Shown piece by piece: positions 1 through 64,000 of a stretch of DNA of 64,000 nt. How positions within the stretch are numbered: position 1 is the first letter of the stretch; each line of letters opens with the position of its first letter. The notes under the pieces were generated by a model. It worked only from the letters and a program-made list of their open reading frames with translations, did not search any database and was not told the DNA's origin. This stretch comes from Lentimicrobiaceae bacterium (GTDB lineage Bacteria; Bacteroidota; Bacteroidia; Bacteroidales; UBA4417): contig JAQVEX010000001.1 of assembly GCA_028697555.1 (NCBI GenBank), positions 4,585-68,584 on the forward strand, read 5' to 3'. Position numbers and translations under genes: made by a program.

Positions 1-156
1 TGCTCCTGTGTACTTCTTAACTTCTTCTTCCAAGCTTCTCGCTTTCCATATATTGTTGCGTTGTGCATCGTGGTTGTACCTAAATAAAATGCCGGTTTCT
101 AATACGTCTTGTACTTCTTTACGTTCTTCGGCACCAAAAAATTCCATTCCGGGCAT
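1..156 (-). CDS. N-terminal 52 codons of a probable PLP-dependent sugar aminotransferase (DegT/DnrJ/EryC1/StrS-like); gene continues past the left edge
   Basis: Hand translation of the minus strand from ATG at 156..154 gives MPGMEFFGAEERKEVQDVLETGILFRYNHDAQRNNIWKARSLEEEVKKYTGA, open to the window edge. Family call rests only on the remembered N-terminal pattern. Confidence 0.4.
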   Translation of the reverse strand, partial: MPGMEFFGAEERKEVQDVLETGILFRYNHDAQRNNIWKARSLEEEVKKYTGA

Positions 157-379
157 AATAATATCGTTTTAAAATTCAACTACAAAAGTACATCTTTTTG
201 TTAATCATTTAAAATAAAGATGATATGTATTTTATGATTTTTAGCAGATTTAACACTAACCATAATGTTTAGAAACAATTAAGTACTGCAATTTTCACAA
301 TACTGTCAATTTTAACACTTTGTTATCAGATTTAGAAATAATATTAAATTTGCCGAAAATAAATCAAAAAAATAAGACT

Positions 380-1264
380 ATGAAGAAAGCATACATATTC
401 CCCGGTCAGGGAGCGCAATTTGTAGGAATGGGTAAGGATTTGTACGAAAATTATCCATTAGCCAAACAAATGTTTGATCAAGCCAACGAAATACTTGGTT
501 TCAACATAACCGATCTAATGTTTTCGGGAACCGAAGATGAATTAAAGCAAACGAGAGTTACGCAACCTGCAATATTTTTGCATTCGGTTATATTGGCAAA
601 CTGCATAAAGGATTTTTCGCCTTCAATGTCGGCAGGGCACTCACTTGGCGAGTTTTCGGCATTGGTTGCTTGCAAAGCTATGTCGTTTGAGAGCGGACTA
701 AAATTAGTTTACGCAAGAGCTATGGCAATGCAAGAAGCATGCGAAATGCAACCTTCAACAATGGCAGCTATATTAGGATTGGATGACGAAAAAGTTGAAG
801 CTGTCGTTAACGAAATTGACGAAATTGTTGTTGCAGCAAATTATAATAGTCCGGGACAAGTTGTTATCTCCGGTTCAATAAAAGGGGTGGAGTTAGCTTG
901 CGAGGCATTGAAACAAGCCGGAGCAAGACGTGCCTTACCTTTAAAGGTTGGCGGAGCTTTCCACTCGCCGCTGATGGAGCCGGCAAGAGTTAAATTAGCC
1001 GAAGCTATAGAAAAAACAGCTTTTAGCGAACCTATTTGTCCTATTTATCAAAACGTTGATGCTTTACCATATACCAATCCTGACAAAATTAAGCAAAACC
1101 TTATCAATCAGCTGACATCTCCTGTACGCTGGACTCAGATTGTTAAAAATATGGTAAAAGACGGTGCTACAAGTTTTATTGAAGTAGGACCAGGAAGCGT
1201 ACTACAAGGATTAGTTAAGAAAATAAACCCCGAATCGGAAACATCGGCAGGTACGGCTGAGTAG
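380..1264 (+). CDS. fabD: malonyl-CoA:ACP transacylase
   Basis: ORF 320..1264. FPGQGAQFVGMG, GHSLGE (active-site Ser) and GAFHS motifs. Start moved to ATG 380 (MKKAYIFPGQG) because the upstream 20 codons start at TTG and are not FabD-like. Confidence 0.9.
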   Translation: MKKAYIFPGQGAQFVGMGKDLYENYPLAKQMFDQANEILGFNITDLMFSGTEDELKQTRVTQPAIFLHSVILANCIKDFSPSMSAGHSLGEFSALVACKAMSFESGLKLVYARAMAMQEACEMQPSTMAAILGLDDEKVEAVVNEIDEIVVAANYNSPGQVVISGSIKGVELACEALKQAGARRALPLKVGGAFHSPLMEPARVKLAEAIEKTAFSEPICPIYQNVDALPYTNPDKIKQNLINQLTSPVRWTQIVKNMVKDGATSFIEVGPGSVLQGLVKKINPESETSAGTAE

Positions 1265-1276
1265 GAAGATTTGCTT

Positions 1277-1346
1277 TTGGCTATTGGCTGTTAGCCATTA
1301 GCAAATAACAATGAGTAATTACCAATCAGCCCCTGAAGTTTGGGGA
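1277..1346. repeat. heptamer array, 10 units
   Basis: TTGGCTA TTGGCTG TTAGCCA TTAGCAA ATAACAA TGAGTAA TTACCAA TCAGCCC CTGAAGT TTGGGGA. The last units contain the degenerate core CCCCTGAAGTTTGGGG. Confidence 0.8.
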
Positions 1347-1352
1347 TGTTTC

Positions 1353-1422
1353 GACATTTTCGGTCATTGAGTGCCGATATTGAGCGAAGCGAGATATCGG
1401 TGTATCGAAATGCCGAAAATGG
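1353..1422 (+). repeat. conserved nested-hairpin element, copy 1
   Basis: GACATTTTCGGTCATTGAGTGCCGATATTGAGCGAAGCGAGATATCGGTGTATCGAAATGCCGAAAATGG. Outer stem CATTTTCGG.CATT / AATG.CCGAAAATG; inner stem CCGATAT/ATATCGG. Near-identical to 40855-40923. Confidence 0.85.
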
Positions 1423-1450
1423 GGAATAGTTTCAAGTTCTGAATTTTTCT

Positions 1451-1482
1451 CAATAGCCGTGTCTTTAAAGGCACGGCTATTG
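1451..1482. other. near-perfect 32-nt palindrome (11-bp stem), function unknown
   Basis: CAATAGCCGTG TCTTTAAAGG CACGGCTATTG. Confidence 0.7.
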
Positions 1483-1507
1483 AAGCGAAATGCCGAAAAT
1501 ATTACCC

Positions 1508-1530
1508 CGCTCGCTTTGCAAAAGCGAGCG
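1508..1530. other. 10-bp-stem hairpin, function unknown
   Basis: CGCTCGCTTT GCA AAAGCGAGCG. Confidence 0.7.
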
Positions 1531-1547
1531 AGCATCGATAATAACAA

Positions 1548-1582
1548 TTTGCTGGCGCGCTTTTGTAAAGCGTGTCAGCAAA
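1548..1582 (+). other. 16-bp-stem hairpin that is fully paired only as plus-strand RNA (two G-U pairs)
   Basis: TTTGCTGGCGCGCTTT TGT AAAGCGTGTCAGCAAA. G1555 and G1557 pair with T1575 and T1573 as G-U; on the opposite strand these would be C-A mismatches. Confidence 0.6.
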
Positions 1583-1652
1583 AGTAATTGCTAATTACTA
1601 ATTGAAAATTGACCCGTAACCCGTAACCCGCAACACAAAAAAGCTAACAGCT
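1583..1652. repeat. heptamer array, 10 units, ending 2 nt before the waaA stop codon
   Basis: AGTAATT GCTAATT ACTAATT GAAAATT GACCCGT AACCCGT AACCCGC AACACAA AAAAGCT AACAGCT. Confidence 0.8.
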
Positions 1653-1654
1653 TT

Positions 1655-2914
1655 TTACAATTCTTCCTGCAACCACTGCATAACTTTCTTAGTAGCACCT
1701 GTGCGAGCTTTAATATAACTAAGGCAGTTTTGGCTTGCTTCTTTGTATCGTTGTTTGTTGTTGATTAGCTCGTTAACGGTTTTCTCCAAAACAAATTGGT
1801 TGTGAACGACAGTAACGGCATCACGTTGGATAAGGTCGTATGCTTCTTGAAATTTACTCATTTTAGGACCTATAATAATTGGCAATCCGAAGGCTGCAGG
1901 TTCTAAAATATTATGAATACCATCGCCAAAGCCACCACCAACGTACGCAATGTAACCGTATTTATAAACTTCCGAAAGCATGCCAATTGTATCTAATATC
2001 ATGACTTTGGCATCTTTTGTATCATTAATGCAAGCTTGCGTGTATCTTATGGTGTTGCACTTTGTGCTTAGCATTAGTTTCAAAATCCTTTCTTCGTTAA
2101 TTTCGTGAGGTGCAATGATGTACCTTAACGGGATTTCACTGTTTTCGACCAAACTCAATATTAGTTCTTCATCTTTTTCCCATGTGCTGCCGCCTATAAG
2201 CACCAAATTGTCTTTACAAAAAGCTTCTAAAACAGGGAAATTGATATCTTTTTGCGAAACTTCGAAGACTCTATCAAAACGTGTGTCGCCACTAATGCTG
2301 ACGTTGTTTATGCTGATAAATTCTAAAAGCTGTTTTGAATCTTCATTTTGCACAAAAATATGTTTGTATCCCGAAAGTATCTTGCGAGCCCATGAGCCGT
2401 ACCATCTGAAGAATATTTGTTCGGGACGGAAAATTCCTGAAATTAGCACTATAGGGATATTATTTTTTTGAAGTTGTTCTAAGATATTGTACCAAAATTC
2501 GTATTTAACAAAAAATGCTATGTCAGGTTTGGTAATTGCAACAAATTTTTTTGCATTCTTTGGCGTATCAATGGGAAGATATAGAATAAGGTCGGCACCG
2601 ACGTATGCTTTGCGTACTTCGTATCCCGAAGGACTGAAAAAAGTAAGCAAAATTTTATAATCGGGGTGTTGCTTTCTAAAAGCTTCGATTATAGGTCTTC
2701 CTTGTTCAAATTCGCCAAGAGACGCACAATGAAACCAAGCTTTTTTGGTATCGGGTTTGTTGAAGCCGTTACGCTCTAAGGCGATTTTTAATCCTTCGAA
2801 ATAATAATTACGACCTTTAACCCACAAGCGAGCTTTGCGGTTGAAAATGGAACTTATTCTTATACCGAAGTAGTATAAGTAAATGCCAATATTGTATAGA
2901 AACTTAGAGAACAT
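1655..2914 (-). CDS. waaA: 3-deoxy-D-manno-octulosonic acid (Kdo) transferase
   Basis: 419 aa. N-terminal membrane anchor, then the WFHCASLGEFEQGRPIIE motif typical of the KdtA/WaaA N-domain and a GT-B C-domain (GGSF/GGGFG..HNILEPAAFG). Confidence 0.85.
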   Translation of the reverse strand: MFSKFLYNIGIYLYYFGIRISSIFNRKARLWVKGRNYYFEGLKIALERNGFNKPDTKKAWFHCASLGEFEQGRPIIEAFRKQHPDYKILLTFFSPSGYEVRKAYVGADLILYLPIDTPKNAKKFVAITKPDIAFFVKYEFWYNILEQLQKNNIPIVLISGIFRPEQIFFRWYGSWARKILSGYKHIFVQNEDSKQLLEFISINNVSISGDTRFDRVFEVSQKDINFPVLEAFCKDNLVLIGGSTWEKDEELILSLVENSEIPLRYIIAPHEINEERILKLMLSTKCNTIRYTQACINDTKDAKVMILDTIGMLSEVYKYGYIAYVGGGFGDGIHNILEPAAFGLPIIIGPKMSKFQEAYDLIQRDAVTVVHNQFVLEKTVNELINNKQRYKEASQNCLSYIKARTGATKKVMQWLQEEL

Positions 2915-2925
2915 CGTTAAACATG

Positions 2926-3693
2926 TTAGTAATAATAATATTCGGTTTTTGTTTTCGGATAAAATGGCAACATCCAGCCGACTTTAATGCTGGTTAGCAT
3001 GTCGAAACGCTTTTCGTCGGCGTATTTCATATCATTGAAATAGTAAACGCGTCTGTTTTGTGTGTACGCCTGAACCGATTCAATGCCGATTTTAAAATTT
3101 ATACGTGTATTATCTCCCTGATAATGAAAACCAACATATTCAACGACTGCCGGTCCGTTGCATAAATGGTCGTAGCCCTTTTTGTAATCGCCGTCAAGTT
3201 GCGGAACGTTGTTGTTTGGTACGTCAATTCTGATTTTATGCTGCATAAAACCTGCTCCAATTTGAAACATAATACCCGAATTCGGATTAATTTTCGGTAT
3301 CGGCACAAGTTTGCCTGCTTTTACGAATGCTGTAAATCCCCTTTGTGTAAGCATAATGTTGGACAAGGTTCCGAGCATATCTATTACGCCGTCGGGAGTG
3401 GATATACCGCTTAAAATCGAGTCGGGATGATTGATTTTATCTTTGAAAATAAAATTTCCTTCCAACTCTAAATTCCACCCTGTAGCCGATTTAAATAAAA
3501 ACGAACCGCCAATTTGGTGCGAAGGACCAAAACGCTCTGAAAGATCACCCGAAGGGAAACCGAAACCGTAATGAACGGACAAAACGTTTATGTTCATTGA
3601 GGTATCTATTAATTTGACATGTGACCCTCGCTGCGAATATGAGTTAAATGAAATAAGAATAGCAACAAGTACCAATAGTAAGGTTTTATTCAT
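2926..3693 (-). CDS. hypothetical outer-membrane beta-barrel-like protein with signal peptide
   Basis: ORF 2926..3759. Likely start is the internal ATG at 3693..3691 (MNKTLLLVLVAILISFNSYSQ signal). Alternating aromatic/glycine pattern and C-terminal aromatic residues. No family recognised. Confidence 0.5.
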   Translation of the reverse strand: MNKTLLLVLVAILISFNSYSQRGSHVKLIDTSMNINVLSVHYGFGFPSGDLSERFGPSHQIGGSFLFKSATGWNLELEGNFIFKDKINHPDSILSGISTPDGVIDMLGTLSNIMLTQRGFTAFVKAGKLVPIPKINPNSGIMFQIGAGFMQHKIRIDVPNNNVPQLDGDYKKGYDHLCNGPAVVEYVGFHYQGDNTRINFKIGIESVQAYTQNRRVYYFNDMKYADEKRFDMLTSIKVGWMLPFYPKTKTEYYYY

Positions 3694-3810
3694 ATGGCAA
3701 TATTTACGCGTTTTTATCGACAGCATGATAAAAATTGAGTAGTTCTTTTTATTCTGCAAAGGTAGTAATTATTAAGTTAATAGGTAAAAAATTTATGGAC
3801 ATAAATTTTT

Positions 3811-3922
3811 GGTGGTTGGTGATTGGTGGAGAGTGGAGAGTGGTGAGTGATGAGTGATGAGTGGTAATCGGTGTTTAGAGGTTGAGTTTCGTGCTTTTGC
3901 ACCCTTCACCCTTCACCCACCA
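3811..3922. repeat. heptamer array, 16 units (G-rich arm then C-rich arm)
   Basis: GGTGGTT GGTGATT GGTGGAG AGTGGAG AGTGGTG AGTGATG AGTGATG AGTGGTA ATCGGTG TTTAGAG GTTGAGT TTCGTGC TTTTGCA CCCTTCA CCCTTCA CCCACCA. Confidence 0.8.
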
Positions 3923-4029
3923 CCATTTAATTATCAATACATCGCTTACAGTATAAAAAGTGTTAATCTTTTTCAAAATAATATAATATCGAATTAAATA
4001 TTTATCTTTGAACTTTTAAAACTACAGAT

Positions 4030-5169
4030 ATGAACAACTTTACAATGTACAACCCTACTAAACTTCACTTTGGTAAAGGATGTTGCGAGAAGCTTGGCGA
4101 GAAAGCAAAAAAATTAGGAAATAAGGCATTGCTTATTTACGGCAAAAATTCAATAAAAAAGAATGGAATTTACGACTTGATTGTCGAGCAGTTGGAAAAA
4201 AACAATATGACTTATGTTGAGTACGGAGGAATTAAGTCTAATCCGTTGAATACCGATGCCGACGAGGCAGTTGCTCTCGGACGTGATGCCAAAGTCGATT
4301 GTGTAATTGCTATTGGCGGAGGTAGCGTTATTGATACTGCAAAGATGGTGGCGATATGTATTCCTACCGACAATAAAGTGTGGGATTTTTATCAGCAAAA
4401 AGCCGTACCCGAAAAATCTGTTCCGCTTATAGCTGTACTTACTCTTGCAGCTACAGGTTCGGAAATGAACGGTATTGCGGTTCTTCAAAATCACGAAACA
4501 CAACAAAAATTCGGTTACCGCAGCAAATATTGTTTCCCGATGCATTCTTTTTTAGACCCGACTTTCACATTTTCAGTTCCGGCAAATTACACGGCTTACG
4601 GCGTAGCCGACCTTATCGCTCACAGTTTGGAGGCATATTTTGGTGCGGGCGAATGTACTTTGTCCGATAGATTTTGTTTCAGTATAATTTCTGATGCTAT
4701 TCATTGGTCGGAAAGACTTTTCAAAAACCTGCACGATTACGATGCACGAGCCGCCATAATGTACGATGCAACAATGGCTCTTAACGGACAAATAGCCTAC
4801 GGAAAAGCCAATACCGATTGGGGTGTCCATGCGTTGGGACATAACTTGTCGTTGCTGTTCGATACGCCGCACGGAGCAAGTCTTTCCATCATGTATTTGG
4901 CATGGATGAAACATTTTAAACCCACAATTGAACAAAAACTCATAAAGTTGGGTAAGGTAGTCTTTAATGTAGAAACCGCCGACGAATGCATTAACAAGTT
5001 TGAAGAATTTTTCAAATCTATTAATACGCCCACAAGGTTGTCGGAAGCAAATATTTTTGAAAAAGATTTTGATAAAATTATTGAGTCTTTTGTTCATAAT
5101 AGAGCGACAGGATACAATATCAAGATAACCGAAAAAGACTACGCACCGATATTGAAGTTAGCTCGATAA
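4030..5169 (+). CDS. iron-containing alcohol dehydrogenase (butanol dehydrogenase/YqhD-like)
   Basis: 379 aa. GGGSVIDTAK nucleotide-binding motif, and His-rich metal site (HALGHNLS...HG). Confidence 0.85.
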   Translation: MNNFTMYNPTKLHFGKGCCEKLGEKAKKLGNKALLIYGKNSIKKNGIYDLIVEQLEKNNMTYVEYGGIKSNPLNTDADEAVALGRDAKVDCVIAIGGGSVIDTAKMVAICIPTDNKVWDFYQQKAVPEKSVPLIAVLTLAATGSEMNGIAVLQNHETQQKFGYRSKYCFPMHSFLDPTFTFSVPANYTAYGVADLIAHSLEAYFGAGECTLSDRFCFSIISDAIHWSERLFKNLHDYDARAAIMYDATMALNGQIAYGKANTDWGVHALGHNLSLLFDTPHGASLSIMYLAWMKHFKPTIEQKLIKLGKVVFNVETADECINKFEEFFKSINTPTRLSEANIFEKDFDKIIESFVHNRATGYNIKITEKDYAPILKLAR

Positions 5170-5184
5170 TTATACGTTTTACAG

Positions 5185-5964
5185 GTGGATTTGTTTTTCA
5201 GAAAATACGGCAGCGGACAAAATATTATTATTTTGCACGGATTGTTCGGTCAGAGCGACAACTGGATTCCCGTAGCCCGACTTTTGGAAAAGAACTTTAC
5301 AGTCTGGTTGCCCGATTTAAGAAATCACGGACAATCGCCGCACAGCGACGAGTTTAACTATTCAGTTATTGCTCACGATGTTTGCCAATTTGTTTCAAAA
5401 CATAATATCACCGACTTTGTAATTGTAGGTCATTCTATGGGAGGCAAGGCAGCACTTAAAATTTCTGCCGATAATATTTGTCCTGTCAAAGCTCAAATTA
5501 TTATCGATATTGCTCCCAAGCAATACCAAGTGTCTGAATATCATTTGAATATACTCAAATGTATGCAAAATTTGGATTTAGATGAACTGAAATATATCAG
5601 TAATGTTGAAAAAGAGCTGAAACGCCTGCAATTCGACGACTTTACAATTAATTTGATAATCAAGAATTTGAAGTATGTCGATAAGAAATTAGTCTTTAAG
5701 CTGGACGTAGAAAGCATTTACAACAATATTTCCAATATTACGGCTCCCATTATTGCAAATAAGCCAATAGAAACCAAAACACTGTTTATAAAAGCCGATG
5801 AATCGGATTATATAAAAGCTGAGGATTTTGCTTTAATAAAAGAAAGCTACGTAAATGCCGAGTTGCGTATCATAGCTTCGTCTGACCATTATGTTCATGT
5901 TAGGAAACCGGTAGAGTTGAGCAGTTTAATAAGTGAGTGGTTTATGGTGGAAATGAATAATTAA
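5185..5964 (+). CDS. alpha/beta-fold hydrolase (esterase YbfF-like)
   Basis: 259 aa. HGLFG oxyanion region, GHSMGG nucleophile elbow, C-terminal SDHYVH catalytic His. GTG start as given in the ORF track. Confidence 0.75.
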   Translation: MDLFFRKYGSGQNIIILHGLFGQSDNWIPVARLLEKNFTVWLPDLRNHGQSPHSDEFNYSVIAHDVCQFVSKHNITDFVIVGHSMGGKAALKISADNICPVKAQIIIDIAPKQYQVSEYHLNILKCMQNLDLDELKYISNVEKELKRLQFDDFTINLIIKNLKYVDKKLVFKLDVESIYNNISNITAPIIANKPIETKTLFIKADESDYIKAEDFALIKESYVNAELRIIASSDHYVHVRKPVELSSLISEWFMVEMNN

Positions 5965-6055
5965 CAATGAGCAATGAGCAATTACTAATTATTCATTGAT
6001 AATTGATAATCGCATGAGCCCCGCAACACGTAACTCGCAACCCGCACCACGCAAC
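5965..6055. repeat. heptamer array, 13 units, filling the whole stop-to-stop spacer
   Basis: CAATGAG CAATGAG CAATTAC TAATTAT TCATTGA TAATTGA TAATCGC ATGAGCC CCGCAAC ACGTAAC TCGCAAC CCGCACC ACGCAAC. Confidence 0.85.
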
Positions 6056-6056
6056 C

Positions 6057-7010
6057 CTAACAATTCGGAAATAACGATAAAGAAACCTTATCTAAAACAT
6101 CTTTTGAGTTTTGCTTATCAGCGTGTAATTGCTCAATAAGAGCTTCTAAGTTTTTAAAACGTATTTCATCTCGCAATCGTTTTACAAAAAATAAGCGAAC
6201 ATCTTTGTCGTAAATATCTTCATCAAAATCAAAAATATTTGTTTCAATGGTCAAATGATGTTCGTCAATTGTGGGTCGGTAGCCGATATTAGTCATGCAC
6301 TTGTAAAACTCGTCGTTAACGCAGAGGTAACAAGCATAAACTCCAATTTTTGGTATTAGTTTATCGTTGTTGTCAATTTTTATGTTTGCCGTAGGAAAGC
6401 CCATTTTTCTTCCTAACTGATTGCCTTTAACCACAGTGCCGGAAATAAAATAGTCGTAACTTAGCAGTTTGTTTGCATCGGGAATATTGCCCAAATTTAT
6501 GCAATCCTTAATATCCGCCGATTTCACAATAGTATTATTGACTTTCTCATCGGGAATTTCAATTAATTTGAAATTATTTTTCTGAGCCGTATTTCTCAAT
6601 TCATTGATGTTTGTATTCATTTTCGATAGAAAATCATCGCTATTGAAGAAAAACAAAGTATCGATTTTTATGTTTTTAAGAATAGTGCTTTCTAAAAACT
6701 CGCAAGTGTTAAGGTCTGCCAACCACCTGTTAAACGGCACAACAACCAACGCATCAACACCCAATTGCTCAAGCATAAGTTGTTTTTCGTCTTCGCTAAG
6801 CAAGAGCTTAAAGTTGATGTCGTTGTACAAAACCTTTTCGGGAGGCGGCACAAAAGTAATTACGCAACTTTTTATATTTTGTTCCAATGAGATTTCGGTT
6901 AAGGATTTCAACACCTTTTTGTGTGTTAGATGAATTCCGTCGAAAGAACCTATTGCAACATTATATTTTATTTTTGAGTCAAAATCTGTCCAATTATGAT
7001 ATAGCTTCAT
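6057..7010 (-). CDS. ribF: bifunctional riboflavin kinase / FMN adenylyltransferase
   Basis: ORF 6057..7100. GSFDGIHLTHKKV adenylyltransferase motif and C-terminal kinase motifs (GFPTANI, IETNIFDFDEDIYD). Start set at ATG 7010..7008 (MKLYHNW), which overlaps the asd stop by ATGA. Confidence 0.85.
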   Translation of the reverse strand: MKLYHNWTDFDSKIKYNVAIGSFDGIHLTHKKVLKSLTEISLEQNIKSCVITFVPPPEKVLYNDINFKLLLSEDEKQLMLEQLGVDALVVVPFNRWLADLNTCEFLESTILKNIKIDTLFFFNSDDFLSKMNTNINELRNTAQKNNFKLIEIPDEKVNNTIVKSADIKDCINLGNIPDANKLLSYDYFISGTVVKGNQLGRKMGFPTANIKIDNNDKLIPKIGVYACYLCVNDEFYKCMTNIGYRPTIDEHHLTIETNIFDFDEDIYDKDVRLFFVKRLRDEIRFKNLEALIEQLHADKQNSKDVLDKVSLSLFPNC

Positions 7011-8017
7011 ATTCCTGCGTATTTCTTGTTTATGATAATTGCTGCAATTTGAATAGCGTTGGTAGCAGCACCTTTTCTGAGGTTGTCGGAAACAACCCAC
7101 ATGTTGAGAGTGTTTGGCTGTGTGTGGTCAATTCTGACTCTGCCTACAAAAACTTCATCTTTGTTTTGAGCCGATAAAGGAGTAGGGTAAAGGTTTATGT
7201 CGTTACAGTCGCTTAGTATTACGCCTGACGTGGAACTTATAATATCTTTAACTTCGTTTAGCGAAAAAGGTTTTTCAAATTCGGCGTTAATAGCTTCGGA
7301 ATGAGCCACCATAACCGGAACTCGCACCACAGTTGCACTGACTTGTATATTATTGTCGTTGAAGATTTTACGAGTTTCGTTAACAAGTTTTTCTTCTTCC
7401 GAAGTGTATCCGTTTTCGTTAAAATCTCCGCCTTGCGGAATTACGTTCAAATCTATAGTATGCGGATAAGCCATTGCAGACGGTGTTATGCCTTGCCTTT
7501 CACAAGTCAGTTGTGTTAAACCTTTATGTCCGGAACCCGAAACCGACTGATATGTAGAAACAACAATTCGTTTCAGTTTGTAATGTTTGTGCAACTCCGA
7601 AAGAGCAAGCACCATTTGTATTGTCGAGCAATTAGGATTAGCAATAAGTTTAGTGTTTTCGTTTACGCAATCGCCGTTAATTTCTGGAACCACAAGAGGT
7701 ACATCATCGTGAAGTCGCCATGCAGAGCTGTTGTCGATGACAAAGCATCCCATTTTTGTAAATTCTTTCGCATAAGAAATCGACAATTCCGAACCACACG
7801 AAAAAATTGCAATATCAGGCGATTTCTGCAAGCAATCGCTTATGGTCATTACTTCGTGGTATGCGCCATTAAACAATAATTTTTTCCCTTTCGATTTTTC
7901 GGAAGCAACAAAAAATATTTCTTTTATCTTGCTCAAAGGGAAATAATTTTCTTCGGATAAGACTTCCAACAGGGTCTCTCCAACTAATCCGGTTGCTCCT
8001 ATTATTGCTAATTTCAT
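7007..8017 (-). CDS. asd: aspartate-semialdehyde dehydrogenase
   Basis: 336 aa. IIGATGLVG Rossmann motif, NPNCSTIQ active-site Cys, SVSGSG. Confidence 0.9.
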   Translation of the reverse strand: MKLAIIGATGLVGETLLEVLSEENYFPLSKIKEIFFVASEKSKGKKLLFNGAYHEVMTISDCLQKSPDIAIFSCGSELSISYAKEFTKMGCFVIDNSSAWRLHDDVPLVVPEINGDCVNENTKLIANPNCSTIQMVLALSELHKHYKLKRIVVSTYQSVSGSGHKGLTQLTCERQGITPSAMAYPHTIDLNVIPQGGDFNENGYTSEEEKLVNETRKIFNDNNIQVSATVVRVPVMVAHSEAINAEFEKPFSLNEVKDIISSTSGVILSDCNDINLYPTPLSAQNKDEVFVGRVRIDHTQPNTLNMWVVSDNLRKGAATNAIQIAAIIINKKYAGI

Positions 8018-8147
8018 TGTTAAAAATATTTTTGCAACTTATTGTTAATAAAAAAATAATAACAACAATTTTACATTTAATTGTTCAGAAATCATTAGTT
8101 TTGAAAACTACAAAAATACATATCAATTTGCTAAACAAGACAGAAAT

Positions 8148-10736
8148 ATGAAAAAATTATTGACGGTTTTATTTGCAATTCTTTCGTTGTCAGCGTATTG
8201 TCAGCTTATTGACGATTTTTCCGATGGCGATTTTACTAACAACCCAACTTGGGTAGGCGATGTTGATGCGTTTACTGTAAATACTTCGTATCAGTTGCAA
8301 CTAAACAGTAGCGGCTCGGATATATCGGCATTGTGTACTTCTATTCAAGTCCCGACGGAAGTGGAGTGGTCATTTTGGGTAAAATTACCTTTTTCTCCTT
8401 CGAGCAACAATAATGCAAGGGTTTATTTAATAGCCGATAACAGCGACTTAAAACAAGATTTAAACGGCTTTTATATTCAGCTTGGCGAATCCGGTTCCAA
8501 CGATGCTATAGAACTAGTCAAGCAAAGCGGAAGTCAGCATACGGTTATTTGTCGCGGTCAAGATGGAGCCATAGCTTCGTCGTTTACGGCACGCATAAAA
8601 GTTACTCGCACCGACGATGGATTGTGGTCGATATATAGCGATATGAGCGGAAATGAAAACTACATTTTGCAAGCTACCGGCAACGACAATACGCCTATTG
8701 TAGGACAATACATGGGAGTTTATTGCAAATACACGACTTCCAACAGCAATAAGTTTTATTTCGACGATTTTTGTGCAGGTGCTATACAATACGACACCAC
8801 TCCGCCGCAAGTGCTGTCGGTTAAGCCAATTTCCGATAATTCAATTGATATTGTGTTCAACGAAGCCGTTACAGATGCTACAGCCGGCAATGCCAATAAC
8901 TACAAGCTTTTGCCTAACAATATTACTCCTTATCAGGTGGAGGTTTTAGACCATGCGACAGTCAGATTAATTTTTAATATTTCCTTTGAAAGCGATTTAA
9001 TTTACAAGGTTCAGATTAAAAATATTTCCGATTTGGTTGGTAATGTAATGCCACAGACGGAAGTTGAATTTGCTTTTCATTCTGTTTCAGCATTCGATGT
9101 TTTGATAAATGAAATAATGGCTGACCCAACGCCTGTTGTTGGCTTGCCCGATGCCGAATATATCGAGTTGTACAATCGCACTGATTTTCCTATTAGTCTT
9201 GATAATTGGAAAATGAAAATAGGAAGATATTATAAAGATATATCTGATTTTACATTAGCACCTAAATCGTACGTTATACTTTGCGATGATGGCTCTGTTC
9301 CGCTTCTATCGGAGTATGGCGATATAATAGATTTTGAAACTTTTTCGTTGGCAAATTCGGGTGCCACGCTCATTTTGTACGACGATTTGGGTAATGTTAT
9401 TCATGCAGTTGAATATACCGACAAATGGTACAACAGCGATTACAAAAAAGACGGAGGTTGGTCTTTGGAATTGATTGACCCGAACAATCCTTGTGCTGCA
9501 CAAAGCAATTGGAGTGCATCGGTTAGCGATTTGGGAGGAACTCCCGGAAGTATAAACTCCATTTATGCATCAAATCCCGATACTACCAACCCGAAAATTT
9601 TGCGTGTAGGTGTTATTGATGAGTTTAATGTAGAAGTTTGGTTTACCGAGACTTGCGACAGCATTCAGATTGCAGATGTAAACAATTATTCAATAGATAA
9701 TAACATAGGCACACCGCTACGAGTTATTTTGTTTCCGCCTTTTTACAACAGAGTGCAATTGGTTTTGCCTACGGCTTTGCAAGCAGGAACTTTGTACAGC
9801 TTACAATGTTCGCAACTGATAAGCGATTGCGTTGGAAATACTTTTGTGCACACTGAGGGTGCAATTTTTGCAATTCCGACTCAAGCAGCCGAAAACGATA
9901 TAGTTATTAATGAATTTTTGTTCAATCCGTTTGCCGGAAGTGTTGATTGGGTCGAGATTTGGAATGTGTCCGAAAAAGTTATCGATTTAAAAACCTTGGT
10001 TTTATCAAATTACGATACTTCTACCAATGCAATTTTGAGTTATCACGAAATATCCGAAAATTCGCTGCTGATGCTGCCGCAACAGTACTATGTGCTTAGT
10101 ACTTCGCAAGAAAAAATTAAACCATACTACACCATACAAAATCCCGATGCTTTTATTGATATGAACTCAATGCCTACCATGAATAATGAAGACGGAACGA
10201 TTGCCTTATGTGCCAAAGGCGGTGGGTTTATTGATAAAGTGGCTTACACTTCCGATATGCACTTTGCTTTGCTAAAAGATGTAAAGGGTGTTTCGTTAGA
10301 ACGTATTAATCCGCAGACATCGTCGAGCCAGAGGAGCAATTGGCATTCGGCAGCAGAAACGGCAGGGTTTGCAACGCCCGGATACATAAATTCGCAATTC
10401 TCTCCGGTTGCGGTATCTGATGCACAATTGGACTTGGAACCCGAAGTGTTTTCGCCCGATAACGACGGCTACAACGATGTGTTGAAAATTTCAGTAAATA
10501 AAATAAAACCAGGAAGCGTAGTAAATATCACCATATTCGATTCTTTCGGTCAGATTGTTAGAAAACTGACTAACAACGAGCTTTCGGGAACATCGGCAGT
10601 GTTTTATTGGGACGGATTAAAAGATAATAACCAAAAAGCAAGTATTGGCAGATATATTGTCTTTGTTGAGGCATATGATTTGGAAGGCAAAGTCGTTAAA
10701 TTGAAAAAGACAACCGTACTTGGGGGAAAGCTGTAA
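8148..10736 (+). CDS. secreted lamin-tail-domain (LTD) protein with C-terminal T9SS type-B-like sorting domain
   Basis: 862 aa with a signal peptide. Two LTD-like segments (VLINEIMADPTP..EYIELYN and IVINEFLFNP..WVEIWN). C-terminal FSPDNDGYNDVLKI motif resembles CHU_C/type-B T9SS domains. Confidence 0.65.
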   Translation: MKKLLTVLFAILSLSAYCQLIDDFSDGDFTNNPTWVGDVDAFTVNTSYQLQLNSSGSDISALCTSIQVPTEVEWSFWVKLPFSPSSNNNARVYLIADNSDLKQDLNGFYIQLGESGSNDAIELVKQSGSQHTVICRGQDGAIASSFTARIKVTRTDDGLWSIYSDMSGNENYILQATGNDNTPIVGQYMGVYCKYTTSNSNKFYFDDFCAGAIQYDTTPPQVLSVKPISDNSIDIVFNEAVTDATAGNANNYKLLPNNITPYQVEVLDHATVRLIFNISFESDLIYKVQIKNISDLVGNVMPQTEVEFAFHSVSAFDVLINEIMADPTPVVGLPDAEYIELYNRTDFPISLDNWKMKIGRYYKDISDFTLAPKSYVILCDDGSVPLLSEYGDIIDFETFSLANSGATLILYDDLGNVIHAVEYTDKWYNSDYKKDGGWSLELIDPNNPCAAQSNWSASVSDLGGTPGSINSIYASNPDTTNPKILRVGVIDEFNVEVWFTETCDSIQIADVNNYSIDNNIGTPLRVILFPPFYNRVQLVLPTALQAGTLYSLQCSQLISDCVGNTFVHTEGAIFAIPTQAAENDIVINEFLFNPFAGSVDWVEIWNVSEKVIDLKTLVLSNYDTSTNAILSYHEISENSLLMLPQQYYVLSTSQEKIKPYYTIQNPDAFIDMNSMPTMNNEDGTIALCAKGGGFIDKVAYTSDMHFALLKDVKGVSLERINPQTSSSQRSNWHSAAETAGFATPGYINSQFSPVAVSDAQLDLEPEVFSPDNDGYNDVLKISVNKIKPGSVVNITIFDSFGQIVRKLTNNELSGTSAVFYWDGLKDNNQKASIGRYIVFVEAYDLEGKVVKLKKTTVLGGKL

Positions 10737-10791
10737 GTTTTTAGGTTAATTTTAATTGATTGTCCTATATGCTATTGGCTGGTGCGTGTTA

Positions 10792-10807
10792 TCCCGAAGT
10801 TTCGGGA
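10792..10807. repeat. core palindrome TCCCGAAGTTTCGGGA
   Basis: Palindromic 16-mer. Related copies at 1330-1345, 17848-17863, 41313-41328, 50392-50407; TTCCGAAATTTCGGAA at 11178-11193. Confidence 0.8.
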
Positions 10808-10808
10808 C

Positions 10809-10857
10809 GGGTTGCGTGGTTCGTGTTACGTGTTGCGTGGTTCGTGGTTCGTGGGAT
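10809..10857. repeat. heptamer array, 7 units
   Basis: GGGTTGC GTGGTTC GTGTTAC GTGTTGC GTGGTTC GTGGTTC GTGGGAT. Confidence 0.85.
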
Positions 10858-10877
10858 TTTCGACTTCCAACAAATTC

Positions 10878-11274
10878 AGCTAACGGCTGTCTTACAGTGA
10901 GGGTTCGGTGCTACGCACCTTGAACGTATGTGCAATTTATTCTATAAATGGTTCGGTGCTAACGCACCTTTTTGGATAACACCTTTTATGGGAAAGATGG
11001 TGGCAGTTTGGTACTGTGCTTATTTTGTTGATAAACGCAGCATCTGTATTTTCGATGGCAAATAACAAAAGCCGTGTAACGGCGTCCCATTTGTAACTGC
11101 AAAACAATAAACTTAAGTTAGGTGCGTAGCACCGAACCATTAAACCCAGTGTGTGAAAATATTTAAACTCGGAATTCTTCCGAAATTTCGGAACGTAAAT
11201 CCCATGCACCCTGCAACCCATCAATGGCTAATGGCTAAAAGCCAAGAGCCAAGAGCCAAGAGCCAAGAGCCAAG
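10878..11274. repeat. 397-bp tandem repeat unit, copy A (about 300 bp unique sequence plus a heptamer tail)
   Basis: Aligns base-for-base with 11275-11670: roughly 20 substitutions plus a 1-nt indel by eye. Contains arms GGTTCGGTGCTACGCACCT (10902-10920), AATGGTTCGGTGCTAACGCACCT (10947-10969), and reverse complement AGGTGCGTAGCACCGAACCATT (11120-11141). Confidence 0.9.
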
Positions 11275-11284
11275 AGCTAACGAC
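11222..11284. repeat. heptamer array, 9 units (tail of copy A)
   Basis: CAATGGC TAATGGC TAAAAGC CAAGAGC x5 TAACGAC. Confidence 0.85.
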
Positions 11285-11670
11285 TATCTTACAGTGAGGG
11301 TTCGGTGCTACGCACCTTGAACGTATGTGCAATTTATTCTATAAATGGTTCGGTGCTACGCACCTTTTTGGACAACACCTTTTATGGGAAAGATTGTGGC
11401 AGTTTGATACTGTGCTTATTTTGCTGATATACGCAGCATCTGTATTTTCGATGGCAATTAACAAAAGCCGTGTAACGGCGTCCCATTTGTAACTACAAAA
11501 CAATAAACTTAAGTTAGGTGCGTAGCACCGAACCATTAAATCCAGTGTGCGAAAATATTTAAACTCGGAATTCTCTCGAAATTTCGGAACTTAAATCCTA
11601 TGCACCCCGCAACCCATCAATGGCTAACGGCTAAAAGCCAACAGCCAACAGCCAAGAGCTAACAGCTAAC
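11275..11670. repeat. 397-bp tandem repeat unit, copy B
   Basis: Arms at 11299-11317, 11344-11365 and reverse complement at 11516-11537. The heptamer tail runs into the hemW 3' end. Confidence 0.9.
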
Positions 11671-11673
11671 AAT
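11618..11673. repeat. heptamer array, 8 units (tail of copy B), overlapping the hemW stop and last 4 codons
   Basis: CAATGGC TAACGGC TAAAAGC CAACAGC CAACAGC CAAGAGC TAACAGC TAACAAT. Unit content differs from the copy A tail. Confidence 0.85.
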
Positions 11674-12792
11674 AAACAAGTCCGATGCTATTTGGTCGGC
11701 GAAAATGCGTTGCGTTTTTGTTAAGGTCAGGTGATTATCTATCTCTGAAAAACATTCGGTTTTGTGTTGTTTTTCAATTTGAGTTATTAAGTAGTTGTAA
11801 TATTTCGAGCCGAATTTATTGCTAATCAGTTGTAAGTCAATTCCTATTGAAGTCCGAAGTGAGGTCATGATGTATTCGTTGAAATTATCGTTTAACGACA
11901 AATTTTCGCATTGAGCCGGAATTTTATTTTCGTTTATGCTCCTTATATATTCGGAAATATTACTTGTATTCCAACATCTGCGATTGTTGTTGAAGGAATG
12001 AGCTGAAGGTCCAATTCCCAAATACGGCGTATATTGCCAATAAGCGGAGTTATGTTTCGACTCAAAATTATCCACAGCATAGTTAGATATTTCGTAGTGA
12101 TTGTACCCTTTTCCTGTCAAAAAATCTTCAATCAAAAAGTATTGCTCTGTACTTGTGTCTTCGTTGGGAGATGCTTTTTTGTTATTTTCGATTTGCCATT
12201 TCAGTTGGGTTTTATCTTCAACAGAAAGCGAATAAGCCGAAATATGAGGAATTTTATTATCGCACATAAAAGCCAAATCGCTGATAAGCATGTTGTTATC
12301 AAGTGTTGGAATGCCGTAGATAAGGTCGATGCTCATGTTGTGGAAGCCGTGTTCCAAAGCACTTAGTATGCTATTGATAGCTTTTTCGCCGCTGTGGTTT
12401 CTGCCCAAATAATTTAAAGTCGCATCGTTTGTCGATTGTATTCCAATGCTCAGGCGGTTTATTCCAACGCTTTTCCACATCAGTAAGTTCTCTTTGCAAA
12501 TATCTTCCGGATTGGATTCCAAAGTAATTTCTTCAACATTACTAATATCGAAATTTTTACTAACGGCGTTGAAAATGCTTTCAATTTGTGATTTATTAAG
12601 CATTGATGGAGTTCCACCGCCAAAATATATAGTTTTTATCGGGTTTTTATCGAAGAAATTTTTTTGCAGATGGATTTCTTTTACAATCGCATCAACGCAT
12701 TCTTGCATTTTGCTTTTGGTGGCTAAGGAAAAGAAATTGCAATAACTGCACTTGCTACGGCAAAAAGGGATATGAACGTAAATTCCGCACAT
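11659..12792 (-). CDS. hemW: radical SAM heme chaperone / coproporphyrinogen III oxidase-like protein
   Basis: 377 aa. CRSKCSYCNF (CxxxCxxC) near the N-terminus, GGGTPS motif, HemN_C-like tail. The last four codons lie inside a heptamer array. Confidence 0.85.
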   Translation of the reverse strand: MCGIYVHIPFCRSKCSYCNFFSLATKSKMQECVDAIVKEIHLQKNFFDKNPIKTIYFGGGTPSMLNKSQIESIFNAVSKNFDISNVEEITLESNPEDICKENLLMWKSVGINRLSIGIQSTNDATLNYLGRNHSGEKAINSILSALEHGFHNMSIDLIYGIPTLDNNMLISDLAFMCDNKIPHISAYSLSVEDKTQLKWQIENNKKASPNEDTSTEQYFLIEDFLTGKGYNHYEISNYAVDNFESKHNSAYWQYTPYLGIGPSAHSFNNNRRCWNTSNISEYIRSINENKIPAQCENLSLNDNFNEYIMTSLRTSIGIDLQLISNKFGSKYYNYLITQIEKQHKTECFSEIDNHLTLTKTQRIFADQIASDLFIVSC

Positions 12793-12793
12793 G

Positions 12794-14323
12794 CTATTTG
12801 TTTAGTATAATTCTTAATGTGCTTCCTTTTCCAACAACGGAAGATTTTACAAATATTTTGCCCTTGTGATAATCGTTAATAATTCTTTTGGCAAGGGATA
12901 GCCCTAATCCCCAACCGCGTAGCTTGCTAGTGTAGCCGGGATTGAAAATAGCTTTGTGCATATTTCGGGGAATACCTTTTCCTGTATCTTCAATATCAAC
13001 CGTAACGGTGTGCTCTTGTTCGGTTATAATAATATTAATCTTGCCTTTTGAGCCGCCTATTGCGTCTATAGCATTTTTAATCAGGTTTTCTATAACCCAA
13101 CCGAACAGTTGCACATTCAGCGGCAGCATAATAACATCCGACGAACTTGTAATTTTGTACGATATTTTTTGCGAAGTACGAGTTTTAAGGTATTTTACAA
13201 CCGAATCGACGACAGAAACAATATCGGATTGCGTAAGAGTAGGTACTGAACCGATTTTAGAAAATCGGGAAGCGACCGTATTGAGCCGTTCCATATCTTT
13301 TTGCATTTCGCCGACAACATTAGGCTCAACATCTTTATCTTTCAAGTATTCCGTCCATGCTAGAAGCGAAGACAAAGGTGTTCCAAGCTGATGTGCCGTT
13401 TCTTTTGCAAGTCCAGCCCAAACCTGATTTTGTTCGCTGCGTTTTGAAGTGCTGAAAAGCATGTAAGAGATGAGAAAGAAAACGCCTATAATGGCAAATT
13501 GCAGGTACGGATAATAGCGAAGCTGTGTAAGAACTTTTGAATTTTTGTAGTAAATCCATTGGCTGCCTTTTCCTTCTATATCAAATGAGATAGGAGGATT
13601 TTCGGCTTTCATCTCATTTATAAGTTTGGTAACGTTTTCTTTATCGGATAGAATTTTTTCGGGGATATTTCCCGAAGCCACAACACAGTTGGCGGCGCTA
13701 TCGTAGATAATAACCGGAACCGAAGCCGCATTGTTTACAATATCATCATAAAAAGAGCTGATAAGCGAGTTAATCATATCTTGTACTTCGGTAAACAGTT
13801 TCGAGTCTTTGTAGTATATGTAGTTGACTTCATCTTTGTAATACCTGATGGGTATAGGAGGATAAACCGAAAATTCTTTTTCAATGTAGCCTTTCATACC
13901 CGGAATCGAAGTAGAGGTAAATACAGTATTGACTGTGGCTCTTATGTTACCTTCTTCATCGGTTAAAATAACGGGAATTGTTTTATTACCTTCAATTATT
14001 AGATTGTAAAAACTGATATCTTCGTCTAATGAGGCTGCGGCTATTTTTTTTTGAGCTTCGGCGTACAGTTCTACCTTGGCTCTTTCTTCGTCTTGAATTT
14101 GTTTAAAAAATTTATTGGTCGAAGTAACAATCTGCGAACGTTGTTTGATAGTAACAGCCCAATTATGTATCCGCATTTTTTCGTCACGAGATATTTGCAT
14201 TACCAGGTAATTCGAAACCCAGATAGAAAACATAATAATAACAACGGCAACAAGTAGTAATATCAGTTTCCAATACTGTTTTCTATTGTAAAAATCGTAG
14301 CTATTTGAATTGCCTGAATACAT
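12794..14323 (-). CDS. membrane sensor histidine kinase (no cognate response regulator in the window)
   Basis: 509 aa with two predicted TM segments. H-box ETAHQLGTPLSSL and ATPase boxes (NLIKNAIDA, DTGKGI, GWGLGLS). Stop is 1 nt from the hemW start. Confidence 0.8.
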   Translation of the reverse strand: MYSGNSNSYDFYNRKQYWKLILLLVAVVIIMFSIWVSNYLVMQISRDEKMRIHNWAVTIKQRSQIVTSTNKFFKQIQDEERAKVELYAEAQKKIAAASLDEDISFYNLIIEGNKTIPVILTDEEGNIRATVNTVFTSTSIPGMKGYIEKEFSVYPPIPIRYYKDEVNYIYYKDSKLFTEVQDMINSLISSFYDDIVNNAASVPVIIYDSAANCVVASGNIPEKILSDKENVTKLINEMKAENPPISFDIEGKGSQWIYYKNSKVLTQLRYYPYLQFAIIGVFFLISYMLFSTSKRSEQNQVWAGLAKETAHQLGTPLSSLLAWTEYLKDKDVEPNVVGEMQKDMERLNTVASRFSKIGSVPTLTQSDIVSVVDSVVKYLKTRTSQKISYKITSSSDVIMLPLNVQLFGWVIENLIKNAIDAIGGSKGKINIIITEQEHTVTVDIEDTGKGIPRNMHKAIFNPGYTSKLRGWGLGLSLAKRIINDYHKGKIFVKSSVVGKGSTLRIILNK

Positions 14324-14353
14324 TCTGAAACAAATTGCTTACCTATCAATTTA

Positions 14354-15316
14354 TTAGTTTTTTTTCTTCTCTTTCTCCTTCTCCTTCTCCTTCTCCTTCT
14401 CTTTCTCCATTTCTTCTTCTATTTTGAACAGTTCAGTTGCTCTTTTAATATCTTCAAGTTGTGCCGGAGTAGCTTTTGGGTATTTTATGTTTAATTTTTT
14501 AATGTTTTCAACTATTATATTAATGACTAATGTCCGCATAAACCATTTGTTATCGGCAGGGATAACGTACCATGGAGCGCAGTTAGTTGAGGTGTTGACG
14601 AGAGTATCTTCGTAGGCATCCATAAAATCTTTCCAATGTGCTCTATCTTCAACGTCTTTAATTGAAAACTTCCAGTTTTTATCGGGGTCTTCAATTCTAT
14701 CCACCAAACGACGTTTTTGTTCGGCTTTTGAAATGTTAAGGAAAAACTTGATTATTACAGTGCCGTTGTTGGTAAGGTATTTTTCAAAGTTATTGATATC
14801 TTTAAAGCGTGTATCCCAAAACTTTTGGTTGTTTTTAACATCTTTTGGAGAGTTTGGAAGTCGCTGGTATTCAATAAGTTTAGGGTGCACTCTTGTAACA
14901 ATAACTTCTTCGTAATACGAGCGATTAAAAATTCCGATTTTACCCCTTTCGGGAAGGCGTTTAATACATCGCCACATAAAATCGTGGTCTAATTCTTCGG
15001 GTGACGGAGCCTTAAAGCTGGTAATATCGCAACCCTGCGGATTTACACCTGACATAACGTGCTTTATTGTCCCGTCTTTGCCTGCCGCATCCATGGCTTG
15101 AAAAATAATCAAAACGGCGTATTTGTCTTGTGCGTAGAGAACTTCTTGCATCTCTTTAAGTTCGCTAATACTGCTTTGGATTTGTTCTAATGCTTCTGTT
15201 TTGTTGTTAAAGCCGTCAATATCAGGTTTAGTCATCTGACTAAAACGTCTATGAGCTTTGGGGTTATAAATATAACGTTCTGTATCCATAGTGTTTGCGG
15301 TTATAGGTTTGCCCAT
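14354..15316 (-). CDS. polyphosphate kinase 2 (PPK2) family protein with C-terminal (EK)n tail
   Basis: 320 aa. FQAMDAAGKDG P-loop-like motif, FNRSYYEEV, PPK2 lid region. Start is uncertain: ATG 15316 overlaps the upstream gene by 16 nt, with an alternative ATG at 15289. Confidence 0.8.
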   Translation of the reverse strand: MGKPITANTMDTERYIYNPKAHRRFSQMTKPDIDGFNNKTEALEQIQSSISELKEMQEVLYAQDKYAVLIIFQAMDAAGKDGTIKHVMSGVNPQGCDITSFKAPSPEELDHDFMWRCIKRLPERGKIGIFNRSYYEEVIVTRVHPKLIEYQRLPNSPKDVKNNQKFWDTRFKDINNFEKYLTNNGTVIIKFFLNISKAEQKRRLVDRIEDPDKNWKFSIKDVEDRAHWKDFMDAYEDTLVNTSTNCAPWYVIPADNKWFMRTLVINIIVENIKKLNIKYPKATPAQLEDIKRATELFKIEEEMEKEKEKEKEKEKEKKKN

Positions 15317-15897
15317 TTTAAGTAAGGCGATGTTTTATTTTCAAAATTAGAAATGTTTTCAAAAATTTCAGAAATATTATCGGAAATTATAAGCTGGTTT
15401 ATGTATTCTTCTTTAATAAATTTTTGGCTTATGCTGAATTTAATAAAATCTAAGAGCTTGTTGTAGTAGCCGAGTATATTGAATAATGCGACAGGTTTTG
15501 AAGTAACTCCTATTTGGTTTAGACTGATTATTTCGAAAAGCTCATCCAAAGTGCCCAAACCGCCTGGAAGTGCAATAATAGCATCAGATTTTTCAATCAT
15601 AACTTGTTTGCGTTCTTGCATATTTTCTACTTCAATAAATTGCGTGAGGTCTTTTTTGGCTATGTTAAACTTAATCAGTTCTTTTGGCATAATTCCTATA
15701 ACTTCGCCATTGTTCTCCAAAACTGCATCGGCAAGAGTTTGCATAAGTCCAAGCTTACTACCGCCGTATATTAAAGTCATGTTGTTTTTGGCAAGATATT
15801 CGCCGAGTTCTCCGGCTTTTTTAATGTACATGGGGTTGCTTCCTGAGGACGAGCCACAGAATACGCAGATGGTTTTTATATTATTAGTTTCGGTCAT
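15301..15897 (-). CDS. LOG family protein (cytokinin riboside 5'-monophosphate phosphoribohydrolase-like, TIGR00730-type)
   Basis: 198 aa. YGGSKLGLM and PGGLGTLDELFE signature motifs. Confidence 0.8.
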   Translation of the reverse strand: MTETNNIKTICVFCGSSSGSNPMYIKKAGELGEYLAKNNMTLIYGGSKLGLMQTLADAVLENNGEVIGIMPKELIKFNIAKKDLTQFIEVENMQERKQVMIEKSDAIIALPGGLGTLDELFEIISLNQIGVTSKPVALFNILGYYNKLLDFIKFSISQKFIKEEYINQLIISDNISEIFENISNFENKTSPYLKWANL

Positions 15898-15986
15898 TTA
15901 TTATGTGATATGATGAAAACACAAAGGTAAAAAAAATTTGTTTTAATGCTTGATTTTGCATTTTTCTTTTAATAATTAGTTAAGGC

Positions 15987-16676
15987 TTAGCCGGAAACGT
16001 ATTTAAAGTTAAATTCTTCGGCAAATATGGCTTTTAGTTTGTCTTTGACTTCCGACAAGTTCAAACTTTTATTCAAAATTTTTTGCATAGATGTAGCCGA
16101 ATTACTTGCAAATCCGCAAGGGTTAATCATGTTGTAATAACTTAAATCGGTATTAACGTTGAGAGCCAAACCATGCATGGTAATGCCTCTGCTGACTCTA
16201 ACACCTATTGCACATACTTTTTGTTCGCCGATATTGTCGATGTTTTTAGTCCAAACGCCGGTAGCATGATCAACACGGTGAGTCTTGATATTGTAAAGTG
16301 CGTTAAGTTTTATGATAACTTCTTCTAAGGAATTTACATATTGTTTTATTCCGATATTGAATTGCGACAAATTAAAGATTGGGTAGCACACAATTTGTCC
16401 GGGACCGTGATAGGTAATATCACCGCCCCTATTGGTATTATAAAATTCAATTCCTAATTGTTTGAGTTGAGCATTATTTATCAGCAAATTGTTTTCGATT
16501 CCGTTTTTACCCAAAGTATAAACGTGATTATGTTCGACAAAAAGCAAGTAATGTGAGGTTTTAGCGTTGGAGTCGGTTTTGGTTGCAGCAATACTATTCA
16601 GTAGGTCTTCTTGATACTTCCATGCTTCCCCGTACTGCATCGTACCTAAATCTTCAAAAATTACTTCTTCTTGCAT
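15987..16676 (-). CDS. lipB: lipoyl(octanoyl) transferase
   Basis: 229 aa. RGGDITYHGPGQ and KVCAIGV motifs. Sits directly downstream of lipA. Confidence 0.85.
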   Translation of the reverse strand: MQEEVIFEDLGTMQYGEAWKYQEDLLNSIAATKTDSNAKTSHYLLFVEHNHVYTLGKNGIENNLLINNAQLKQLGIEFYNTNRGGDITYHGPGQIVCYPIFNLSQFNIGIKQYVNSLEEVIIKLNALYNIKTHRVDHATGVWTKNIDNIGEQKVCAIGVRVSRGITMHGLALNVNTDLSYYNMINPCGFASNSATSMQKILNKSLNLSEVKDKLKAIFAEEFNFKYVSG

Positions 16677-16688
16677 TTTGCTGATACG

Positions 16689-17549
16689 TTATTTTACAAT
16701 ATGTTTTTCGGCGTGATAGCTGCTTCTGACAAGAGGTTTGCTTTCGACAAATTCAAAACCGATATCTAAGCCTACTTTTCTATATTTTTCAAATTGCTCA
16801 GGAGTAACGTATTCTTTTACAGGCAAATGATTTGGCGTGGGTTGAAGATATTGTCCTACTGTAAAAATCTTGCAGCCGGCATTGTATAAGTCTTGCATTG
16901 TTTCAACCACTTCGTCAAAAGTTTCGCCCAAGCCAACCATAATTCCTGATTTTGTTCTAACACCGTTATCAGCCATATATTTAAGCACTTTGAGGCTGGT
17001 TTCGTATTTTGCGGCACTACGCACAAGAGGCGTAAGCTGTCGTGTTGTTTCCATATTGTGCGAAATAATATCGGGTTTGGCGTCAATAACTTGCTGTACA
17101 AGGTCGGTATTGCCTTTAAAGTCGGGAATAAGAGTTTCTATTGTCGTTTCCGGACATTTGAGTTTGATTTTTCTAACCGTTTCCGCCCATATTGCAGCAC
17201 CGCCGTCGGGGAGGTCGTCTCTATCAACCGAAGTGATAACAACATGTTTGAGATTTAAAAACTTAACCGAGTCGGCAATGTTGTCGGGTTCATTTTGGTC
17301 GGGAGGCAAAGGTTTACCTGTCATCGTAGCACAAAACTTGCAGCTGCGAGTACATATTTCGCCGAGTATCATAAAGGTTGCCGTGCCTGCGTTCCAACAT
17401 TCGCCCATGTTAGGGCATTTGCCGCTGGTACATATAGTGTGTAAGCCTTTGGCTTCTATTATCGACTTCACTTTGAGGTAGTTGTCGCCTTTTGGAAGTT
17501 TAATTTTAAGCCAATCAGGCTTGCGTAAAGGCTGTTCTGATTGTTTCAT
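16689..17549 (-). CDS. lipA: lipoyl synthase
   Basis: 286 aa. CPNMGECW auxiliary cluster motif and CTRSCKFC radical-SAM motif. Confidence 0.95.
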   Translation of the reverse strand: MKQSEQPLRKPDWLKIKLPKGDNYLKVKSIIEAKGLHTICTSGKCPNMGECWNAGTATFMILGEICTRSCKFCATMTGKPLPPDQNEPDNIADSVKFLNLKHVVITSVDRDDLPDGGAAIWAETVRKIKLKCPETTIETLIPDFKGNTDLVQQVIDAKPDIISHNMETTRQLTPLVRSAAKYETSLKVLKYMADNGVRTKSGIMVGLGETFDEVVETMQDLYNAGCKIFTVGQYLQPTPNHLPVKEYVTPEQFEKYRKVGLDIGFEFVESKPLVRSSYHAEKHIVK

Positions 17550-17661
17550 TTTGCAAAAATAAAATATTGGAGTTATTAACGGCTTAACGAGCTGATTTAT
17601 TTTTATTGCTGTAGGATAATACCTTAAAAAAATAGTTCTGCGGCTTATGTTTAATGCCTTT

Positions 17662-17927
17662 GGCTCTTAGCCTTTAGCTTTTGGCTTTTTTGTGGTTGGT
17701 GGTTGGTGATGGGTGATGGATGATGGGTGATGGATGATGGGTGATGGATGATGGGTGATGGGTGATGGGTGATGGGTGATGGATGATGGGTGATGGGTGA
17801 TGGGTGATGGGTGAGTTTTGAGTTATGAGTTAAGAGTCAGGAGTTGATCCCGAATTTTCGGGACGAAACTCTAAACTAGGAACTCGAAACTAACTCGTAC
17901 CCCGCAACTCACAACGCCAACAGCAAT
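17662..17927. repeat. heptamer array, 38 units, including 16 consecutive GGRTGAK units (17704-17815) and the core TCCCGAATTTTCGGGA (17848-17863)
   Basis: GGCTCTT AGCCTTT AGCTTTT GGCTTTT TTGTGGT TGGTGGT TGGTGAT then GGGTGAT/GGATGAT units, then GGGTGAG TTTTGAG TTATGAG TTAAGAG TCAGGAG TTGATCC CGAATTT TCGGGAC GAAACTC TAAACTA GGAACTC GAAACTA ACTCGTA CCCCGCA ACTCACA ACGCCAA CAGCAAT. Confidence 0.9.
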
Positions 17928-17951
17928 TTATTTTATAATATTAGTCTATTT

Positions 17952-18683
17952 TCACACTTTACTCACATCGTCGTTGTTATCAGACGAGTCTTCATCTAAG
18001 AACTTCATATTGTTTGGGTTAAATGGGCTCTTGGAACGGTGTTCGCGAACGTATTTGAAACCGACTCTGTACAGGTAAAATACATAAGGAATAAAAATCA
18101 ACAACATTAAGTTGTATCCTGTCATCAAAAAGAAATCGTAAAGTCCGTGTAACATCCACGGAACAACGAATGCCAATGTTGAATACCTGCTTTTTTTGCC
18201 GTCTTTTTTAAATTTAGCCAATCCGAGATAGTAACCCATGGTAACTCCAAATATAGCGTGAGCCGGCACAGCCGTAATAGCTCTTAGCAATCCGACGTTA
18301 AGAGAGTTTTCGGAAAACACGTACATTATGTTTTCAACGCAAGCAAAACCCAAGCTTACAGAAACGGCATATACAATGCCATCGAACTTTTCGTTAAACT
18401 CTTTGCTGCGCCAAAACAGTATTATTGTAGCTAAAAATTTAAACAACTCTTCGGAAAAGCCGGCAACAATAAAGCCATCGTAAAAAGCCGACATTATTTT
18501 ATTTCCTTCAAAAATATTTAGCAAACCCAAAAACTGCTCAAGAAAAATGACTGGAATAATTATAAAAATTCCACCTACAAAGCCTTTAATTACAAGGCGT
18601 ATAGGCTCTCTTTCGTATTTATCGGAAAAATAAATATAAAATAGGATTATTAATACTGGGGCAATGGCTATTGTGAAGAGCAT
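17952..18683 (-). CDS. PrsW-family intramembrane metalloprotease
   Basis: 243 aa, polytopic. EELFKF, HAIFG and HGLYDF motifs. Confidence 0.7.
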   Translation of the reverse strand: MLFTIAIAPVLIILFYIYFSDKYEREPIRLVIKGFVGGIFIIIPVIFLEQFLGLLNIFEGNKIMSAFYDGFIVAGFSEELFKFLATIILFWRSKEFNEKFDGIVYAVSVSLGFACVENIMYVFSENSLNVGLLRAITAVPAHAIFGVTMGYYLGLAKFKKDGKKSRYSTLAFVVPWMLHGLYDFFLMTGYNLMLLIFIPYVFYLYRVGFKYVREHRSKSPFNPNNMKFLDEDSSDNNDDVSKV

Positions 18684-18706
18684 AAAGTTTTTTTACGAAT
18701 AAATAT

Positions 18707-19279
18707 TTATTTTGTGTTCAAAATTTGTTCAAGTAGGTGTTCATACCATTCTTTGCCGTACTTTTCAATCAGGGGTTCTTTTAAGAAAATGTACAAAGGT
18801 ACGTTATCAGCTTCTCCTTTAACCAAAGCATCTTGACATATGTACCATTTTTGGTAATTAACCACTTCGGTTCCGTCGCTGAGTTTGCTGAGCCTTATAG
18901 GGTATAAAAAGCAAGATATAGGTTTTCTGAAATTGATTTTTCCATCTCTGAATGCTTTTTCTATGGCACATAAAGCAATATCACCATCGTAAACCATGAA
19001 AGTACAGGCTCCTTTTTCTTTCAGAGAAGTAACAAATTCTCCATCATCATCGTAATCAAAGGTTCCGTACTTCTCCAACGCTTCTAAGCCTTCTTTATCC
19101 ATGTATTGTTTGATGATTTCGATATTTTCTTCGATAGTTTCAATTTCCGTTTCTAAAATAGGAGCTCCGGCATCGCCTTCGATGCAACATATCCCTTTGC
19201 AGGCTTTAAGGTCGCAGCTGAATTTAACATATTCTATGTCGTCGCTAACGAGTACATTATCAACTATAATCATTTTCAT
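18707..19279 (-). CDS. DUF3109-family Cys-rich protein
   Basis: 190 aa. N-terminal CDLKACKGICCIEGDAGAP pattern as remembered for DUF3109. Confidence 0.55.
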   Translation of the reverse strand: MKMIIVDNVLVSDDIEYVKFSCDLKACKGICCIEGDAGAPILETEIETIEENIEIIKQYMDKEGLEALEKYGTFDYDDDGEFVTSLKEKGACTFMVYDGDIALCAIEKAFRDGKINFRKPISCFLYPIRLSKLSDGTEVVNYQKWYICQDALVKGEADNVPLYIFLKEPLIEKYGKEWYEHLLEQILNTK

Positions 19280-19920
19280 TAATATTGTAAAAACGGATTA
19301 TTATTTTTTTCATGTTCTATGGTAGATGCAGGACCATGTCCGGGGTAAACAACGTAACTGCCGTCTAATGAGAGCAATTCTCGTTCTATACTTTCTAAAA
19401 GCGTGTTGTGGTCGCCGGTAGGTAAGTCGCTTCTGCCAATGCTACAGTTAAAAAGCACATCGCCGGTTATAACGTATTTTTCCTTGTGGTTTACTAAGCA
19501 AATACTGCCGTCGGCGTGTCCGGGAGTGTATCGTACTTCAAGTTCGGTATCGCCGAATTTAACAATGTCGCCGTGATTTAAAAATTCACCTGGATCTCCT
19601 ATGGGTTCCAATTTTAATCCCATAACTGAGCCGAACTCTTTTGCAGTATCTATAAAAAGTTTGCTCTTTGGGTGACACAAATAGGGAATATTCCATTTTT
19701 TTTGAACAAAATTATTGCCCAAAATATGATCGACGTGCATATGCGTATATACTATTTTGACAGGTTTAAGATTGTTTTCGCTGATATATTCGGATAAAAT
19801 ATTTTCTTCGTATTCTCCGTAACAACCCGGATCAATAATTACACAACTGTTGTCGGATGAAGAAATTACATATGTATTTACCTGTACAGGATTGAAAACT
19901 AAAGTGTTAATTTTGCTCAT
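19279..19920 (-). CDS. MBL-fold metallo-hydrolase (glyoxalase II-like)
   Basis: 213 aa. HMHVDHILG (HxHxDH), TPGHADGS, GHG motifs. Confidence 0.8.
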   Translation of the reverse strand: MSKINTLVFNPVQVNTYVISSSDNSCVIIDPGCYGEYEENILSEYISENNLKPVKIVYTHMHVDHILGNNFVQKKWNIPYLCHPKSKLFIDTAKEFGSVMGLKLEPIGDPGEFLNHGDIVKFGDTELEVRYTPGHADGSICLVNHKEKYVITGDVLFNCSIGRSDLPTGDHNTLLESIERELLSLDGSYVVYPGHGPASTIEHEKNNNPFLQY

Positions 19921-20073
19921 ATTATGTTTTGTGTTAGTGTTAAAATGTAGTGTACAAGGTGTTTGTTCACCTTATTTGCTACTTATTCTACAAAAATAAA
20001 ATTTTTACAAATATAGGGTTTTGTTAATCATGGGAAGATTAACCTTGATAAATTATTGTAATCTGTTTTATAG

Positions 20074-20199
20074 TTGGCTGTTAGCTTTTAGCCATTAGCT
20101 CTTGGCTCTTGGATATGATTAGCCAACGGCTAACAGCCAAAAGCCAAAGGCTAATTGTTCATTGCTCATTGCTCATTGCTCATTGCCACCACCCACCAC
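20074..20199. repeat. heptamer array, 18 units, ending 3 nt before the stop of the upstream-strand gene
   Basis: TTGGCTG TTAGCTT TTAGCCA TTAGCTC TTGGCTC TTGGATA TGATTAG CCAACGG CTAACAG CCAAAAG CCAAAGG CTAATTG TTCATTG CTCATTG x3 CCACCAC x2. Confidence 0.85.
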
Positions 20200-20202
20200 C
20201 AG

Positions 20203-21345
20203 CTATTGATTAAACTTCAACTTCAATTCTTCAATCGCTTTACCTATCTCATTTTTAGCGTCAGTATCCTTTTCTGTTTTATGAGCGGAAATTAAGTCGG
20301 GCAGGTAAGTTAGGTAGCCCATATCCGAAATATATTTGGCAGCACAAACTCTTACATCAGCAGAACTGTCGTACACAAGACCTTGCACCCATCGTTTGGC
20401 ACTCCACGAGTTGTTTTCTTTAAGCCATTGCAAAGCATCCGTTTTTTGTGAGGGTGTACCTTTTAGCAGTGTCGAATAAAAGGATTGCTCCTTTTTAAGC
20501 ATTTCTATTGTAAATAAAATCTCCTTATTGAAAACGTATGGATTAACAGTTTCGGCAGGGTACGAGACAAGAGGTTTTCCAACAACAAACCTTACCATAC
20601 GGGGAATCATCCACTGCATTCCCGGAGTTGCTTCTGGATGTGCTATGCAGCTAAATACCAAACCTTTACCGTAGCTATTTGATATAAAAAACGGTTTATC
20701 GTTTGTCATATTTGCAGGTGCGTTGCCTTCTTCGTGTACATCACTTTCCATTATTGCCAATACCTCGTATTTGATGGTATCATCGGGAGCTTCGACAAAA
20801 ACAGGACCTTCGTAGTACATCACATAAGACATTGAATCGTTGGCAATTTCAGGAAATATTTGTTTTCCTGCGGGACTTAATGAAAATTTGGCTACACCGT
20901 GCCCTCTGTTGTCGTGTTCAATATCAATAGCCATTGCACCATTGATACTTATGCAAGAATAGTCGGGAGTATTGGAAAATAGATACGCTCCGGCGCAAAT
21001 ACCAACGGCTCCGCCTCCTTCGGTAACAAATTCCTTTATTCTCTCAATATTATTGTGTCCCAAATTCAGATACTGTCTGCTACCACCACCGCCGGGTATT
21101 ATTATAGCGTCTAACGAATCGAGAACTCCGTTTGCAATATCTGCCGAAGTAATATATCTAACAATCATTTCGTTATCGATTTGCACAGCAGCATAGGCTT
21201 CCCATTGGCAAACTTCGGCTCCGCCGTGACCTTTAAAAACACCGACTTTAATTTTATTGTCGTTTTCTGTGTTAATAGTACGATTGCACGATGCAATGCA
21301 TAAAATAGAAAGGAGTAAAATTAATAATACTGATGTTTTTTTCAT
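20203..21345 (-). CDS. lipoprotein with class-I glutamine-amidotransferase-like/BPL_N-type domain and C-terminal HEAT-like helical repeats
   Basis: 380 aa. Lipobox LCIASC. IIIPGGGGSRQ...GGGAVGICAGAYL resembles a BPL_N/GATase1 fold. Helical tail. Confidence 0.5.
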   Translation of the reverse strand: MKKTSVLLILLLSILCIASCNRTINTENDNKIKVGVFKGHGGAEVCQWEAYAAVQIDNEMIVRYITSADIANGVLDSLDAIIIPGGGGSRQYLNLGHNNIERIKEFVTEGGGAVGICAGAYLFSNTPDYSCISINGAMAIDIEHDNRGHGVAKFSLSPAGKQIFPEIANDSMSYVMYYEGPVFVEAPDDTIKYEVLAIMESDVHEEGNAPANMTNDKPFFISNSYGKGLVFSCIAHPEATPGMQWMIPRMVRFVVGKPLVSYPAETVNPYVFNKEILFTIEMLKKEQSFYSTLLKGTPSQKTDALQWLKENNSWSAKRWVQGLVYDSSADVRVCAAKYISDMGYLTYLPDLISAHKTEKDTDAKNEIGKAIEELKLKFNQ

Positions 21346-21361
21346 AAAAATGAGTTTTGCT

Positions 21362-22900
21362 TTATTGTTTCAAAAATTTAGAATACTTAACGCCGTTATT
21401 TGTTGCAACACTTAAAATATACGTTCCTTTTGGTAGAAAACTTACGTTGATGCAATTGTTCGAATACGGTCTATCGTAAAGTATTTTTCCGTCTAAATCA
21501 ACAATTTGCACATTTCCTATAACAGTTATTTTATCTGTATTAATGTAAATATTGTCGGATGCAGGATTAGGATATATTTTTACATTATCAATAAAATCAA
21601 GGTTTGTACCGATGTTCACATCATTATGTAGTCTGAGAGCAAAGAAATGTATATTATCCATATCCGGCGATGTTGAGCCCGACATAACTATTTTTCCGTC
21701 TTGTTGTAGTACAACACCACTTGCTTGGTCTTCTTGTCCAACCACATCATAAATTGCAATTCCGTTATTACCGAAAGAATTATCAACAGTGCCGTCTTCA
21801 AGGTATCTTACAGCAAAAATATTGTATGTTTTATAATCTACATATTCTCCTACAACAATAATTTTACCGTCGGGCTGTATAGTAAATCCTTTACAATAAT
21901 TTTCGCCATTAACAATGTTGGTTTTAACAATTCCATTGTTTCCAAAAGAGATGTCAGGATTTCCGTTTTCATCAAGTTGAACCAATGCTACATCGTATTT
22001 CAAAAACGGGTCATTTGTAATCCACGTGTGACCGCCAACCAAAATTTTGCCGTTTTTTAAAACTTTTAATTTAGTTGAATAATCGTTTCCATAACCTACT
22101 TTAATTTTAGAAACTCCAAGTTCTCCAAAGGTAACATCCAATTCGCCGTTTTCGGTAAAACGAGCAATCGTAAAAATGGGATTATTTCCGTCAAAGCTCA
22201 TTCCGGCAACAACAATTTTTCCATCATTTTGAAGGTCAATTGCTTTGACAAAGCTCATATAGTACTCCATTCCAAGAATTGCAAATCCGTTTGTGCCAAA
22301 TGTATAATCTACAGTTCCGTTGCTGTTATATCTAACAACTACAAATCTGTCTCCTGCATAGCCGCCGGTTACTATCTTGCCGTCGGGCTGGATAACACAG
22401 GCTTCAGCAATATTGTCCATATTGCCTATGTCGGTTGTAACACTTCCTGCGTTTCCAAATGTAAGGTCAGGACTTCCGTCTTCGTTAAATCTCCATACGC
22501 GTTCGTCTGTAGGTCCGTAAAGCGAATAGTTATGTCCTGCTACTACAATTTTCCCGTCAGACTGAATTTGAATGGCATTTCCATATTCTGAAACATCTGA
22601 TTCCCCGACAATAACAATACCGTTATTTCCGAAACTTAAATCCAAAGAACCATCAGTATCATACCTTACAAGTACCATATCTTTATAGGCTCCGGCAGAA
22701 TTGGTATGACCTACAAGAACGCATTTGCCGTCCTGTTGTATTGCAATACCGCTTGTTTGGCTATAATGATTGGGTGAAATTTGGGTAATGGCAAAACCGT
22801 TGCCAAAATCGCCGTAGCTAACATCAATTGCTCCGGCATTTTGCCCAGAAACAACTACGGATGAAATAATAAAAGTTAAAGTTAGTATTAGTGTTCTCAT
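21362..22900 (-). CDS. delta-60-repeat (beta-propeller-like) protein with T9SS type-A C-terminal domain
   Basis: ORF 21362..22918; start set at ATG 22900..22898 (MRTLILTLTFI signal). About 9 repeats of [ST]FGNNG[IV]...DGKI[VL]V[AG]G. C-terminal YPNPASDNIYI...KGTYILSV sorting domain. Confidence 0.65.
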   Translation of the reverse strand: MRTLILTLTFIISSVVVSGQNAGAIDVSYGDFGNGFAITQISPNHYSQTSGIAIQQDGKCVLVGHTNSAGAYKDMVLVRYDTDGSLDLSFGNNGIVIVGESDVSEYGNAIQIQSDGKIVVAGHNYSLYGPTDERVWRFNEDGSPDLTFGNAGSVTTDIGNMDNIAEACVIQPDGKIVTGGYAGDRFVVVRYNSNGTVDYTFGTNGFAILGMEYYMSFVKAIDLQNDGKIVVAGMSFDGNNPIFTIARFTENGELDVTFGELGVSKIKVGYGNDYSTKLKVLKNGKILVGGHTWITNDPFLKYDVALVQLDENGNPDISFGNNGIVKTNIVNGENYCKGFTIQPDGKIIVVGEYVDYKTYNIFAVRYLEDGTVDNSFGNNGIAIYDVVGQEDQASGVVLQQDGKIVMSGSTSPDMDNIHFFALRLHNDVNIGTNLDFIDNVKIYPNPASDNIYINTDKITVIGNVQIVDLDGKILYDRPYSNNCINVSFLPKGTYILSVATNNGVKYSKFLKQ

Positions 22901-23067
22901 AGTAAAATTTTTTAGCAAAAGTAAAACATATTCAATAAAAAATTAAAAAGTAAGTAAAAGTATTTAAAAAATATTTTTTCGGAAATCCGTATTTAATCGA
23001 CTGTTGAAACAACTTTTGTGCGAAGTCGAATCGTAAAAAAAAACATATAAAAAAAATAGTATTAAAA

Positions 23068-23102
23068 TTTGTAAGTTTCGTTTGTAAAATTTTTTACCTT
23101 TG
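23068..23102 (+). promoter_or_regulatory. weak candidate promoter for the SusC/SusD locus
   Basis: TTTG (23068-23071), 23-nt spacer (longer than typical), TACCTTTG (23095-23102). This would give a ~170-nt leader. Confidence 0.3.
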
Positions 23103-23277
23103 CGTTTAATAAATGTTAAAATTATGTTAAACATTGAATTATTTGTCAGATGTATTATTGATATATGACAATTCTAACAATGTTGGCGTAAGTAGTTGGG
23201 ATATGGGTTTGGTAAACATTTATATTGTTAAGGAAAGTAGAATATAAACTCAATGCATAACCAAAAATTATTAATTA

Positions 23278-26200
23278 ATGAAAAGAATAATTACCCCACT
23301 ACTGATAGCGATAAGTTTATTATTTTCGCAAGTAGCATTAAGCCAAATTATTAGCGTTTCAGGTACGGTTATATCAGGCGATGATGACTTAACTTTGCCT
23401 GGCGTTACTATCCAAATTAAAGGGCAACCCGGAGTAGGTACCATATCGGATATAGATGGTAAATACAACATACAGGTTGATTCAAAAGGGACATTGGTGT
23501 TTAGTTATATTGGATTTGAAACCCTTGAAGTCCCTGTGAAAGGAAGGAACACTATTGATATTGTTTTAGCTGTCGATTCAAAGGTTTTAGGCGAGGTTGT
23601 TGTTACAGCCTTGGGTATTAAGCGTCAAAAAAGAGAATTAGGTTATTCTACCGATGAAATTGACGGAGATTTAATTGCCCAGTCGGGGAGCGACAACGTA
23701 ATTAGTGCACTTAGCGGTCGTTCTGCAGGTATTCAAATTGTCAACCCTACCGGTGTCGATGGCAGTTCTTCCCGAATCCTAATCAGAGGTAACAATAGTA
23801 TTACGGGCAACAACCAGCCCCTAATTGTTGTTGACGGAGTCCCAATGTCTAACGAAGGAGGCATCAGCAGTTGGGAAGGAGGTAGAGACTGGGGAACAGC
23901 CCTAAACAATATCAACCAGGAGGATATTGAAGACATTAACATACTTAAAGGTCCAGCTGCTGCTGCTTTGTACGGCTCAAGAGGTGGTAACGGAGTTGTT
24001 CTGATTACGACCAAAAAAGGGAAAAAGCAAAGCGGCTTGGGTGTTAATTATTCAATGAGCTACAGAATAACGACTCCATATTTATACAGAGAGGTGCAAA
24101 ACAAGTACGGAGCTGGCTGTCCTGCATCATTCAACAAGCCCGTATTACAAAAAAATAACGACGGAGTTTATATTTATCCCGGAATATACAACACCGACGA
24201 CGGACCCGAAGGTGAACCCACAAACACTACATTTGGTTATTATGGCAGCTCCGTTTCGTGGGGACCCGAAATGGACGGAACGGAAATTTTGTGGTGGGAC
24301 GGAGTTATGCGAAAATACTCGCCACAGCCCGATAATATCAGCAGATTATTTAAAAATGGGGGTTCTCTCACAAATAACATATCTATTTCAAACGCAGGCG
24401 AGTTTGGCTCGGTTAGGGTTTCACTTACCGACCAAAGATCCGACGCTATTATCGATAACACTAATTTGCGTCAAACAACTGTAAATGTCGGAACATCATT
24501 AAATGTATCGAAAAAAATAAAATCCGATATTTCGTTTACTTATTTGGATTACTCAAGACTAAATAGCCCCGAAATAGGTGAATCGTACAGCAACTTTTCA
24601 AAAGGCTTACTATATGGTTGGCCCCGTAGCTGGAAAGGCTTGGAATATGAAAAATATGAAAATCCCGACGGCTCTATGTTCGATTGGGGCAATTACGCAT
24701 ATTCTACGTATTTCCCGTACATGTACAGTTCAACATTTTGGAGTTTCTACAATAATAACACAACGCTTAACAGGAAAAAGGTTTTCGGCTCCATACGTTT
24801 ATCTTATGATATCAACGATTGGCTAAAAGCTACTGGTAAAATTGGTGTTGACTTCAGTCTTGATGAAATGGAAACCCGAAACAAACCAACTATGCCTGAT
24901 GGTATCACCGGTGGCGCGTACTCAAACGGCTTGACCAGAAATTACACAATGAATTCCGATTTCTTGATAACAGCTTATAAAAACAATCTGTTCGGACTAA
25001 AAATAAACGCCAGCCTATCTGCAGGAGCTGAGATGTTGTACGTAAACAACTACAACATTAATGGAAGGTCGGGAACGTGGGTATATCCAAATTTGTACAC
25101 ATTCTACAATTACACACATACACATCAGGTGCCTGGCGAATGGAGATACGAAAAACAAGTTAATTCAACCTATATGTTTTTCAACTTAGGTTACGACGAC
25201 TTTTTATTCCTTGATGTAACAGGCAGAAACGACTGGTCTTCTACCTTGCCTTCCAACAACAATAGCTATTTTTACCCTTCGGTAACATTGAGTTTTATAC
25301 CTACCGAAGCATTTGAAGAAATCAATTGGTATCCTGTTACGTTTTTCAAATTAAGAGGTGCATTTGCTATGACGGCAAGCGATGACGAACCTTACAAGTT
25401 AGATTTCACTTATTCTACCGGCAATTTTGCAGGAGCATCGTCTGCGTCATTACCTTGGTTAGTTCCACCGTTGGCACTTAAACCTCAACGTCAAAAATCG
25501 TGGGAGGTAGGAACAAACATCGAACTTATTAATAAGTTAGATTTCGATTTTACTTACTACTATATATACGCTTGGGATCAAATTTTTGATTCACCGCTAA
25601 CAAACTCGTCGGGTGCGGCAAGTGTTAGAACCAACTCGGGAGTCGTTACAAACAGAGGTTTGGAAGGTGTTTTGAATTATAAAATCATAGAACGTGCCGA
25701 CTTATGGCTCAAATCAGGAATTAACTTTGCACGAAACCGCAACAAAATCGATGATTTGGGAGGTGCAAATATTTATATACTTACTTCGCTATGGGGCAAC
25801 AACGGACCTGCTATTGCAGTTACCGAAGGCGATTATTACGGTACTATCTACGGTTGGGATTACGTATATTCGTACGTAGATGATAATGGCGAAACTATTG
25901 GACCATTCTACGATGCAAATGGTAAAGCCCTACCACTCCTTAACGACAAAGGCACCGAATATTTAAAGACAGACTCCAGAGTTGCCGTCGGAAACTCGGC
26001 TCCGTTTATTACCGGAGGTTTGAATTTCGCTTTAGGTTGGAATAATTTCACAATTTCCGGACTTATAGATACCAAAATAGGAGGCGATATTTATTGCGGT
26101 TCTTACGTTATCGCAATGCAAACAGGTCAGAGCCCTGAAACCCTGCACGAAAGAGATGGAAACGGATTGCCCTACTACGATGAAGATGGAAACTTTATAG

Positions 26201-26583
26201 GTAATTACGGAATCATTTTAGAAGGAGCTCATAAAGATGGTACTATAAACGACAAAGTTGTACACTACTATTATAAATATTTGCCTAACATGGGAGGTTG
26301 GGGCAATTATCTGACAAAACCAGGAATTATAGAAAACACATGGGTGAAAATGCGAGAACTATCAATTGTTTACAAAGTACCGTATAAGTTTATTAAAAAA
26401 CAGAATGTATTTCAAGACTTGCAACTTTCTATTGTAGGTCGCGATTTATTTTACTTTTATAAAACCCTGCCCGATAATATTAACCCCGAAGGTACTATCG
26501 GTACGGGTAATGCTCAAGGATTGGAGTATGCTTCCTATCCGGGCACTCGTTCATTTATTTTCTCAATTAAAGCCAGTTTCTAA
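23278..26583 (+). CDS. SusC/RagA-family TonB-dependent outer-membrane transporter
   Basis: 1101 aa with a signal peptide. Carboxypeptidase-regulatory-like domain (VSGTVISGDDDLTLPGVTIQIKG) and plug (NILKGPAAAALYGSRGGNGVVLITTKKG). Ends in a terminal Phe. No STN/anti-sigma signalling extension. Confidence 0.9.
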   Translation: MKRIITPLLIAISLLFSQVALSQIISVSGTVISGDDDLTLPGVTIQIKGQPGVGTISDIDGKYNIQVDSKGTLVFSYIGFETLEVPVKGRNTIDIVLAVDSKVLGEVVVTALGIKRQKRELGYSTDEIDGDLIAQSGSDNVISALSGRSAGIQIVNPTGVDGSSSRILIRGNNSITGNNQPLIVVDGVPMSNEGGISSWEGGRDWGTALNNINQEDIEDINILKGPAAAALYGSRGGNGVVLITTKKGKKQSGLGVNYSMSYRITTPYLYREVQNKYGAGCPASFNKPVLQKNNDGVYIYPGIYNTDDGPEGEPTNTTFGYYGSSVSWGPEMDGTEILWWDGVMRKYSPQPDNISRLFKNGGSLTNNISISNAGEFGSVRVSLTDQRSDAIIDNTNLRQTTVNVGTSLNVSKKIKSDISFTYLDYSRLNSPEIGESYSNFSKGLLYGWPRSWKGLEYEKYENPDGSMFDWGNYAYSTYFPYMYSSTFWSFYNNNTTLNRKKVFGSIRLSYDINDWLKATGKIGVDFSLDEMETRNKPTMPDGITGGAYSNGLTRNYTMNSDFLITAYKNNLFGLKINASLSAGAEMLYVNNYNINGRSGTWVYPNLYTFYNYTHTHQVPGEWRYEKQVNSTYMFFNLGYDDFLFLDVTGRNDWSSTLPSNNNSYFYPSVTLSFIPTEAFEEINWYPVTFFKLRGAFAMTASDDEPYKLDFTYSTGNFAGASSASLPWLVPPLALKPQRQKSWEVGTNIELINKLDFDFTYYYIYAWDQIFDSPLTNSSGAASVRTNSGVVTNRGLEGVLNYKIIERADLWLKSGINFARNRNKIDDLGGANIYILTSLWGNNGPAIAVTEGDYYGTIYGWDYVYSYVDDNGETIGPFYDANGKALPLLNDKGTEYLKTDSRVAVGNSAPFITGGLNFALGWNNFTISGLIDTKIGGDIYCGSYVIAMQTGQSPETLHERDGNGLPYYDEDGNFIGNYGIILEGAHKDGTINDKVVHYYYKYLPNMGGWGNYLTKPGIIENTWVKMRELSIVYKVPYKFIKKQNVFQDLQLSIVGRDLFYFYKTLPDNINPEGTIGTGNAQGLEYASYPGTRSFIFSIKASF

Positions 26584-26601
26584 CCAAAAATATTACACAA
26601 C

Positions 26602-28263
26602 ATGAAAAAGTTTATCACATATATAGCTTGCGCAACATTACTGTTAGCATCTTGTACAAAAGGGTTTGAAGAAATGAATAAAAACCCTACAACTCCTACC
26701 GGAACCGATATTCCATCGTTGTTTAACGGCGCTGTGTCGTCATTACTTTTAGGTTGGAACGAACAATTTTATTTAAGCAACGAAATATTTTATCCCGAAA
26801 CGGAACTTGCAGCCTTATCGGCAGAAGCTTGGGGTAATTACTCTATAGGAACAGAAGAAATTTGGAGAAATTACTATGCGGGATTGGCAAACATAAATGA
26901 CTTATCAGCCCGATTAGACAAGCTATGCAACGATAGTGCCGACCAGGAAATTGCTGACTACGTCAAAGCTCAGGTTATAGTCTTAAAAGCGTATAAAACT
27001 TTTAAAGTTACTGATATCTTCGGAGATATTCCTTATTCGGAAGCAGGAAAAATTTGGTTGCAAACCGATAATCCTAACTATCGACAGCCAAAATTCGATT
27101 CGCAAGAATCTATTTATAGATCTCTTTTAACAGAACTTGTTTGGGCTAGAGACTTTTTTGGAGATGCTCCTACCAAAACCGCTTTAAACCACAATTATTA
27201 CACAATTCCGGCTACTCACGACAATTTATTCGGCAATAATTGGTCGTCGTGGGAAGTGTTTGCAAATGCTCTGATACTACGTCATGGACTTCGTATGTAC
27301 GACAAAGACCCTGACTTCGCAAAGCCTTTATTGGTAAAAGCCTTCAGTAAGCCCGAGATTGCTGCATTTGCCGACATATGTATGTGGCCCCAAAAATTAA
27401 ATATTACCAATACCAGCGCGCATTGGTCGTTTTACGAACACAGAAATTTAAGAATGGGCGAAACAGCTTGGTCGCGAATGTACGACTCTACTTCTACGCT
27501 CCCGAATGGCATTTTCGATTACAGAGCGTACATATTTTTCGACACCGACAATTATTCTGCCGAAAATCCTAAAGGTAAGTGGGTTCCTTTCCCTCAAATA
27601 AAAGATGAAAACACTCCAAACGCAACAGGAGCACCATACTCAGGTTCAAGGTCATCGAACTTTTGGTTCAAACCTCAATGTAATTTTTCGCCTATTAATT
27701 ACTATCTGATAAGAGATGAAAATTACATTCCCGAAATACTTTTTACAGCTGCCGATTTAGCTTTTATTAAAGCTGAAATCCTTGCCCGAAATATAGTACC
27801 AGGCTCCGCTATGGAAATTGATATGATGCTTACTTCCGGCATCAAAAAGTCTTTTTACTTCTGGAACCAAATGCCTGATAATAGCCCGATTTGGACTGAA
27901 ACCTGGGATGCATACGCCGAACAGCAGCAGCTTGGAATAGATGCTAAAGCTCAAAATATGGCTTCGTATGTAATGAACCATTACTACGAGATCAACGGAT
28001 GGGTAATTCCTCAAGAAAAATACTTGGAATACATTATTGAACAACGCTGGATAAACTTGTTCCGTCAGCCTTGGGAGGCTTGGTGTCTTGCCAGACGAAC
28101 ATTCCAAACGCCTACAACTACAAACCATGCTAAACTTAAATCGTATCGTTTGCCGTATCCGCCTAGCGAAGTAGAATACAATAAAGAAAATTATCTACAG
28201 CAATTAAACAACATGTCTAATGGCGATACTCGTTCTACCAAAGTGTGGTGGATGACTAAGTAA
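26602..28263 (+). CDS. SusD/RagB-family nutrient-binding lipoprotein
   Basis: 553 aa. Lipobox LLASC. Lies 18 nt downstream of SusC. TPR-like helical composition typical of SusD. Confidence 0.85.
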   Translation: MKKFITYIACATLLLASCTKGFEEMNKNPTTPTGTDIPSLFNGAVSSLLLGWNEQFYLSNEIFYPETELAALSAEAWGNYSIGTEEIWRNYYAGLANINDLSARLDKLCNDSADQEIADYVKAQVIVLKAYKTFKVTDIFGDIPYSEAGKIWLQTDNPNYRQPKFDSQESIYRSLLTELVWARDFFGDAPTKTALNHNYYTIPATHDNLFGNNWSSWEVFANALILRHGLRMYDKDPDFAKPLLVKAFSKPEIAAFADICMWPQKLNITNTSAHWSFYEHRNLRMGETAWSRMYDSTSTLPNGIFDYRAYIFFDTDNYSAENPKGKWVPFPQIKDENTPNATGAPYSGSRSSNFWFKPQCNFSPINYYLIRDENYIPEILFTAADLAFIKAEILARNIVPGSAMEIDMMLTSGIKKSFYFWNQMPDNSPIWTETWDAYAEQQQLGIDAKAQNMASYVMNHYYEINGWVIPQEKYLEYIIEQRWINLFRQPWEAWCLARRTFQTPTTTNHAKLKSYRLPYPPSEVEYNKENYLQQLNNMSNGDTRSTKVWWMTK

Positions 28264-28322
28264 AACAACCCATTTTGTCAATTAAAATGATTAAACAATA
28301 TATTAACCTAAAAACAAATATC

Positions 28323-30884
28323 ATGAGAAAATTACTTACACTTATTTTCAGCTTAATGTTTATAAGTCTTTCCGCACAGGTTGAGTACTTGTACGACTTT
28401 AATAGTCTGCAAACGGGTACTAAATGTTTGAACGGACAAGACAGCTGGGTTACGCATTACCAAACGGCGTCAACATCTCCCGATTTTGATGTCGATTATG
28501 TATGCGGAGACCTTACAACTCCCGACGAAACAATAGGGATATTCTATCCTTATGGCGGACCAGGTATTGGTCGCACTGCAACCAGAAAAGCTACACCTAA
28601 CTTCAATTTCAACTTCCAAGACGGTGGTATTATGGATTTGGAAATGGATATGACCGATGTGTGGTGGGGAGCGTACTTTGGTGTTGGCTACGACGGAAAC
28701 GGGGACGGACACATTTTGGTCGGAATGACCGATGAAGACGGTGGAATTTTTATCAGAAATGCAGGTAGCGGTAACAATTACCACCCAAATTTAGTGCTAC
28801 CCGACGGCACTTCTATTCCTATTCCGTCTTTTACACAAAGCGGTTGGGCTCGTTACAAAATGTCCTTCGATTTTAATGCCTATAACGGACAAGGTTCTGT
28901 AACTGTATTTGTTAAGCCCGGGTGCGAAGGTCAATGGCTACAGCTATCAGAAGTTACCGAAGTTAATATGGGATTAACTCCCGGCTCAGGTGATAAATTC
29001 GATTATGGAGTATGGGACGGCTTATTTTTCCACTGCCAAGGTGGAACGGGAGGTTTCGACAACTTGTTGGTCAGACAAATGCCTCAAGGAAACGTGCAAT
29101 ACATCAGTATGGACGAAATTCCTAAGCAACTGATTACCAATCCTCCAATCACTCTTCAGGCTACTGCAACATCGGGTTTACCTGTTACTTTCGAATTGAT
29201 TAGCGGACCCGCAACAATAAACGGTAATATACTCACTCTTACAGGAGAAGTTGGAACCGTTAATATTAAAGCCATGCAAGGCGGCGATGCTACTTGGTTA
29301 CCGGCTCCCGACGTGTATAAAACTTTTGATGTCATCGACCCTATGGCTTATACGCCCGAAGTTAAAATTAGAAGACCTTACAACGACACAAAAGTTTATA
29401 TGCCCGAACTTAACCCGACAATGATTGTCGTTAGCGCTTATATAGAACACAGCGATGCACTTAAAATTGAAAAAGTTATGTGCAACGTCGATGGACAAGA
29501 TTTAGAAGCTTTTACTTACCACCCCGATGACCCGACAAATGGATATTTCTCGGTGCTTTGGACACCTTCTGACTTTGGCAATTATACGCTTAACGTCGAT
29601 GTTACCACAACGGGAGGAAAGGTTACATCTGCCGTAAGTAGTTTTGAAGTAACCAACAATTACCAAACCATGGATGTCCTGACAATTTGTGGTGATTTAA
29701 TTTGTTCTCCGGGCGTTACATCGGCAAAAGGCGAATATGTTATTCCTTCACACGTTGGAGCATTTAATAAAATAACCGCATTTTACGACCATAATTGCGT
29801 CAACGGCAATTGCGATACCTACGATAGAGTTGGTGGTGTTAATATCAGAAATTATCGTGGCGAATGGATGGAGCTTTTCAGATATATTTCTCCTTTCGGA
29901 GTTCAGTGCGAAGATAACCTCGACGTTAGCGACTACACATCTCTATTACAGGGCTTGGTTGAACTTGAGTTTTACTTCATTACTTGGAATGGCTCAGGAT
30001 ACAATCCAAATCTAACATTTACTTTCGAGAAAGGTAATCCGGAATATAAATATATTGATATTACCGAAGTATGGAATGAAACGTATCCCTTTGGCGATTA
30101 TGCCAACCAATCACCCATACATCCGGTTGACTTTAAATTCTCGCCGGAAGCTCAAAAAGCTAAACTTAAACTAACCTCTACAGGTCATAACTGGAGTAGT
30201 AATACCGCTCCAAATTACACTTATAATACAGGCAATGCAGCCGAATTTTACGAAGCAACTCACAACATTCTTATTGATGGAGCTATAAAATTCACTCAAC
30301 ATTTATGGCCCCAGTCAGGTAGTTGTTCACCAAATCCGGCAGGTTGTCAACCTCAAAACGGAACATGGACGTTTCCTCGCGCAGGTTGGTGTCCGGGATC
30401 AATAGCTATGGTTTGGGATTATGATTTGACCGACCAATTGAGCAAAAATTCAATTAATATCAACTATCAGTTCGATCCGGATTATTTGGACTTATGTCAC
30501 CCAAATCATCCCGACTGTATCGACGGTCAAACCTGTACCAAATGCGATGCTCCTGATAATCCAATTATTCAGGTTGCCGGAAAAGTACTTTCGTACAGCA
30601 ACAATAGTAGTATTTTTACAAATATCAATGAACCATTTATTCCGTTTAAACCTTCTTTCAAAGTTGATATTTCGCCAAATCCGGCTTCCAATTCCGTACT
30701 TCTATCATCAAATTACAACAAAGGAAAACTTAGTGTACATATATTGGATATGAACGGTAAAGAAGTTGATAGATTTGTTTTCAATAATTCTAAGATTCTT
30801 GACGTTTCGAAGTATCAAAAAGGAACCTACATTGTGTATATTATAGGCGATACAATGATAAGTAAAAAATTAATAATTATGTAA
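28323..30884 (+). CDS. multidomain T9SS cargo protein with PNGase F-like (peptide-N4-(N-acetyl-beta-glucosaminyl)asparagine amidase) catalytic region, paralog 1
   Basis: ORF 28275..30884; start set at ATG 28323 (MRKLLTLIFSLMFISLSAQ). The C-terminal half aligns by eye to Elizabethkingia PNGase F: NCVNGNCDTYDRV vs ECPNKTCDEWDRY, DVSDYTSLLQG vs DVTDFKSLLSG, GNPEYKY vs GTPDYKY, AAEFYEATH vs CAEWCFRTH, PRAGWCPG vs DRAGWCPG. C-terminal SPNPASNSVLL...KGTYIVYI is a T9SS type-A domain. Confidence 0.7.
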   Translation: MRKLLTLIFSLMFISLSAQVEYLYDFNSLQTGTKCLNGQDSWVTHYQTASTSPDFDVDYVCGDLTTPDETIGIFYPYGGPGIGRTATRKATPNFNFNFQDGGIMDLEMDMTDVWWGAYFGVGYDGNGDGHILVGMTDEDGGIFIRNAGSGNNYHPNLVLPDGTSIPIPSFTQSGWARYKMSFDFNAYNGQGSVTVFVKPGCEGQWLQLSEVTEVNMGLTPGSGDKFDYGVWDGLFFHCQGGTGGFDNLLVRQMPQGNVQYISMDEIPKQLITNPPITLQATATSGLPVTFELISGPATINGNILTLTGEVGTVNIKAMQGGDATWLPAPDVYKTFDVIDPMAYTPEVKIRRPYNDTKVYMPELNPTMIVVSAYIEHSDALKIEKVMCNVDGQDLEAFTYHPDDPTNGYFSVLWTPSDFGNYTLNVDVTTTGGKVTSAVSSFEVTNNYQTMDVLTICGDLICSPGVTSAKGEYVIPSHVGAFNKITAFYDHNCVNGNCDTYDRVGGVNIRNYRGEWMELFRYISPFGVQCEDNLDVSDYTSLLQGLVELEFYFITWNGSGYNPNLTFTFEKGNPEYKYIDITEVWNETYPFGDYANQSPIHPVDFKFSPEAQKAKLKLTSTGHNWSSNTAPNYTYNTGNAAEFYEATHNILIDGAIKFTQHLWPQSGSCSPNPAGCQPQNGTWTFPRAGWCPGSIAMVWDYDLTDQLSKNSININYQFDPDYLDLCHPNHPDCIDGQTCTKCDAPDNPIIQVAGKVLSYSNNSSIFTNINEPFIPFKPSFKVDISPNPASNSVLLSSNYNKGKLSVHILDMNGKEVDRFVFNNSKILDVSKYQKGTYIVYIIGDTMISKKLIIM

Positions 30885-30909
30885 AACCACATTTTAATAA
30901 TTAAGTGAT

Positions 30910-33507
30910 ATGAAAAAAATAACCTTTTTAATATTGATATTAACTTTAATATCGAGTGTAGTGTTTTCTCAGACTACAACCACGTACACATTTAACGATC
31001 TTAACGTTGGACCTTTAAACGGTCAGGATAATTGGGTTTCGGTTAAACATAGTGCCGGTGGCGGTGTCAACGAAGTAGATTATATTGGACCTCAGGGTGT
31101 CGTTACTCCAGACCAATCTTTGGGTGTGTTTTTCAAACATGCCAATACCAATTATGGAGAAGTTGCGACAAGAAAATCTACTTCAAATTTTAATTTCGAC
31201 TTTTCGCAAGGCGGAATCATCCAATTGGAATTGGATTTGAGTAACTGTAACTATTGGGGATATGCATTCGGCTTGGGCTACGATGCCGACCAAAATGGAA
31301 CGCTACTGCCACCAATGATATACGAGGCGGTTTATCCCAACCCAAACCTTCCCACACAAGATGGAGGTATATATTTGGTTCTTACAGCTCACAAGGATGA
31401 TAACGATCCCAGATTTCACTGCGGTATTGTTTTGCCCAACAATACGATGCCTGTCGAGTTTAAACTTCCGGACAGAGAATCATGGATGCGTTTCAGAATC
31501 TTTATAGATTTAGAAGCTAACAACGGTTCCGGAAGTGTTGCTTTGTTCCTTGATAATGGAATTACAGGAGAATTTCAGCCCATACCTGAAATTCAGGGCA
31601 TAGATGCAGGTCTAACACCCGGTTCGGGCGATAGATTTGACCCGAATGTTTGGGATGCGGTATTCTTCTTAAGCAGTAGCCATGGAGGTTTCGACAACTT
31701 TACAGTTACTCAAATTCCGGCAGGATTGCAAACTCAATTTATTAACTTCCCAACAATCCCCGATAAACTAATATCGGCAGAACCTTTTACGGTATCAGCC
31801 ACATGTACATCAGGATTGCCAATATCTTATGAAATTGTTAGCGGACCTGCTACCATCGATGGCGACCTTGTTACTTTGACCGGAGACCCGGGAATTGTTA
31901 GAATTAAAGCTTCACAAGGAGGAAATAGTACGTGGTTAGCTGCTCCCGATGTTATTCAACAGTTTGAAGTTGTTGACCCTTCGGCTTTTGTGCCCGAGAT
32001 AAAAATCAGAAGACCATACGATGGAACCAAGGTATATGCCGAAACACTCGACCCACTACTTATGGTTGTTTCGGTCGATATTGAACACCCCGATGTGATT
32101 CTTGTCGAAAATATGGAATTTAATATTAACGGACAGATAGTAAAATGTAAAAATGCCGGCAATAACTATTTTACAGCGCTTTGGGAACAACCGACGTACG
32201 GAACACACATAGCTAACTTGTCAACTACAATGTCGGGCGACAATACTTACGTTACACAAGCAAGCTTTGAAGTAGTTTCGCAAACAAACAACTATGAAGT
32301 ATTAACTTTTGATGGAAGTTTCCATATTTCACCAACCAACCATACAGTTACTGGCGAATTTGTATTCCCAACGTTTATAGGAGGTTACAACGAAATTAAT
32401 GCATTTTTGGATATGAATTGTGCACCCGGCGGTTGCGACACATACGATAGAGTTGGAAGAGTTAAAGCTAAAAATATACACGGTGATTATGTAGAATTGT
32501 TTAAGTACATCACACCTTTCGGAGTGCCATGTAGCGATGCAGTCGAGCTTACTGATTACTCTTCCGTGCTTCAAGGGTTGGTTGAATTTACTTTTGAAGT
32601 CGTAACATGGAACAGTGGTGGATATTTGCCGGTTTTGAATTTTGAATTTATTAAAGGAACTCCTGAATACAAATATTCTGATGTTGTTGAGATATGGAAT
32701 GGCAGGTTTGATTTCGGCGATTATATCAACCTTCAACCTGTGCCACCAATTCAATGGACTTTCAATCCTAATGCAAAAAAATCATCACTCATAGTAAGCA
32801 CTACCGGACACAATTGGAGTAGCAATACTGCACCAAATTATTCGGTTAATACCGGTAATGCTGCCGAATTTTACGAAGCTACACACCATATTAATATAGA
32901 CGGAATAAAAGAGTTTGTACAGCATTTGTGGCCCCAAAGTGGGACTTGTACACCTAATCCGGCAGGTTGTCAACCTCAAAACGGAACATGGACATTTCCT
33001 CGTGCAGGCTGGTGTCCTGGTTCTATTGCTATGATTTGGAATTGGGATTTAACTCAATTTATTAGCAACGGCTCAATAGATATGGAATACATTTTTGACC
33101 CTGATTACGTCGACCTTTGCCATCCAAATCACCCCGATTGTGTTGACGGAACAAATGGATGTCCAAACTGTGCCGCACCCGACAATCCAATATTGGACGT
33201 TTCTGCTAAAATTGTTACATATAGCAATAATAGTAGCTTATACGTAGGAAATAACGATTATAAGGTTATTGATAACTTAATTTCTTTCAACCTATATCCT
33301 AACCCTGCAAATCAAAAAGTTTTAATTACTGCAGATAATATAGACAAAGTTTTTTCAGCCAATATTATCAATTTCTTAGGTCAAACTGTAAAAACCTTCC
33401 AATTCGTAGGTTCAAAAATTATAGATATTTCAGACCTTCCAAAAGGTATTTACATTGTAAATATTGTAGGACAGAGATCGGCATCGAAGAAACTTGTTGT
33501 TAACTAG
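30910..33507 (+). CDS. multidomain T9SS cargo protein with PNGase F-like catalytic region, paralog 2
   Basis: 865 aa, collinear with paralog 1 and carrying the same PNGase F-like motifs (NCAPGGCDTYDRV, AAEFYEATH, PRAGWCPG). C-terminal YPNPANQKVLI...KGIYIVNI sorting domain. Its stop codon TAG is the first 3 nt of a heptamer array. Confidence 0.7.
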   Translation: MKKITFLILILTLISSVVFSQTTTTYTFNDLNVGPLNGQDNWVSVKHSAGGGVNEVDYIGPQGVVTPDQSLGVFFKHANTNYGEVATRKSTSNFNFDFSQGGIIQLELDLSNCNYWGYAFGLGYDADQNGTLLPPMIYEAVYPNPNLPTQDGGIYLVLTAHKDDNDPRFHCGIVLPNNTMPVEFKLPDRESWMRFRIFIDLEANNGSGSVALFLDNGITGEFQPIPEIQGIDAGLTPGSGDRFDPNVWDAVFFLSSSHGGFDNFTVTQIPAGLQTQFINFPTIPDKLISAEPFTVSATCTSGLPISYEIVSGPATIDGDLVTLTGDPGIVRIKASQGGNSTWLAAPDVIQQFEVVDPSAFVPEIKIRRPYDGTKVYAETLDPLLMVVSVDIEHPDVILVENMEFNINGQIVKCKNAGNNYFTALWEQPTYGTHIANLSTTMSGDNTYVTQASFEVVSQTNNYEVLTFDGSFHISPTNHTVTGEFVFPTFIGGYNEINAFLDMNCAPGGCDTYDRVGRVKAKNIHGDYVELFKYITPFGVPCSDAVELTDYSSVLQGLVEFTFEVVTWNSGGYLPVLNFEFIKGTPEYKYSDVVEIWNGRFDFGDYINLQPVPPIQWTFNPNAKKSSLIVSTTGHNWSSNTAPNYSVNTGNAAEFYEATHHINIDGIKEFVQHLWPQSGTCTPNPAGCQPQNGTWTFPRAGWCPGSIAMIWNWDLTQFISNGSIDMEYIFDPDYVDLCHPNHPDCVDGTNGCPNCAAPDNPILDVSAKIVTYSNNSSLYVGNNDYKVIDNLISFNLYPNPANQKVLITADNIDKVFSANIINFLGQTVKTFQFVGSKIIDISDLPKGIYIVNIVGQRSASKKLVVN

Positions 33508-33581
33508 CCTTTAGCTTTTGGCTTTTAGCCATTGGCTAAGAAAGCTAACAGCTAACAGCTAATAGCTAAAAGCTAATTGAT
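33505..33581. repeat. heptamer array, 11 units forming two reverse-complementary arms; starts on the stop codon of PNGase-like paralog 2
   Basis: TAGCCTT TAGCTTT TGGCTTT TAGCCAT TGGCTAA GAAAGCT AACAGCT AACAGCT AATAGCT AAAAGCT AATTGAT. Confidence 0.85.
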
Positions 33582-33622
33582 TTATAGCAAACCTTATTGT
33601 TGCTTTTCTGGACTTCAACAAG

Positions 33623-35041
33623 TTAGAATCTAAGTCCGAATGTTAAGTAAATTGAGTTGGAGGATATATTCTGATTTGCAACAGGAGCAATATCGTACAT
33701 ATAAAAATCTTCTTTGCTTTTTTGTAGTTGATAAGCTATATCTACGAAGTAATTTCTTTCTCTAACACCAAATCCTACCGAATATGCTTTCATTGCTCCC
33801 AATTTGTCATTATCGGCGTATGGTGAGCCATAATAAGCGAATCCACCTCTTAAGGCAAATATCATAAAACGGTATTCAGCTCCAAATCGGAAGTTATGAG
33901 AGGGTTTAAATACTCTTTCTATTTTGCTATTCTCATCAATAAAAGCGTAAGTATCCGAACGTAAGTTAGCTTTTGAGTAATCAGTATATTCGTAGTCGCC
34001 TGAAATAATAGCATGTTGACCAATTATAAAAGCCATACTTCCAATAGCTCTTAACGGAGTGTTAATTCTGTAATCGAATTTACCTTTCGGCGAATCTTTT
34101 TTGGATTTAAAACCGTTGTCAAATTCTGAAGTAACAGTGCTGTTCCATTCGTCGGTTATATCATAGTACGCGGTAGGAGTGTGTATGGCTGCACCTATAC
34201 GCATAAAGTTGGTAGGTTGTACTATTACACCTAACTTAGCATTAATTCCCGAGCCGTCAGTATTTAATTTCTCCCTTAAACTCATAGCTTTGAAGTATCT
34301 TATATTATCAGTATCGTCGGTTTCAGTCAAAAAACCATTTTCGGTGTATGTAATATTTGTCAAGCCCAACGAAAATCCCAAAAACACGTAGTTGTGAATA
34401 TTTACACTTGCACTAAAATTAGTTTCGCTTACTCCACCCGTTCTTTTTATGGTTTTGGTTTGCGTAATACCTTGTCCTTGAGCCATGTCAATTACATACA
34501 TGTTGGTAGCAGTGTCTTCATAAATTAGTTCTGTGCTTACAGCCAATTCGTTTCCAAAGGGATCGCTAATACCTGAGTTTAGTTTATCTCTGTAGGAGGT
34601 AAGTATCGAATTCTGGTCGTTATAACCTCTAAAAAGAACACGATTACTAAAAGTGTTTGTACTATTAACTCCGATTCCAAGTTGTACAGAAACGGGTTTG
34701 TTTTCGTCAACAACATATACAAAAGATGCATTGCCTAAATACATAGTACTTCTATTGTCCGAATGGCTTTCGTTTAGGAAATTTGATTTAGTTGATGAAA
34801 AGTTTAGAAAGGGTGAAATCAAAAATTCTCCTTGGCGGTACAGCCCCATACCTGCGGGGTTTTGGACAGTAGCCGAATAATCTGCGCCAACAGCGCCGAA
34901 AGCTCCTCCCATAGATACAAAGCGAGCTGAACCACTATAGTTAAAACGCGAATACCTTAAGGCATCCATTTCATTTTGTGCTGATAATAATCCGCTTATT
35001 ACCAGAAAAATCATTAATAAGTTAATTTTTAAAAATCTCAT
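33623..35041 (-). CDS. FadL/PorV-like outer-membrane beta-barrel protein
   Basis: 472 aa with a signal peptide. N-terminal DALRYS...ARFVSMGGAFGAVGADYSATVQNPAGMGLY resembles the hatch region (NPAG) of FadL/TodX/PorV-type barrels. C-terminal LTFGLRF. Confidence 0.55.
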   Translation of the reverse strand: MRFLKINLLMIFLVISGLLSAQNEMDALRYSRFNYSGSARFVSMGGAFGAVGADYSATVQNPAGMGLYRQGEFLISPFLNFSSTKSNFLNESHSDNRSTMYLGNASFVYVVDENKPVSVQLGIGVNSTNTFSNRVLFRGYNDQNSILTSYRDKLNSGISDPFGNELAVSTELIYEDTATNMYVIDMAQGQGITQTKTIKRTGGVSETNFSASVNIHNYVFLGFSLGLTNITYTENGFLTETDDTDNIRYFKAMSLREKLNTDGSGINAKLGVIVQPTNFMRIGAAIHTPTAYYDITDEWNSTVTSEFDNGFKSKKDSPKGKFDYRINTPLRAIGSMAFIIGQHAIISGDYEYTDYSKANLRSDTYAFIDENSKIERVFKPSHNFRFGAEYRFMIFALRGGFAYYGSPYADNDKLGAMKAYSVGFGVRERNYFVDIAYQLQKSKEDFYMYDIAPVANQNISSNSIYLTFGLRF

Positions 35042-35096
35042 GATAATTTATTTTTGGGGTTTAGTTTTTATTTTACTATTAGTTACTTTTATAAAA

Positions 35097-36608
35097 TTAG
35101 TGTCTTCCTGCGCCTGATGAACTTCTTGAGCTACTGCTTGACGAGCCTGAAGACCTACTGCTTGAAGAACCACTCGAGTACGAGCTTGAGCTACTTCTTG
35201 AAGGACTTGTTGAATAGCTTCTTGAAGAACTACTTCTTGAAGGCGAACTGTAAGTCGAACTAGATTTTCTGGAAGGAGTATAAGTGTTAGTACTACCTCT
35301 CTGATTATTGCTTCTGTTTAAATTACTCGGTTGGCTATTCCTTTGAGTTGGAGTATATGAATCTCTGCGGCTTGGAGAAGTTGTTTCACTATTGTTTCTA
35401 TAACGTGGAGCAGTGTATTCCTGACGACTTCTGGGCTGATTGTGCCTTGGTGCTGTGTAACGCTGTGTTGAAGTGTTTCTGTCGGGGTTTACTGTATTAC
35501 CACGCTCAACGTTGGTGTCGGTTCTTCCGCTTCCCGTGTTGCTTCTAACATTAGCATCAGGTCTATTACGTTCTGCGTTTCTAACAGCCGGTGTTGAGGT
35601 ACGTCCTGAACCTGAAGTGTTATCAGCAGGAGGTCTAACATCGGTACGAGAGCGACTGACATTGGTGTTGGTTCTTCCGGCATTCGTAGCTTCATCTCGT
35701 CTTACTGTTGGATTAACATTAGTGTTATCGCCTCTTGGTGAGCTAACTGAGGTAGAAGTTCTAGCCGAAGTGTTTCTGGCTTCGTAGCGTTCGCCAAAAG
35801 TACTATATTCGCTATTACGAGGCAAAGTTGAGCCTGAGGCTACCGAGTTTCTTGGACCGTAGTAGTATGAGTTTTTATCTAAGCTATTGTAGTAATTGTT
35901 GTTAAAGTAATCGTATCCCGAACCGTACCAATAACCATCATAAAATCCATGCCAATATCCTGAGTAGTAACTTCCATATCCCCAGTAGCTATATGGGCTC
36001 CAGTAGCTATATGGGCTCCAATACCATGAATAATAAGGTCTATACCAGTAGCTTCTGTACCACGGATAGTAGCTATAGTAATATGAATACGAAGGATACC
36101 ACCAATTGTAACCCATATATATACTAACGCCGTAATAGTATGGGTCGTAGTCGTACCAGTATCTGTTAGTATAGTAGTCGGAATAATAACCACCATAATA
36201 GCAAGGATTGTGGAAACGTCTTATACGTGCAGTATATGCGTAGTCGTAGTAATCGTCGGAGTAGTAGCCTTCATCATCGTAATAGGCTTCACTATCATCA
36301 TAGGTGTATTCATCATCTTCATCTTGATAATTTTCGTAATCTTCGGCATAATACTCTTCTGATTTTTTCTCTTGTTCTTTTGCTAGACGCTCCTCGCGTA
36401 GTTTTTCTATGTATTCTCTACGCTCTTTTTCTAATTCAGCTCTTTTTTTAGCAAGTTCAATTTGTTTTTGAGCATATAGTTCACGCTCTTTTTGGGCTCT
36501 GCTGGGTGTAATGTATGCGTCGTCGTAGTTGTAAAAGTTTTGTGTTGTAGTACACGAAGTTAAAACAAAGACTAACACTACAAAAACTAATGTTACTATA
36601 TTTTTCAT
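35097..36608 (-). CDS. low-complexity lipoprotein: coiled-coil K/E segment, acidic Tyr segment, extreme Tyr/Trp-rich core, Ser/Thr/Arg/Asn-rich tail ending in poly-Ser
   Basis: 503 aa. Lipobox VLTSC. The long ORF persists despite biased composition, and the Ser codons are mixed (not a simple DNA repeat). Lies 55 nt upstream of the barrel gene on the same strand. Confidence 0.6.
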   Translation of the reverse strand: MKNIVTLVFVVLVFVLTSCTTTQNFYNYDDAYITPSRAQKERELYAQKQIELAKKRAELEKERREYIEKLREERLAKEQEKKSEEYYAEDYENYQDEDDEYTYDDSEAYYDDEGYYSDDYYDYAYTARIRRFHNPCYYGGYYSDYYTNRYWYDYDPYYYGVSIYMGYNWWYPSYSYYYSYYPWYRSYWYRPYYSWYWSPYSYWSPYSYWGYGSYYSGYWHGFYDGYWYGSGYDYFNNNYYNSLDKNSYYYGPRNSVASGSTLPRNSEYSTFGERYEARNTSARTSTSVSSPRGDNTNVNPTVRRDEATNAGRTNTNVSRSRTDVRPPADNTSGSGRTSTPAVRNAERNRPDANVRSNTGSGRTDTNVERGNTVNPDRNTSTQRYTAPRHNQPRSRQEYTAPRYRNNSETTSPSRRDSYTPTQRNSQPSNLNRSNNQRGSTNTYTPSRKSSSTYSSPSRSSSSRSYSTSPSRSSSSSYSSGSSSSRSSGSSSSSSRSSSGAGRH

Positions 36609-36680
36609 GGCAATTAGGTATTAATCTGATTGTTACGTATATTATTGAACAAAACTAATAGGCAAAATAATAAAACTCAT

Positions 36681-36711
36681 GTTGACAACTGAATAATATT
36701 TTATAATTTTG
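36681..36711 (+). promoter_or_regulatory. candidate Bacteroidota-type promoter for proS
   Basis: -33-like GTTG (36681-36684), 19-nt spacer, -7 box TAATTTTG (36704-36711) matching TAnnTTTG. ATG lies 50 nt downstream. Confidence 0.45.
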
Positions 36712-36760
36712 CAGTCTCATATTAGTATATATTTACTTACAATAATTATACCACAATTTT

Positions 36761-38236
36761 ATGGCAAAAAATTTTGTAACGCGAGAAGAAAATTATTCAC
36801 AATGGTACAACGACTTAGTTATTAAGGCTAACTTGGCTGAAAATTCGGCTGTTAGAGGTTGTATGGTAATAAAACCCTACGGCTATTCCATATGGGAGCG
36901 TATGCAGAGGGCTTTAGATGATATGTTTAAAGAAACAGGACACGAGAATGCATATTTTCCTTTATTTATTCCCAAATCATTTTTTAGCCGCGAGGCTGAC
37001 CATGTTGAGGGTTTTGCTAAGGAGTGTGCTGTTGTTACACACTACAGATTAAGAAATTCGTCTGATGGCTCAGGTGTTGAAGTTGACCCTGATGCAAAAT
37101 TAGAAGAGGAACTTATCATTAGACCGACTTCAGAAACTATAATATGGGATACGTATCGCAATTGGATACAATCGTATCGCGATTTGCCTTTACTTATAAA
37201 TCAGTGGGCTAATGTTGTTAGATGGGAGATGCGAACACGCTTGTTTTTGCGTACTGCCGAGTTTTTGTGGCAAGAAGGTCATACAGCTCACGCAACCGAG
37301 CAAGAAGCTATTGAAGAAACGGAAAAGATGATAAACGTATATGCCGATTTTGCTGAAAATTGGATGGCTATGCCCGTACTTAAAGGTATAAAATCGCCTA
37401 ATGAAAGATTTGCTGGTGCTGTTGAAACGTATTGTATAGAAGCCCTTATGCAAGACGGTAAAGCCTTGCAAGCCGGCACTTCACACTTTTTAGGACAAAA
37501 CTTTGCAAAAGCATTCAATGTACAGTTTTTAAATAGCGAAAACACTCTTGAATACGTTTGGGCTACTTCGTGGGGAGTTTCAACCAGATTGATGGGAGCA
37601 CTTGTTATGAGCCATTCTGATGACCACGGACTTGTTCTGCCTCCAAAATTAGCACCTGTTCAGGTTGTTATTGTTCCAATATATAAATCAGATGAGCAAT
37701 TGCAACTTATCAATGAAACGGTTGAACCTATTATTGCCGATTTAAAGAAATTAGATATCAGAGTTAAGTACGACAACAGAACAACACAAAAACCCGGGTG
37801 GAAGTTTAACGAATATGAGTTTCAAGGAGTTCCGGTGCGCATAGCAGTTGGTCCCAGAGATATTGAAAACAAAACTGTTGAGGTTGCTCGTAGAGATACA
37901 TTAGAAAAAAAATCGTACCAAATGGCTGGTATTGACGTTGTTATTAAAAATTTGTTGGAGCAAATTCAAAAAAATCTATATATAAAAGCCTTAGATTTTA
38001 GAGAAGAAAATACGAGAAAAGCCGATTCTTGGGACGAATTTGTCGATATTATAGAAAATAAAGGAGGTTTTGTATATGCACATTGGGACGGAACTTCCGA
38101 AACCGAACAAATTATTAAAGACAAGACAAAAGCAACAATACGTTTAATTCCAATTGAAGGAAAGAAAGAACCTGGAAAATGTATTTTAACAGGTAAGCCT
38201 TCCGAACAAAGAGTTGTTTTTGCAAGGTCTTATTAA
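36761..38236 (+). CDS. proS: prolyl-tRNA synthetase (archaeal/eukaryote-like type)
   Basis: 491 aa. Class II motifs ([29 protein letters not shown]). The C-terminal Y-terminated domain is typical of the short ProRS form. Confidence 0.95.
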
Positions 38237-38260
38237 ATTAGATAAAAGCTTCTACTTAAA

Positions 38261-39013
38261 ATGTCAGTTACTGCAATTGTTATCATTCCAGCTCGCTACC
38301 ATTCAACACGCTTTCCGGGCAAGCCTTTGGCAGATATTAATGGTAAAACCATGATAAACAGGGTTTATGAGCAGGCTATTCAGAGTAAATTAGCCTCGCA
38401 AGTGTGGGTTGCAACCGATAATGAACAAATCTTTAACCATGTAGAAAGCTTTGGAGGCAAGGCAATTTATACATCGCCGGAGCATGGTAGCGGCACTTCA
38501 AGAGTTACCGAAGCTGCATCGTTATTATTAGATAAAAACGATGCGATAATTGTAAACCTGCAAGGCGACGAACCTTTTATTAACCCTCAGCAAATAGACG
38601 ATTTAATAAAATTGTTTGAAGATGATAAAGTTGAAATAGCAACTTTGGTGAAAAAAATTGATACTATAGATGAGCTCAAAAGTGTTGGAGAAGCAAAAGT
38701 TGTAGTTGACCACGAAAACAATGCCATGTATTTCAGTAGAAGCATCATTCCATTCGACAATAGCAAGAACATAGATGTAGAAAACAACACATACTACAAA
38801 CATGTTGGAATATACGCTTACAGGTATTCAACTTTAAAAGAAATCGATAAGTTATCTCCCTGCGATACGGAAAAACTTGAAAGCCTTGAGCAACTGAGGT
38901 GGCTATACTTCGGATACAAAATTAAGGTCGCAAAAACCGAGTACGAATCGTATTGTATAGATACACCCGAAGATTTAAAAAAACTTATTAACAAAAAGTT
39001 GCCTAATTATTAG
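38261..39013 (+). CDS. kdsB: 3-deoxy-manno-octulosonate cytidylyltransferase (CMP-Kdo synthetase)
   Basis: 250 aa. IIPARYHSTRFPGKPL N-terminus, NLQGDEPF motif. Confidence 0.9.
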   Translation: MSVTAIVIIPARYHSTRFPGKPLADINGKTMINRVYEQAIQSKLASQVWVATDNEQIFNHVESFGGKAIYTSPEHGSGTSRVTEAASLLLDKNDAIIVNLQGDEPFINPQQIDDLIKLFEDDKVEIATLVKKIDTIDELKSVGEAKVVVDHENNAMYFSRSIIPFDNSKNIDVENNTYYKHVGIYAYRYSTLKEIDKLSPCDTEKLESLEQLRWLYFGYKIKVAKTEYESYCIDTPEDLKKLINKKLPNY

Positions 39014-39052
39014 ATTTTATTTAATTTAGCGGTCTGTTTAATGTATTAAACT

Positions 39053-40108
39053 ATGCCTATTATGATAACAAAAGCAATAACCGATTTATTATATCATAAC
39101 GAATGTGTTGTAATACCAGGTTTTGGGGGCTTTGTTAGGTCAAATACCTCATCAAGTATTAATACACAGCGTTCCGAAATAATACCACCCAATAGTCGAT
39201 TAATGTTCAACGATGCGATAAAAAATAACGACGGCTTGCTTTATCACTATATTTCGATAATTAATAATTGTGCGTATTCCGAATCGAAGCAATTGGTTGA
39301 TAATTGGGTTATTACTAATGTAGGGAAATTGCAAAAAAAGCAAGCAATTATATTAGACGGCTTAGGATATTTGAAATACGGAAGCCAGGGAAATATTGAG
39401 TTTGTTCCTAATATGCAAGCAAATTACAATATTAACAGTTTTGGATTACCTAACTTGAAACTTTATCCCGTCAGACATGTACCCGTTGAAACTGTTTCTG
39501 AACCTGTTGTGGCAAAAACCGTAACCTTTAAGCCAAACAATGTAGCTCTTGAAACATTAAAATGGGCTGCTGTGCTTCTTCCTTTTGTCGGATTGGGAAT
39601 AGCAGCGGGTATTAATAACAAACCCATAAATAAGTTTTTAAATAATCAGACGGGTTTGTTTTCGTGGGTGGTTAGCACGCCTGGAAAAACTATTGAAGAG
39701 AAAAACTTTAATATTGCCGAAAAGGACAACAGTATTTCTAAAATAGAAACCTACGAGCCTAAGTCGCCAGCTGATTATATGAGTTTTAGCGAATTTGTTT
39801 CTTTGCAAACTGAAAGCAAAAAAGAGGCAGAGGTAAAAAATACTATTAGCGATGAGGTAGTAGATGAGTCTGCGTCCCAAGCAGGTTATTACATTATTGG
39901 CGGAGCATTTTCTAAAAGTAGTAATGCCGAAAATTTTTGCAAAATTTCAAAATTAGACGGTTACAATACAGCCGGTATAATCGGAACAACTCCAAGCGGT
40001 CTTATACTTGTTAGTCTGTGTAAATTTGACAATATAAACGAAGCGACAAAAATGCTCAATGAAGTCAAATCATCGGGACACGAGCAAGCATGGATATATA
40101 AGAAGTAA
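39053..40108 (+). CDS. HU-CCDC81-like N-domain / SPOR C-domain protein (single TM)
   Basis: 351 aa. N-terminal LLYHNECVVIPGFGGFV pattern, central TM segment, C-terminal GYYIIGGAFSKSSNAENF SPOR-like domain. Confidence 0.6.
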   Translation: MPIMITKAITDLLYHNECVVIPGFGGFVRSNTSSSINTQRSEIIPPNSRLMFNDAIKNNDGLLYHYISIINNCAYSESKQLVDNWVITNVGKLQKKQAIILDGLGYLKYGSQGNIEFVPNMQANYNINSFGLPNLKLYPVRHVPVETVSEPVVAKTVTFKPNNVALETLKWAAVLLPFVGLGIAAGINNKPINKFLNNQTGLFSWVVSTPGKTIEEKNFNIAEKDNSISKIETYEPKSPADYMSFSEFVSLQTESKKEAEVKNTISDEVVDESASQAGYYIIGGAFSKSSNAENFCKISKLDGYNTAGIIGTTPSGLILVSLCKFDNINEATKMLNEVKSSGHEQAWIYKK

Positions 40109-40125
40109 AGTTATAAAACAGCAAA

Positions 40126-40797
40126 TTGGCACGTAATAAATTAAAGAAGTTTAAAGAAACCTCAGAGTTTTACCATTTTTTTCAGCCTACACGTCAGGAA
40201 TTATTAGATGGCTTTGAATTGAGAGGAAGATGGAATAAGATTTTCTTTAAAAATGATGTTCCGCTTATCATTGAGGTAGGTTGTGGTAGAGGCGAATATG
40301 TTGTTGAGTTATCTCAAAAATTTCCGAACAAAAACTTCATAGGTATTGATAAAAAGGGAGCCAGAATGTGGACAGGTGCTAAATATACAATCGACCAAAA
40401 CATTACAAATGTTGCTTTTTTACGAATTTTAGCCGAAGACGTTAATCTTGCGTTTGCCCAAAACGAAGTTGACGAAATATGGATTACTTTTCCTGAGCCT
40501 CAACCCAAAAAATCTAAGGAAGCAAAACGATTTACCTCGCCTGAATTTTTGAAAAGATATGCACAAATTCTGAAATCAGATGCAGTTATCAATCTTAAAA
40601 CCGATGATACCGCTTTTTTTGATTACACGCTTAGTGTTATCGAAAAATACAACCACGAAATCTTGTACGTAACGGAAGATTTATATGCTCAAAATAGCTT
40701 GAACGATAACGAAATTTTGAATATAAAAACTCATTACGAAAGTATATGGTTAGATAAGGGTTTAACTATAAAGTATCTAAAATTTAAGTTAAAATAG
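40126..40797 (+). CDS. trmB: tRNA (guanine46-N7)-methyltransferase
   Basis: 223 aa (TTG start per ORF track). EVGCGRGEY SAM motif, WITFPEPQPKK motif. Its stop codon TAG is the first 3 nt of a heptamer array. Confidence 0.85.
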   Translation: MARNKLKKFKETSEFYHFFQPTRQELLDGFELRGRWNKIFFKNDVPLIIEVGCGRGEYVVELSQKFPNKNFIGIDKKGARMWTGAKYTIDQNITNVAFLRILAEDVNLAFAQNEVDEIWITFPEPQPKKSKEAKRFTSPEFLKRYAQILKSDAVINLKTDDTAFFDYTLSVIEKYNHEILYVTEDLYAQNSLNDNEILNIKTHYESIWLDKGLTIKYLKFKLK

Positions 40798-40857
40798 CTC
40801 TTGGCTTTTAGCCTTTGGCTTTTTGGTTGGTACGTGGTTCGGGTTGCGTGTTGTGAC
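40795..40857. repeat. heptamer array, 9 units, starting on the trmB stop codon
   Basis: TAGCTCT TGGCTTT TAGCCTT TGGCTTT TTGGTTG GTACGTG GTTCGGG TTGCGTG TTGTGAC. Confidence 0.85.
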
Positions 40858-40923
40858 ATTTTCGGTCATTGAGTGCGATATTGAGCGAAGCGAAATATCG
40901 GTGTATCGAAATGCCGAAAATGG
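40855..40923 (+). repeat. conserved nested-hairpin element, copy 2
   Basis: GACATTTTCGGTCATTGAGTGCGATATTGAGCGAAGCGAAATATCGGTGTATCGAAATGCCGAAAATGG. Differs from copy 1 by one deleted C and one G-to-A change. Confidence 0.85.
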
Positions 40924-40995
40924 AGAGTAAATAGTGTTGCGGGGTAGCTGTTGGCTAAAATTTTACTTATTAAAAATCCTTTTTACTCAGAATAT

Positions 40996-41054
40996 GTATA
41001 AAAGAAACGTTAAAAATTTCTGAATCCCTGTAAGAAATTTAGTTTCTTTTATAC
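40996..41054. other. long AT-rich nested hairpin
   Basis: GTATAAAAGAAAC (40996-41008) pairs with GTTTCTTTTATAC (41042-41054). Inner AAATTTCT (41014-41021) pairs with AGAAATTT (41033-41040). Confidence 0.65.
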
Positions 41055-41227
41055 GGTTTTTATTGTCTAAAGGCAATAAAAAATTCCTTGTAAAAAGTGT
41101 CTTTTCTTTTGTTTCGTTTTCTTTGGACAAGCAAAGAAAATGAAAGGAACCAAATAGAAACTGTAAAAGTTTAATGATTGCGGACTTGCCACACGATGCA
41201 ATCGTGCGGCAGCAAAGGGATTAAAAT

Positions 41228-41458
41228 AGCTCTTGGCTTTTAGCCTTTGGCTGTTGGCTGTTACGTGGTGTGTGGTGCGTGGTCGGGTTATCAATTAACA
41301 ATGAGCAATGAGCCCCGAAGTTTCGGGAGAGTACCGTAACTCCCGACTCGTAACTTGTAACTCGTAACTCAATACTTCTACCTTCTGACTTCTAATTTCT
41401 AATTTTATTCTGCTAAAGGCTAACGGCTAAAAGCAAATAGCCAACAGCTAACAGCCAA
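41228..41458. repeat. heptamer array, exactly 33 units, ending 1 nt before the amidohydrolase stop; core CCCCGAAGTTTCGGGA at 41313-41328
   Basis: AGCTCTT GGCTTTT AGCCTTT GGCTGTT GGCTGTT ACGTGGT GTGTGGT GCGTGGT CGGGTTA TCAATTA ACAATGA GCAATGA GCCCCGA AGTTTCG GGAGAGT ACCGTAA CTCCCGA CTCGTAA CTTGTAA CTCGTAA CTCAATA CTTCTAC CTTCTGA CTTCTAA TTTCTAA TTTTATT CTGCTAA AGGCTAA CGGCTAA AAGCAAA TAGCCAA CAGCTAA CAGCCAA. Confidence 0.9.
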
Positions 41459-41459
41459 T

Positions 41460-42647
41460 TTACAAACTTTGCATAATCGCGTACGCCATAAATCCGGCAC
41501 CATTTGCTATAGCTCTTTCGTCGATATCAAAAATAGGGGTGTGTATATTCCTTATTTCTTTCCAATCTGGATTTTTTACACCTAAACGGTAAAAACAAGC
41601 AGGTACAACGTGTGAGTAGTAGGCAAAATCTTCGGCTGTCATTCTTGGCTCAATGTCAACAACATTGTTTTTTCCAAAGTAGCTGATAGCAGCTTTTTTC
41701 ATGTTTTGAGTTAAAGCCTTGTCGTTTAATAAATAAGGGTAACCTTTATCGATAAAGACTTCACACTCGGCGCCCATAGCATTGGCAATATTTTTTGCAA
41801 TATGAGTAATTTTTTCGTGAGCTTCGGCACGCCATTTTTCGTCGAAAGTGCGTATTGTTCCGTCAATTTTAACAATATCGGGTAGAACGTTAGTCCTGCC
41901 TTCGGCGATAAATCTACCAAAACTTAATACTGTAGGAATAGTTGGAGGAGCACATCTGCTAACTACTTGCTGCAGCGCAACTACTATATGCGAAGCCGTC
42001 AAAACCGTATCGGTACTTAGGTTGGGTAAAGCTCCGTGTCCGCCTTTACCTTTTATTGTCAGATAAATTTCATCGGTGCTAGCCATAGCTTTTCCGCTAA
42101 CAAAACCAACCTTTCCTACTTCCAATTCGGGTAAAACGTGTTCGCCGATAATAAATTGCGGAGTTGGATTTGTGAGTACGCCTTCTTCAATCATAGCTTT
42201 TGCTCCACCCGGAAAAGTTTCTTCCGAAGGTTGAAAAATAAATCGTACGGTTCCATTAAATTTATCTTTAAAATTATTGAGAATAAATATCGCACCAAGC
42301 AAGCAAGTCATGTGAACGTCATGTCCGCATGCGTGCATAACACCAGGGTTAATAGAAGCGTAATCAACATTGTTTTTTTCGCTTATGGGTAGTGCATCCA
42401 TGTCGGCTCTAAGTGCAACGGTTTTGCTTTCGGGATTAACACCTTTAATTTCGCCCACTATACCATAACCGCCAATATTACAACTATGCTTTATCTTCCA
42501 TTTAGACAAAACAGAGCTAATAAAATCGGCAGTTTTTTCTTCTTGCTTAGAAAGCTCAGGGTGTTTATGAAGATGTCTTCTGTAACCTATAAGTTCAGTT
42601 TCTATTTTTTCAGAAAGGCTTTTTATTTCATCAATTAAGCTTTGCAT
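41460..42647 (-). CDS. M20-family amidohydrolase (N-acyl-L-amino-acid amidohydrolase/hippuricase-like)
   Basis: ORF 41460..42680. RRHLHKHPELSKQE, ACGHDVH, FQPSEE motifs. Start placed at ATG 42647..42645 (MQSLIDEI), which gives the usual N-terminal length; ATG 42680 is also possible. Confidence 0.8.
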   Translation of the reverse strand: MQSLIDEIKSLSEKIETELIGYRRHLHKHPELSKQEEKTADFISSVLSKWKIKHSCNIGGYGIVGEIKGVNPESKTVALRADMDALPISEKNNVDYASINPGVMHACGHDVHMTCLLGAIFILNNFKDKFNGTVRFIFQPSEETFPGGAKAMIEEGVLTNPTPQFIIGEHVLPELEVGKVGFVSGKAMASTDEIYLTIKGKGGHGALPNLSTDTVLTASHIVVALQQVVSRCAPPTIPTVLSFGRFIAEGRTNVLPDIVKIDGTIRTFDEKWRAEAHEKITHIAKNIANAMGAECEVFIDKGYPYLLNDKALTQNMKKAAISYFGKNNVVDIEPRMTAEDFAYYSHVVPACFYRLGVKNPDWKEIRNIHTPIFDIDERAIANGAGFMAYAIMQSL

Positions 42648-42741
42648 TTGAATTATTTTTAAAACAAAATTATTTTTCAATCAACAAAGTGTCGGTTCCG
42701 ACAAATTTGAGCGAATAATCAGCCAAGCAATAAACCTTCGG

Positions 42742-43818
42742 TTACGAGTAAACAATAGGTTTTATTTCATTTCTGAGTACAAGCAAACCGTTGTTAGCCA
42801 ATGCGTTCATTTCGTCTTCGCCCGGATACACAAAAATCGGTGCAATTTTTTCAACTCTTTCTTTAATAAGCTGGATTATCTGCTTGTTGTGAGCTATGCC
42901 GCCTGTAAACAATATTGCATCGACATCGAAATACAGTACCGAAGCCATCATACCAATATATTTTGCAATTTGGTAGGCGAAAGCTAAAATTACATTTTTG
43001 GCTTCTTCGTCGCCATCTTCGGCTCTTTTGGCAATATCTATAACACTATTTGTGCCTAAATATGCTACCATACCGCCTTTGCCGACAACCATTTTAAGGA
43101 CTTCGCTTTCGGTGTATTTACCGCTATAACATAACCTGACTAAGTCTCCACTTGGCAAAGTTCCGCTCCTTTCGGGCGAAAAAGGCCCTTCTCCGTCAAG
43201 AGTTTGGTTAACATCAATAACTTTTCCCTTGCAGTGAGCACCAACACTAACGCCGCCTCCCATGTGAATTACAATCAAATTAAGGTCTTCGTATTTCTTA
43301 TCTATCGATTTAGCGTATTGTCTGGCTATTGCTTTATGATTTAGTGCGTGAAAAATAGAAGTTCTTTTAAAAGCAGGATGTCCCGAATATCTCGCTACAT
43401 CTTGAAGCTCATCGACAACAACGGGGTCGGTAATGTATGCTTTTGCCTTAGGCAACGATTCAGCAATATCGGCTGCAATAAGTCCGCCCAAATTGCTAGC
43501 ATGTTCCTTAGTGGTATTGTATTTCAAATCATTTATCAAAGCATCATTTACCTCATAAACGCCCGAAGGAATTGGCTTAACAAGTCCTCCTCTTCCCATA
43601 ATGAGGTCGAAAGAGTTTAGGTCTATTTTGTTTTCTAAAAGAACCTTAATAATAATTTCCTTGCGAAAATGGAATTGGTCGGTTATGCTTTTAAATACAG
43701 ACAATTCTTCGGCGGAATGTTTAATATTCGTCTCGAAGTAGCATTTTTCATTAACAAAACATGCAATTTTTGTTGATGTAGAGCCCGGATTGATGGCTAA
43801 AATATTAAAATCAGTCAT
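42742..43818 (-). CDS. buk: butyrate kinase
   Basis: 358 aa. ILAINPGSTSTK N-terminus, HMGGGVSVGAH, ASKHA fold. Downstream of ptb. Confidence 0.9.
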   Translation of the reverse strand: MTDFNILAINPGSTSTKIACFVNEKCYFETNIKHSAEELSVFKSITDQFHFRKEIIIKVLLENKIDLNSFDLIMGRGGLVKPIPSGVYEVNDALINDLKYNTTKEHASNLGGLIAADIAESLPKAKAYITDPVVVDELQDVARYSGHPAFKRTSIFHALNHKAIARQYAKSIDKKYEDLNLIVIHMGGGVSVGAHCKGKVIDVNQTLDGEGPFSPERSGTLPSGDLVRLCYSGKYTESEVLKMVVGKGGMVAYLGTNSVIDIAKRAEDGDEEAKNVILAFAYQIAKYIGMMASVLYFDVDAILFTGGIAHNKQIIQLIKERVEKIAPIFVYPGEDEMNALANNGLLVLRNEIKPIVYS

Positions 43819-43848
43819 AAAAAATACAGGTTTACAAGTTTGTTAATA

Positions 43849-44751
43849 TTATGCCATCAATGCTGCTAAAGCTATAGAGTAGGTTTTAGTAAGAGCGCTG
43901 TCGCCGCGTGATGTTAGTACACATGGGACTCTGGCACCTGCAACGTATGCAGCCAATTCTGCTCCAGCCAATTTAGTACCGGCTTTAAAGAATGCGTTAC
44001 CTGTTTCTATATTTGGGAAAAGTAGGCAGTCGGCTTGTCCGGCAACTTCGCCTTTTACTTTCTTTATAGCAACCGATTCGGGATCAATAGCTGTATCAAG
44101 AGCTAAAGGACCGTCAACAACGCAACCTCTAATTTGACCTCTATCGCTCATTTTAGCCAAAATAGCTCCTTCAACGCATGCAGGCATAGCAGCCAACATT
44201 TGTTCGGTGGCGGCAATTGCAGCTACTTTTGGAGTTTCAACGCCTAATGTTTTCGATACTCTTACTAAGTAATCTATTATTTTAATTTTTTGTTTCAAAT
44301 CGGGTAGTGGTATTACAGCAACATCACCTATGGTTAATAGTTTTGGATAGTTGGGATATTCCATAACCGTAACGTGCGACAAAATAGCTTTTTCGTCGAC
44401 GAGTCCTGTTACTTTATTTAGTATTGCACGCATGTATTTATCGGTACTTAATGAACCTTTCATGAGTACGTCGGCTTTGCCGTCGTTAATAACTTTAACA
44501 GCAAGTTCGGCAGCTTTTAATTCATTAGGTTCGTCAAGTATTTCAAACTTGCTTGCATCCATGTTGTGCTTTTTGCATATTTCTTCAATAGCACTTTTGC
44601 TACCTGTTAGTACAGCCGAAACCAATCCTAAATCAACAGCATTGTACGCTGCTTCAATTGTGTGTTCGTCATTAGCAAACGCAACCGATAAACGTTTTTG
44701 GGGTCTGCTTTTTACAACTTCAAAAATTTGTGATAACTTTGTGATTTGCAT
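43849..44751 (-). CDS. ptb: phosphate butyryltransferase
   Basis: 300 aa. Phosphate acyltransferase pattern (MKGSLSTD, ANIETGNAF-like PNIETGNAFFK) and adjacency to buk. Confidence 0.85.
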   Translation of the reverse strand: MQITKLSQIFEVVKSRPQKRLSVAFANDEHTIEAAYNAVDLGLVSAVLTGSKSAIEEICKKHNMDASKFEILDEPNELKAAELAVKVINDGKADVLMKGSLSTDKYMRAILNKVTGLVDEKAILSHVTVMEYPNYPKLLTIGDVAVIPLPDLKQKIKIIDYLVRVSKTLGVETPKVAAIAATEQMLAAMPACVEGAILAKMSDRGQIRGCVVDGPLALDTAIDPESVAIKKVKGEVAGQADCLLFPNIETGNAFFKAGTKLAGAELAAYVAGARVPCVLTSRGDSALTKTYSIALAALMA

Positions 44752-44900
44752 AAAAATTATGGTATTTAAAGAAATTTATTTATAAATAAGTATTTTTTGC
44801 AAAAATACAAGTTTAAAATTATTAAACAATAAACCGCATTTAAAAACATTTCTTTTTTTATAAATTGTAGATGATATTGTTTAAAAAAAACTAAAATATA

Positions 44901-44930
44901 ATTGATATTACTGAAAAATGTGTAATTTTG
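44901..44930 (+). promoter_or_regulatory. candidate promoter for pgk
   Basis: ATTG (44901-44904), 18-nt spacer, -7 box TAATTTTG (44923-44930). ATG at 44952. Confidence 0.4.
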
Positions 44931-44951
44931 TAGAAATACAAATATATTAAT

Positions 44952-46208
44952 ATGCAAAATATAGATTCTTATAATTTTACCAACAAAAGAGCACTTATTC
45001 GTGTCGATTTCAACGTTCCCTTAGATGAAAATCAGAAAATAACAGATACCACTCGTATTGATGCAGCTTTACCAACAATTAAGAAGGTATTGGGCTCAGG
45101 TGGTTCGGTTGTGTTATGCTCGCATTTGGGTCGTCCCAAATCCAAAGACAATGATAAACTTTCGTTAAAGCATTTGTTGCCTTATTTGGATAAGGTGTTG
45201 GGCTTAACCGTTAAGTTTGCTCCCGATTGCATGGGGCAAGAAGCAGTTGAGCTTAGCAAAAACCTTAAAAGTGGAGAAGTGCTTTTATTGGAAAACCTAC
45301 GTTTTTATGAGGAAGAAGAAGGAAAGAGTCGTATTTCCGATACCGCTTCCGACGAAGAAAAGCTTGCTGCTAAAAACAAAGTAAAAGAGTCGCAAAAAGA
45401 GTTTACCAAAAAGTTAGCTTCTTACGCCGACTGCTACATCAACGATGCTTTTGGTACTGCTCACCGTGCACATGCTTCAACGGCTTTGGTTGCCAAGTTT
45501 TTCCCCAACGATAAAATGTTTGGAAAACTCATGGAAAAAGAGGTTGTTAATATTGATAAAGTATTGAACAGCGCACAAAGTCCGTTTACAGCTTTATTAG
45601 GTGGTTCTAAGGTTTCGTCTAAAATAGAAGTAATTGAAAATCTGCTTCCAAAAATCGATAATTTGATAATCGGAGGAGGAATGATTTTTACTTTCATTAA
45701 AGCTTTAGGCGGAAATGTTGGAAAATCTCTTGTTGAAGACGATTTTATCGACACGGCTAAAGACATCCTGAACAAGGCTAAGCAAAGAGGAGTTAATGTT
45801 TATATTCCGGAAGATGTTGTTGTTGCCGATAATTTTGCAAACGATGCCAATAAAAAAACTGAAAGTTCAATGCAAATATCTGCCGACTATATGGGTTTAG
45901 ATATTGGAGCTGTCAGTATAGGCAAAATCAGAGATATTTTATTGAGTTCAAAAACAATATTGTGGAACGGACCTATGGGCGTTTTTGAATTTCCAAACTT
46001 CCAGAAAGGGACATTAGACACAGCTACGGCAATAGCCGATGCAACCGATAAGGGAGTTTTCTCACTTGTTGGCGGTGGCGACTCGGTTGCTGCTATAAAC
46101 CAATTTAATTTGGCAAACCGCGTAAGCTATGTATCAACAGGTGGAGGAGCAATGTTAGAAGCTATTGAAGGAAAAGAATTGCCCGGAATAAAAGCAATAA
46201 AAGAATAA
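44952..46208 (+). CDS. pgk: phosphoglycerate kinase
   Basis: 418 aa. [20 protein letters not shown]..., STGGGA motifs. Confidence 0.95.
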
Positions 46209-46331
46209 TAAGTAATAACACAAGCAAATGCTTTAAACATATAATTTGCACAAATAAATCATTGTTATGACGAATTGATTTTTTAACTTTGTGCAAATTA
46301 TATTTTAAAATACAGACATAAAATATATAAG

Positions 46332-47141
46332 ATGGAGAAGTTAAGAGTTCTATTTGTAACCCAAGAGATAACACCTTTTATGAAGGAAAGCCACATGGGC
46401 AAAATTTGCAGGTTTTTACCTCAAGGAATACAAGAAAGAAATCGAGAGATAAGAACATTTATGCCAAGGTATGGCATTGTTAACGAAAGACGAAACCAAC
46501 TTCACGAAGTTATTAGGCTTTCGGGAATGAACATAATAATAAACGATAGCGACCATTCTCTGATAATAAAAGTAGCTTCCATACAGCAAGCACGACTTCA
46601 AATTTATTTTATCGATAACGAAGACTACTTTGAGAGAAAAGCTGTTTTTAGAGATAAAACCAATCAGTTTTTTGACGATAACGACGAAAGAACAATGTTT
46701 TACGTTAGAGGAGTTATTGAAACCGTTAAAAGATTGGGTTGGGGTCCTAATATTATTCATACTCACGGTTGGATTTCGGCGCTAACGCCATTGTACGTTA
46801 AATCTATTTATAAAGATAATCCGCTGTTTTCCGAATCTAAGGTTATTACTTCCATATACAAAGACGAATTTTCTGAGAGTTTTTCAAAAGATTTTTATAC
46901 CAAATTGAGAAACGACAAAATTCCGGCTAAATTCATACAGAAACTAAAAACTCCAAACTACGTTAATTTGATGAAATCAGCTATAGACCTGTCTGACGGT
47001 ATTATTATAGGAAGTAAAAAAATTAATAAAGAGATAGAAAATTATTTGCAAGATGTAGACATTCCTATATTGCCTGTGCAATCGAGTGAAGACTATATTG
47101 AAGCATACGACGAATTTTACGAGACAATTTTGTCGAAATAA
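46332..47141 (+). CDS. short glycogen/starch synthase-like protein (N-domain only, Bacteroidota type)
   Basis: 269 aa. LFVTQEITPF, MPRYG, HTHGWISAL motifs of the GT5 N-terminal domain. Confidence 0.7.
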   Translation: MEKLRVLFVTQEITPFMKESHMGKICRFLPQGIQERNREIRTFMPRYGIVNERRNQLHEVIRLSGMNIIINDSDHSLIIKVASIQQARLQIYFIDNEDYFERKAVFRDKTNQFFDDNDERTMFYVRGVIETVKRLGWGPNIIHTHGWISALTPLYVKSIYKDNPLFSESKVITSIYKDEFSESFSKDFYTKLRNDKIPAKFIQKLKTPNYVNLMKSAIDLSDGIIIGSKKINKEIENYLQDVDIPILPVQSSEDYIEAYDEFYETILSK

Positions 47142-47185
47142 TAAAATAATTAAGCAACAAAAATGTTATACTTACAAAATTAAAT

Positions 47186-48478
47186 ATGCTTAAAAAACAT
47201 TTTCTAAAAACTTTCATCGGGCTTGTACTTGTTGCTGCTTTTTTAAATTCTTGTAAGACCGATGACTCATCTATAGGTATAGAACTTTTATCAACCGATG
47301 ACCTTTTAAAAACAGGCTACGTAGATACCATAACAATAGAAGGGTACACAGTTTACGACGATTCATTAAACACTTTAGGTTGCACATATGCACTGATAGG
47401 AAGTCTTAATGATCCCGTTTTCGGACAAACACAAGCCAACTTTTACACACAAATACGACCATCAACAGCAAAAGTTAATTTCGGAACATCGCCTGTTGCC
47501 GATTCAGCATTTCTATACTTGCCTTACCGAAAAGTGTCCTATGGCGATAGCGTTTCAAACTTGAAATATAAAGTTTATATGCTAAGCGAAGGCTTTCCCG
47601 ATTCGGTTAGTATGTATTCACACCATACTCTTGACTATTCCGACGATGATTTGATTGGCGAAACGGTTTTCAGACCCGATTATTCGGGAAGCAATCCGCA
47701 CCTTAAAATACCATTAAATCAAAAATTTACCGAAAAACTTTTTAGTGCCGATACGTCAGTCATGAGTGACGTTGATAAGTTCTTGAATTTTTTTAAAGGT
47801 ATAGTTATAATTGCAGAGCCACAGACATATCAAAATTCAGGCTCCATTGTTGGGTTTAACGCTCCCAGCGATTTATGTAAAATAACCATATTTTATCAAG
47901 CACAAGGCGACACATTACAAAAACAATACAACTTCTTGATAAACACTTTTTGTAAGAGATTTCAGCATTATTCGCACGATTATTCAACAGCAGTACCGCA
48001 ACTTAAAAATCAGTTGGACGGAGATTTAAGCTTGGGTAACGAATTTGTTTTCTTACAAGCAATGAGCGGAGTTAAAACAAAAATCAGGTTTCCACACATT
48101 AAAAACTTAAAAAAAGATGAGATTATTGCTATAAACGATGCTCAGTTGATAATAAAAAGTGCTTCAAATTCGGATGTTTTTCAGAAACCCTCCAAATTGA
48201 GTTTGCGTTTGGCAGGCGCTAGCGGAACAACAAGTCCTATGGCTCTCCCCGACGAAGCTACTGGTTATTTTGATGGAACTTATGATGATAAAACTCAAAC
48301 CTACAGATTTAGAATCTCGCGGTACGTTCAGCAAATTATCAATGATGATATAGATGGCAGAAACGGTTTGTTTTTGTTGATACCGGCAAGTAACACCGGT
48401 ACCAGATTGGTGCTACATGGTTTTCAATCGCCGGAAGCTCAAATTAAGTTATATATAAAGTATTCAATAATTAAATAG
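47186..48478 (+). CDS. DUF4270-family lipoprotein
   Basis: 430 aa. Lipobox FLNSC. Sits after the short glycogen-synthase gene, as I recall for DUF4270 in Bacteroidota. Confidence 0.5.
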   Translation: MLKKHFLKTFIGLVLVAAFLNSCKTDDSSIGIELLSTDDLLKTGYVDTITIEGYTVYDDSLNTLGCTYALIGSLNDPVFGQTQANFYTQIRPSTAKVNFGTSPVADSAFLYLPYRKVSYGDSVSNLKYKVYMLSEGFPDSVSMYSHHTLDYSDDDLIGETVFRPDYSGSNPHLKIPLNQKFTEKLFSADTSVMSDVDKFLNFFKGIVIIAEPQTYQNSGSIVGFNAPSDLCKITIFYQAQGDTLQKQYNFLINTFCKRFQHYSHDYSTAVPQLKNQLDGDLSLGNEFVFLQAMSGVKTKIRFPHIKNLKKDEIIAINDAQLIIKSASNSDVFQKPSKLSLRLAGASGTTSPMALPDEATGYFDGTYDDKTQTYRFRISRYVQQIINDDIDGRNGLFLLIPASNTGTRLVLHGFQSPEAQIKLYIKYSIIK

Positions 48479-48487
48479 TAATGCATA

Positions 48488-50326
48488 ATGTGTGGAATAG
48501 TTGCTTATTTAGGAAATAGAAATACGGTTGACGTTCTTATTTCGGGATTAAAACGCTTGGAATATAGGGGCTACGACAGCGCCGGAATAGCTGTTCTTGA
48601 CAAAGAAATAAAAACCTACAAAACTAAGGGTAAAGTAGCTGATTTAGAAGGGCTTATTAAAGACAAAAACCTGTCGGGTAAAATTGGTATGGCTCATACT
48701 CGTTGGGCTACTCACGGAGAACCTAACGATATTAATGCGCACCCACACTATTCGGAGTCGCAGAAAATAGCAATTATTCATAACGGAATTATTGAAAATT
48801 ATCAGGTATTAAAAAAGGAATTAATTAATCGCGGTTATACATTCAAAAGCGACACTGATTCGGAGGTGATAGCCCATCTTATTGAAGATATAATGGATAA
48901 GGAAAACTTATCGCTTACCGAAGCTGTTAGTGTTGCTCTTAAAGGATTGGTAGGAGCGTACGCACTTGTGATATTGAGTGAAGAGAACCCCGATATGATA
49001 ATAGCAAGTCGTAAAGGAAGCCCCATGGTTGTTGGTATTGGAGAAGATGAGTATTTTATAGCTTCCGATGCATCACCTTTGGTTTCTTATACCCGTGAGG
49101 TGTTTTATCCCGAAGAAGGAGATGTTGTTACGGTTTCGCTTTCGGATGGACTTAAAGTTAGAACTCTAGATAATAAAGAACAAATTCCATATATAGAGCA
49201 TTTAGAGCTTAGTTTAAGCGAAATAGAAAAAGGTGGCTATCCCCATTTTATGCTTAAAGAAATATTTGAGCAACCCAATACGGTTAAAGATAGCATGCGT
49301 GGAAGATTAATTATTGACCACGGAAAAGTTATTTTGGGAGGTATGAGAGAGTATCTTAACAAAATGATAAATGCTAGACGTATAATCATTTTGGGCTGCG
49401 GAACATCGTGGCATGCAGGCATAGTTGGAGAATATTTGATAGAAAAATTGGTTCGTATTCCGGTTGAGGTTGAATACGCTTCGGAGTTTCGTTACAGAGA
49501 CCCCATTATTTATCCAGATGATATTGTTATTGCAATATCGCAATCGGGCGAGACTGCCGATACTATTGCTGCTATTAAGATAGCTAAATCGAGAGGTGCT
49601 ACCATTTTGGGAATATGTAATGTTGTAGGTTCAACCATTGCACGCTTAACCGATGCTGGCTCATACACTCACGCAGGTGTTGAAATAGGTGTGGCTTCAA
49701 CCAAAGCTTTTACAGCACAAGTAACAGTGCTTACTTTACTTGCTTTGATGCTAGCCAAGGAAAAGGGCGAAATTACACAAGCTGATTTTAATAAGTTGGT
49801 ATATGAGTTTGACGATATTCCCGAAAAAATTAAAAAGACTTTAGAATTGAACAATAAAATCCTTGAAATTGCAGAAAAGATAAAAAACTCGACTAATGCA
49901 TTATATTTAGGACGAGGTGTTAATTATCCTATTGCTCTTGAAGGAGCATTAAAACTTAAGGAAATATCTTATATACATGCCGAAGGTTATCCTGCTGCTG
50001 AAATGAAACACGGTCCTATAGCTCTTATCGACGAGGATATGCCTGTTATAGTTATAGCTACCAAAAAAGGGCAATACGATAAAGTTGTAAGCAATATTCA
50101 GGAAGTTAAAGCACGCAAGGGTGTAGTGATAGCTGTAGTTACAGAAGGCGATGTTGATGTTAAAAACATAGCCGATTATGTAATTGAAATTCCCGAAACC
50201 GACGAAATTTTTGTACCCTTAACAGCTACCATTCCGCTACAATTATTGTCGTATCATGCAGCAGTACTCCGTGGTTGTAACGTTGACCAACCAAGAAATT
50301 TGGCAAAATCGGTAACGGTGGAGTAG
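48488..50326 (+). CDS. glmS: glutamine--fructose-6-phosphate aminotransferase
   Basis: 612 aa. MCGIVAY N-terminal nucleophile, two SIS domains, C-terminal NLAKSVTVE. Confidence 0.95.
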   Translation: MCGIVAYLGNRNTVDVLISGLKRLEYRGYDSAGIAVLDKEIKTYKTKGKVADLEGLIKDKNLSGKIGMAHTRWATHGEPNDINAHPHYSESQKIAIIHNGIIENYQVLKKELINRGYTFKSDTDSEVIAHLIEDIMDKENLSLTEAVSVALKGLVGAYALVILSEENPDMIIASRKGSPMVVGIGEDEYFIASDASPLVSYTREVFYPEEGDVVTVSLSDGLKVRTLDNKEQIPYIEHLELSLSEIEKGGYPHFMLKEIFEQPNTVKDSMRGRLIIDHGKVILGGMREYLNKMINARRIIILGCGTSWHAGIVGEYLIEKLVRIPVEVEYASEFRYRDPIIYPDDIVIAISQSGETADTIAAIKIAKSRGATILGICNVVGSTIARLTDAGSYTHAGVEIGVASTKAFTAQVTVLTLLALMLAKEKGEITQADFNKLVYEFDDIPEKIKKTLELNNKILEIAEKIKNSTNALYLGRGVNYPIALEGALKLKEISYIHAEGYPAAEMKHGPIALIDEDMPVIVIATKKGQYDKVVSNIQEVKARKGVVIAVVTEGDVDVKNIADYVIEIPETDEIFVPLTATIPLQLLSYHAAVLRGCNVDQPRNLAKSVTVE

Positions 50327-50473
50327 GTTTACGGGTTGCGTGTTGCGAGTTGCGGGCAATAAACAATTAACAATTAGTAATTATCAATTATCCCCAAAAC
50401 TTCGGGGTTCATTGCACATTGCTAATTGCTAAAACCACCCATCACCCATCACTCATCACCGATCACTCATAAC
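50327..50473. repeat. heptamer array, 21 units, spanning from the glmS stop to the stop of the convergent gene
   Basis: GTTTACG GGTTGCG TGTTGCG AGTTGCG GGCAATA AACAATT AACAATT AGTAATT ATCAATT ATCCCCA AAACTTC GGGGTTC ATTGCAC ATTGCTA ATTGCTA AAACCAC CCATCAC CCATCAC TCATCAC CGATCAC TCATAAC. Confidence 0.9.
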
Positions 50474-51645
50474 TACATTATCTTTTGTTGCGCTTTCAGC
50501 CAGCGGTCGGGGATATTTCCGTTTAAAACCTGTTCGTAATCATCTTCGGTACACGGAATAATGTAATGTTTGTGGTGTTTAGGATTAACGGATTCTGTGC
50601 TTTTTACTTCCATCCACCAACGATTAGTTTTGTTACTTTTATAAAATGTAAGGTGCTCTCTGGCTTCGGAGAACTGAGCTTCGTATCTTGTAAAATCGTT
50701 AGAATTTGTGTTAGGAAACTCTTTAACTTTTTTATAGTATCCGTCAATAAAGTACCAAACCATTTGAGCCAAAAGGTGTGCAGTTTGCCCGTTGTTATCA
50801 TATTTTGGGTTCAATTCAAAAAAACCTATGCACGATATGTCTGTTCCTAATCCGGCATAGCGACATATTTGACAAGCATCATCGCCGTAAAAGCCGTTGG
50901 GTGATGCATTTTTGTTGCCGGGAGCTTCGCTTTGCCTTATGCTCGACATATCGAAGGAAACAAAATCTACGTTGCGTAGCAAGGTCTCTATAATTTTAAT
51001 GTTATTATTGAAGTATCCCAATCGGTATATGTCGAAATAAAGATTATCCATAAGCTCTATTGCTTCTTGTTCGACCAAACATGTTTGATATCCGATATTG
51101 GTGTAGTTGAAAAGAATATTAGGCTTATTTAAAACAATATGGCTCAGAAAATTGTTAGAATTCAGATTTATGTTGGCATCGCCCAAATCGAATTTATTGT
51201 CGATTGTTGCTATGTTTATCAGAGAGTTTAGTTTTACGTAGGCTTTATATATAGCGAAAGACAAATCTTGCGAGCCACCTACTATTATTGGAGTTATGTT
51301 TTTACTAAAAAGTTCTTCAACAACATTAGTAAGCGCAAAGTATGTATCGTTAATATCGGCTCCTTGTTTGATATTGCCAATATCGGCAATTTTGATATTT
51401 GAAGAATGGGAATACAGTTCGTAGAAGTATTTTCTGAAGAAAGTACTTGCTTCTGCACAGCCTAAGTTGTTAGAATTTCTGTCTTCTTCTACGCCTAATA
51501 TTACAATATCAACATCATTTATATTCGGAAATATTTTGCCCGTAACGTATTTAGGAATAACAGTTCCGAGTTTATCGCTAACTTTATCGTCTTCCCACAC
51601 TGAGAAATCGGCATTAAGCGGAGTTAAAAAATCTATATTATCCAT
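50473..51645 (-). CDS. arginase/formimidoylglutamase-family protein
   Basis: 390 aa. Ureohydrolase-like GGSQDLS and SFDMSSIR motifs. Its location next to topA is common in Bacteroidota, as I recall. Confidence 0.65.
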   Translation of the reverse strand: MDNIDFLTPLNADFSVWEDDKVSDKLGTVIPKYVTGKIFPNINDVDIVILGVEEDRNSNNLGCAEASTFFRKYFYELYSHSSNIKIADIGNIKQGADINDTYFALTNVVEELFSKNITPIIVGGSQDLSFAIYKAYVKLNSLINIATIDNKFDLGDANINLNSNNFLSHIVLNKPNILFNYTNIGYQTCLVEQEAIELMDNLYFDIYRLGYFNNNIKIIETLLRNVDFVSFDMSSIRQSEAPGNKNASPNGFYGDDACQICRYAGLGTDISCIGFFELNPKYDNNGQTAHLLAQMVWYFIDGYYKKVKEFPNTNSNDFTRYEAQFSEAREHLTFYKSNKTNRWWMEVKSTESVNPKHHKHYIIPCTEDDYEQVLNGNIPDRWLKAQQKIM

Positions 51646-51656
51646 TTTATGAGTTT

Positions 51657-54008
51657 TTACTTTTTAGCAGATTTCTTTTTGGTGGTTTTAGTAGTACTTC
51701 TGGCTGCTCTACCTTTTTTGGGCGATTTTGCATCTTTTTCAATCAAATCTAAGCAGTCTTGCAGAGTTAAAGTAGCAGGGTCGGTTGTTTTAGGAATTTT
51801 GATATTACTTTTTTGATAAGAAATGTACGGACCGTATCTACCGTTAAGAACCTTTATATCCGGATTTTCTTCAAATTCTTTAATCGTTTTTTTAGCGTTT
51901 TTCTCTCTACCTTCTTGTATTATTTCGATAGCTCTATCAACTTCAATACTGTTAGGATTGTCGGGTTGTTTTATCGAATAAAAAAGTGACTTATGTTGTA
52001 TGTACGGACCAAATCTACCTATACCTATTTTAATGTCGGCATCTTCGAATTTTCCAATAATTTTGGGAAACTCCAATAGTTTTAAAGCTTCTTCTAATGT
52101 GATATTTTCTAATGTTTGTCCTTTTTTCAGTCCGGCAAATTTTGGTTTTTCTTCCGATTCTGTTTCGCCAAGCTGCGCAATTAAGCCGTATCTGCCAAGT
52201 TTGACGTACACATTTAAGCCGGTTTTAGGGTCAGTGCCAAGTAATCTTTCGCCTTTTTCTTTTTCGGCTTCATCCATAGTTTTAACTACGTGTTTGTGAA
52301 ATGGTTTATAGAAATTTTTTATCATTTCGTTCCATTTCTTCTGACCCTGAGCAATTTTGTCAAATTCAACTTCAACGTCGGCTGTAAAATTGTAGTTCAT
52401 AATATTTTCGAAATGTTTCATCAAAAACTTAGTAACTAGTTCGCCTGTGTCGGTGGGAAACAACTTGCCGTTCTCTTTACCGCTGATTTCTTGTTTTACG
52501 CTTTCGGTAATTTTTTTGTTTTTCAGCGTAAGCGTAACAAAATCTCTTTTAATACCTTCGATATTATCTTTTACGACGTATTCGCGTTTTTGTATTGTAG
52601 AAATAGTGGGAGCATACGTTGATGGTCGTCCTATACCAAGCTCTTCCAATTTTTTCACCAAACTTGCTTCGGTATATCTGTACGGAGGATTTGAAAACTT
52701 TTGTGTTGCACTTATTGAGTTGGCTACAAGCACGTTGCCTTTTTCAACTTTTGGAAGTATGCCCTCGATGTTTTCTTCTTCATCGTCTGTTGATTCTAAA
52801 TAAACTTTCAAAAATCCGTCGAAAGTAACAATCTGACCTTTGCTCACAAACTCATATTGCTGATTTGAAATATCGATATAAATAGTTGTAGTTTCTATGC
52901 TTGCATCTTGCATCTGCGAAGCAATAGTCCTTTTCCAAATAAGGTTATATAATTTTTGTTTGGCGCTATCGCCTTCTACGGTGTGAGCATCAATAAATGT
53001 AGGTCTGATGGCTTCGTGAGCTTCTTGTGCACCTTTAGTTTTTGTTGTATATTTTCGGGCTTTATGGTATTCTTCGCCGTAAAGTTTATAAATTTCTTGT
53101 TTGGCAGTGTTAATCGCTAATCCCGAAAGGTTTACCGAGTCGGTACGCATATAAGTAATTTTCCCACTTTCATATAGTTGCTGAGCCACCGACATGGTTC
53201 GCGAAACGCTAAAACCTAATTTTCGAGACGCTTCTTGTTGCAATGTTGAAGTAGTAAAAGGCGGAGCCGGAGAGCGTTTTGAGGGCTTTTTAACAATATC
53301 CTTTATAACAAAATCGGCATCTTTGCATTTTTCCAAAAATTCGAGGGCTTCTTCTTTGGTTTTAAATTTATGGTTAAGCTCGGCTTTAAGCTCAGCTTTA
53401 CCGTATTTGTTGTCAACAGTAAAGTTGGCAACAACTCTGTATGAGTATGTTGATTTAAAATTTTTTATTTCTTCTTCTTTTTCAACAATTAGCCGTACAG
53501 CAACGCTTTGAACTCTACCAGCTGATAAGGCAGGTTTTACTTTTCTCCATAATATGGGAGAAATTTCAAAACCTACTATTCTATCTAAAACTCGTCGGGC
53601 TTGCTGAGCATTAACCAAATTTATGTCTATACTTCTGGGCTGCTTAATCGCTTCTTGAATAGCAGTTTTGGTTATTTCGTTAAAAACTATTCTATTGACA
53701 TTACCTTTCAAGTTTAAAACTTCGGCTAAATGCCACGAAATAGCTTCTCCCTCGCGGTCTTCATCAGTTGCTAGCCAAACAGTTTCTGCTTCTTTACTCG
53801 ATTTACTTAAATCGGAAATAATTTTCTTTTTGTCGGCTAATATTTCGTAGTTAGGTGTAAAGTCGCCTTCAACATCTATTCCCAAATCTTTTGTCGATAA
53901 ATCTCTAATGTGTCCATAGCTTGATTTTACGGTAAAGTCTTTGCCTAAAAACTTCTCAATAGTTTTTGCTTTTGCGGGCGACTCAACGATGACAAGGTTT
54001 TTACTCAT
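51657..54008 (-). CDS. topA: DNA topoisomerase I
   Basis: 783 aa. LVIVESPAKAKTI Toprim start, ATDEDREGE, YITYMRTDS active-site Tyr region, Lys-rich tail. Confidence 0.95.
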   Translation of the reverse strand: MSKNLVIVESPAKAKTIEKFLGKDFTVKSSYGHIRDLSTKDLGIDVEGDFTPNYEILADKKKIISDLSKSSKEAETVWLATDEDREGEAISWHLAEVLNLKGNVNRIVFNEITKTAIQEAIKQPRSIDINLVNAQQARRVLDRIVGFEISPILWRKVKPALSAGRVQSVAVRLIVEKEEEIKNFKSTYSYRVVANFTVDNKYGKAELKAELNHKFKTKEEALEFLEKCKDADFVIKDIVKKPSKRSPAPPFTTSTLQQEASRKLGFSVSRTMSVAQQLYESGKITYMRTDSVNLSGLAINTAKQEIYKLYGEEYHKARKYTTKTKGAQEAHEAIRPTFIDAHTVEGDSAKQKLYNLIWKRTIASQMQDASIETTTIYIDISNQQYEFVSKGQIVTFDGFLKVYLESTDDEEENIEGILPKVEKGNVLVANSISATQKFSNPPYRYTEASLVKKLEELGIGRPSTYAPTISTIQKREYVVKDNIEGIKRDFVTLTLKNKKITESVKQEISGKENGKLFPTDTGELVTKFLMKHFENIMNYNFTADVEVEFDKIAQGQKKWNEMIKNFYKPFHKHVVKTMDEAEKEKGERLLGTDPKTGLNVYVKLGRYGLIAQLGETESEEKPKFAGLKKGQTLENITLEEALKLLEFPKIIGKFEDADIKIGIGRFGPYIQHKSLFYSIKQPDNPNSIEVDRAIEIIQEGREKNAKKTIKEFEENPDIKVLNGRYGPYISYQKSNIKIPKTTDPATLTLQDCLDLIEKDAKSPKKGRAARSTTKTTKKKSAKK

Positions 54009-54221
54009 AATCTGATAAAATTGTATTAGTTGTTAGTAAGCAATTGTGGTGCAAAGTAAAACATAAATTTGTAAACGCTTGTTAAATTTTATGATAAAAA
54101 CTAAAATTATCAATAAGGTATATCAGTAATTTTATGTTGCAAAGTTAGATATTAGTAATGTATACGTATAATTAATAAATTATTACTTTTGTCGTGTAAA
54201 CGAATAATTATTTTTACATAG

Positions 54222-55550
54222 ATGGGGATACGCAAAGCATATATTGAAACATATGGTTGCCAAATGAATGTTGCAGACAGCGAAGTTGTAAGGGCTGTTT
54301 TAACTTCCGAAAACATCGTATCAACTCTTGATATTTCGGATGCCGATATAATTCTCATAAACACTTGTTCGATAAGAGATAACGCCGAACAAAGAGTTAT
54401 AAAGCGACTTAGTGAATTTGCTTCGTTGAAGCAAAAAAGAGCCGATATAATAATAGGTGTGATTGGATGTATGGCTGAGCGCATGAAGGAAACAATTTTT
54501 GAAAAAGTAAAGTCTGTCGATTTGATTGCAGGACCTGACTCGTATAGAGATTTGCCACGTTTGATAGATATTGCTGCAAGTGGCGAAAAAGCTTCGAATG
54601 TGCTGCTTTCTGTAGATGAAACCTATGCCGACATTAATCCTTTGCGACTTGGCGATAACGGAGTTAATGCTTTTATTAGCATTATGCGTGGTTGCGAGAA
54701 CTTTTGTGCGTATTGTGTTGTGCCTTATACGCGTGGCAAGGAGAGAAGCAGAAATTTTTCATCTATAATTGATGAAGCCAAATACTTGTTTGATAATGGC
54801 TATCGCGAAGTTACCCTGCTTGGTCAGAATGTAAATTCATACAAAACACAAAACAATAATGAGCAGATTGATTTCCCCAAATTGATAAAGGCTGTAGCTC
54901 AGATAGACCCTTTATTAAGAGTGCGTTTTGCAACTTCGCATCCCAAAGATTTTAGCAACGATTTGATAGAAGCTATAATGCAGTACGATAATATTTGCAA
55001 GTCTGTTCATTTGCCAATGCAATCGGGAAGTACGAGTGTGCTAAAAAGAATGAGACGCAGTTACACCTTTGAATGGTATCTTGAAAGAGTTGAAACCTTG
55101 AAAAAACACATCCCTGAATGTTCTTTGAGTACCGATATAATTGCCGGATTTTGCGGAGAAACCGAACAGGAACATCAAGAAACCATAGCGGCAATGAATC
55201 AAATACGCTTCAACGATGCTTTTATGTTTAAGTACAGCGAGCGACCAAATACAATAGCAGCAAAAAAATATAAAGATGACGTTCCTGATGAGGTAAAGAG
55301 TGCGAGATTGACAGAAATAATAGAGTTGCAGAAAAAGCATTCTTTACAACATAATAAAAAGGATATAGGAATAGAGTACGAAGTTTTGATAGAAGGAAGT
55401 TCAAAAAGGTCAGAAAAGCAATTGTACGGCAGAAATTCTCAAAATAAGGTTGTTGTTTTTGATGATAAAGGTTTTTTGAAAGGTACGTATATCAAAGTGA
55501 GGATAAGTTCTGTAACGTCGGCTACATTGTTGGGTGATAATATTTATTAA
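54222..55550 (+). CDS. miaB: tRNA-i6A37 methylthiotransferase
   Basis: 442 aa. YIETYGCQMN UPF0004 domain, CENFCAYCVVP radical-SAM motif, TRAM C-domain. Confidence 0.9.
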   Translation: MGIRKAYIETYGCQMNVADSEVVRAVLTSENIVSTLDISDADIILINTCSIRDNAEQRVIKRLSEFASLKQKRADIIIGVIGCMAERMKETIFEKVKSVDLIAGPDSYRDLPRLIDIAASGEKASNVLLSVDETYADINPLRLGDNGVNAFISIMRGCENFCAYCVVPYTRGKERSRNFSSIIDEAKYLFDNGYREVTLLGQNVNSYKTQNNNEQIDFPKLIKAVAQIDPLLRVRFATSHPKDFSNDLIEAIMQYDNICKSVHLPMQSGSTSVLKRMRRSYTFEWYLERVETLKKHIPECSLSTDIIAGFCGETEQEHQETIAAMNQIRFNDAFMFKYSERPNTIAAKKYKDDVPDEVKSARLTEIIELQKKHSLQHNKKDIGIEYEVLIEGSSKRSEKQLYGRNSQNKVVVFDDKGFLKGTYIKVRISSVTSATLLGDNIY

Positions 55551-55587
55551 TAATTTTGTGGATATTTATCGTAAAAATTTATATTTG
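55551..55587 (+). promoter_or_regulatory. candidate promoter(s) for the wza/wzc-like operon
   Basis: Two TAnnTTTG matches: TAATTTTG (55551-55558) and TATATTTG (55580-55587). The first also supplies a TTTG 21 nt upstream of the second. ATG at 55613. Confidence 0.4.
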
Positions 55588-55612
55588 TAAAAAATTTTAT
55601 ATAAAAAAGTTT

Positions 55613-56416
55613 ATGAAACAGAGTAATAAGTTATTAATATTCATTGTTTTGGTGGTATTTAGTTCGGGTTTCTTTTCGTGTGCCTCCCATAAGGAGACGC
55701 TTTTATTACAAGAAACGGACGATATAGTTATTAGTAGCCAAAAATTACCCAAACTTTCATTTGATGATTATTGCGTTCAGCCTGGAGATTTTTTAATGAT
55801 ACACCTGTTTTCTTTTGACGAAAAAAGTAACGCTTATTTTAATTCATCTAATGTTTCAAGCAATAATTATAACGTAACTGAGGCAAATATATACTTGTCG
55901 AGTTACATGGTAAACGATTCGGGTTATATTCAGTTACCGCTATTAGGCGATGTTTATGTTAAGGATAAAAGTACCAACCAGATACAGAACGACCTAAATG
56001 CAATAATGAGCGACTTTGTGATGGAGCCAAGCGTTACCGTAAAGTTGGTCGGATTTAACATTTCTATACTAGGCGAAGTTCGCAATCCGGGCAGATTCAT
56101 GATTAGTAAAAACAGAGTCAATGTTTTGGAAGCTATTGCTATGGCTGGAGATATGGGAACATATGCTAATAGAAAAGAAGTAAAAATAGTACGCAGCAAC
56201 AAAGGTGTTACTGAACTCCTTGTTGTTGATATAAGCAGAAAAGACTTAATATATTCAGACAACTACTATTTACGACCCAACGACATTATTTACATAGAAC
56301 CACTTAGAAGCAAACGCTACACCTTTGAAGCATTTCCTTACGCACTTGTGCTTACAACAATAACATCAACTATTACCACATATTTGTTAATTCTCAATTA
56401 TATTAAAAAGCAATGA
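55613..56416 (+). CDS. polysaccharide export protein (Wza-like, SLBB domain)
   Basis: ORF 55556..56416; start set at ATG 55613 (MKQSNKLLIFIVLVVFSSGFFSC lipobox). PGD..., GEVRNPG and LEAIAMAGD motifs. Confidence 0.8.
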   Translation: MKQSNKLLIFIVLVVFSSGFFSCASHKETLLLQETDDIVISSQKLPKLSFDDYCVQPGDFLMIHLFSFDEKSNAYFNSSNVSSNNYNVTEANIYLSSYMVNDSGYIQLPLLGDVYVKDKSTNQIQNDLNAIMSDFVMEPSVTVKLVGFNISILGEVRNPGRFMISKNRVNVLEAIAMAGDMGTYANRKEVKIVRSNKGVTELLVVDISRKDLIYSDNYYLRPNDIIYIEPLRSKRYTFEAFPYALVLTTITSTITTYLLILNYIKKQ

Positions 56417-58881
56417 CAGAGCCCAACAACCAAATATACGAAATAAAAGAAGAACAAGTTGACATAAAAGCAATTTTCAGGAAAATTTTATCGAATTGGA
56501 AACTAATATTAGCTTCGCTAGTAGTTATGTTTTTTATTGCTTTTTTGTTTAACCGATATTCGGAAAAAATTTACGAAACTCAGGTTACAATTTTAATTCA
56601 AGATGAAAAAAATTCTAGCATCGATATTCAATCGATGATTGGGTTTGGAATGGGAAATACTGTTCAAAACTTACAAAACCAAATAGGAATTTTGCAGTCG
56701 AGAACTATTGTAGAAAAAACGGTAAAAGCCTTAGACTTTAAAATATCGTATTACGGCGAAGGTCGTGTTATGAACAGTGAGATATATAAAGACTCGCCTT
56801 TTATAGTTGTATTAGATACATTTGCTTTGCAACCGGCTTCTAATATTAAGTTCTTTGTAAGTGGAATTAATGGGGATGAATTTTCGTTAGAAGTAGAAGG
56901 AGAAAATGTTAAATTATATAATTACTTCTTGTATGAAGATACTGATAAAGTTGTACCCAAGGTATCGGTAAACAAGAAATTCAAGTTCGGACAACATATA
57001 GAAACCGATGCTTTTGCTTTTACAATAATAAAAAATCCCAACGTTGTTAATACTGGTGATATTTCAAATAACAGGTATTTCTTCCAGTTTAACACATTGA
57101 ATTCTATGGTTAAAACATTTTCTAACTATAATGTAACAACCACTCATAAGGAATCTTCCATTGTTAACGTGTCGATAAAATATTCCAACTTCGATAAGGC
57201 AGTAGATTTTTTAAACATGTTAGCTAAGATATACATACAACAAGGACTTGATAAAAAGAATATTATTTCCATAAATACAATTAACTTTATCGATTCGCAA
57301 TTGTCTCAAATAAGCGATTCTCTTTCGAGAAATGAAAATGTACTGCAAGACTTCCGTTCAAAAAATCTTGTTATGAATTTGGAAGACCAGTCGGTTAAGG
57401 TTTACGATTATATCATGGAGTTGGAGAGTCAAAAAGGGGAGCTTATTGTTAAAAACAAATTGTACCAAAATCTAAAAGAATATATTTCTTCAAATATTGA
57501 GTTAGATGCACCCTTTACGCCTCCGGCTATAGGGGTAGAAGACCCGCTATTGTTAGAACAATTAAAAGAGCTTACAAACTTATATGCAGAACGTAGCGAA
57601 AGAATGGTTAAGGATAGTCCGAACAACCCCTTATTGTTAGCTGCAGATAGGAAAATCAGTCTGACTAAAAAAAGTATAAGTGAGAGTATCAATAACATTA
57701 TGGTCAGCTCCGAAATTAAAATAAAAGATATCGACAGTAGAATTGATAAACTAAGTAGCAATTTTGGCGACTTGCCTTCAACTGAACGCCAACTGTTGGG
57801 TATAGAAAGAAAATACAAGCTTAATGATGCCATTTATACTTACTTGTTGCAAAAACGTTCGGAAGCTTCAATAGCTAAGGCGAGCAACACATCGGATAAT
57901 GAAATTATCGATAGTGCCAAAACTATTGACGATACTCCGGTTTCTCCCAAACCGGTTCTAAATTATGTTATTGCTCTTTTTCTAGGTTTAGCGTTGCCAA
58001 TAGGCTTCATCTTTATCAAAGATTTCTTTAACGATAACGTCGAAAGCAAGAGCGATATAGAAAAAGCAACAAAAGCCACTGTAATAGGTAGCATATTACA
58101 TAATCACTATGAAACAAATACTCCTGTTGTAAAATACCCCAAATCGGCAATAGCCGAAACGTTTAGGTCGTTGCGAACCAACTTGCGTTATATAACAAAA
58201 GGTAAAGAGCACAAGGTCTTTTTGGTAACATCATTGATGGTTGGAGAAGGCAAAACATTTACCTCAATAAATTTGGCTTCTATATATGCCAATAGCAATA
58301 AAAAAACCTTGTTGATGGGTTACGATTTAAGAAAACCTAAAATATATCAGGATTTTGGTTTAACTAATACTGCAGGTATAAGCTCGTATTTACTTGGTGA
58401 ACACACAATGCAGGAAATTATTCAAAAAACCAAATACCCTAATCTTGATATAGTTTCTTCGGGACCTATACCACCCAACCCTGCTGAACTTATTGGCTCG
58501 TCGGAGAACTATGAACTTATTAGGAAGCTATCAGAAATTTACGATTATATTATCGTAGATACGCCACCCGTTGGTATTGTTACCGATGCATTGCTACTAT
58601 TCTCTTATGTTGATGTGCGAATGTTTGTAGTACGTCAGGGTTATAGTTCTAAAAAATTGTTGGCAAATATAACTTCTGAAGTAGAAAATAATTACAAAGA
58701 GAGTTACTACATCGTGTTTAACGGTATTGACCCCAAAGTAGGCTCTTATGGATATGGCTACGGATACGGACGTAGGTATGGCTACGGTTATGGTTATTCA
58801 AGAGGCTATGGCTATTATTCTGATGATGTGGTATCTAAAAGAAAGACTTCGCGGATTAACAAACTGTTTTCTAAAAAGTAA
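56413..58881 (+). CDS. polysaccharide chain-length determinant / tyrosine autokinase (Wzc-like)
   Basis: 822 aa. Wzz N-domain, coiled coil, Walker A (GEGKT), VDTPP, C-terminal Tyr cluster (YGYGYGYGRRYGYGYGY). 4-nt overlap with the wza-like gene. Confidence 0.85.
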   Translation: MTEPNNQIYEIKEEQVDIKAIFRKILSNWKLILASLVVMFFIAFLFNRYSEKIYETQVTILIQDEKNSSIDIQSMIGFGMGNTVQNLQNQIGILQSRTIVEKTVKALDFKISYYGEGRVMNSEIYKDSPFIVVLDTFALQPASNIKFFVSGINGDEFSLEVEGENVKLYNYFLYEDTDKVVPKVSVNKKFKFGQHIETDAFAFTIIKNPNVVNTGDISNNRYFFQFNTLNSMVKTFSNYNVTTTHKESSIVNVSIKYSNFDKAVDFLNMLAKIYIQQGLDKKNIISINTINFIDSQLSQISDSLSRNENVLQDFRSKNLVMNLEDQSVKVYDYIMELESQKGELIVKNKLYQNLKEYISSNIELDAPFTPPAIGVEDPLLLEQLKELTNLYAERSERMVKDSPNNPLLLAADRKISLTKKSISESINNIMVSSEIKIKDIDSRIDKLSSNFGDLPSTERQLLGIERKYKLNDAIYTYLLQKRSEASIAKASNTSDNEIIDSAKTIDDTPVSPKPVLNYVIALFLGLALPIGFIFIKDFFNDNVESKSDIEKATKATVIGSILHNHYETNTPVVKYPKSAIAETFRSLRTNLRYITKGKEHKVFLVTSLMVGEGKTFTSINLASIYANSNKKTLLMGYDLRKPKIYQDFGLTNTAGISSYLLGEHTMQEIIQKTKYPNLDIVSSGPIPPNPAELIGSSENYELIRKLSEIYDYIIVDTPPVGIVTDALLLFSYVDVRMFVVRQGYSSKKLLANITSEVENNYKESYYIVFNGIDPKVGSYGYGYGYGRRYGYGYGYSRGYGYYSDDVVSKRKTSRINKLFSKK

Positions 58882-58960
58882 GAGAACGAGAAAATAATTC
58901 CTTTTCGAATTAACGGGATTATTGATAGAATTACTTAAACATTGATAGCAACCAAAAACA

Positions 58961-59008
58961 AAAAGTTGAGTTTATGTAGTATAAACTTCTAACACAAACT
59001 CAACTTTT
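58961..59008. terminator. bidirectional intrinsic-terminator-like hairpin between the wzc-like gene and tRNA-Ala
   Basis: 13-bp perfect stem AAAAGTTGAGTTT (58961-58973) / AAACTCAACTTTT (58996-59008). T-runs follow the stem on both strands. Confidence 0.55.
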
Positions 59009-59009
59009 G

Positions 59010-59083
59010 TGGAGCGTAAGGGAGTCGAACCCTTGACCTTTAGACTGCCAGTCTAACGCTCTAGCCAACTGAGCTAACGCCCC
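59010..59083 (-). tRNA. tRNA-Ala (anticodon GGC), no encoded CCA
   Basis: Hand-folded reverse complement: GGGGCGT TA GCTC AGTTGGCT AGAGC G TTAGA CTGGCAG TCTAA AGGTC AAGGG TTCGACT CCCTT ACGCTCC A. All four stems pair. G3:U70 alanine identity pair present. TTCGA T-loop. Confidence 0.9.
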
Positions 59084-59093
59084 AATTCGCCTG

Positions 59094-59101
59094 CAAATAT
59101 A
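59094..59101 (-). promoter_or_regulatory. candidate -7 box for tRNA-Ala
   Basis: Minus-strand TATATTTG ends 10 nt upstream of the tRNA 5' end. No clear -33 element. Confidence 0.35.
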
Positions 59102-59135
59102 TTAAAATTCTGAAATAATACTGTATTTTTGTCAA

Positions 59136-59699
59136 ATGAATGAAAAAAGATTATTTATAGCAATTACGGTACCAGAAGACTCTTCGATAGTCAGTTTGTC
59201 CGACAATTTGAAAACTTGTCTGTCGAAAGACAAAATAAATTGGGTAAAAACTTGTAATTTGCATTTAACACTTAAATTTTTGGGCGATACACAGGTTTCA
59301 CTAATTCCCGAAATACTATGGGCTATTGATGAAACAACCAAACAGTACGATAAATTTACTGCAAGCATTGATGAAATAGGAATATTCGGCTCGAAATATA
59401 GTCCCAAAGTTATATGGGTTAAAGCCAATCCCGAAAAAAGGTTTAATCAAATATTTGAAACCTTGTCGCAACATCTATCCCAAATAGGAATTAGTAAAAC
59501 TTCCGAAAACTTTGTCTCTCACGTTACATTAGGTCGTATTAAGCATTTACAAGATGTAAAATATTTCCAGTCGTGTATTTCCAAATACCAAAATGGTAAA
59601 AGTTTCAGTTTTTTAGTCGATAATATAATATTATTCGAGAGCAAGCTAACTCCAAAAGGACCTGAATACAGTGTTGTTGGTAAATCAGAGTTTGTATAA
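59136..59699 (+). CDS. thpR: RNA 2',3'-cyclic phosphodiesterase (2H family, ThpR/LigT)
   Basis: 187 aa. Two HxTx motifs (HLTLKF and HVTLGR). Confidence 0.8.
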   Translation: MNEKRLFIAITVPEDSSIVSLSDNLKTCLSKDKINWVKTCNLHLTLKFLGDTQVSLIPEILWAIDETTKQYDKFTASIDEIGIFGSKYSPKVIWVKANPEKRFNQIFETLSQHLSQIGISKTSENFVSHVTLGRIKHLQDVKYFQSCISKYQNGKSFSFLVDNIILFESKLTPKGPEYSVVGKSEFV

Positions 59700-59959
59700 T
59701 TAATTCGTTTCTCAGTATTGCTGGCAAAGTACTTTACCAAATAGTAATAATACACACTTTAGGTTACAAATATTAAGCAATTATTGTATTTCTTTATAAT
59801 TCAATAATGCGAATGCAACGATAACAGCTTTGTTTTCAGAGATTTGCAGAAAAGACCTCAGGTGTTTTTTCTCAAAATCGGTTTCGGTGATAAAAAAAAC
59901 GGCAAAAAAACATCTTGATTTATAAAATATTTGTAATATTGCACTTAATATAATAAGCC

Positions 59960-61084
59960 ATGAAGAATTTAAGAAAAACAAATACCGCTAAGTATCTACT
60001 GCTTTTATTAATATTTTGTTCAATAAGTTTAGGTAATATTTCGGCACAAAATCCGGTTGAGCCCGTCCAAAATGTTGAGGAGGAATTTAATGCCGGCGAG
60101 ATGATTATAGGTCATATTGTTGATGCTCACGAATGGCATATTCTTTCTTACAAAGATTTTCATCTAACAATTCCGCTACCAATAATACTTTACGATCAAG
60201 GTAAGATAGTTTGTTTTTCGTCTTCAAAATTTAATCACGGACACAGCTACAATGGCTATAAGCTAATGACTTCGGGCGAACAAAAAGGTAAGATTGTGAA
60301 AGTTGACGAAAATGACAACATGATAGCCGACGCAAAAATTCCATTAGATTTTTCGATAACTAAAAATGTTGTAGGAATTTTTGTTGCTGCAATTTTACTT
60401 ATGGTTATATTTATAAGCGTAGCAAAGCGCTACAAAGGCGATAATAACCGACCACCCAAAGGTTTACAATCGTTCTTGGAACCCATAGTGCTTTTTGTTA
60501 GAGACGACGTGGTGAAACCATCAATTGGAGAAGATAGGTACCAAAAGTTTTTACCCTTTTTGCTAACACTATTTTTCTTTATACTGTTTAGTAACATCTT
60601 AGGTTTAATACCTATATTCCCAGGCGGAGCCAACGTAACAGGCAGCATGTCGGTTACTTTTGTGTTGGCAATGTTTACATTTTTTGTTACAAATGTATTC
60701 GGTAGCAAAGCATACTGGAAAGATATAGTAAATACACCTGGGGTTCCTATATTTTTAAAGGTGCCAATACCCCTTATGCCCATAATCGAAATAATAGGTT
60801 TACTAACAAAGCCCATCGTTCTGATGGTGCGTTTGTTTGCAAACATCACCGCAGGACATATAATAATTTTGGGATTTATAAGCATAATATTTTTGTTCGG
60901 AGCAAACTCGCCTTTTGCAGGTGTAGCCGTATCTCCTTTATCGATTATCTTTAGCTTATTTATTTCGGCGTTAGAAATATTAGTAGCCTTCATTCAAGCC
61001 TATGTATTTACGCTTTTATCGTCGATATATATAGGAATATCAACAGAAAGTCATAACGAACACATTGAAGAAACAGCAAAATAA
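59960..61084 (+). CDS. atpB: F0F1 ATP synthase subunit a
   Basis: 374 aa. Long Bacteroidota-type N-extension. LMVRLFANITAGH with the essential Arg. Confidence 0.9.
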   Translation: MKNLRKTNTAKYLLLLLIFCSISLGNISAQNPVEPVQNVEEEFNAGEMIIGHIVDAHEWHILSYKDFHLTIPLPIILYDQGKIVCFSSSKFNHGHSYNGYKLMTSGEQKGKIVKVDENDNMIADAKIPLDFSITKNVVGIFVAAILLMVIFISVAKRYKGDNNRPPKGLQSFLEPIVLFVRDDVVKPSIGEDRYQKFLPFLLTLFFFILFSNILGLIPIFPGGANVTGSMSVTFVLAMFTFFVTNVFGSKAYWKDIVNTPGVPIFLKVPIPLMPIIEIIGLLTKPIVLMVRLFANITAGHIIILGFISIIFLFGANSPFAGVAVSPLSIIFSLFISALEILVAFIQAYVFTLLSSIYIGISTESHNEHIEETAK

Positions 61085-61091
61085 AAAATAA

Positions 61092-61379
<288 letters not shown>

Positions 61380-61451
61380 ACGAAGAGTTGGGTTAGTTTA
61401 TAGCGATTGGCTACCAACTAACCCATTTTTTTAATTTTAAAAAACACAATT

Positions 61452-61946
61452 ATGGAACTAGTAATGCCCGGACTTGGGCTTATATTTTGGATGACTTTAG
61501 TTTTCGGCATACTTTTGTTTGTATTGGCGAAGTTTGCTTGGAAGCCTATAATGAACGGAATACGTCAAAGAGAAGATAACATCAGAAACTCTTTGGAAGC
61601 AGCAGAACAAGCTCATAAAGACATGCTTAAACTTAAAGCAGGAAATGAAGAATTGCTGCAACAAGCTAAAAACGAGCGCGATAGTATGCTTGCCGAAGCA
61701 AGAAAAATGCAAGAAACTATTATCGAAGAAGCTAAAATTAAGGCTAATGAAGAGACAAACAGACTCATAGAAGCTGCTAGAGTCAGCATAGAAATGGAAA
61801 AGAAAGCAGCAATATCCGAACTTAAAGGACAATTGGCTGAAATTTCTGTCGAAATTTCCGAGAAACTTCTGAAAAGGGAACTCGAGCCGGCTAATAAGCA
61901 AAAGCAACTTATTGATCAAATGCTTAAGGAAATCGATTTTAATTAG
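61452..61946 (+). CDS. atpF: F0F1 ATP synthase subunit b
   Basis: 164 aa. Single N-terminal TM then a long charged helix. Operon position. Confidence 0.85.
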   Translation: MELVMPGLGLIFWMTLVFGILLFVLAKFAWKPIMNGIRQREDNIRNSLEAAEQAHKDMLKLKAGNEELLQQAKNERDSMLAEARKMQETIIEEAKIKANEETNRLIEAARVSIEMEKKAAISELKGQLAEISVEISEKLLKRELEPANKQKQLIDQMLKEIDFN

Positions 61947-61952
61947 CGGAAT

Positions 61953-62510
61953 ATGAGAGTTAGTAAAATATCTGAGAGGTATGCAAATGCTGTTTTTCAG
62001 CTGGCTAAAGAACATAACATTCATAAACAGGTAAATGACGATATGGTCTACGTTGATGAATTGTGCGAAACCGTTAAAGAATTTAATCTGTTTTTAAAAT
62101 CACCATTGATTAACAAATCGAAAAAACTGAAAATTGCTGAAAAACTTTTTGATAGTAAGGTACAAAAAATGACCTACAGTTTTATCAAGCTTATGATAAA
62201 CAAGAATAGAGAAAGCTATTTGTGTTCAATAGCTAAATACTATCAGGAATTATTTATGATAGATATGGGAATTAAAAAAGCTTATGTCCAATCCGCTGTT
62301 CCATTATCTGAAGATAACAAGAACGAATTAATCAAATTGTTAGGTAATATTTCCGATTTAAAAATCGATTTGCAAGAAACTATTAATCCCGATTTGATTG
62401 GCGGTTTCGTTGTCGATATCGACGATTACGAAATAAATCAAAGTTTGGAAAACAAACTAAGAACAATAAAAAAGGAATTATCTAAAAATTTATATTTAAA
62501 AGACTTTTAA
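61953..62510 (+). CDS. atpH: F0F1 ATP synthase subunit delta (OSCP)
   Basis: 185 aa. RYANAVF N-terminus, IGGFVV C-terminal motif. Operon position. Confidence 0.8.
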   Translation: MRVSKISERYANAVFQLAKEHNIHKQVNDDMVYVDELCETVKEFNLFLKSPLINKSKKLKIAEKLFDSKVQKMTYSFIKLMINKNRESYLCSIAKYYQELFMIDMGIKKAYVQSAVPLSEDNKNELIKLLGNISDLKIDLQETINPDLIGGFVVDIDDYEINQSLENKLRTIKKELSKNLYLKDF

Positions 62511-62528
62511 AAAATAAAACAATATAAC

Positions 62529-64000
62529 ATGACACAAATAAAACCTTCTGAAGTAACAGCAATATTGCGTCAAGAATTATCCGGTTTAACCCTTGAGGCG
62601 GAAATAAACGAAGTAGGCACAGTGCTTACTGTTGGCGATGGCATTGCACGCATATATGGTATTACAAACGCACAAGCAGGTGAACTTGTCGAATTTGTTG
62701 ATAGCGGAGTTAGAGGTATAGTTATGAACTTAGAAGAAGACAACGTGGGTGTGGTGCTACTTGGCGAATCAACATCCATAAACGAAGGAGATAAGGTCAG
62801 ACGTACAGGCTTAATATCAAGTATTAATGTTGGCGAAGGTATGCTAGGACGTGTAGTAAACACGCTTGGAGAACCTATAGACGGAAAAGGAAAAATAGAA
62901 GGCGAACTCATTCAAATGCCATTGGAGCGTAAAGCTCCTGGAGTTATTTTCCGTCAGCCGGTTAACGAGCCTTTACAAACAGGTATAAAAGCTATCGATG
63001 CCATGATACCAATCGGTAGAGGTCAGAGAGAGCTTATTATTGGCGACAGACAGACCGGAAAATCCACCATTGCCATCGATACCATATTAAATCAGAAGAG
63101 TAATTACGATAAAGGCGAGCCTGTTTATTGTATATACGTAGCTATTGGACAAAAAGGCTCCACAGTAGCCAGTTTTATGCGTACTTTGGAAGAACGTGGC
63201 GCTATGGCATACACAATTATTGTAATGGCTACCGCCAGCGACCCCGCTGCTATGCAGTTTTACGCTCCATTTGCAGGTGCTGCAATAGGCGAATATTTTA
63301 GAGATACCGGTCGTCCGGCTCTTGTTATATACGACGACCTTACAAAACAAGCTGTAGCTTACCGCGAAGTATCTCTACTACTACGCCGTCCACCAGGACG
63401 TGAAGCATACCCGGGCGACGTATTCTACTTACACTCGCGACTACTTGAAAGAGCAGCCAAAATAATTCAAAGCGACGAAATTGCAGCTCAAATGAACGAC
63501 CTTCCCGAATCGCTGAAAGGTAAAGTTAAAGGCGGAGGTTCGCTCACGGCACTGCCTATTATCGAAACACAAGCGGGAGACGTATCGGCTTATATCCCAA
63601 CCAACGTTATTTCAATTACCGACGGACAAATATTTTTGGAAACCGACTTGTTTAATGCCGGTGTTCGTCCGGCTATCAACGTGGGTATATCGGTATCGCG
63701 TGTTGGAGGTAATGCTCAAATAAAATCGATGAAAAAAGTTGCAGGTACTCTAAAATTGGCACAAGCCGAATATCGCGAATTGGAAGCATTTGCTAAATTT
63801 GGTTCCGACTTAGATGCCGCAACTGTTGCCATTCTTAACAAAGGTGCTCGTAACGTTAGGATACTTATTCAAGACCAGTTTTCGCCAATGCCGGTGGGAG
63901 AACAAATTGCAATTATTGCGTGCGGAACCAGGGGCTTGCTTAAAGATGTACCTGTAGACTCTATTACAAATTTTGAAACAACGTTTTTGCACCGTATGCG
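62529..64000 (+). CDS. atpA: F0F1 ATP synthase subunit alpha (truncated at right edge)
   Basis: Not in the ORF track because it runs off the window. Hand translation from ATG 62529 gives [20 protein letters not shown]...GDGIARIYG...[15 protein letters not shown] (Walker A)... Confidence 0.95.

Follow-up and report, generated by a model that had tools for sequence, protein, structure and literature searches.

In the analysed window, a 64,000-nt stretch of a Lentimicrobiaceae genome, intergenic regions carry arrays of drifting 7-nt units that are a local form of the known heptanucleotide tandem repeats and no new kind of element. They are probably mosaic heptanucleotide SSR arrays with slippage-type turnover and 3' placement, perhaps partly exploited as 3'-end structures, and their general class is shared with the cyanobacterial STRR and with the long SSRs of 7-nt units described by Mrázek. 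The gene content of the window is of the Bacteroidales type, including SusC/SusD-like proteins, T9SS sorting domains and CHU_C.

Period-7 arrays in the window

Period 7 prevails among the tandem repeats of the window, as 36 of the 68 Tandem Repeats Finder rows have this period, 32 of them in the spacers named in the original prediction, and 5 further rows have period 14 or 21. A sliding test (42-nt frames, lag-7 identity ≥60%) returned exactly 13 segments, all intergenic and together ~1.5 kb long (Table 1). At lag 7, 697 positions passed; the figure was 0-50 for lags 4-11 and 0-6 for 20 sequences simulated from a first-order Markov model, demonstrating that the predicted drifting arrays are real. 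Neighbouring units lie at most two substitutions apart in 62% of cases in the arrays, using the original unit parse with its reader-chosen boundaries, versus 1.8% in coding controls, so the claim that adjacent units usually differ by 0-2 substitutions holds. Self-similarity drops from lag 7 to lag 14 and again to lag 21, indicating a drift of the units and agreeing with a consensus that walks along the array. In the central 14-35 nt of every long array, adjacent 'units' differ at 5-7 of the 7 positions, and the phase across array centres is thus undefined. Other small repeated elements sit within or next to the arrays.

Table 1. Arrays, core hairpins and repeated elements of the window, with the corresponding sliding-test segments (lag 7).
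Feature	Coordinates	Strand	Lag-7 segment	Composition and remarks
Left-arm array, convergent spacer 1265-1654	1270..1329	.	1263-1331	TTRGCYN units, then AATAACA/ATGAGTA/ATTACCA; first base 6 nt past the TAG stop at 1262-1264; 1302-1326 and 1587-1611 80% complementary
Core hairpin variant CCCCTGAAGTTTGGGG	1330..1345	.		
Structured element of ~70 nt beside array, GACATTTTCGGTCATTGAGTGC...CCGAAAATGG	1353..1423	+		Second copy 40855-40924
Right-arm array, spacer 1265-1654	1577..1653	.	1577-1663	NTAATTG, ACCCGTA, AAAGCTA units; mirrors left arm
Sole divergent-spacer array	3804..3927	.	3797-3890	Left GGTGGTT/AGTGGAG/AGTGATG, right CACCCTT units; arms 74% complementary
Convergent-spacer array, stop-to-stop	5965..6055	.	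5933-6021	CAATGAG/TAATTAT/TAATTGA, then CGCAAC-type units
Core hairpin and array	10793..10856	.	10798-10876	Core CCCGAAGTTTCGGG (10793-10806), then GGTTGCG/GGTTCGT/GTTACGT
396-bp tandem duplication	10878..11666	.		2.0 copies, 94% identical
Array copy 1 of duplication	11202..11284	.	11202-11301	CACCCTG/CAACCCA, then AATGGCT, AAGAGCC x5
Array copy 2 of duplication	11598..11671	.	11601-11692	AACAGCC type; enters stop codon of minus-strand gene 11659-12792
Largest array, co-directional spacer	17662..17927	.	17641-17853	~25 nt 3' of PrsW-family gene stop; TTRGCYN x4, GGTGATG-type x ~18, GAGTTNN x5, core CCCGAATTTTCGGG (17849-17862), NNAACTC x4-5, CGCAAC-type
Array adjoining stop of minus-strand gene 20203-21345	20066..20202	.	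20057-20215	TTRGCYN x5, mirrored AGCCAAN x5, CTCATTG x4, CCACCAC
Cleanest mirror array	33505..33578	.	33510-33595	TTRGCYN x5 vs AGCTAAN x5, 78% complementary; MFE z = -4.9 (dinucleotide shuffles), -4.0 (block shuffles); takes in TAG stop of gene 30910-33507
Half array right behind TrmB-family gene stop	40796..40853	.	40793-40857	TTRGCYN x4, then GGTTGG/ACGTGG/GTTGCGT
Mosaic array, 33 units	41228..41458	.	41224-41471	Core CCCGAAGTTTCGGG at 41314-41327; outer TTRGCYN and GCYAANN arms mirrored, inner modules without complementarity
Array filling GlmS/arginase-family convergent spacer	50327..50473	.	50323-50489	GTTGCGN x4, CAATTAN x5, core CCCCAAAACTTCGGGG, CATTGCN x3, CATCACC x6

Turnover among relatives

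The genome nearest to the window is that of a Lentimicrobiaceae MAG, whose PrsW-family protein is 91% identical in amino acids; nucleotide identity is ~87-94%. Comparison of orthologous spacers among relatives revealed unit gain, loss, homogenisation and replacement. The CACCCAT run differs by 84 nt (12 units) between the window and its sister species, and the duplication arrays differ by 14 nt; a variable position of the latter reads G and C, respectively, in the two window copies and T in the sister, which together with the 14-nt difference indicates concerted evolution. An ACACG-type run has 10 versus 3 units between relatives, and the TTRGCYN arms have 2/2 versus 7/5 units. Turnover in whole 7-nt units is what replication slippage or unequal exchange should leave behind, which supports the slippage origin that had been suggested, and the arrays grow, shrink and homogenise in this manner. 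Indels that are not multiples of 7 (24 and 47 nt) also occur.

Larger events take place as well, comprising module replacement, small-element insertion and rearrangement end points within arrays. Three alleles of the arginase/GlmS spacer differ in their unit families, and two of these alleles lie between flanks of 99.955% and 98.9% identity on their two sides. Synteny breaks with relatives coincide with arrays, and synteny between window and sister stops within the array at 20066..20202. The array at 40796..40853 sits in a ~430-nt segment absent from the sister and bounded by a 25-nt direct repeat, and a stretch of ~25-27 nt recurs at 40797 and 41229. Each copy of the 396-bp duplicated unit carries a right-arm array and an element whose inverted ends are GGTTCGGTGCTACGCACCT; the sister species has this unit only once.

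Mirrored arms and the core hairpin

The same few unit families recur mirrored in the lineage, often around the small GC-rich tetraloop hairpin CCCGAAnTTTCGGG, and their predicted recurrence in both orientations is seen across loci. The array arms are overall 70-80% complementary, mostly because one unit family is used in opposite orientations. The arms can form long imperfect hairpins, as had been suggested; their MFE z scores span -1.1 to -4.9 when the controls are dinucleotide shuffles and -0.3 to -4.4 when they are heptamer-block shuffles. Selection for these hairpins, which had also been proposed, is weakly favoured by the mirror-partner units, which agree at 5.28 of 7 positions, the value being 4.88 among units that are not partners (p = 0.03). 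Several arrays have no complementary counterpart, for example the run of 18 GGTGATG units, the inner modules of 41228-41458 and, in the sister, the orthologue of the array at 17662. In half of the six convergent spacers with arrays, those at 33508, 40798 and 50327, no hairpin-plus-T-tract terminator was found. Between the two arms of spacer 1265-1654 lies a hairpin that, with its T tract, resembles a canonical terminator, and the array there looks like 3'-UTR content and not like the terminator.

In an unlikely alternative, the arrays derive by decay or expansion from small palindromic mobile elements (REPIN-, MITE- or SDR-like). Their conserved part would be CCCGAAnTTTCGGG, which a transposase from another genomic locus would spread, and the heptamer arms would be secondary slippage products or a preferred landing site. 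Mobile repeats of 21-27 nt are reportedly present in Nostoc. The 14-nt core is found at 7 array sites, with 17 matches (≤2 mismatches) versus 1.1 expected, and is limited to the window and sister species pair, being undetected in ~160 other loci that still carry arrays; however, it was not found in four arrays of the window itself (3804, 5965, 20066 and 33505). It is present in the window and missing at the corresponding site of sister alleles, but this difference is a replaced segment (32 nt versus 8 nt) and no clean insertion. Module order around the core is alike at several loci and further small repeated elements lie within or beside arrays, yet the loci, core aside, are not copies of each other, and the arrays lack flanking terminal inverted repeats or target-site duplications. 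A Pfam scan of 40 of the 46 large window ORFs found no transposase, RAYT or reverse transcriptase. The claim that each locus is unique holds only in part, failing for CCCGAAnTTTCGGG, for the 40797/41229 repeat and for the pair of arrays in the 396-bp duplication. The arrays had correctly been judged to be neither CRISPR nor a plain single-unit microsatellite nor a copy-paste MITE.

Gene context and strand polarity

The arrays lie 3' of genes and avoid divergent spacers, where only promoters are found. As originally counted, they are carried by six of the seven convergent spacers of the window, by two co-directional spacers, where both adjoin the stop codon of the upstream gene, and by one of the six divergent spacers (Fisher p = 0.005, or 0.0005 with the analysts' own ORF map), and they touch or include flanking stop codons, for example at 5965, 33508, 41458 and 50327. 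Across ~1.9 Mb of related loci, arrays were located in 7.8% of convergent, 6.9% of co-directional and 1.4% of divergent spacers, with 31 co-directional arrays closer to the stop codon and 17 not.

The mRNA-sense strand adjoining the stop codon is G-rich and C-poor. G exceeds C over the first 63 nt past the stop in 11 of the 13 window gene ends (median +9), and the same was observed in 22 of 27 array-bearing ends of other Bacteroidales, with a mean of +8.9 versus +1.3 at 779 array-less ends. This polarity bears on a still less probable alternative, in which the arrays are putative multi-site RNA or DNA binding platforms with one protein domain per 7-nt unit, cold-shock or S1-type OB-fold proteins being the candidate binders, or in which the G-rich-then-C-rich layout would keep Rho from loading before the transcript reaches the distal half of the spacer. 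On this view, selection would act directly on periodicity and polarity. Rho loading sites are C-rich and G-poor, and the distal array halves, C-rich and almost without G (e.g., 17 CACCCAT units), resemble them, although pairing between the G-rich and C-rich halves would mask such a site. The G-rich sense strand at stops recurs in separate Bacteroidales lineages whose units are unrelated in sequence. The units vary among loci, among alleles of one locus and among lineages, which argues against a sequence-specific binder. A canonical G-quadruplex motif was detected in one run only, 17753-17811, corresponding to one of the 13 window arrays. CspB, for which one heptamer is bound per protein, is discussed by MacGregor 2015 (PMC4679880).

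Improbable origins: templated addition and assembly artefacts

Very improbable is the suggested dedicated enzyme, telomerase- or reverse-transcriptase-like, that would add units singly from a template. The stepwise look of neighbouring units is the sole point in its favour, and stepwise similarity decaying with distance is expected from local duplication and mutation; moreover, the unit families are too diverse for a single template, the same repeat class exists in phyla without such an enzyme described, and the search for a RAYT or reverse-transcriptase gene in 40 of the 46 large window ORFs found neither.

An assembly artefact can practically be dismissed. All 4 Logan short-read contigs, from 3 independent sequencing runs, stop within an array or a repeated array module, but up to that point they agree with the window at every base, over 4 to 10 units and the core hairpins. 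This exact reproduction refutes an artefact for the parts that the contigs cover, which do not extend to the exact number of units in the longest homogeneous run (17705-17814). Sister-species assemblies (NCBI, JGI, Logan) also carry arrays in the same spacers, and the M20/TrmB array is identical across five of them.

Relation to known heptamer repeats

The original prediction that no such architecture had been described is wrong, since mosaic heptanucleotide SSRs belong to a known class and intergenic heptanucleotide tandem repeats have already been reported from Calothrix (three tandem heptanucleotides), Xanthomonas, Nostoc and Bacteroidetes. The cyanobacterial STRR are likewise heptanucleotide tandem arrays scattered over the intergenic DNA of a genome of ~40% GC, and those of heterocystous cyanobacteria serve for STRR fingerprinting; they were reportedly described in 1990. 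STRR families are defined by few fixed consensus heptamers, whereas the window arrays belong to another phylum and have other unit sequences and a broader drifting vocabulary.

REP/BIME sequences are common between convergent genes and can form hairpins in transcripts, REPs being conserved palindromes of 20-40 nt copied by a RAYT transposase. The window arrays resemble REP/BIME and REPIN elements in being extragenic and palindromic. Unlike REPs, they keep only the 14-nt core, their arms are locus-unique tandem heptamers, and no RAYT was found among the ORFs scanned.

In many bacteria, heptamers are reported to outnumber every other class of long SSR, and polymerase slippage was proposed as the explanation (Mrázek 2007, as cited in PMC4679880 and PMC4692102); the idea that the 7-nt unit length reflects a polymerase footprint also comes from the literature. 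The long 7-nt SSRs (Mrázek et al. 2007; Huang & Mrázek 2014) are, like the window arrays, intergenic, numerous in scattered lineages and attributed to slippage, but they were reportedly counted as near-perfect single-unit repeats, different from graded mosaics of several unit families that are mirrored and have gene-end position and polarity. The G-rich heptamers of Xanthomonas (GGGAATC) and Nostoc (GGGGAYT) vary in length and sequence at the same locus among close species, as in the window, and include some inverted pairs with possible stem-loops (Rehm et al. 2015, PMC4692102). The GGGTGAT run of the window is a G-quadruplex motif of this type, but Xanthomonas and Nostoc employ a single G-rich unit type, while a lone window array has such potential.

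Intergenic 'larger assemblages of heptamer repeats' are on record for the Bacteroidetes Gramella, Aequorivita and Elizabethkingia, and mixed heptamer arrays for Microcystis (MacGregor 2015, PMC4679880). Indels in 7-nt steps and contigs terminating in repeats are shared with the window, and for TAACTGA-type repeats, relatives have shorter, repeat-free spacers and a link to rearrangement was suggested. The Beggiatoaceae TAACTGA repeats are one fixed heptamer just 5' of start codons, in contrast to the window arrays 3' of stops, among whose parsed units no TAACTGA run was noticed.

Biological implications

In the preferred reading of slippage-driven mosaic SSRs, whole-unit gain and loss, presumably by replication slippage or unequal exchange, resizes and homogenises the arrays, and point mutations make the unit consensus 'walk'. 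As the unit families are mirrored, read-through transcripts or DNA single strands could fold into long, regularly mismatched hairpins. The arrays may persist in 3' spacers because hypermutable repeats do least harm there.

Three features are less well documented for this class: the mirroring of unit families around the lineage-specific hairpin CCCGAAnTTTCGGG, the G>C sense-strand polarity at stops, found in other Bacteroidales too, and the three of six array-bearing convergent spacers without canonical terminators. The arrays are perhaps tolerated and partly exploited as 3'-end structures, and their function would be that of a 3' hairpin, terminator or insulator; between converging genes they may serve as two-way transcription barriers without a U-tract or as mRNA 3' stabilisers.

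Periodicity and drift of the arrays

The period-7 arrays in the gene spacers are real and strong, as the original prediction had it. TRF reported 68 rows for the whole window. Of these, 36 had period 7, 32 of them within the spacers that had been named, and five more had a period of 14 or 21. With 42-nt sliding windows and a threshold of 60% identity at lag 7, exactly 13 segments passed, totalling ~1.5 kb and all falling between large ORFs, i.e. in non-coding DNA. The passing positions numbered 697 at lag 7, compared with 0–50 at lags 4–11 and 0–6 in twenty first-order Markov simulations. The main contributor to the small lag-6 signal was a CTTCTC hexamer repeat within an ORF (Table), which probably encodes a Glu/Lys-rich tail.

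The predicted stepwise drift of the unit consensus was borne out as well, since adjacent units in the original parse were at most two substitutions apart in 62% of cases versus 1.8% in coding controls, and unit identity was highest at lag 7, lower at lag 14 and lowest at lag 21. The arrays had been described as about 200 phase-locked units, with runs of 33 and 38 units free of phase slips; every long array contains a central stretch in which successive 'units' differ at 5–7 of the 7 positions, and strict phase across whole arrays is undefined because these central segments lack periodicity.

Table. Positions of features in and around the arrays
Feature	Position in the window	Remarks
396-bp tandem duplication	10878-11666	2.0 copies, 94% identical; single copy in the sister locus L003
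Element bounded by GGTTCGGTGCTACGCACCT inverted ends, plus array, in each 396-bp copy	10902-11138 and 11299-11534	
~70-nt structured element GACATTTTCGGTCATTGAGTGC...ATCGAAATGCCGAAAATGG with internal inverted repeats	1353-1423, 40855-40924	Both copies directly beside an array
Window regions compared with short-read (Logan) contigs L001, L002, L083 and L084	17790-20160, 40779-40817, 50395-50481	All four contigs end inside a heptamer array
CTTCTC hexamer repeat	14366-14424	7 copies, inside the 3' end of a PPK2-family ORF (14354-15316, minus strand)
Terminator-like hairpin	1506-1532	Minus strand, 12 pairs then a T-rich tail; between the arms of spacer 1265-1654
Other GC-rich palindromes of spacer 1265-1654	1450-1483, 1548-1582	
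G-quadruplex motifs	17753-17776, 17788-17811	GGGTGAT run, plus strand
tRNA gene	59010-59083	Minus strand, Rfam 69.6 bits; co-directional spacer without arrays

Anatomy of the arrays

A small vocabulary of unit families had been claimed to recur in both orientations, and TTRGCYN, GGTGATG-like, GTTGCGN/GTTACGN, GAGTTNN, CAATTAN/CAATGAG and AATTAGA-like units were indeed found together with their complements. In plus-strand sequence, arrays are G/T-rich on the left and carry the C/A-rich complement on the right, and the two arms are therefore 70–80% complementary. Located at or near the centre of seven array sites is the 14-nt core hairpin CCCGAAnTTTCGGG, a GC-rich tetraloop hairpin with 17 matches at up to two mismatches against 1.1 expected, which among ~165 fetched loci occurs only in this species and in its sister, the closest Lentimicrobiaceae relative. 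The claim that each locus is unique accordingly stood for the flanks of these sites, which all differ, but not for the hairpin common to seven of them, nor for some repeated segments.

The predicted folds of the arrays surpassed shuffled sequence in stability, with z-scores of -1.1 to -4.9 relative to dinucleotide shuffles and of -0.3 to -4.4 relative to 7-nt block shuffles. In the predicted hairpins of mirrored arms, including 33502-33578, unpaired positions fall on the variable unit positions at intervals of ~7 nt, so that the stems would be ~6-bp helices with single mismatches instead of long perfect duplexes. Compensatory pairing between the arms at unit level showed a weak excess, in that units at mirror positions matched at 5.28 of 7 nt versus 4.88 of 7 for non-partners (p = 0.03). 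Much of the arm symmetry is simply the same unit family in opposite orientation, and the 18-unit GGTGATG run and the inner modules of 41228-41458 stand out among several modules that lack any partner.

It is unlikely that the arrays represent a palindromic mobile element with the core hairpin at its centre. REP/REPIN sequences consist of a conserved imperfect palindrome of 20–40 nt in many near-identical copies, with a RAYT (IS200/IS605-like) gene in the genome; here only the 14-nt core recurs, with different flanks at each of the seven sites. No transposase, RAYT or reverse transcriptase was found among the 40 of 46 large window ORFs scanned against Pfam. MITEs carry terminal inverted repeats, are flanked by a target-site duplication and share a conserved interior that is copied from locus to locus, whereas the arrays outside the core are not mutual copies, and presence or absence takes the form of replaced segments, not of clean insertions; the original view that they are not copy-paste MITEs thus holds. 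Separate MITE-like elements are present within two spacers. The ~70-nt structured element (Table) was seen in none of the fetched loci outside the window and has no counterpart in Rfam; it may be a very small mobile element or a small RNA.

Gene context and sense polarity

The window carries ordinary chromosomal genes from a Bacteroidales bacterium, including a SusC/SusD-like pair, T9SS sorting domains, CHU_C, butyrate kinase and housekeeping enzymes. The preference for convergent spacers that had been noticed was reproduced, with arrays in six of the seven convergent spacers, in two co-directional spacers, where they adjoin the upstream stop codon, and in one of the six divergent spacers (Fisher p = 0.005, or p = 0.0005 with an independent ORF map). 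Across ~1.9 Mb of fetched loci, the share of spacers with arrays was 7.8% for convergent, 6.9% for co-directional and 1.4% for divergent ones (p = 0.01), and in co-directional spacers the array was closer to the stop codon in 31 versus 17 cases.

A metagenome scan with the butyrate kinase gave a best match of 65% and no close orthologue, and serves as a survey of related Bacteroidales. In 0.9 Mb of such loci there were 50 lag-7 segments versus 2–17 at lags 4–12, many of them mosaics with drifting units and lineage-specific vocabularies.

A feature absent from the original account is the G>C sense polarity of the arrays. In the first 63 nt past the stop codon, read in mRNA sense, G exceeded C at 11 of 13 array-bearing gene ends of the window (median +9), versus a skew of -5 to +4, mostly negative, at 11 control ends without arrays. 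The same polarity was found at 22 of 27 ends in other lineages (mean +8.9 versus +1.3 at 779 ends without arrays) and at 17 of 21 after removal of related loci (p = 0.007). In convergent spacers the replication strand is ruled out as its source, because on a single DNA strand the skew of one half is opposite to that of the other.

Intrinsic terminators, taken as a GC-rich stem-loop followed immediately by a T run, were absent from all arrays and core hairpins, and the arrays were rejected as such terminators. The convergent spacers 33508, 40798 and 50327, half of the six that bear arrays, contain none anywhere, and terminator-like totals in the scanned regions were no higher than in shuffles (21 vs 17.4; 11 vs 13.2). 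The best canonical terminator-like hairpin of these regions lies downstream of the Kdo-transferase gene (Table). At the gathering threshold, the sole Rfam pass was the single tRNA gene, and permissive scans of two array spacers returned weak chance-level matches only, so a known RNA family was dismissed. G-quadruplex motifs (at least four consecutive G3+ tracts with loops of 1–7 nt) were found in 64 kb only in the GGGTGAT run, whose plus strand is the template strand of the upstream PrsW-family gene; with the other 12 arrays free of the motif, the G-quadruplex fails as a general explanation. A 'stop-codon pad', in which sense units would close the three frames, was likewise discarded, as 4.8 stops per 63 nt in sense against 4.2 in antisense and 3.8 in sense-strand shuffles amount to no sense-specific enrichment. 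That the arrays are periodic platforms for binding by a protein or by Rho-related factors appears very unlikely.

Variation between relatives

Among genomes, the closest to the window is a Lentimicrobiaceae MAG, which shares 91% protein identity in the PrsW-family gene and ~87–94% nucleotide identity in syntenic blocks. The flanks of orthologous spacers are ~95% identical between the window and this sister, whereas the arrays differ by block indels, and the comparison of orthologous spacers called for originally revealed both gain and loss of units. The CACCCAT run differs by 84 nt (12 units), and the same array comparison contains replacements of 24 and 47 nt, one deleting the core hairpin and neither a multiple of 7. 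In the AANAGCC array, where the sister has two extra units (14 nt), all units of one window copy have G at the variable position, those of the duplicated copy have C and those of the sister T, a classic case of concerted evolution in a tandem array. The M20–TrmB spacer, named after its flanking genes, keeps its core and inner modules in conserved order, with outer TTRGCYN arms of 2/2 units in the sister versus 7/5 in the window and an ACACG-type run of 10 units versus 3; the window copy has ~430 additional nt, at whose borders 25 nt of array sequence are directly repeated.

The arginase–GlmS spacer has three alleles built from different unit families. In two sister-species assemblies (L165 3377-3474 and L166 3421-3474) the butyrate kinase is identical and the arrays are entirely different, and flank identity is 99.955% along 17.6 kb to one side of the spacer but 98.9% to the other, a shift that marks a homologous-recombination junction at the array. 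Gene order changes relative to L003 and L165-L167 exactly at two array spacers (20057-20215 and 33505-33622): synteny with the sister stops inside the former, the 20066 array, and the 33505 array is present only where the window has a convergent neighbour gene that the sister lacks. The differences between relatives therefore document that the arrays change by slippage of units or unequal exchange, by point mutation, by replacement of modules and by recombination, and the enzymology behind unit turnover and recombination at the arrays is something that we infer. A dedicated templated addition of units, one of the processes originally proposed, is hardly credible.

An assembly artefact, the explanation with practically negligible probability, was ruled out by four short-read contigs carrying window proteins, from three independent sequencing runs, which match the window base for base; sister-species assemblies (NCBI, JGI, Logan) have arrays in the same spacers. 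All four, which are the full set of short-read contigs recovered for this species, stop within an array or one of its repeated modules (Table). These heptamer arrays are therefore systematic break points of short-read assemblies and are likely under-represented in MAGs.

Class membership

Heptanucleotide long SSRs sensu Mrázek are head-to-tail 7-nt copies, more than chance would give, in non-coding locations that vary in unit number between relatives, and all three of these broad properties (tandem 7-nt units, location in spacers, unit-number variation) were found in the arrays. The window units TTRGCYN, GGTGATG, GTTGCGN, GAGTTNN and CAATTAN are not known to match the STRR consensus heptamers, and cyanobacterial STRRs in the strict sense were set aside, as the host belongs to the Bacteroidales and is no heterocystous cyanobacterium. 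CRISPRs have direct repeats of 23–50 nt separated by unique spacers of similar length; the units here are contiguous and 7 nt long, and the arrays are not CRISPR-like, as had been stated.

In many bacteria, heptamers are reported to outnumber all other long SSRs, an abundance explained by slippage tied to the polymerase footprint (PMC4679880, PMC4692102), and three tandem heptanucleotides are described in Calothrix (PMC4692102). The GGGAATC arrays of Xanthomonas and GGGGAYT arrays of Nostoc are intergenic, variable between close species and sometimes in inverted pairs (PMC4692102), while Microcystis mixes several heptamers and Cyanothece strains are 7-nt indels apart (PMC4679880). [quoted passage not shown] The claim of an undescribed architecture fails, since intergenic heptanucleotide tandem repeats are an established class. 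The arrays are a member of this class, new in Lentimicrobiaceae-like Bacteroidales; the mirrored modules, the lineage-specific core hairpin, the G>C sense polarity and the very fast allele turnover are under-documented features.

Possible function and implications

The arrays are hypermutable heptanucleotide SSRs that persist on the 3' side of genes. In this lineage mirrored modules flank a small GC hairpin, and a transcript leaving a gene therefore copies the G-rich arm first and then its C-rich complement. The most likely role, if any, would be that of a 3'-end structure between converging genes, acting as a transcription barrier or insulator or as an mRNA stabiliser. The class of the arrays and their mode of change can be regarded as very probable, the assignment as 3'-end structure is tentative and rather less probable than not, and the combined statement of class, change and tentative function is probably correct.

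A bolder proposal, which we consider improbable, is that the sense-oriented, G-rich and C-poor post-stop arrays of Bacteroidales are selected, fast-evolving 3'-end elements, whose mirrored copies serve as two-way transcription barriers without a U-tract. If true, mirrored copies around the small GC hairpin would form long, regularly mismatched hairpins between converging genes, the 7-nt mismatch spacing would prevent perfect palindromes or long perfect double-stranded RNA, and the arrays would replace canonical intrinsic terminators across the lineage as an alternative overlooked because short-read assemblies break there.

The arrays mark where short-read assemblies of Bacteroidales MAGs break. 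They are also sites at which recombination junctions, insertions and breaks of synteny accumulate, so that they can serve to mark variation between strains and in practice hamper binning and scaffolding. If their gene-end position and G>C polarity reflect function, they would represent a poorly understood mode of ending or insulating transcripts, and a lineage with many coexisting unit families is a good system for asking why 7-base units are favoured across very different bacteria.

Follow-up and report, generated by a model that had tools for sequence, protein, structure and literature searches.

What is the sequence that lies, almost twice over, between two convergent genes of this Lentimicrobiaceae bacterium: a structured RNA, a MITE-like element, or something else? 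In the window, by which I mean the whole 64-kb stretch of DNA that was analysed, positions 10878-11671 form a 396/397-bp tandem duplication of 94% identity that occupies the gap between the two genes.

The duplication and its flanks

A first-pass annotation, made from the letters of the sequence, had judged the two units to be about 95% identical, in good agreement with the 94% matches reported by Tandem Repeats Finder (10878-11666, period 396, 2.0 copies, score 1424). The direct-repeat families that the repeat search called D1 and D3 concur with a tandem duplication. The units and the genes around them are as follows.

8148-10736, plus strand: upstream flanking gene, encoding an 862-aa secreted protein with LTD and CHU_C domains
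10878-11274: copy A of the tandem duplication, 397 bp (Tandem Repeats Finder); 100% identical Logan contigs enter it from the left flank
11275-11671: copy B of the tandem duplication; Logan contigs enter it from the right flank at 100% identity
11659-12792, minus strand: downstream flanking gene, convergent, encoding a 377-aa radical-SAM HemW-like protein, whose stop codon (11659-11661) is overlapped by the heptamer tail of copy B

An assembly artefact does not account for the duplication, since independent samples connect each copy to its own flank at 100% identity. The Logan contigs, which come from such samples and are 100% identical to the window, join copy-A variants to the left flank (L058, ending at 11048, and L059, ending at 10919) and copy-B variants to the right flank (L001-L003, starting at 11459, 11372 and 11511). 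Every one of these flank-joined contigs breaks within the repeat.

Two inverted hairpin doublets in each unit

The 19-mer GGTTCGGTGCTACGCACCT occurs in exact form five times in the window, on the plus strand at 10902, 11299 and 11347 and on the minus strand at 11120 and 11516; none was found in 100 shuffles and none is expected by chance. It forms part of a larger module, a doublet, that consists of a hairpin H1, a spacer of about 28 nt, the tag CTACAAAT, 5 nt and a second hairpin H2. Written in full, the doublet reads GGTTC-GGTGC-TAC-GCACC-T, about 28 nt, C/T-TAC-AAAT, 5 nt, a 5-bp stem with a 3-4-nt loop, and T. Each unit of the duplication holds an element of about 250 bp made of two inverted doublets, which forms the core of the unit (about 10899-11146 in copy A).

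10894-10972, plus strand: doublet D1 of copy A (covariance model R1, 70.6 bits, E 6e-17), with H1 at 10902-20 (GGTTC GGTGC TAC GCACC T), the tag CTATAAAT at 10942-9 and H2 at 10950-69, which has the 4-nt loop TAAC
10973-11066: spacer between the doublets of copy A (alignment A3)
11067-11146, minus strand: doublet D2 of copy A (R1, 77.5 bits), with H1 at 11120-38, the tag TTACAAAT at 11089-96 and H2, GCCGT-TAC-ACGGC, at 11071-83
11291-11368, plus strand: doublet D1 of copy B (R1, 75.1 bits), with H1 at 11299-317, the tag at 11339-46 and H2 at 11347-65, a perfect 19-mer through deletion of one loop A
11369-11462: spacer between the doublets of copy B (alignment A3)
11463-11542, minus strand: doublet D2 of copy B (R1, 80.4 bits), with H1 at 11516-34, the tag at 11485-92 and the H2 stem-loop at 11467-79

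Over the window, the covariance model R1 scores these four doublets at 70-80 bits and its next best match at 12.9 bits. All four lie at this one locus, and copy numbers look modest beside those of classical REPs, which run to hundreds of copies. The two doublets of a unit are separated by 94 nt in the window, where a 55-nt extra segment lengthens a spacer that elsewhere measures about 38 nt.

The first-pass annotation had described three competing inverted-repeat arms. Three hairpin modules are indeed present, but a fourth had been overlooked: on the plus strand it reads GCCGT-GTA-ACGGC (11071-11083 and 11467-11479), and it is the H2 of the minus-strand doublet (GCCGT-TAC-ACGGC), with a fully compensated stem. 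It makes more sense to regard the competing arms as three out of the four hairpin modules that make up two inverted doublets, and the alternative long-range helices follow from this repeat architecture without requiring a designed switch. The second arm had also been said to pair over 22 nt. That is true of copy B, the only copy with a 22-nt perfect inverted repeat (11344-11365 with 11516-11537), but not of copy A, in which the second direct arm (10950-10969) has an extra A in its loop and perfect pairing is limited to 15 nt; the arm had been loosely described, although its coordinates were right.

The 397-bp unit is not the element, since about 130 nt of it are a small hairpin and a heptamer array, local context that was co-duplicated. 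A comparison of copy A with copy B and with the sister locus finds 4 of 159 columns variable in the doublets, as against 20 of 203 in the rest of the unit (Fisher p = 0.005).

The doublet family across Bacteroidota

The exact 19-mer was found at 50 loci in 18 Bacteroidota assemblies, several per genome, and outside Bacteroidota assemblies as three lone matches only; a search of viral contigs returned none. Seven of the loci are in JAPXLB and another seven in OW818663, and exact 19-mers come to about 11-12 per genome. A pattern search for the doublet architecture gave 66 matches and the covariance model 127 doublets in 392 kb of fetched loci. Doublets are almost all extragenic, with 1 of the 66 inside a stop-free frame of at least 120 codons versus 78% of random windows, and convergent abutting pairs predominate among their orientations, the units of the window included.

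What is conserved from module to module is the hairpin and the tag, and not the sequence between them; both orientations occur. A perfect 5-bp hairpin stands at exactly +5 from 68 of 100 CTACAAAT tags, and at any other offset from at most one. Furthermore, four of the five pairs of the H2 stem have changed on both sides, 98% of cells remain paired, and 0 of 500 shuffles equal this. The doublet hairpin is under constraint.

The same element recurs at other loci of the sister genome (L025, L021, L028 and L051), and the D2 type is found in L015 as well as in L021, L025, L028 and L051. The composite as a whole (D1, about 38 nt, D2) is likewise present in the sister genome, with one copy beside the gene for its Y1 transposase. 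Elsewhere doublet units are arranged in tandem, as 176 bp x4.1 in L014, 53 bp x9.5 in L024, 88 bp x2 in L046 and an array of about 15 doublet units in L063. A CRISPR-like reading of the regular arrays (L024, period about 53) was rejected, as the would-be spacers are alike and the repeat is the same tag-plus-hairpin unit. A Bacteroides-type promoter reading of ATTTGTAG was also set aside, there being by eye no fit to the consensus of such promoters, TAnnTTTG. A full-text literature search for the motif sequences gave an unrelated match only.

The suggestion of a MITE-like element stands in part. The element is dispersed and extragenic, ends in inverted repeats of 19-22 nt, recurs in the sister genome and brackets a Y1 gene, but an alignment of five copies shows no target-site duplication at their ends. 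A metagenome scan with the flanking HemW for orthologous loci or empty sites gave one match, 37% identical, and a HemW protein search gave one close cluster at 94%, the next at 48% and no intermediate relatives. Neither a filled-site/empty-site pair nor a target-site signature came to light for the element; HemW relatives beyond the genus are only 48% identical.

A Y1 transposase gene between doublets

At 11 loci found through the repeat, outward-facing doublets directly enclose a Y1 transposase gene, which at L021 spans 2167-2628. The arrangement is the same in 5 of 5 loci to which the protein led, with hairpin stems that are lineage-specific and fully compensated, which brings the total to 16 loci, all in genomes other than that of the window. 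The bracketed protein is an IS200-like HUH/Y1 transposase of 153-160 aa. In relatives it matches PF01797 at 1.7e-24 and NF033573, the IS200 equivalog, at 1.5e-16, and a search of solved structures returned IS200/IS608/ISDra2-type transposase chains only (E <= 0.01). The motifs DHIH, WQ and YISNQENHH, read in 17 proteins, match subclass 1.2, an assignment made by motif-level comparison with Table 1 of Quentin et al. 2018 (PMC6006769). A search with the Y1 protein gave 2,796 clusters (90% identity) at E <= 1e-10.

The Y1 locus is fixed and syntenic in the Paludibacter genomes and in 24 contigs of the sister species, there is one such locus per genome in the fetched data, and the identity of the protein, from 55% to 98%, tracks host taxonomy. 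Its flanks are symmetric inverted doublets and it has no tnpB gene. Two copies of the gene (L035 and L055) contain in-frame stops. Across the 64-kb window tblastn found no Y1 gene, and that of the window organism was not found, the nearest being P0001, P0002 and P0121, all from other samples. Judging from the sister species, about 93% identical, the window organism presumably carries the gene in its genome, outside the window, and would be expected to have it at the locus between the PAS_4 and Rce1-like genes.

Heptamer arrays and the history of the duplication

The remainder of the unit, and the sequence to its left, is of another kind.

10792-10858: left-flank context, outside the duplication; the palindrome TCCCGAAGTTTCGGGA (10792-10807), then a GGTTCGT-type heptamer array
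10878-10889: left-boundary microhomology of the duplication, AGCTAACGGCTG
11178-11193: small palindrome TTCCGAAATTTCGGAA, imperfect in copy B (11574-11589)
11196-11277: tail of copy A, degenerate heptamers followed by the perfect array AGCCAAG x5.4 at 11240-11277
11275-11286: junction copy of the microhomology, AGCTAACGACTA
11592-11671: heptamer tail of copy B, with CAACAGC, CAAGAGC and TAACAGC units; the mixed array spans 11623-11671
11657-11668: right copy of the microhomology, AGCTAACAGCTA

These arrays bear out the earlier description of heptamer tails, and the tails do change faster than the rest of the unit, as had been proposed. The palindrome TTCCGAAATTTCGGAA is part of the heptamer-array context and lies outside the REP-like element; other heptamer arrays in the window have similar CCCGAAnTTTCGGG hairpins at their centre. 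Heptamer arrays are lineage-specific and also fill many other intergenic regions of the window. As a component of a REP/Y1 system they were rejected, being missing from the doublet-bearing Paludibacter loci. The STRR sequences of cyanobacteria are intergenic heptamer direct repeats too.

How, then, did the unit come to be doubled? The junction falls in the AGCTAACnGCTA microhomology of the flanking heptamer arrays. A single unit is present in two sister lineages (L015 and L073), and in L015 it has AGCTAACGGCTA on its left and AGCTAAAGGCTA on its right. When copy A, copy B, L015 and L073 are compared, their sites form a mosaic that does not fit a simple model of recent duplication followed by divergence; therefore the duplication does not trace back to one simple, recent event. 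Transposition is probably not what doubled the unit. The doubling was a separate event, and its most likely cause is unequal recombination or replication slippage between the heptamer-type repeats, AGCTAACnGCTA, that flank the element.

A probable REP/REPIN-like element and its alternatives

With good confidence, I read the element of about 250 bp as a non-autonomous, REP/REPIN-like repeat that would owe its spread or upkeep to a Y1 enzyme, the duplication having been a separate event. By analogy with the TnpA of IS200/IS605 and with REP-RAYT, the hairpins would form on single-stranded DNA, a Y1 enzyme encoded elsewhere in the genome would bind them and would cut and rejoin near the conserved YTAC tag, and this activity would spread or maintain the repeats.

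The element could instead be selfish and currently active, an IS200/IS605-derived miniature element (PATE/MITE) with decayed IS ends, mobile and horizontally transferred and not domesticated as REP/RAYT-type repeats are. I consider this unlikely. The protein does fit the IS200 equivalog NF033573, its sole solved-structure matches are IS200/IS608/ISDra2-type transposases, the gene is bracketed as tightly by hairpin-bearing ends as in an IS, and the in-frame stops of L035 and L055 suggest decay. However, the gene occupies one fixed syntenic locus across species and 24 contigs, its identity follows host taxonomy, viral contigs are without the 19-mer, and the doublets are symmetric and inverted, whereas the two ends of IS200/IS605, left and right, are asymmetric. 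Moreover, subclass 1.2 is of low copy number and lacks IS properties (Quentin et al., PMC6006769).

A role for the host is a different matter, for whatever first spread the hairpins, the repeat might now act at the RNA level, terminating the transcripts of the two convergent genes or affecting their stability. It does lie between two converging 3' ends, T-runs follow both inward-facing H2 hairpins, and a terminator scan gave 6 sites in the region versus 1.0 expected, four of which are H2 hairpins on the appropriate strands. Against this, the stems are just 5 bp, and the bases after H2 vary across the family (CTTTT, CTATT, CTGAA, CTTGG), so that a T-run does not characterise the family; nor would terminators make sense around the Y1 gene or in long arrays, where doublets occur too. 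I doubt that termination is what the repeat is for.

The first-pass annotation had preferred a structured non-coding RNA, riboswitch-like or an sRNA, that uses mutually exclusive helices, and this now appears very improbable. The inverted 19-22-nt repeats account entirely for the strong fold of the unit, which is far better than that of shuffled sequence (z = -5.2 and -4.4) and in which arm pairings differ between minimum-energy and centroid structures. A scan of the complete window with Rfam 15 returned, at gathering thresholds, a single tRNA outside the duplicated region and nothing within it, and at E <= 10 the duplicated region yielded sub-threshold matches in the heptamer tails only, the best at 15.9 bits against a 37.3-bit threshold. 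Furthermore, spacer sequences differ between copies, the modules occupy either strand and show no fixed orientation with respect to neighbouring genes, and they are linked to a DNA transposase.

The duplicated region is non-coding, because the four ORFs of the unit have no credible Pfam match and the 59 shared codons hold 1 synonymous and 6 non-synonymous changes, followed by a frameshift; the minus-strand ORFs had rightly been judged unlikely to be genes. That the duplication is an artefact or that the unit encodes a small protein has a negligible chance of being right, even though short-read assemblies break in the region and ORFs of 65-95 aa are present, since the copies differ at about 5% of positions, each has its own flank in independent samples, and the codon changes, frameshift and Pfam result speak against a protein.

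Comparison with known systems

The REP-like reading invites comparison with REP/BIME and TnpA_REP (RAYT) of E. coli and other Proteobacteria (Nunvar 2010; Ton-Hoang 2012; Messing 2012, PMC3479197). Common to both are short multicopy extragenic palindromes, clusters of alternating orientation and tandem arrays (BIME-like), a chromosomal HUH/Y1 gene bracketed by inverted repeats, and compensatory stem changes between lineages. However, REP-RAYT has a GTAG/GGAG foot at the stem whereas the stem here has none and is preceded instead, at a distance of 5 nt, by the CTACAAAT tag; the GTAG near the doublet hairpin is on the opposite strand only, 9 nt 3' of the hairpin. The stem here is 5 bp, the canonical combination of GTAG foot and stem of at least 7 bp being missing, and two hairpins on one strand, a doublet, make up the basic unit. 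The proteins differ as well, that of REP-RAYT being class 2 (YIxxNP) and the one here class 1, IS200-like, with Y---Q--HH (YISNQENHH).

With REPIN-RAYT of Pseudomonas and Enterobacteria (Bertels & Rainey 2011, PMC3116915; Bertels 2017, PMC5581495) the family shares a dispersed inverted pair that can be folded into a long hairpin, pairs on both sides of the transposase gene (here in L053, L064 and L066), and the inheritance of that gene, which looks vertical here. It differs in that each half-pair is itself a two-hairpin doublet, and copy number per genome appears to be lower.

The protein resembles TnpA_Y1 subclass 1.2 (PMC6006769) in DH[IV]H, WQ and Y---Q--HH, a length of about 150 aa, a conserved C-terminal tail and its occurrence in Bacteroidetes. 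Quentin et al. 2018 (PMC6006769) list this subclass as REP "no", with about 148 aa and a specific C-terminal tail, from Bacteroidetes or Cyanobacteria, and as being without terminal IS200-type hairpins, low in copy number and lacking IS properties; their REP finder required GTAG/GTGG at 0-2 nt from a stem of at least 7 bp. Two published Y1 transposase classifications report no REP-like repeats for subclass 1.2, whereas here the genes are consistently flanked (16 loci) by doublets that are also dispersed in the genome. Bertels' IS200 Group 3, to which subclass 1.2 may be equivalent, has abundant flanking 16-mers and no duplicates (PMC5581495).

IS200/IS605 and their miniature derivatives (PATEs) have in common with the present family a Y1 HUH transposase (PF01797) and a tetranucleotide at a fixed distance 5' of a hairpin, YTAC here and TTAC in IS608. 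Their subterminal hairpins are recognised as single-stranded DNA, as by analogy the repeats here may be. Such elements have left and right ends that differ from each other and occur in several near-identical copies per genome; the family described here has symmetric, inverted flanks, lacks tnpB and shows one Y1 locus per genome in the fetched data. Finally, arrays of a 7-nt unit are shared with the intergenic heptamer direct repeats of Cyanobacteria, Beggiatoaceae and some Bacteroidetes (MacGregor 2015, PMC4679880). The sequences differ from those, and the arrays here are imperfectly palindromic around a small hairpin.

Significance

REP/RAYT and REPIN are the textbook example of how a transposase, along with its miniature repeats, turns into a long-term, vertically inherited resident of the genome. 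Nearly all descriptions of them concern Proteobacteria and class 2 Y1 proteins. The family to which the element of the window belongs has the same organisation in an IS200-like class 1 subclass that a systematic survey lists as REP-less. I regard it as an evenly balanced question whether the CTACAAAT-tagged doublets are the cognate repeats of Y1 subclass 1.2, undescribed in the literature searched, such that a class 1 lineage was domesticated with a REPIN-like population of its own, separately from the class 2 RAYTs. If so, this would hold across the phylum Bacteroidota, with a 19-nt recognition hairpin that would have remained identical in Bacteroidales, Lentimicrobiaceae, Saprospiraceae and Chitinophagales while the protein has diverged to 55% identity. 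In practical terms, the doublets explain recurrent assembly breaks and hypervariable intergenic regions in metagenome-assembled genomes of Bacteroidota. If the association is confirmed, subclass 1.2 would gain a substrate, biochemistry would have a defined sequence to work with (H1, H2 and the YTAC tag), and the origin of such systems would have an independent test case.

The duplication and its locus

The tandem duplication claimed in the first-pass annotation is genuine. Tandem Repeats Finder places a period-396 repeat at 10878-11666 (2.0 copies, 94% matches), and contigs from independent sequencing runs (Logan) are 100% identical to the window. These all break within the repeat; on the left flank they continue into copy-A variants, on the right flank into copy-B variants. 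The 19-mer GGTTCGGTGCTACGCACCT occurs five times as an exact match in the window and never in 100 shuffles. Two convergent genes enclose a gap of 922 nt (10737-11658):

8148-10736, + strand, upstream flanking gene, 862-aa secreted protein with LTD and CHU_C domains
11659-12792, - strand, downstream flanking gene, 377-aa radical-SAM HemW-like protein

The argument that the small open reading frames in the unit are not genes also holds, the copies differing by one synonymous and six non-synonymous changes followed by a frameshift, and a Pfam search of these frames returned no credible match. The suggestion of a structured RNA fared less well: at Rfam gathering thresholds the sole match in the window is a tRNA gene (59010-59083, -).

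Architecture of the unit

Each unit contains four hairpin modules grouped as two inverted doublets, D1 and D2; the three hairpin arms described earlier are present, but the modules number four. A doublet reads H1 (GGTTC-GGTGC-TAC-GCACC-T), a spacer of ~28 nt, the tag CTACAAAT (in the window units CTATAAAT or TTACAAAT), 5 nt, and H2, which is a 5-bp stem with a 3-4-nt loop followed by T. In D2 the second hairpin is GCCGT-TAC-ACGGC, a fully compensated stem variant.

10894-10972, + strand, D1 doublet of copy A
11291-11368, + strand, D1 doublet of copy B
11067-11146, - strand, D2 doublet of copy A
11463-11542, - strand, D2 doublet of copy B

A covariance model trained on 56 doublets scores these four at 70-80 bits in a scan of the 64-kb window, which gave no further match above 13 bits. 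As single-stranded DNA, the core (10894-11146) is predicted to fold through its H1/H1' arms (-46 kcal/mol, z = -5.5). The perfect 22-nt inverted repeat noted previously exists in copy B, but the loop of the second direct arm of copy A contains one additional A; the mutually exclusive helices proposed there arise because three arms are nearly identical. T-runs follow all four H2 hairpins (10955-10968 and 11352-11364, +; 11083-11071 and 11479-11467, -), and the hairpins score as terminator-like sites that face the incoming convergent genes (6 sites in the region versus 1.0 expected).

The other ~130 nt of the 397-bp unit comprise a small palindrome (11178-11193) plus a heptamer array and are local context outside the dispersed element. 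Arrays of 7-nt units (GGTGATG x15.7, for example) occupy many intergenic regions of the window, where they form imperfect palindromes that surround a small hairpin, CCCGAAnTTTCGGG:

3826-3918, 10792-10858, 17660-17930, 20150-20186, 33500-33580, 41210-41460 and 50330-50470, heptamer arrays

They are lineage-specific: Lentimicrobiaceae have them, as does one Bacteroidales genome, and the Paludibacter loci lack them. Heptamer repeats between genes have been described in Cyanobacteria and in a small number of Bacteroidetes (PMC4679880). The window also holds a second dispersed repeat, ~67 nt long and with dyad symmetry (CATTTTCGG...CCGAAAATG; window 1354-1420 and 40856-40921, L028 3468-3534, L042 5577-5648); its copies in the window and in the sister genome lie at non-syntenic sites and are 97% identical. 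A third repeated segment, of ~264 nt and 85% identity (window 40956-41219, L028 4117-4399), sits in an intergenic region of 660 nt where heptamer arrays occur as well.

An extragenic repeat family in Bacteroidota

The doublets constitute a repeat family with a defined architecture, extragenic placement and compensatory stem evolution. In a species-representative genome collection the exact 19-mer was found in 53 stretches. Fifty belong to 18 assemblies of Bacteroidota, typically with several in each genome, and cover Paludibacter, other Bacteroidales, Lentimicrobiaceae, Saprospiraceae and Chitinophagales; the remaining three are single matches in GC-rich DNA of unrelated bacteria, and viral contigs contained no exact match. 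Pattern search recovered 66 doublets, and the covariance model 127 in 392 kb. In a test free of any prior assumption of pairing, a perfect 5-bp hairpin, with at least eight different stems represented, follows at exactly +5 after 68 of 100 CTACAAAT tags, and any other offset yields at most one. Four of the five H2 pairs have changed on both sides and 98% of cells are paired in a model-based alignment, a result reached by no shuffle, with the caveat that this alignment is itself fitted to the model. Just one of the 66 doublets lies within a long open frame, versus 78% of random windows. The commonest arrangement, a convergent abutting pair of ~157 nt, has the geometry of a REPIN.

Association with a Y1 transposase gene

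In 11 loci found through the repeat, 19-mers bracket a gene for a 153-aa protein, with H1 adjoining the gene on either side and the doublets pointing outward. The protein is an HUH/Y1 transposase (PF01797, 1.7e-24; NF033573, 1.5e-16) whose solved-structure matches are IS200/IS608/ISDra2-type enzymes only. A protein-first search, used to remove the ascertainment bias of repeat-found loci, gave a family of 2,796 clusters at E <= 1e-10. In all five further loci, selected solely for long contigs, doublets cluster directly around the Y1 gene; two (L064, L066) have the full pair-gene-pair layout, and L063 carries ~15 tandem doublets (8367-9948, period ~104 nt) directly upstream of it. Their stems are lineage-specific (GGAGC/GCTCC, GCTCC/GGAGC, GGGGC/GCCCC, GCGGC/GCCGC) and the CTACAAAT tag is kept. 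The locus is fixed and syntenic, both in three Paludibacter-type genomes and in 24 contigs that come from several assemblies of the window organism's sister species, and protein identity tracks taxonomy, from 98% down to 55%. The association of doublets with a fixed-locus Y1 gene holds in both search directions.

In two different genomes (L062 5815-14024, L065 6506-13429) a type I restriction-modification operon contains the Y1 gene together with its cluster of doublets, between hsdS and hsdR. Two Y1 genes with an in-frame stop (L035, 3342-2884, -; L055, 1938-1480, -) may be pseudogenes or assembly errors. L021 2821-2890 shows another local tandem duplication inside a doublet cluster: the final ~45 nt of the Y1 gene, with the doublet next to them, recur 234 nt downstream.

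The window is ~93% identical to contigs of the Lentimicrobiaceae metagenome-assembled genome JAPXLB, whose Y1 gene (L021 2167-2628) lies between a D1-type doublet and, on its opposite side, D2-type doublets. The 64-kb window contains no Y1 gene; I infer that one is present elsewhere in this organism's genome. The composite of D1, ~38 nt and D2 recurs at three loci (L025, L028, L051); in the window copy and its orthologues the spacer is 55 nt longer than in other composites. When both window copies are compared with the orthologue, 4 of 159 doublet columns vary versus 20 of 203 elsewhere in the unit (p = 0.005); constraint on the doublets would fit this, and so would their homogenisation.

Origin of the duplication

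Two sister lineages carry a single unit at this locus (L015 from JAPXLB; L073 from Logan SRR31357142). The copy A/copy B junction falls in AGCTAACnGCTA, and the single unit has a near-identical 12-mer of the heptamer arrays on either side. Given this microhomology at the junction and both flanks, unequal recombination or slippage between short direct repeats, rather than transposition, is the most economical cause. Doublet-bearing tandem arrays occur elsewhere (L014, 176 bp x4.1, each unit also with AGCCAAC heptamers; L024 and L029, ~53 bp; L046, 88 bp x2).

The history is not simple. Over 10889-11099 copy A and L073 share four states for which copy B and L015 have alternatives, whereas over 11175-11209 copies A and B agree at five states against both relatives. 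The left flank of L073 is wholly different, with ~180 nt unrelated to the window (L073 5984-6601 versus window 10737-10877). Three lineages at ~92-94% identity have three structures in one intergenic region, and the unit copies show mosaic patterns of sites. These patterns would fit either an old duplication accompanied by losses and gene conversion or later recombination between lineages.

Relation to known systems

The doublet system works like REP/BIME-TnpA_REP and REPIN-RAYT, but lacks their GTAG foot, and its Y1 protein is not their class 2 protein; because both defining features fail, I do not file it as a REP/RAYT member. The JGI name "REP element-mobilizing transposase RayT" is taken to be an automatic orthology-group label (NCBI uses "IS200/IS605 family transposase"). 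The motifs DHIH, WQ and YISNQENHH, the length and the C-terminal tail fit subclass 1.2 of Quentin et al., 2018, which is described as near IS200 but lacking IS properties, with a low copy number, an occurrence in Cyanobacteria and Bacteroidetes, and a REP entry of "no" (PMC6006769). The flanking doublets contradict that last entry; the REP finder of that study demanded GTAG/GTGG 0-2 nt from a stem of >=7 bp (PMC6006769), criteria that the doublet hairpins would fail. "IS200 Group 3", with no duplicates and abundant flanking 16-mers (Bertels et al., 2017, PMC5581495), may be the same lineage.

By analogy with what is established biochemically for IS200/IS605 TnpA and for E. coli TnpA_REP (PMC6006769, PMC3479197, and general background), the doublet hairpins would be recognised as single-stranded DNA, the Y1 enzyme would cut and rejoin near the conserved YTAC tag, and this putative activity may spread or maintain the repeats. 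A full-text literature search for the motif sequence returned nothing relevant, and on this limited basis the doublet repeats appear to be undescribed. The element in the window is an ordinary, locally duplicated member of their family.

Follow-up and report, generated by a model that had tools for sequence, protein, structure and literature searches.

We describe a four-gene cassette, encoding a SusC/SusD pair and two paralogous proteins of about 860 residues (A and B), all on the + strand of the DNA analysed here (the window, 64,000 nucleotides). Its existence is confirmed and it is broadly conserved, and its two paralogs very probably cut whole N-linked glycans off glycoproteins. On balance we think it probable that the locus is a minimal, self-contained cassette for harvesting N-glycoproteins, in which surface PNGases would free N-glycans and SusCD would import the product. 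The analysis directly establishes the gene order, the domain identities and fold, and the conservation of both residues and synteny.

Table 1. Features of the cassette, with positions in the window
Feature	Position	Strand	Basis or remark
Candidate Bacteroidota -7 promoter box, TACCTTTG	23095..23102	+	about 175 nt upstream of susC; read from sequence; weak
SusC/RagA-type TonB-dependent transporter, 1101 aa	23278..26583	+	TIGR04056, TIGR04057, PF07715, PF13715
SusD-like lipoprotein lid, 553 aa	26602..28263	+	PF12771, PF12741, lipobox LLLAS/C
Paralog A, PNGase F-like T9SS cargo, 853 aa from ATG	28323..30884	+	Pfam/TIGRFAM, phmmer, alignment
A, ConA-like domain	about 28374-29096	+	
A, two Ig-like domains	about 29097-29663	+	
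A, catalytic domain	about 29670-30602	+	
A, CTD	30669-30881	+	
Paralog B, PNGase F-like T9SS cargo, 865 aa	30910..33507	+	Pfam/TIGRFAM, phmmer, AlphaFold/Foldseek
B, signal peptide	30910-30969	+	
B, ConA/legume-lectin-like domain	30967-31734	+	
B, two Ig-like domains	31735-32289	+	
B, PNGase F two-sandwich catalytic domain	32293-33225	+	
B, Cys/His-rich insert	33112-33180	+	
B, T9SS type-A CTD	33292-33504	+	
Asp60 equivalent (in YDR = Asp60-Arg61)	A 29823-29825; B 32446-32448	+	alignment and codon translation
Glu118 position	A Ile 29979-29981; B Val 32602-32604	+	alignment and codon translation
Ser154/155 position in A = Pro	30087-30089	+	
B Asp, possible relocated acid (position 601)	32710-32712	+	
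Glu206 equivalent (in AEF)	A 30243-30245; B 32866-32868	+	alignment and codon translation
Arg248 equivalent (PRAGWCPG = Arg248/Trp251/Cys252)	A 30378-30380; B 33001-33003	+	alignment and codon translation

The ORFs for SusC, SusD and the two same-strand paralogs lie where an earlier, sequence-only reading of this DNA had placed them, 11–59 nt apart. The spacing is 18 nt between susC and susD and 25 nt between A and B; between susD and A it is 11 nt from the TTG at 28275, from which the ORF is open, or 59 nt from the ATG at 28323, which agrees with the N-terminus of the family. The four genes are presumably co-transcribed. The candidate promoter box TACCTTTG fits TAnnTTTG, a motif of Bacteroides promoters, and a sigma-70 scan performed no better on the real sequence than on shuffles. 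As that reading had also proposed, the cassette stands without a glycoside hydrolase, sulfatase or PUL-type regulator: no GH, sulfatase, HTCS, SusR or ECF/anti-sigma gene occurs among the five genes on each side and the 20 further window ORFs scanned. Among those scanned, the only regulator-like gene is a histidine kinase standing alone some 9 kb upstream.

SusC matches TIGR04056 at 534 bits, bears the TIGR04057 signature and comprises a signal peptide, a CarboxypepD_reg-like domain (PF13715), a Plug (PF07715) and the barrel; the profile search returned no match to an STN domain, whose absence had been claimed. Its best solved relative is BT2264 (E 2.5e-71, 244 bits), followed by RagA (119 bits). 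SusD matches PF12771 (124.6 bits) and PF12741 (115 bits), carries the lipobox LLLASC at its N-terminus and is matched by solved SusD homologues with a best E of 3.5e-19.

The paralogs align from end to end at 47% identity and share one domain order: signal peptide, ConA/legume-lectin-like domain, two Ig-like domains, PNGase F catalytic domain and T9SS sorting domain. Of the PNGase F and T9SS profiles expected to match, PF09113 (N-glycanase_C) scores 49.2 and 38.9 bits in the two paralogs, against a Pfam gathering cut-off of 25 bits, and TIGR04183 matches as well, but the N-domain model PF09112 finds no match at E <= 0.01 in either. Despite this miss, both the phmmer and the Foldseek alignment extend over the N-domain region of PNGase F. 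A phmmer search of the PDB retrieves PNGase F (1pgs, E 4e-28); the alignment pairs residues 482-734 of the query with 25-280 of PNGase F. The AlphaFold model of B (pLDDT 82.8) bears out the structural resemblance that had been suggested, with PNGase F 1pnf as the top Foldseek match (TM 0.81, E 4e-19), ahead of type II PNGases, a zebrafish PNGase and a B. fragilis PNGase; confidence in the model is lowest at the active-site loops (residues 635-651 and 693-695). Modelled separately, the lectin-like domain reaches pLDDT 89.8 and pTM 0.90, and its top Foldseek matches are legume lectins (E 2e-7); it has no Pfam match in the paralogs, and a Laminin_G_3 match appears in the precomputed annotation of one paralog homologue. 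Both proteins have signal peptides and score above the cut-offs of PF18962 and TIGR04183 for a C-terminal type-A sorting domain, as fits the T9SS cargo they had been taken for. The window holds two other T9SS cargo genes.

Is the active site complete? Residue alignment to PNGase F and codon translation agree at every catalytic codon named in the sequence-only reading, and the aligned catalytic residues are invariant across the family. The Asp60, Glu206, Arg248, Trp191 and Trp251 equivalents do not vary in about 100 family members; that of Trp120 is invariant in a 39-sequence alignment and Tyr in 9 of 102 members. The Cys51-Cys56 and Cys231-Cys252 equivalents are retained and Cys204/Cys208 are gone, again as claimed, and Trp207 of PNGase F is replaced by Phe in the window copies. 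The description of the triad as intact holds for Asp60, Glu206 and Arg248, but Glu118, the fourth acid that matters for catalysis, is replaced by Ile in A and by Val in B. Kuhn et al. 1995 reportedly found the E118Q mutant of PNGase F severely impaired. The residue at 118 differs between clades and changes in step with an Asp close to the Ser155 position; in A this second position, 601, is not acidic. A and B are unlike each other, and unlike most orthologues, in the sub-site that touches O3 of the core GlcNAc and O6 of the second one. Given Ile or Val at 118 and the presence or absence of Asp at 601, the two probably tolerate different decorations of the core, for example the alpha1,3-fucose found there in plant and insect glycans. 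The Y-D-R of the paralogs matches the superfamily motif reported as aromatic-Asp-positive (PMC12381499).

The order SusC-SusD-PNGase, with one to four PNGase copies, is found at 19 of 78 related genome loci. It also occurs in the distant environmental lineages L079/L080, L082 and L083, with orthologous SusC and SusD, the PNGase being only 34%, SusC 48% and SusD 37% identical to the window proteins; in L079 the 48% identity of SusC extends over its full length, and SusD is 37% identical. No GH or regulator stands beside related cassettes in the flanking genes sampled and annotated. The divergent neighbours of the L079 cassette are GH109-like, fucI and class II aldolase genes, a hint of glycan use. 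The relatives retrieved include no cultured isolate.

How might such a cassette work? The paralogs would pass through Sec and then the T9SS, and would end up either attached to the cell surface or shed from it. The ConA-like domain and the two Ig-like spacers may hold the catalytic domain off the cell, and probably help to capture the glycoprotein. The PNGase F-type Asp/Glu/Arg set would cleave the GlcNAc-Asn amide bond, freeing the intact N-glycan, and the adjacent SusC/SusD would move a product into the periplasm. We infer both the substrate class and the imported species, glycan or peptide; we favour the free N-glycan, since any other product would be too big for SusCD unless further enzymes cut it down. 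The breakdown would be completed by exo-glycosidases whose genes lie in other parts of the genome.

Import of peptides is the main rival to import of glycans. Surface PNGases might instead expose glycoproteins to secreted peptidases, with a RagAB-like SusCD importing peptides and the glycans as by-products, a scheme we consider doubtful. It draws on the nearest solved SusC proteins, BT2264 and RagA, whose structures both contain oligopeptide ligands (PMC7782687), although the window SusC is only modestly similar to BT2264. The 64-kb window encodes no N-glycan exo-glycosidase, which also counts against glycan harvesting, and all cassettes sampled are free of glycosidases; L079, however, has fucose-catabolism and GH109-like neighbours. 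Many family members lie away from SusCD, another point against the harvesting reading, and adjoin secreted M28 peptidases or other T9SS cargo. At about 23 related loci a B-type PNGase gene follows that of a T9SS-tagged M28 peptidase after about 24 nt, a linkage that comes mainly from one close MAG group with a common 10-gene synteny and so amounts to about one event. M28 peptidases also recur near A-type copies, and a Peptidase_S46 gene is convergent to the L082 cassette, whereas the window cassette and most SusCD-linked cassettes have no protease. Without proteolysis, moreover, a deglycosylated protein greatly exceeds what SusCD could take in, whereas an N-glycan fits as released.

The hydrophobic residue in place of Glu118 raises an improbable alternative, that amidase function is altered or lost and the proteins are SGBP-like glycoprotein binders or amidases acting on a glycoconjugate of another kind, such as a non-canonical Asn-linked one. 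The loss of Glu118 in both copies and the lack in A of the 601 Asp, its candidate replacement, tell against harvesting, and 23 of 26 A-type orthologues keep Glu at 118, unlike window A; the Trp207 replacement, the missing Cys204-Cys208 disulfide and the poorly modelled active-site loops point the same way. Yet Asp60, Glu206, Arg248 and all chitobiose-contacting aromatics are under strong conservation, and an inactive copy is not expected to hold its catalytic residues invariant. Active PNGases with Asp or Gly at 118 exist (PMC9522356), and characterised superfamily members have an open sub-site at this position (PMC12381499). That the SusCD and PNGase genes are functionally unrelated neighbours is highly improbable: no regulator links them and much of the family lives outside a SusCD context, but they share one strand and short gaps, and the recurring order, with SusC and SusD co-diverging in lineages whose PNGase is 34% identical, strongly disfavours fortuitous adjacency.

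Compared with PNGase F itself (type I, Elizabethkingia meningoseptica; PDB 1PNG/1PGS/1PNF), the window proteins have in common the fold of two eight-stranded beta-sandwiches, Asp60/Glu206/Arg248, Arg61, Trp120, Trp191, Trp251 and two of three disulfides, at just 23-24% identity in the Foldseek alignment. Apart from the substitutions at 118 and 207 and the lost disulfide, they differ by extra loops, a Cys/His-rich insert, about 450 more N-terminal residues and a T9SS CTD, whereas PNGase F is a 314-aa single module. The Bacteroides/Phocaeicola group 1/2 PNGases belong to the same superfamily and likewise serve nutrient acquisition in Bacteroidota (Crouch et al. 2022, PMC9522356, covering BF0811, B035DRAFT_03341 with PDB 7ZGN, and PNGase F-II with PDB 4R4X). 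PNGases in or beside SusCD loci are known from that work, including a B. sartorii gene flanked only by a susC/D pair, as is the variability of position 118, which governs tolerance of core alpha1,3-fucose (PMC9522356). Group 1/2 enzymes carry SPI signals, have a predicted periplasmic location and either no accessory domain or an N-terminal bowl-like (NBL) one, show Asp or Gly at 118 and occur as single copies, often with GH92, GH29 or GH3 genes (PMC9522356); the window family is T9SS cargo with a ConA-like domain, has Ile, Val or Gln at 118 and comes in tandem arrays of one to four copies without a glycosidase. PNGaseL (Flavobacterium akiainvivens) and PNGaseDo (Draconibacterium orientale), compared by description only, are Bacteroidota members of the superfamily with C-terminal T9SS signals and, like the window proteins, an open sub-site under the chitobiose; the three beta-sheet accessory modules of PNGaseDo much resemble the lectin-like and two Ig-like domains (Bakshani et al. 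2025, PMC12381499). Of the six PNGase genes studied there, most were reported as orphans, apparently including these two, in contrast to the SusCD-linked window genes.

The loci of the closest solved SusC relatives, RagAB (P. gingivalis) and BT2261-2264 (B. thetaiotaomicron), resemble the window cassette in having no CAZymes and relying on T9SS-secreted or distantly encoded enzymes, but they have oligopeptide ligands, no associated PNGase and only moderate SusC similarity. N-glycan PULs centred on GH18 endo-beta-N-acetylglucosaminidases include B. thetaiotaomicron BT3983-3988 and the Gpd locus of Capnocytophaga canimorsus (cited in PMC9522356). There too a surface enzyme detaches the N-glycan for import by SusCD, but GH18 cuts within the chitobiose and leaves a GlcNAc on the protein, whereas a PNGase takes off the entire glycan, turning Asn into Asp; these loci also have lipoprotein surface enzymes, SGBPs, glycosidases and regulators, unlike the window locus. 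The chitin utilisation locus of Flavobacterium johnsoniae, with its T9SS-secreted multi-domain ChiA, is a precedent for a PUL whose outward enzyme is T9SS cargo, not a lipoprotein, and differs in its GH18 chitinase, chitin substrate, regulators and further glycosidases.

The contrast with GH18-centred PULs drawn in the sequence-only reading is real but less novel than it implied, since SusCD-adjacent PNGases (PMC9522356) and T9SS-tagged PNGases (PMC12381499) were already known. The cassette, from an uncultured gut or digester bacterium of the Lentimicrobiaceae, varies only incrementally on nutrient-harvesting loci already known; to the sequence-only reading the analysis adds the multi-domain architecture, the clade-variable residue 118 and the recurrence of the SusC-SusD-PNGase order.

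The SusC/SusD pair of the cassette is tightly linked to two genes encoding predicted secreted multi-domain proteins, paralogs A and B, both of which have the PNGase F fold and its catalytic residues, and this linkage has been conserved in evolution. The four open reading frames lie on one strand where the sequence-only reading had placed them (see table), separated by 18, 59 (or 11) and 25 nt, the alternative reflecting the two candidate starts of A. SusC contains Plug and CarboxypepD_reg-like domains with, as predicted, no STN domain among its HMM matches, and SusD has a lipoprotein signal (LLLAS↓C) at its N-terminus. The locus shows the PUL hallmark of adjoining susC and susD homologues with a lipoprotein SusD, and also that of co-located genes of a glycan-releasing type, the two PNGase F-like genes directly downstream on the same strand, whose products are 47% identical end to end. 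PNGases are amidases and fall outside the CAZy glycoside hydrolases. Another PUL trait, a sensor or regulator of its own (of HTCS or SusR type, or ECF/anti-sigma paired with a SusC that bears an STN domain), is absent from the window flanks, and the 30 window ORFs scanned include no glycosidase, sulfatase, HTCS, SusR or ECF sigma/anti-sigma gene, as had been claimed. A lone histidine kinase lies ~9 kb upstream of the cassette. Scans of the region for promoter and terminator consensus sequences returned nothing better than shuffled sequence.

Features of the cassette, its surroundings in the window and the catalytic codons of both paralogs (residues in PNGase F numbering; CTD, T9SS C-terminal sorting domain)
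Feature	Position	Strand	Remarks
862-aa T9SS cargo	8148-10736	+	Lamin-tail and Big_5 domains; CHU_C (type B) CTD
delta-60/DUF5122 beta-propeller	21362-22918	-	Upstream, divergent from susC; type A T9SS CTD; housekeeping genes beyond
SusC	23278-26583	+	SusC/RagA transporter, TIGR04056 534 bits
SusD	26602-28263	+	PF12771 and PF12741 matches
Paralog A	28275-30884	+	Open from TTG 28275; ATG 28323 matches family consensus N-terminus (MKKxxL...AQ)
Paralog B	30910-33507	+	PNGase F-like T9SS cargo
472-aa OMP	33623-35041	-	Convergent downstream; weak PorV/PorQ-family match (34 bits, below cut-off)
503-aa Tyr/Ser-rich lipoprotein	35097-36608	-	Convergent downstream; no family match
Asp60 (with Arg61) equivalent	A 29823-29825; B 32446-32448		Motif YDR
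Glu206 equivalent	A 30243-30245; B 32866-32868		Motif AEF
Arg248 (with Trp251, Cys252) equivalent	A 30378-30380; B 33001-33003		Motif PRAGWCPG

The likeness of the C-terminal region to PNGase F, proposed in the sequence-only reading, stands on comparison with profiles, sequences and structures. PF09113 (N-glycanase_C) scores 49.2 bits in A and 38.9 bits in B (gathering score 25), and a phmmer search of all PDB sequences retrieves PNGase F at E 4e-28. The N-domain half of the expected profile match did not materialise, PF09112 giving no Pfam match at E <= 0.01 in A or B. The phmmer alignment nevertheless spans PNGase F residues 25-280 and therefore covers both beta-sandwich domains, though PF09112 itself is unscored; residues 25-137, in the PF09112 region, are included. 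In addition, Foldseek aligns 334-340 columns to PNGase F chains of 310-314 residues, and the JGI label of one homologue (P0010) carries both domains of the PNGase F superfamily (IPR015197; PF09112 and PF09113). An AlphaFold2 model of B built on 39 homologues (mean pLDDT 82.8) displays the two side-by-side eight-stranded antiparallel beta-sandwiches of the PNGase F fold, and a Foldseek search with this model, the structural comparison that had been proposed as a check, places four PNGase F entries on top (target-normalised TM 0.79-0.81, rmsd ~3.5 Å, E ~4e-19), 1pnf being the best placed (TM 0.81, rmsd 3.5 Å, E 4e-19). Next in the list come the type II PNGases 7ZGN and 4R4X, the zebrafish lysosomal PNGase 9LWG and the B. 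fragilis and B. vulgatus enzymes. The type II structures rank below type I and superpose poorly as a whole. The catalytic domain of A and B belongs to the PNGase F superfamily and, by its modelled fold, stands nearer to type I than to type II.

Residue equivalences were established by counting the phmmer alignment in PNGase F numbering and translating the codons, and every catalytic codon named beforehand proved correct. The equivalents of Asp60, Glu206 and Arg248 align properly in both paralogs and are invariant in the 39-sequence alignment as well as in 102 full-length genes from 78 related loci, as are those of Trp191 and Trp251. Trp120 is likewise invariant in the 39-sequence alignment and replaced by Tyr in 9 of the 102 genes; Arg61 is His in a minority of relatives. 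Both window copies retain all four chitobiose contacts (Arg61, Trp120, Trp191 and Trp251). The Cys51/56 and Cys231/252 pairs are conserved as described (invariant in the 39-sequence alignment and in the 102 genes), and the Cys204-Cys208 pair is indeed lost, these positions being Ala and Tyr in both sets. The active-site loops of the B model have low pLDDT. Near the end of the catalytic domain, B carries a Cys/His-rich insert (DLCHPNHPDCxDGxxxCxxC, residues 735-757, nucleotides 33112-33180) that is absent from PNGase F and has an equivalent in A; its Cys737, His738, Cys744, Cys751 and Cys754 are invariant, and the insert might contribute additional disulfides or bind a metal.

One active-site feature escaped the sequence-only reading. 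Glu118, which joins two other acids in the cleft of PNGase F as the third, blocks core alpha1,3-fucose (PMC9522356), and by codon it is replaced by Ile in A and Val in B, so that the type I signature of Glu118 or Asp at the sub-site for the core-GlcNAc O3 and second-GlcNAc O6 is absent from both. Of the 102 genes, 47 have Glu or Asp at this position, 46 have Gln and 9 have Val or Ile, and the residue tracks clades: Glu118 is found in 23/26 members of the A-type clade, where Ile or Val occurs only in the window, in its 97%-identical twin (L001) and in one other; Val118 is found in 6/6 members of the window-B clade; and the largest clade has Gln (45), Glu (17) or Asp (7). Position 118 co-varies with residue 601 of B, which corresponds by alignment to PNGase F Ser154/155. 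Residue 601 is Ser or Ala where 118 is acidic, Asp in 91% of the Gln118 members, and Asp in 6/9 Val/Ile118 members, window B among them; in window A it is Pro. This co-variation is a clade-level correlation rather than a set of independent events. The pattern resembles that of PNGase F-II, in which Glu418 takes the relocated role of Glu118 (PMC9522356).

In B numbering, the signal peptide is followed by a ConA-like domain (20-275), two Ig-like domains (~276-460), the PNGase F catalytic domain (~462-772) and the T9SS CTD (795-865). For the N-terminal domain, the informative evidence comes from fold comparison, as sequence searches with its 255 residues were empty: there was no Pfam or NCBIfam match, and a profile run against PDB sequences gave noise at E >= 1. 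Modelled alone (pLDDT 89.8, pTM 0.90), the domain finds legume lectins, including pro-concanavalin A, as its top 29 Foldseek matches (E 2e-7 to 1e-5, TM 0.45-0.6), and one distant homologue has a precomputed match to Laminin_G_3, which is ConA-like, at the same N-terminal position. A profile of this domain (nucleotides 30967-31734 in B; relatives P0121-P0269) recovers at least 241 cluster representatives, many of them unrelated surface proteins that combine it with a T9SS CTD and HYR/SprB, with SLH and Flg_new/fn3, with Big_1 or with DUF285/GLUG; Listeria-Bacteroides repeat proteins are among the carriers. Given its presence in such different surface proteins, the domain is a mobile surface module without a Pfam or NCBIfam model.

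The reading of A and B as predicted T9SS cargo was upheld, since both have a type A sorting domain above cut-off (TIGR04183, 38.4 and 44.3 bits, cut-off 23; PF18962, 43.1 and 44.9 bits, cut-off 27) together with Sec signal peptides, the N-termini reading MRKLLTLIFSLMFISLSAQ and MKKITFLILILTLISSVVFSQ. Signs of T9SS machinery in the genome are indirect: elsewhere in the 64-kb window there are two other CTD-bearing proteins and the OMP with the sub-cut-off PorV/PorQ-family match, and none of the core por/gld genes. A PUL with T9SS cargo as its outward-facing enzyme has a precedent in the F. johnsoniae ChiA locus. The lipoprotein encoded beside the OMP combines a charged coiled region with a stretch extremely rich in Tyr and Trp and a long tail rich in Ser, Arg, Thr and Asn; proS lies beyond these two genes.

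How widespread is this arrangement? A homologue search returned 752 matches, more than 120 of them full-length and 48-95% identical, and a pattern scan of species-representative genomes found 578 relatives. Almost all come from MAGs of uncultured Bacteroidales, Lentimicrobiaceae and 'Ca. Limimorpha' from cattle, buffalo, deer, goat and horse guts and from digesters, and distant members (34-49% identity) come from environmental Bacteroidota MAGs. Members are usually annotated as 'T9SS type A sorting domain-containing protein' or 'hypothetical', and a few distant ones are named 'peptide-N-glycosidase F-related protein' by NCBI. No cultured isolate was among the relatives retrieved: look-ups by cluster yielded MAG proteins only, as did a further homologue search started from a distant member. 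Nor was a characterised member found in the literature retrieved on T9SS-, SusC/SusD- or PUL-linked PNGases, namely Crouch et al. 2022 (PMC9522356) and Bakshani et al. 2025 (PMC12381499), where PNGaseDo was compared by description. The window matches the Lentimicrobiaceae MAG JAPXLB010000013, with five shared genes in the same order at 87-97% protein identity. Three contigs (L008, L051 and L066) that carry T9SS-tagged Bacteroidota genes and are binned as Acutalibacteraceae or 'Ca. Limiplasma' (Firmicutes) are probably mis-binned.

Clustering the ORFs of the 78 loci and annotating recurrent neighbours revealed three contexts. In 19/78 loci, SusC-SusD is followed by 1-4 tandem PNGase genes, two loci (L042 and L043) having four copies each and one (L054, 352-9961) having two consecutive SusC-SusD pairs, with 63%/54% and 50%/47% identity to that of the window, before a single PNGase gene. 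The flanking genes annotated around these 19 cassettes are housekeeping and defence genes and a few T9SS-tagged genes of no assigned function, with no glycoside hydrolase and no regulator; proS often lies beside the cassette, as it does in the window. In a second context, comprising ~23 loci of one closely related group, a T9SS-tagged M28 peptidase gene (e.g. L022, 8687-10216) precedes a B-type PNGase gene by ~24 nt; shorter M28 peptidases occur near other members (e.g. L078, 18351-19364). These neighbourhoods are a hint that deglycosylation may be connected with the action of exopeptidases. About 22 loci that had looked like tandem PNGase pairs were reassigned, as their first gene encodes the T9SS M28 peptidase and had clustered through its CTD only. 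In the third context, A-type genes lie beside DUF4249-like genes with an M28 peptidase nearby; these DUF4249-like neighbours were discarded as transporter partners, their match being below threshold and their strand opposite. Some genomes have the first two contexts on one contig (L024/L058, L020/L060 and L027/L065).

The arrangement extends to distant environmental relatives. In L079 and L080 the order is SusC-SusD-PNGase-PNGase, and genes for a GH109-like protein, L-fucose isomerase (fucI) and a class II aldolase lie divergent upstream (L079, 1-3829), L082 has SusC-SusD-PNGase with a convergent Peptidase_S46 dipeptidyl-peptidase gene (12752-14911), and L083 has PNGase-SusC-SusD-PNGase; two further members have other T9SS cargo as neighbours instead. 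The neighbours conflict in what they suggest, those of L079 pointing to glycan use and that of L082 to peptide use. Compared over the full length with the L079 proteins, the SusC of the window shows 48% identity and the SusD 37%, which indicates that transporter and enzymes were inherited together through long divergence.

What, then, does the transporter import? Fold, catalytic residues and conserved synteny lend computational support to the PNGase-centred SusCD locus put forward in the sequence-only reading, and the conserved synteny effectively excludes that SusCD and PNGases adjoin by chance. The T9SS would export the enzymes, which would work on the cell surface or close to it, where the lectin-like and Ig-like modules may capture substrate and project the catalytic domain; with their predicted peptide-N4-(N-acetyl-beta-glucosaminyl)asparagine amidase activity they would release N-glycans whole, and SusCD would take in a product. 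We lean, by a modest margin, toward that product being the N-glycan, because nothing else that the enzymes of the locus itself would produce fits a SusCD cavity, because the arrangement accords with ordinary PUL logic and because fucose-catabolism genes neighbour the L079 cassette. As the main alternative, deglycosylation might serve protein foraging, the transporter importing peptides: the closest solved SusC homologues, BT2264 and RagA, were both solved with oligopeptide ligands, and M28 and S46 peptidases recur as neighbours. We consider peptide import rather improbable.

A smaller possibility is that A and B have altered or weakened activity, as Glu118 is lost in both window copies. Newly characterised PNGase superfamily members have open space at the same sub-site and act on core-alpha1,3-fucosylated glycans (Bakshani et al. 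2025, PMC12381499). A broader reading, which we offer tentatively and regard as doubtful in its entirety, is that SusC-SusD-PNGase(n) represents a widespread, so far unrecognised PNGase-only route for N-glycoproteins in uncultured herbivore-gut and digester Bacteroidota. Here, 1-4 surface paralogs with a rewired core sub-site (Glu118, Gln118 with Asp601, or Val/Ile118) would jointly strip mammalian, fungal and core-alpha1,3-fucosylated plant or insect N-glycans from native proteins, and a BT2264-like SusCD would import whole N-glycans or, more unusually, deglycosylated peptides.

Parts of this picture have precedents. The absence of glycoside hydrolases from the window ORFs scanned bears out the contrast drawn earlier with GH18-centred PULs, but PNGases in or beside Bacteroides SusCD loci have been published, one flanked only by susC/D (PMC9522356), which removes part of its novelty. 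Those Bacteroides PNGases differ in being single-copy and predicted periplasmic (PMC9522356). PNGaseL and PNGaseDo have T9SS signals, PNGaseDo with three beta-sheet accessory modules, and most PNGase genes of that study are described as orphans (Bakshani et al. 2025, PMC12381499). Type II PNGases (PNGase F-II and B. massiliensis group 2) have an N-terminal bowl-like (NBL) domain, Gly at position 118 and the relocated Glu418, whereas A and B lack the NBL domain, have an N-terminal ConA/legume-lectin-like fold instead and carry Ile or Val at 118. What is new is how these elements combine and that the combination is conserved: a large clade, as yet uncharacterised, of ~860-aa proteins with ConA-like, two Ig-like, PNGase and CTD regions, 1-4 PNGase copies as sole enzymes beside a BT2264-like SusCD, and a clade-specific rewiring of the core sub-site. 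The locus deserves attention from those seeking new enzymes or wishing to define what this SusCD clade carries, but it is no conceptual surprise.

PNGases are workhorse reagents of glycomics, and enzymes for native proteins or core-alpha1,3-fucosylated glycans are actively sought; the present family has hundreds of members, a new accessory-domain architecture and natural variation at a specificity-determining sub-site, and, should the broader reading be true, could supply PNGases of new specificity for glycoanalytics. With one transporter and one enzyme type, the cassette is a clean minimal system for asking what BT2264-like SusCDs carry, and peptide import, if true, would make it the first SusCD system with deglycosylation as a gate to peptide uptake. 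For the organisms themselves, the cassette suggests a way of life in which Bacteroidales and Lentimicrobiaceae that are abundant but uncultured in the rumen, hindgut and digesters may harvest N-glycoproteins by whole-glycan release, unlike the GH18 route that has been studied in Bacteroides of the human gut.
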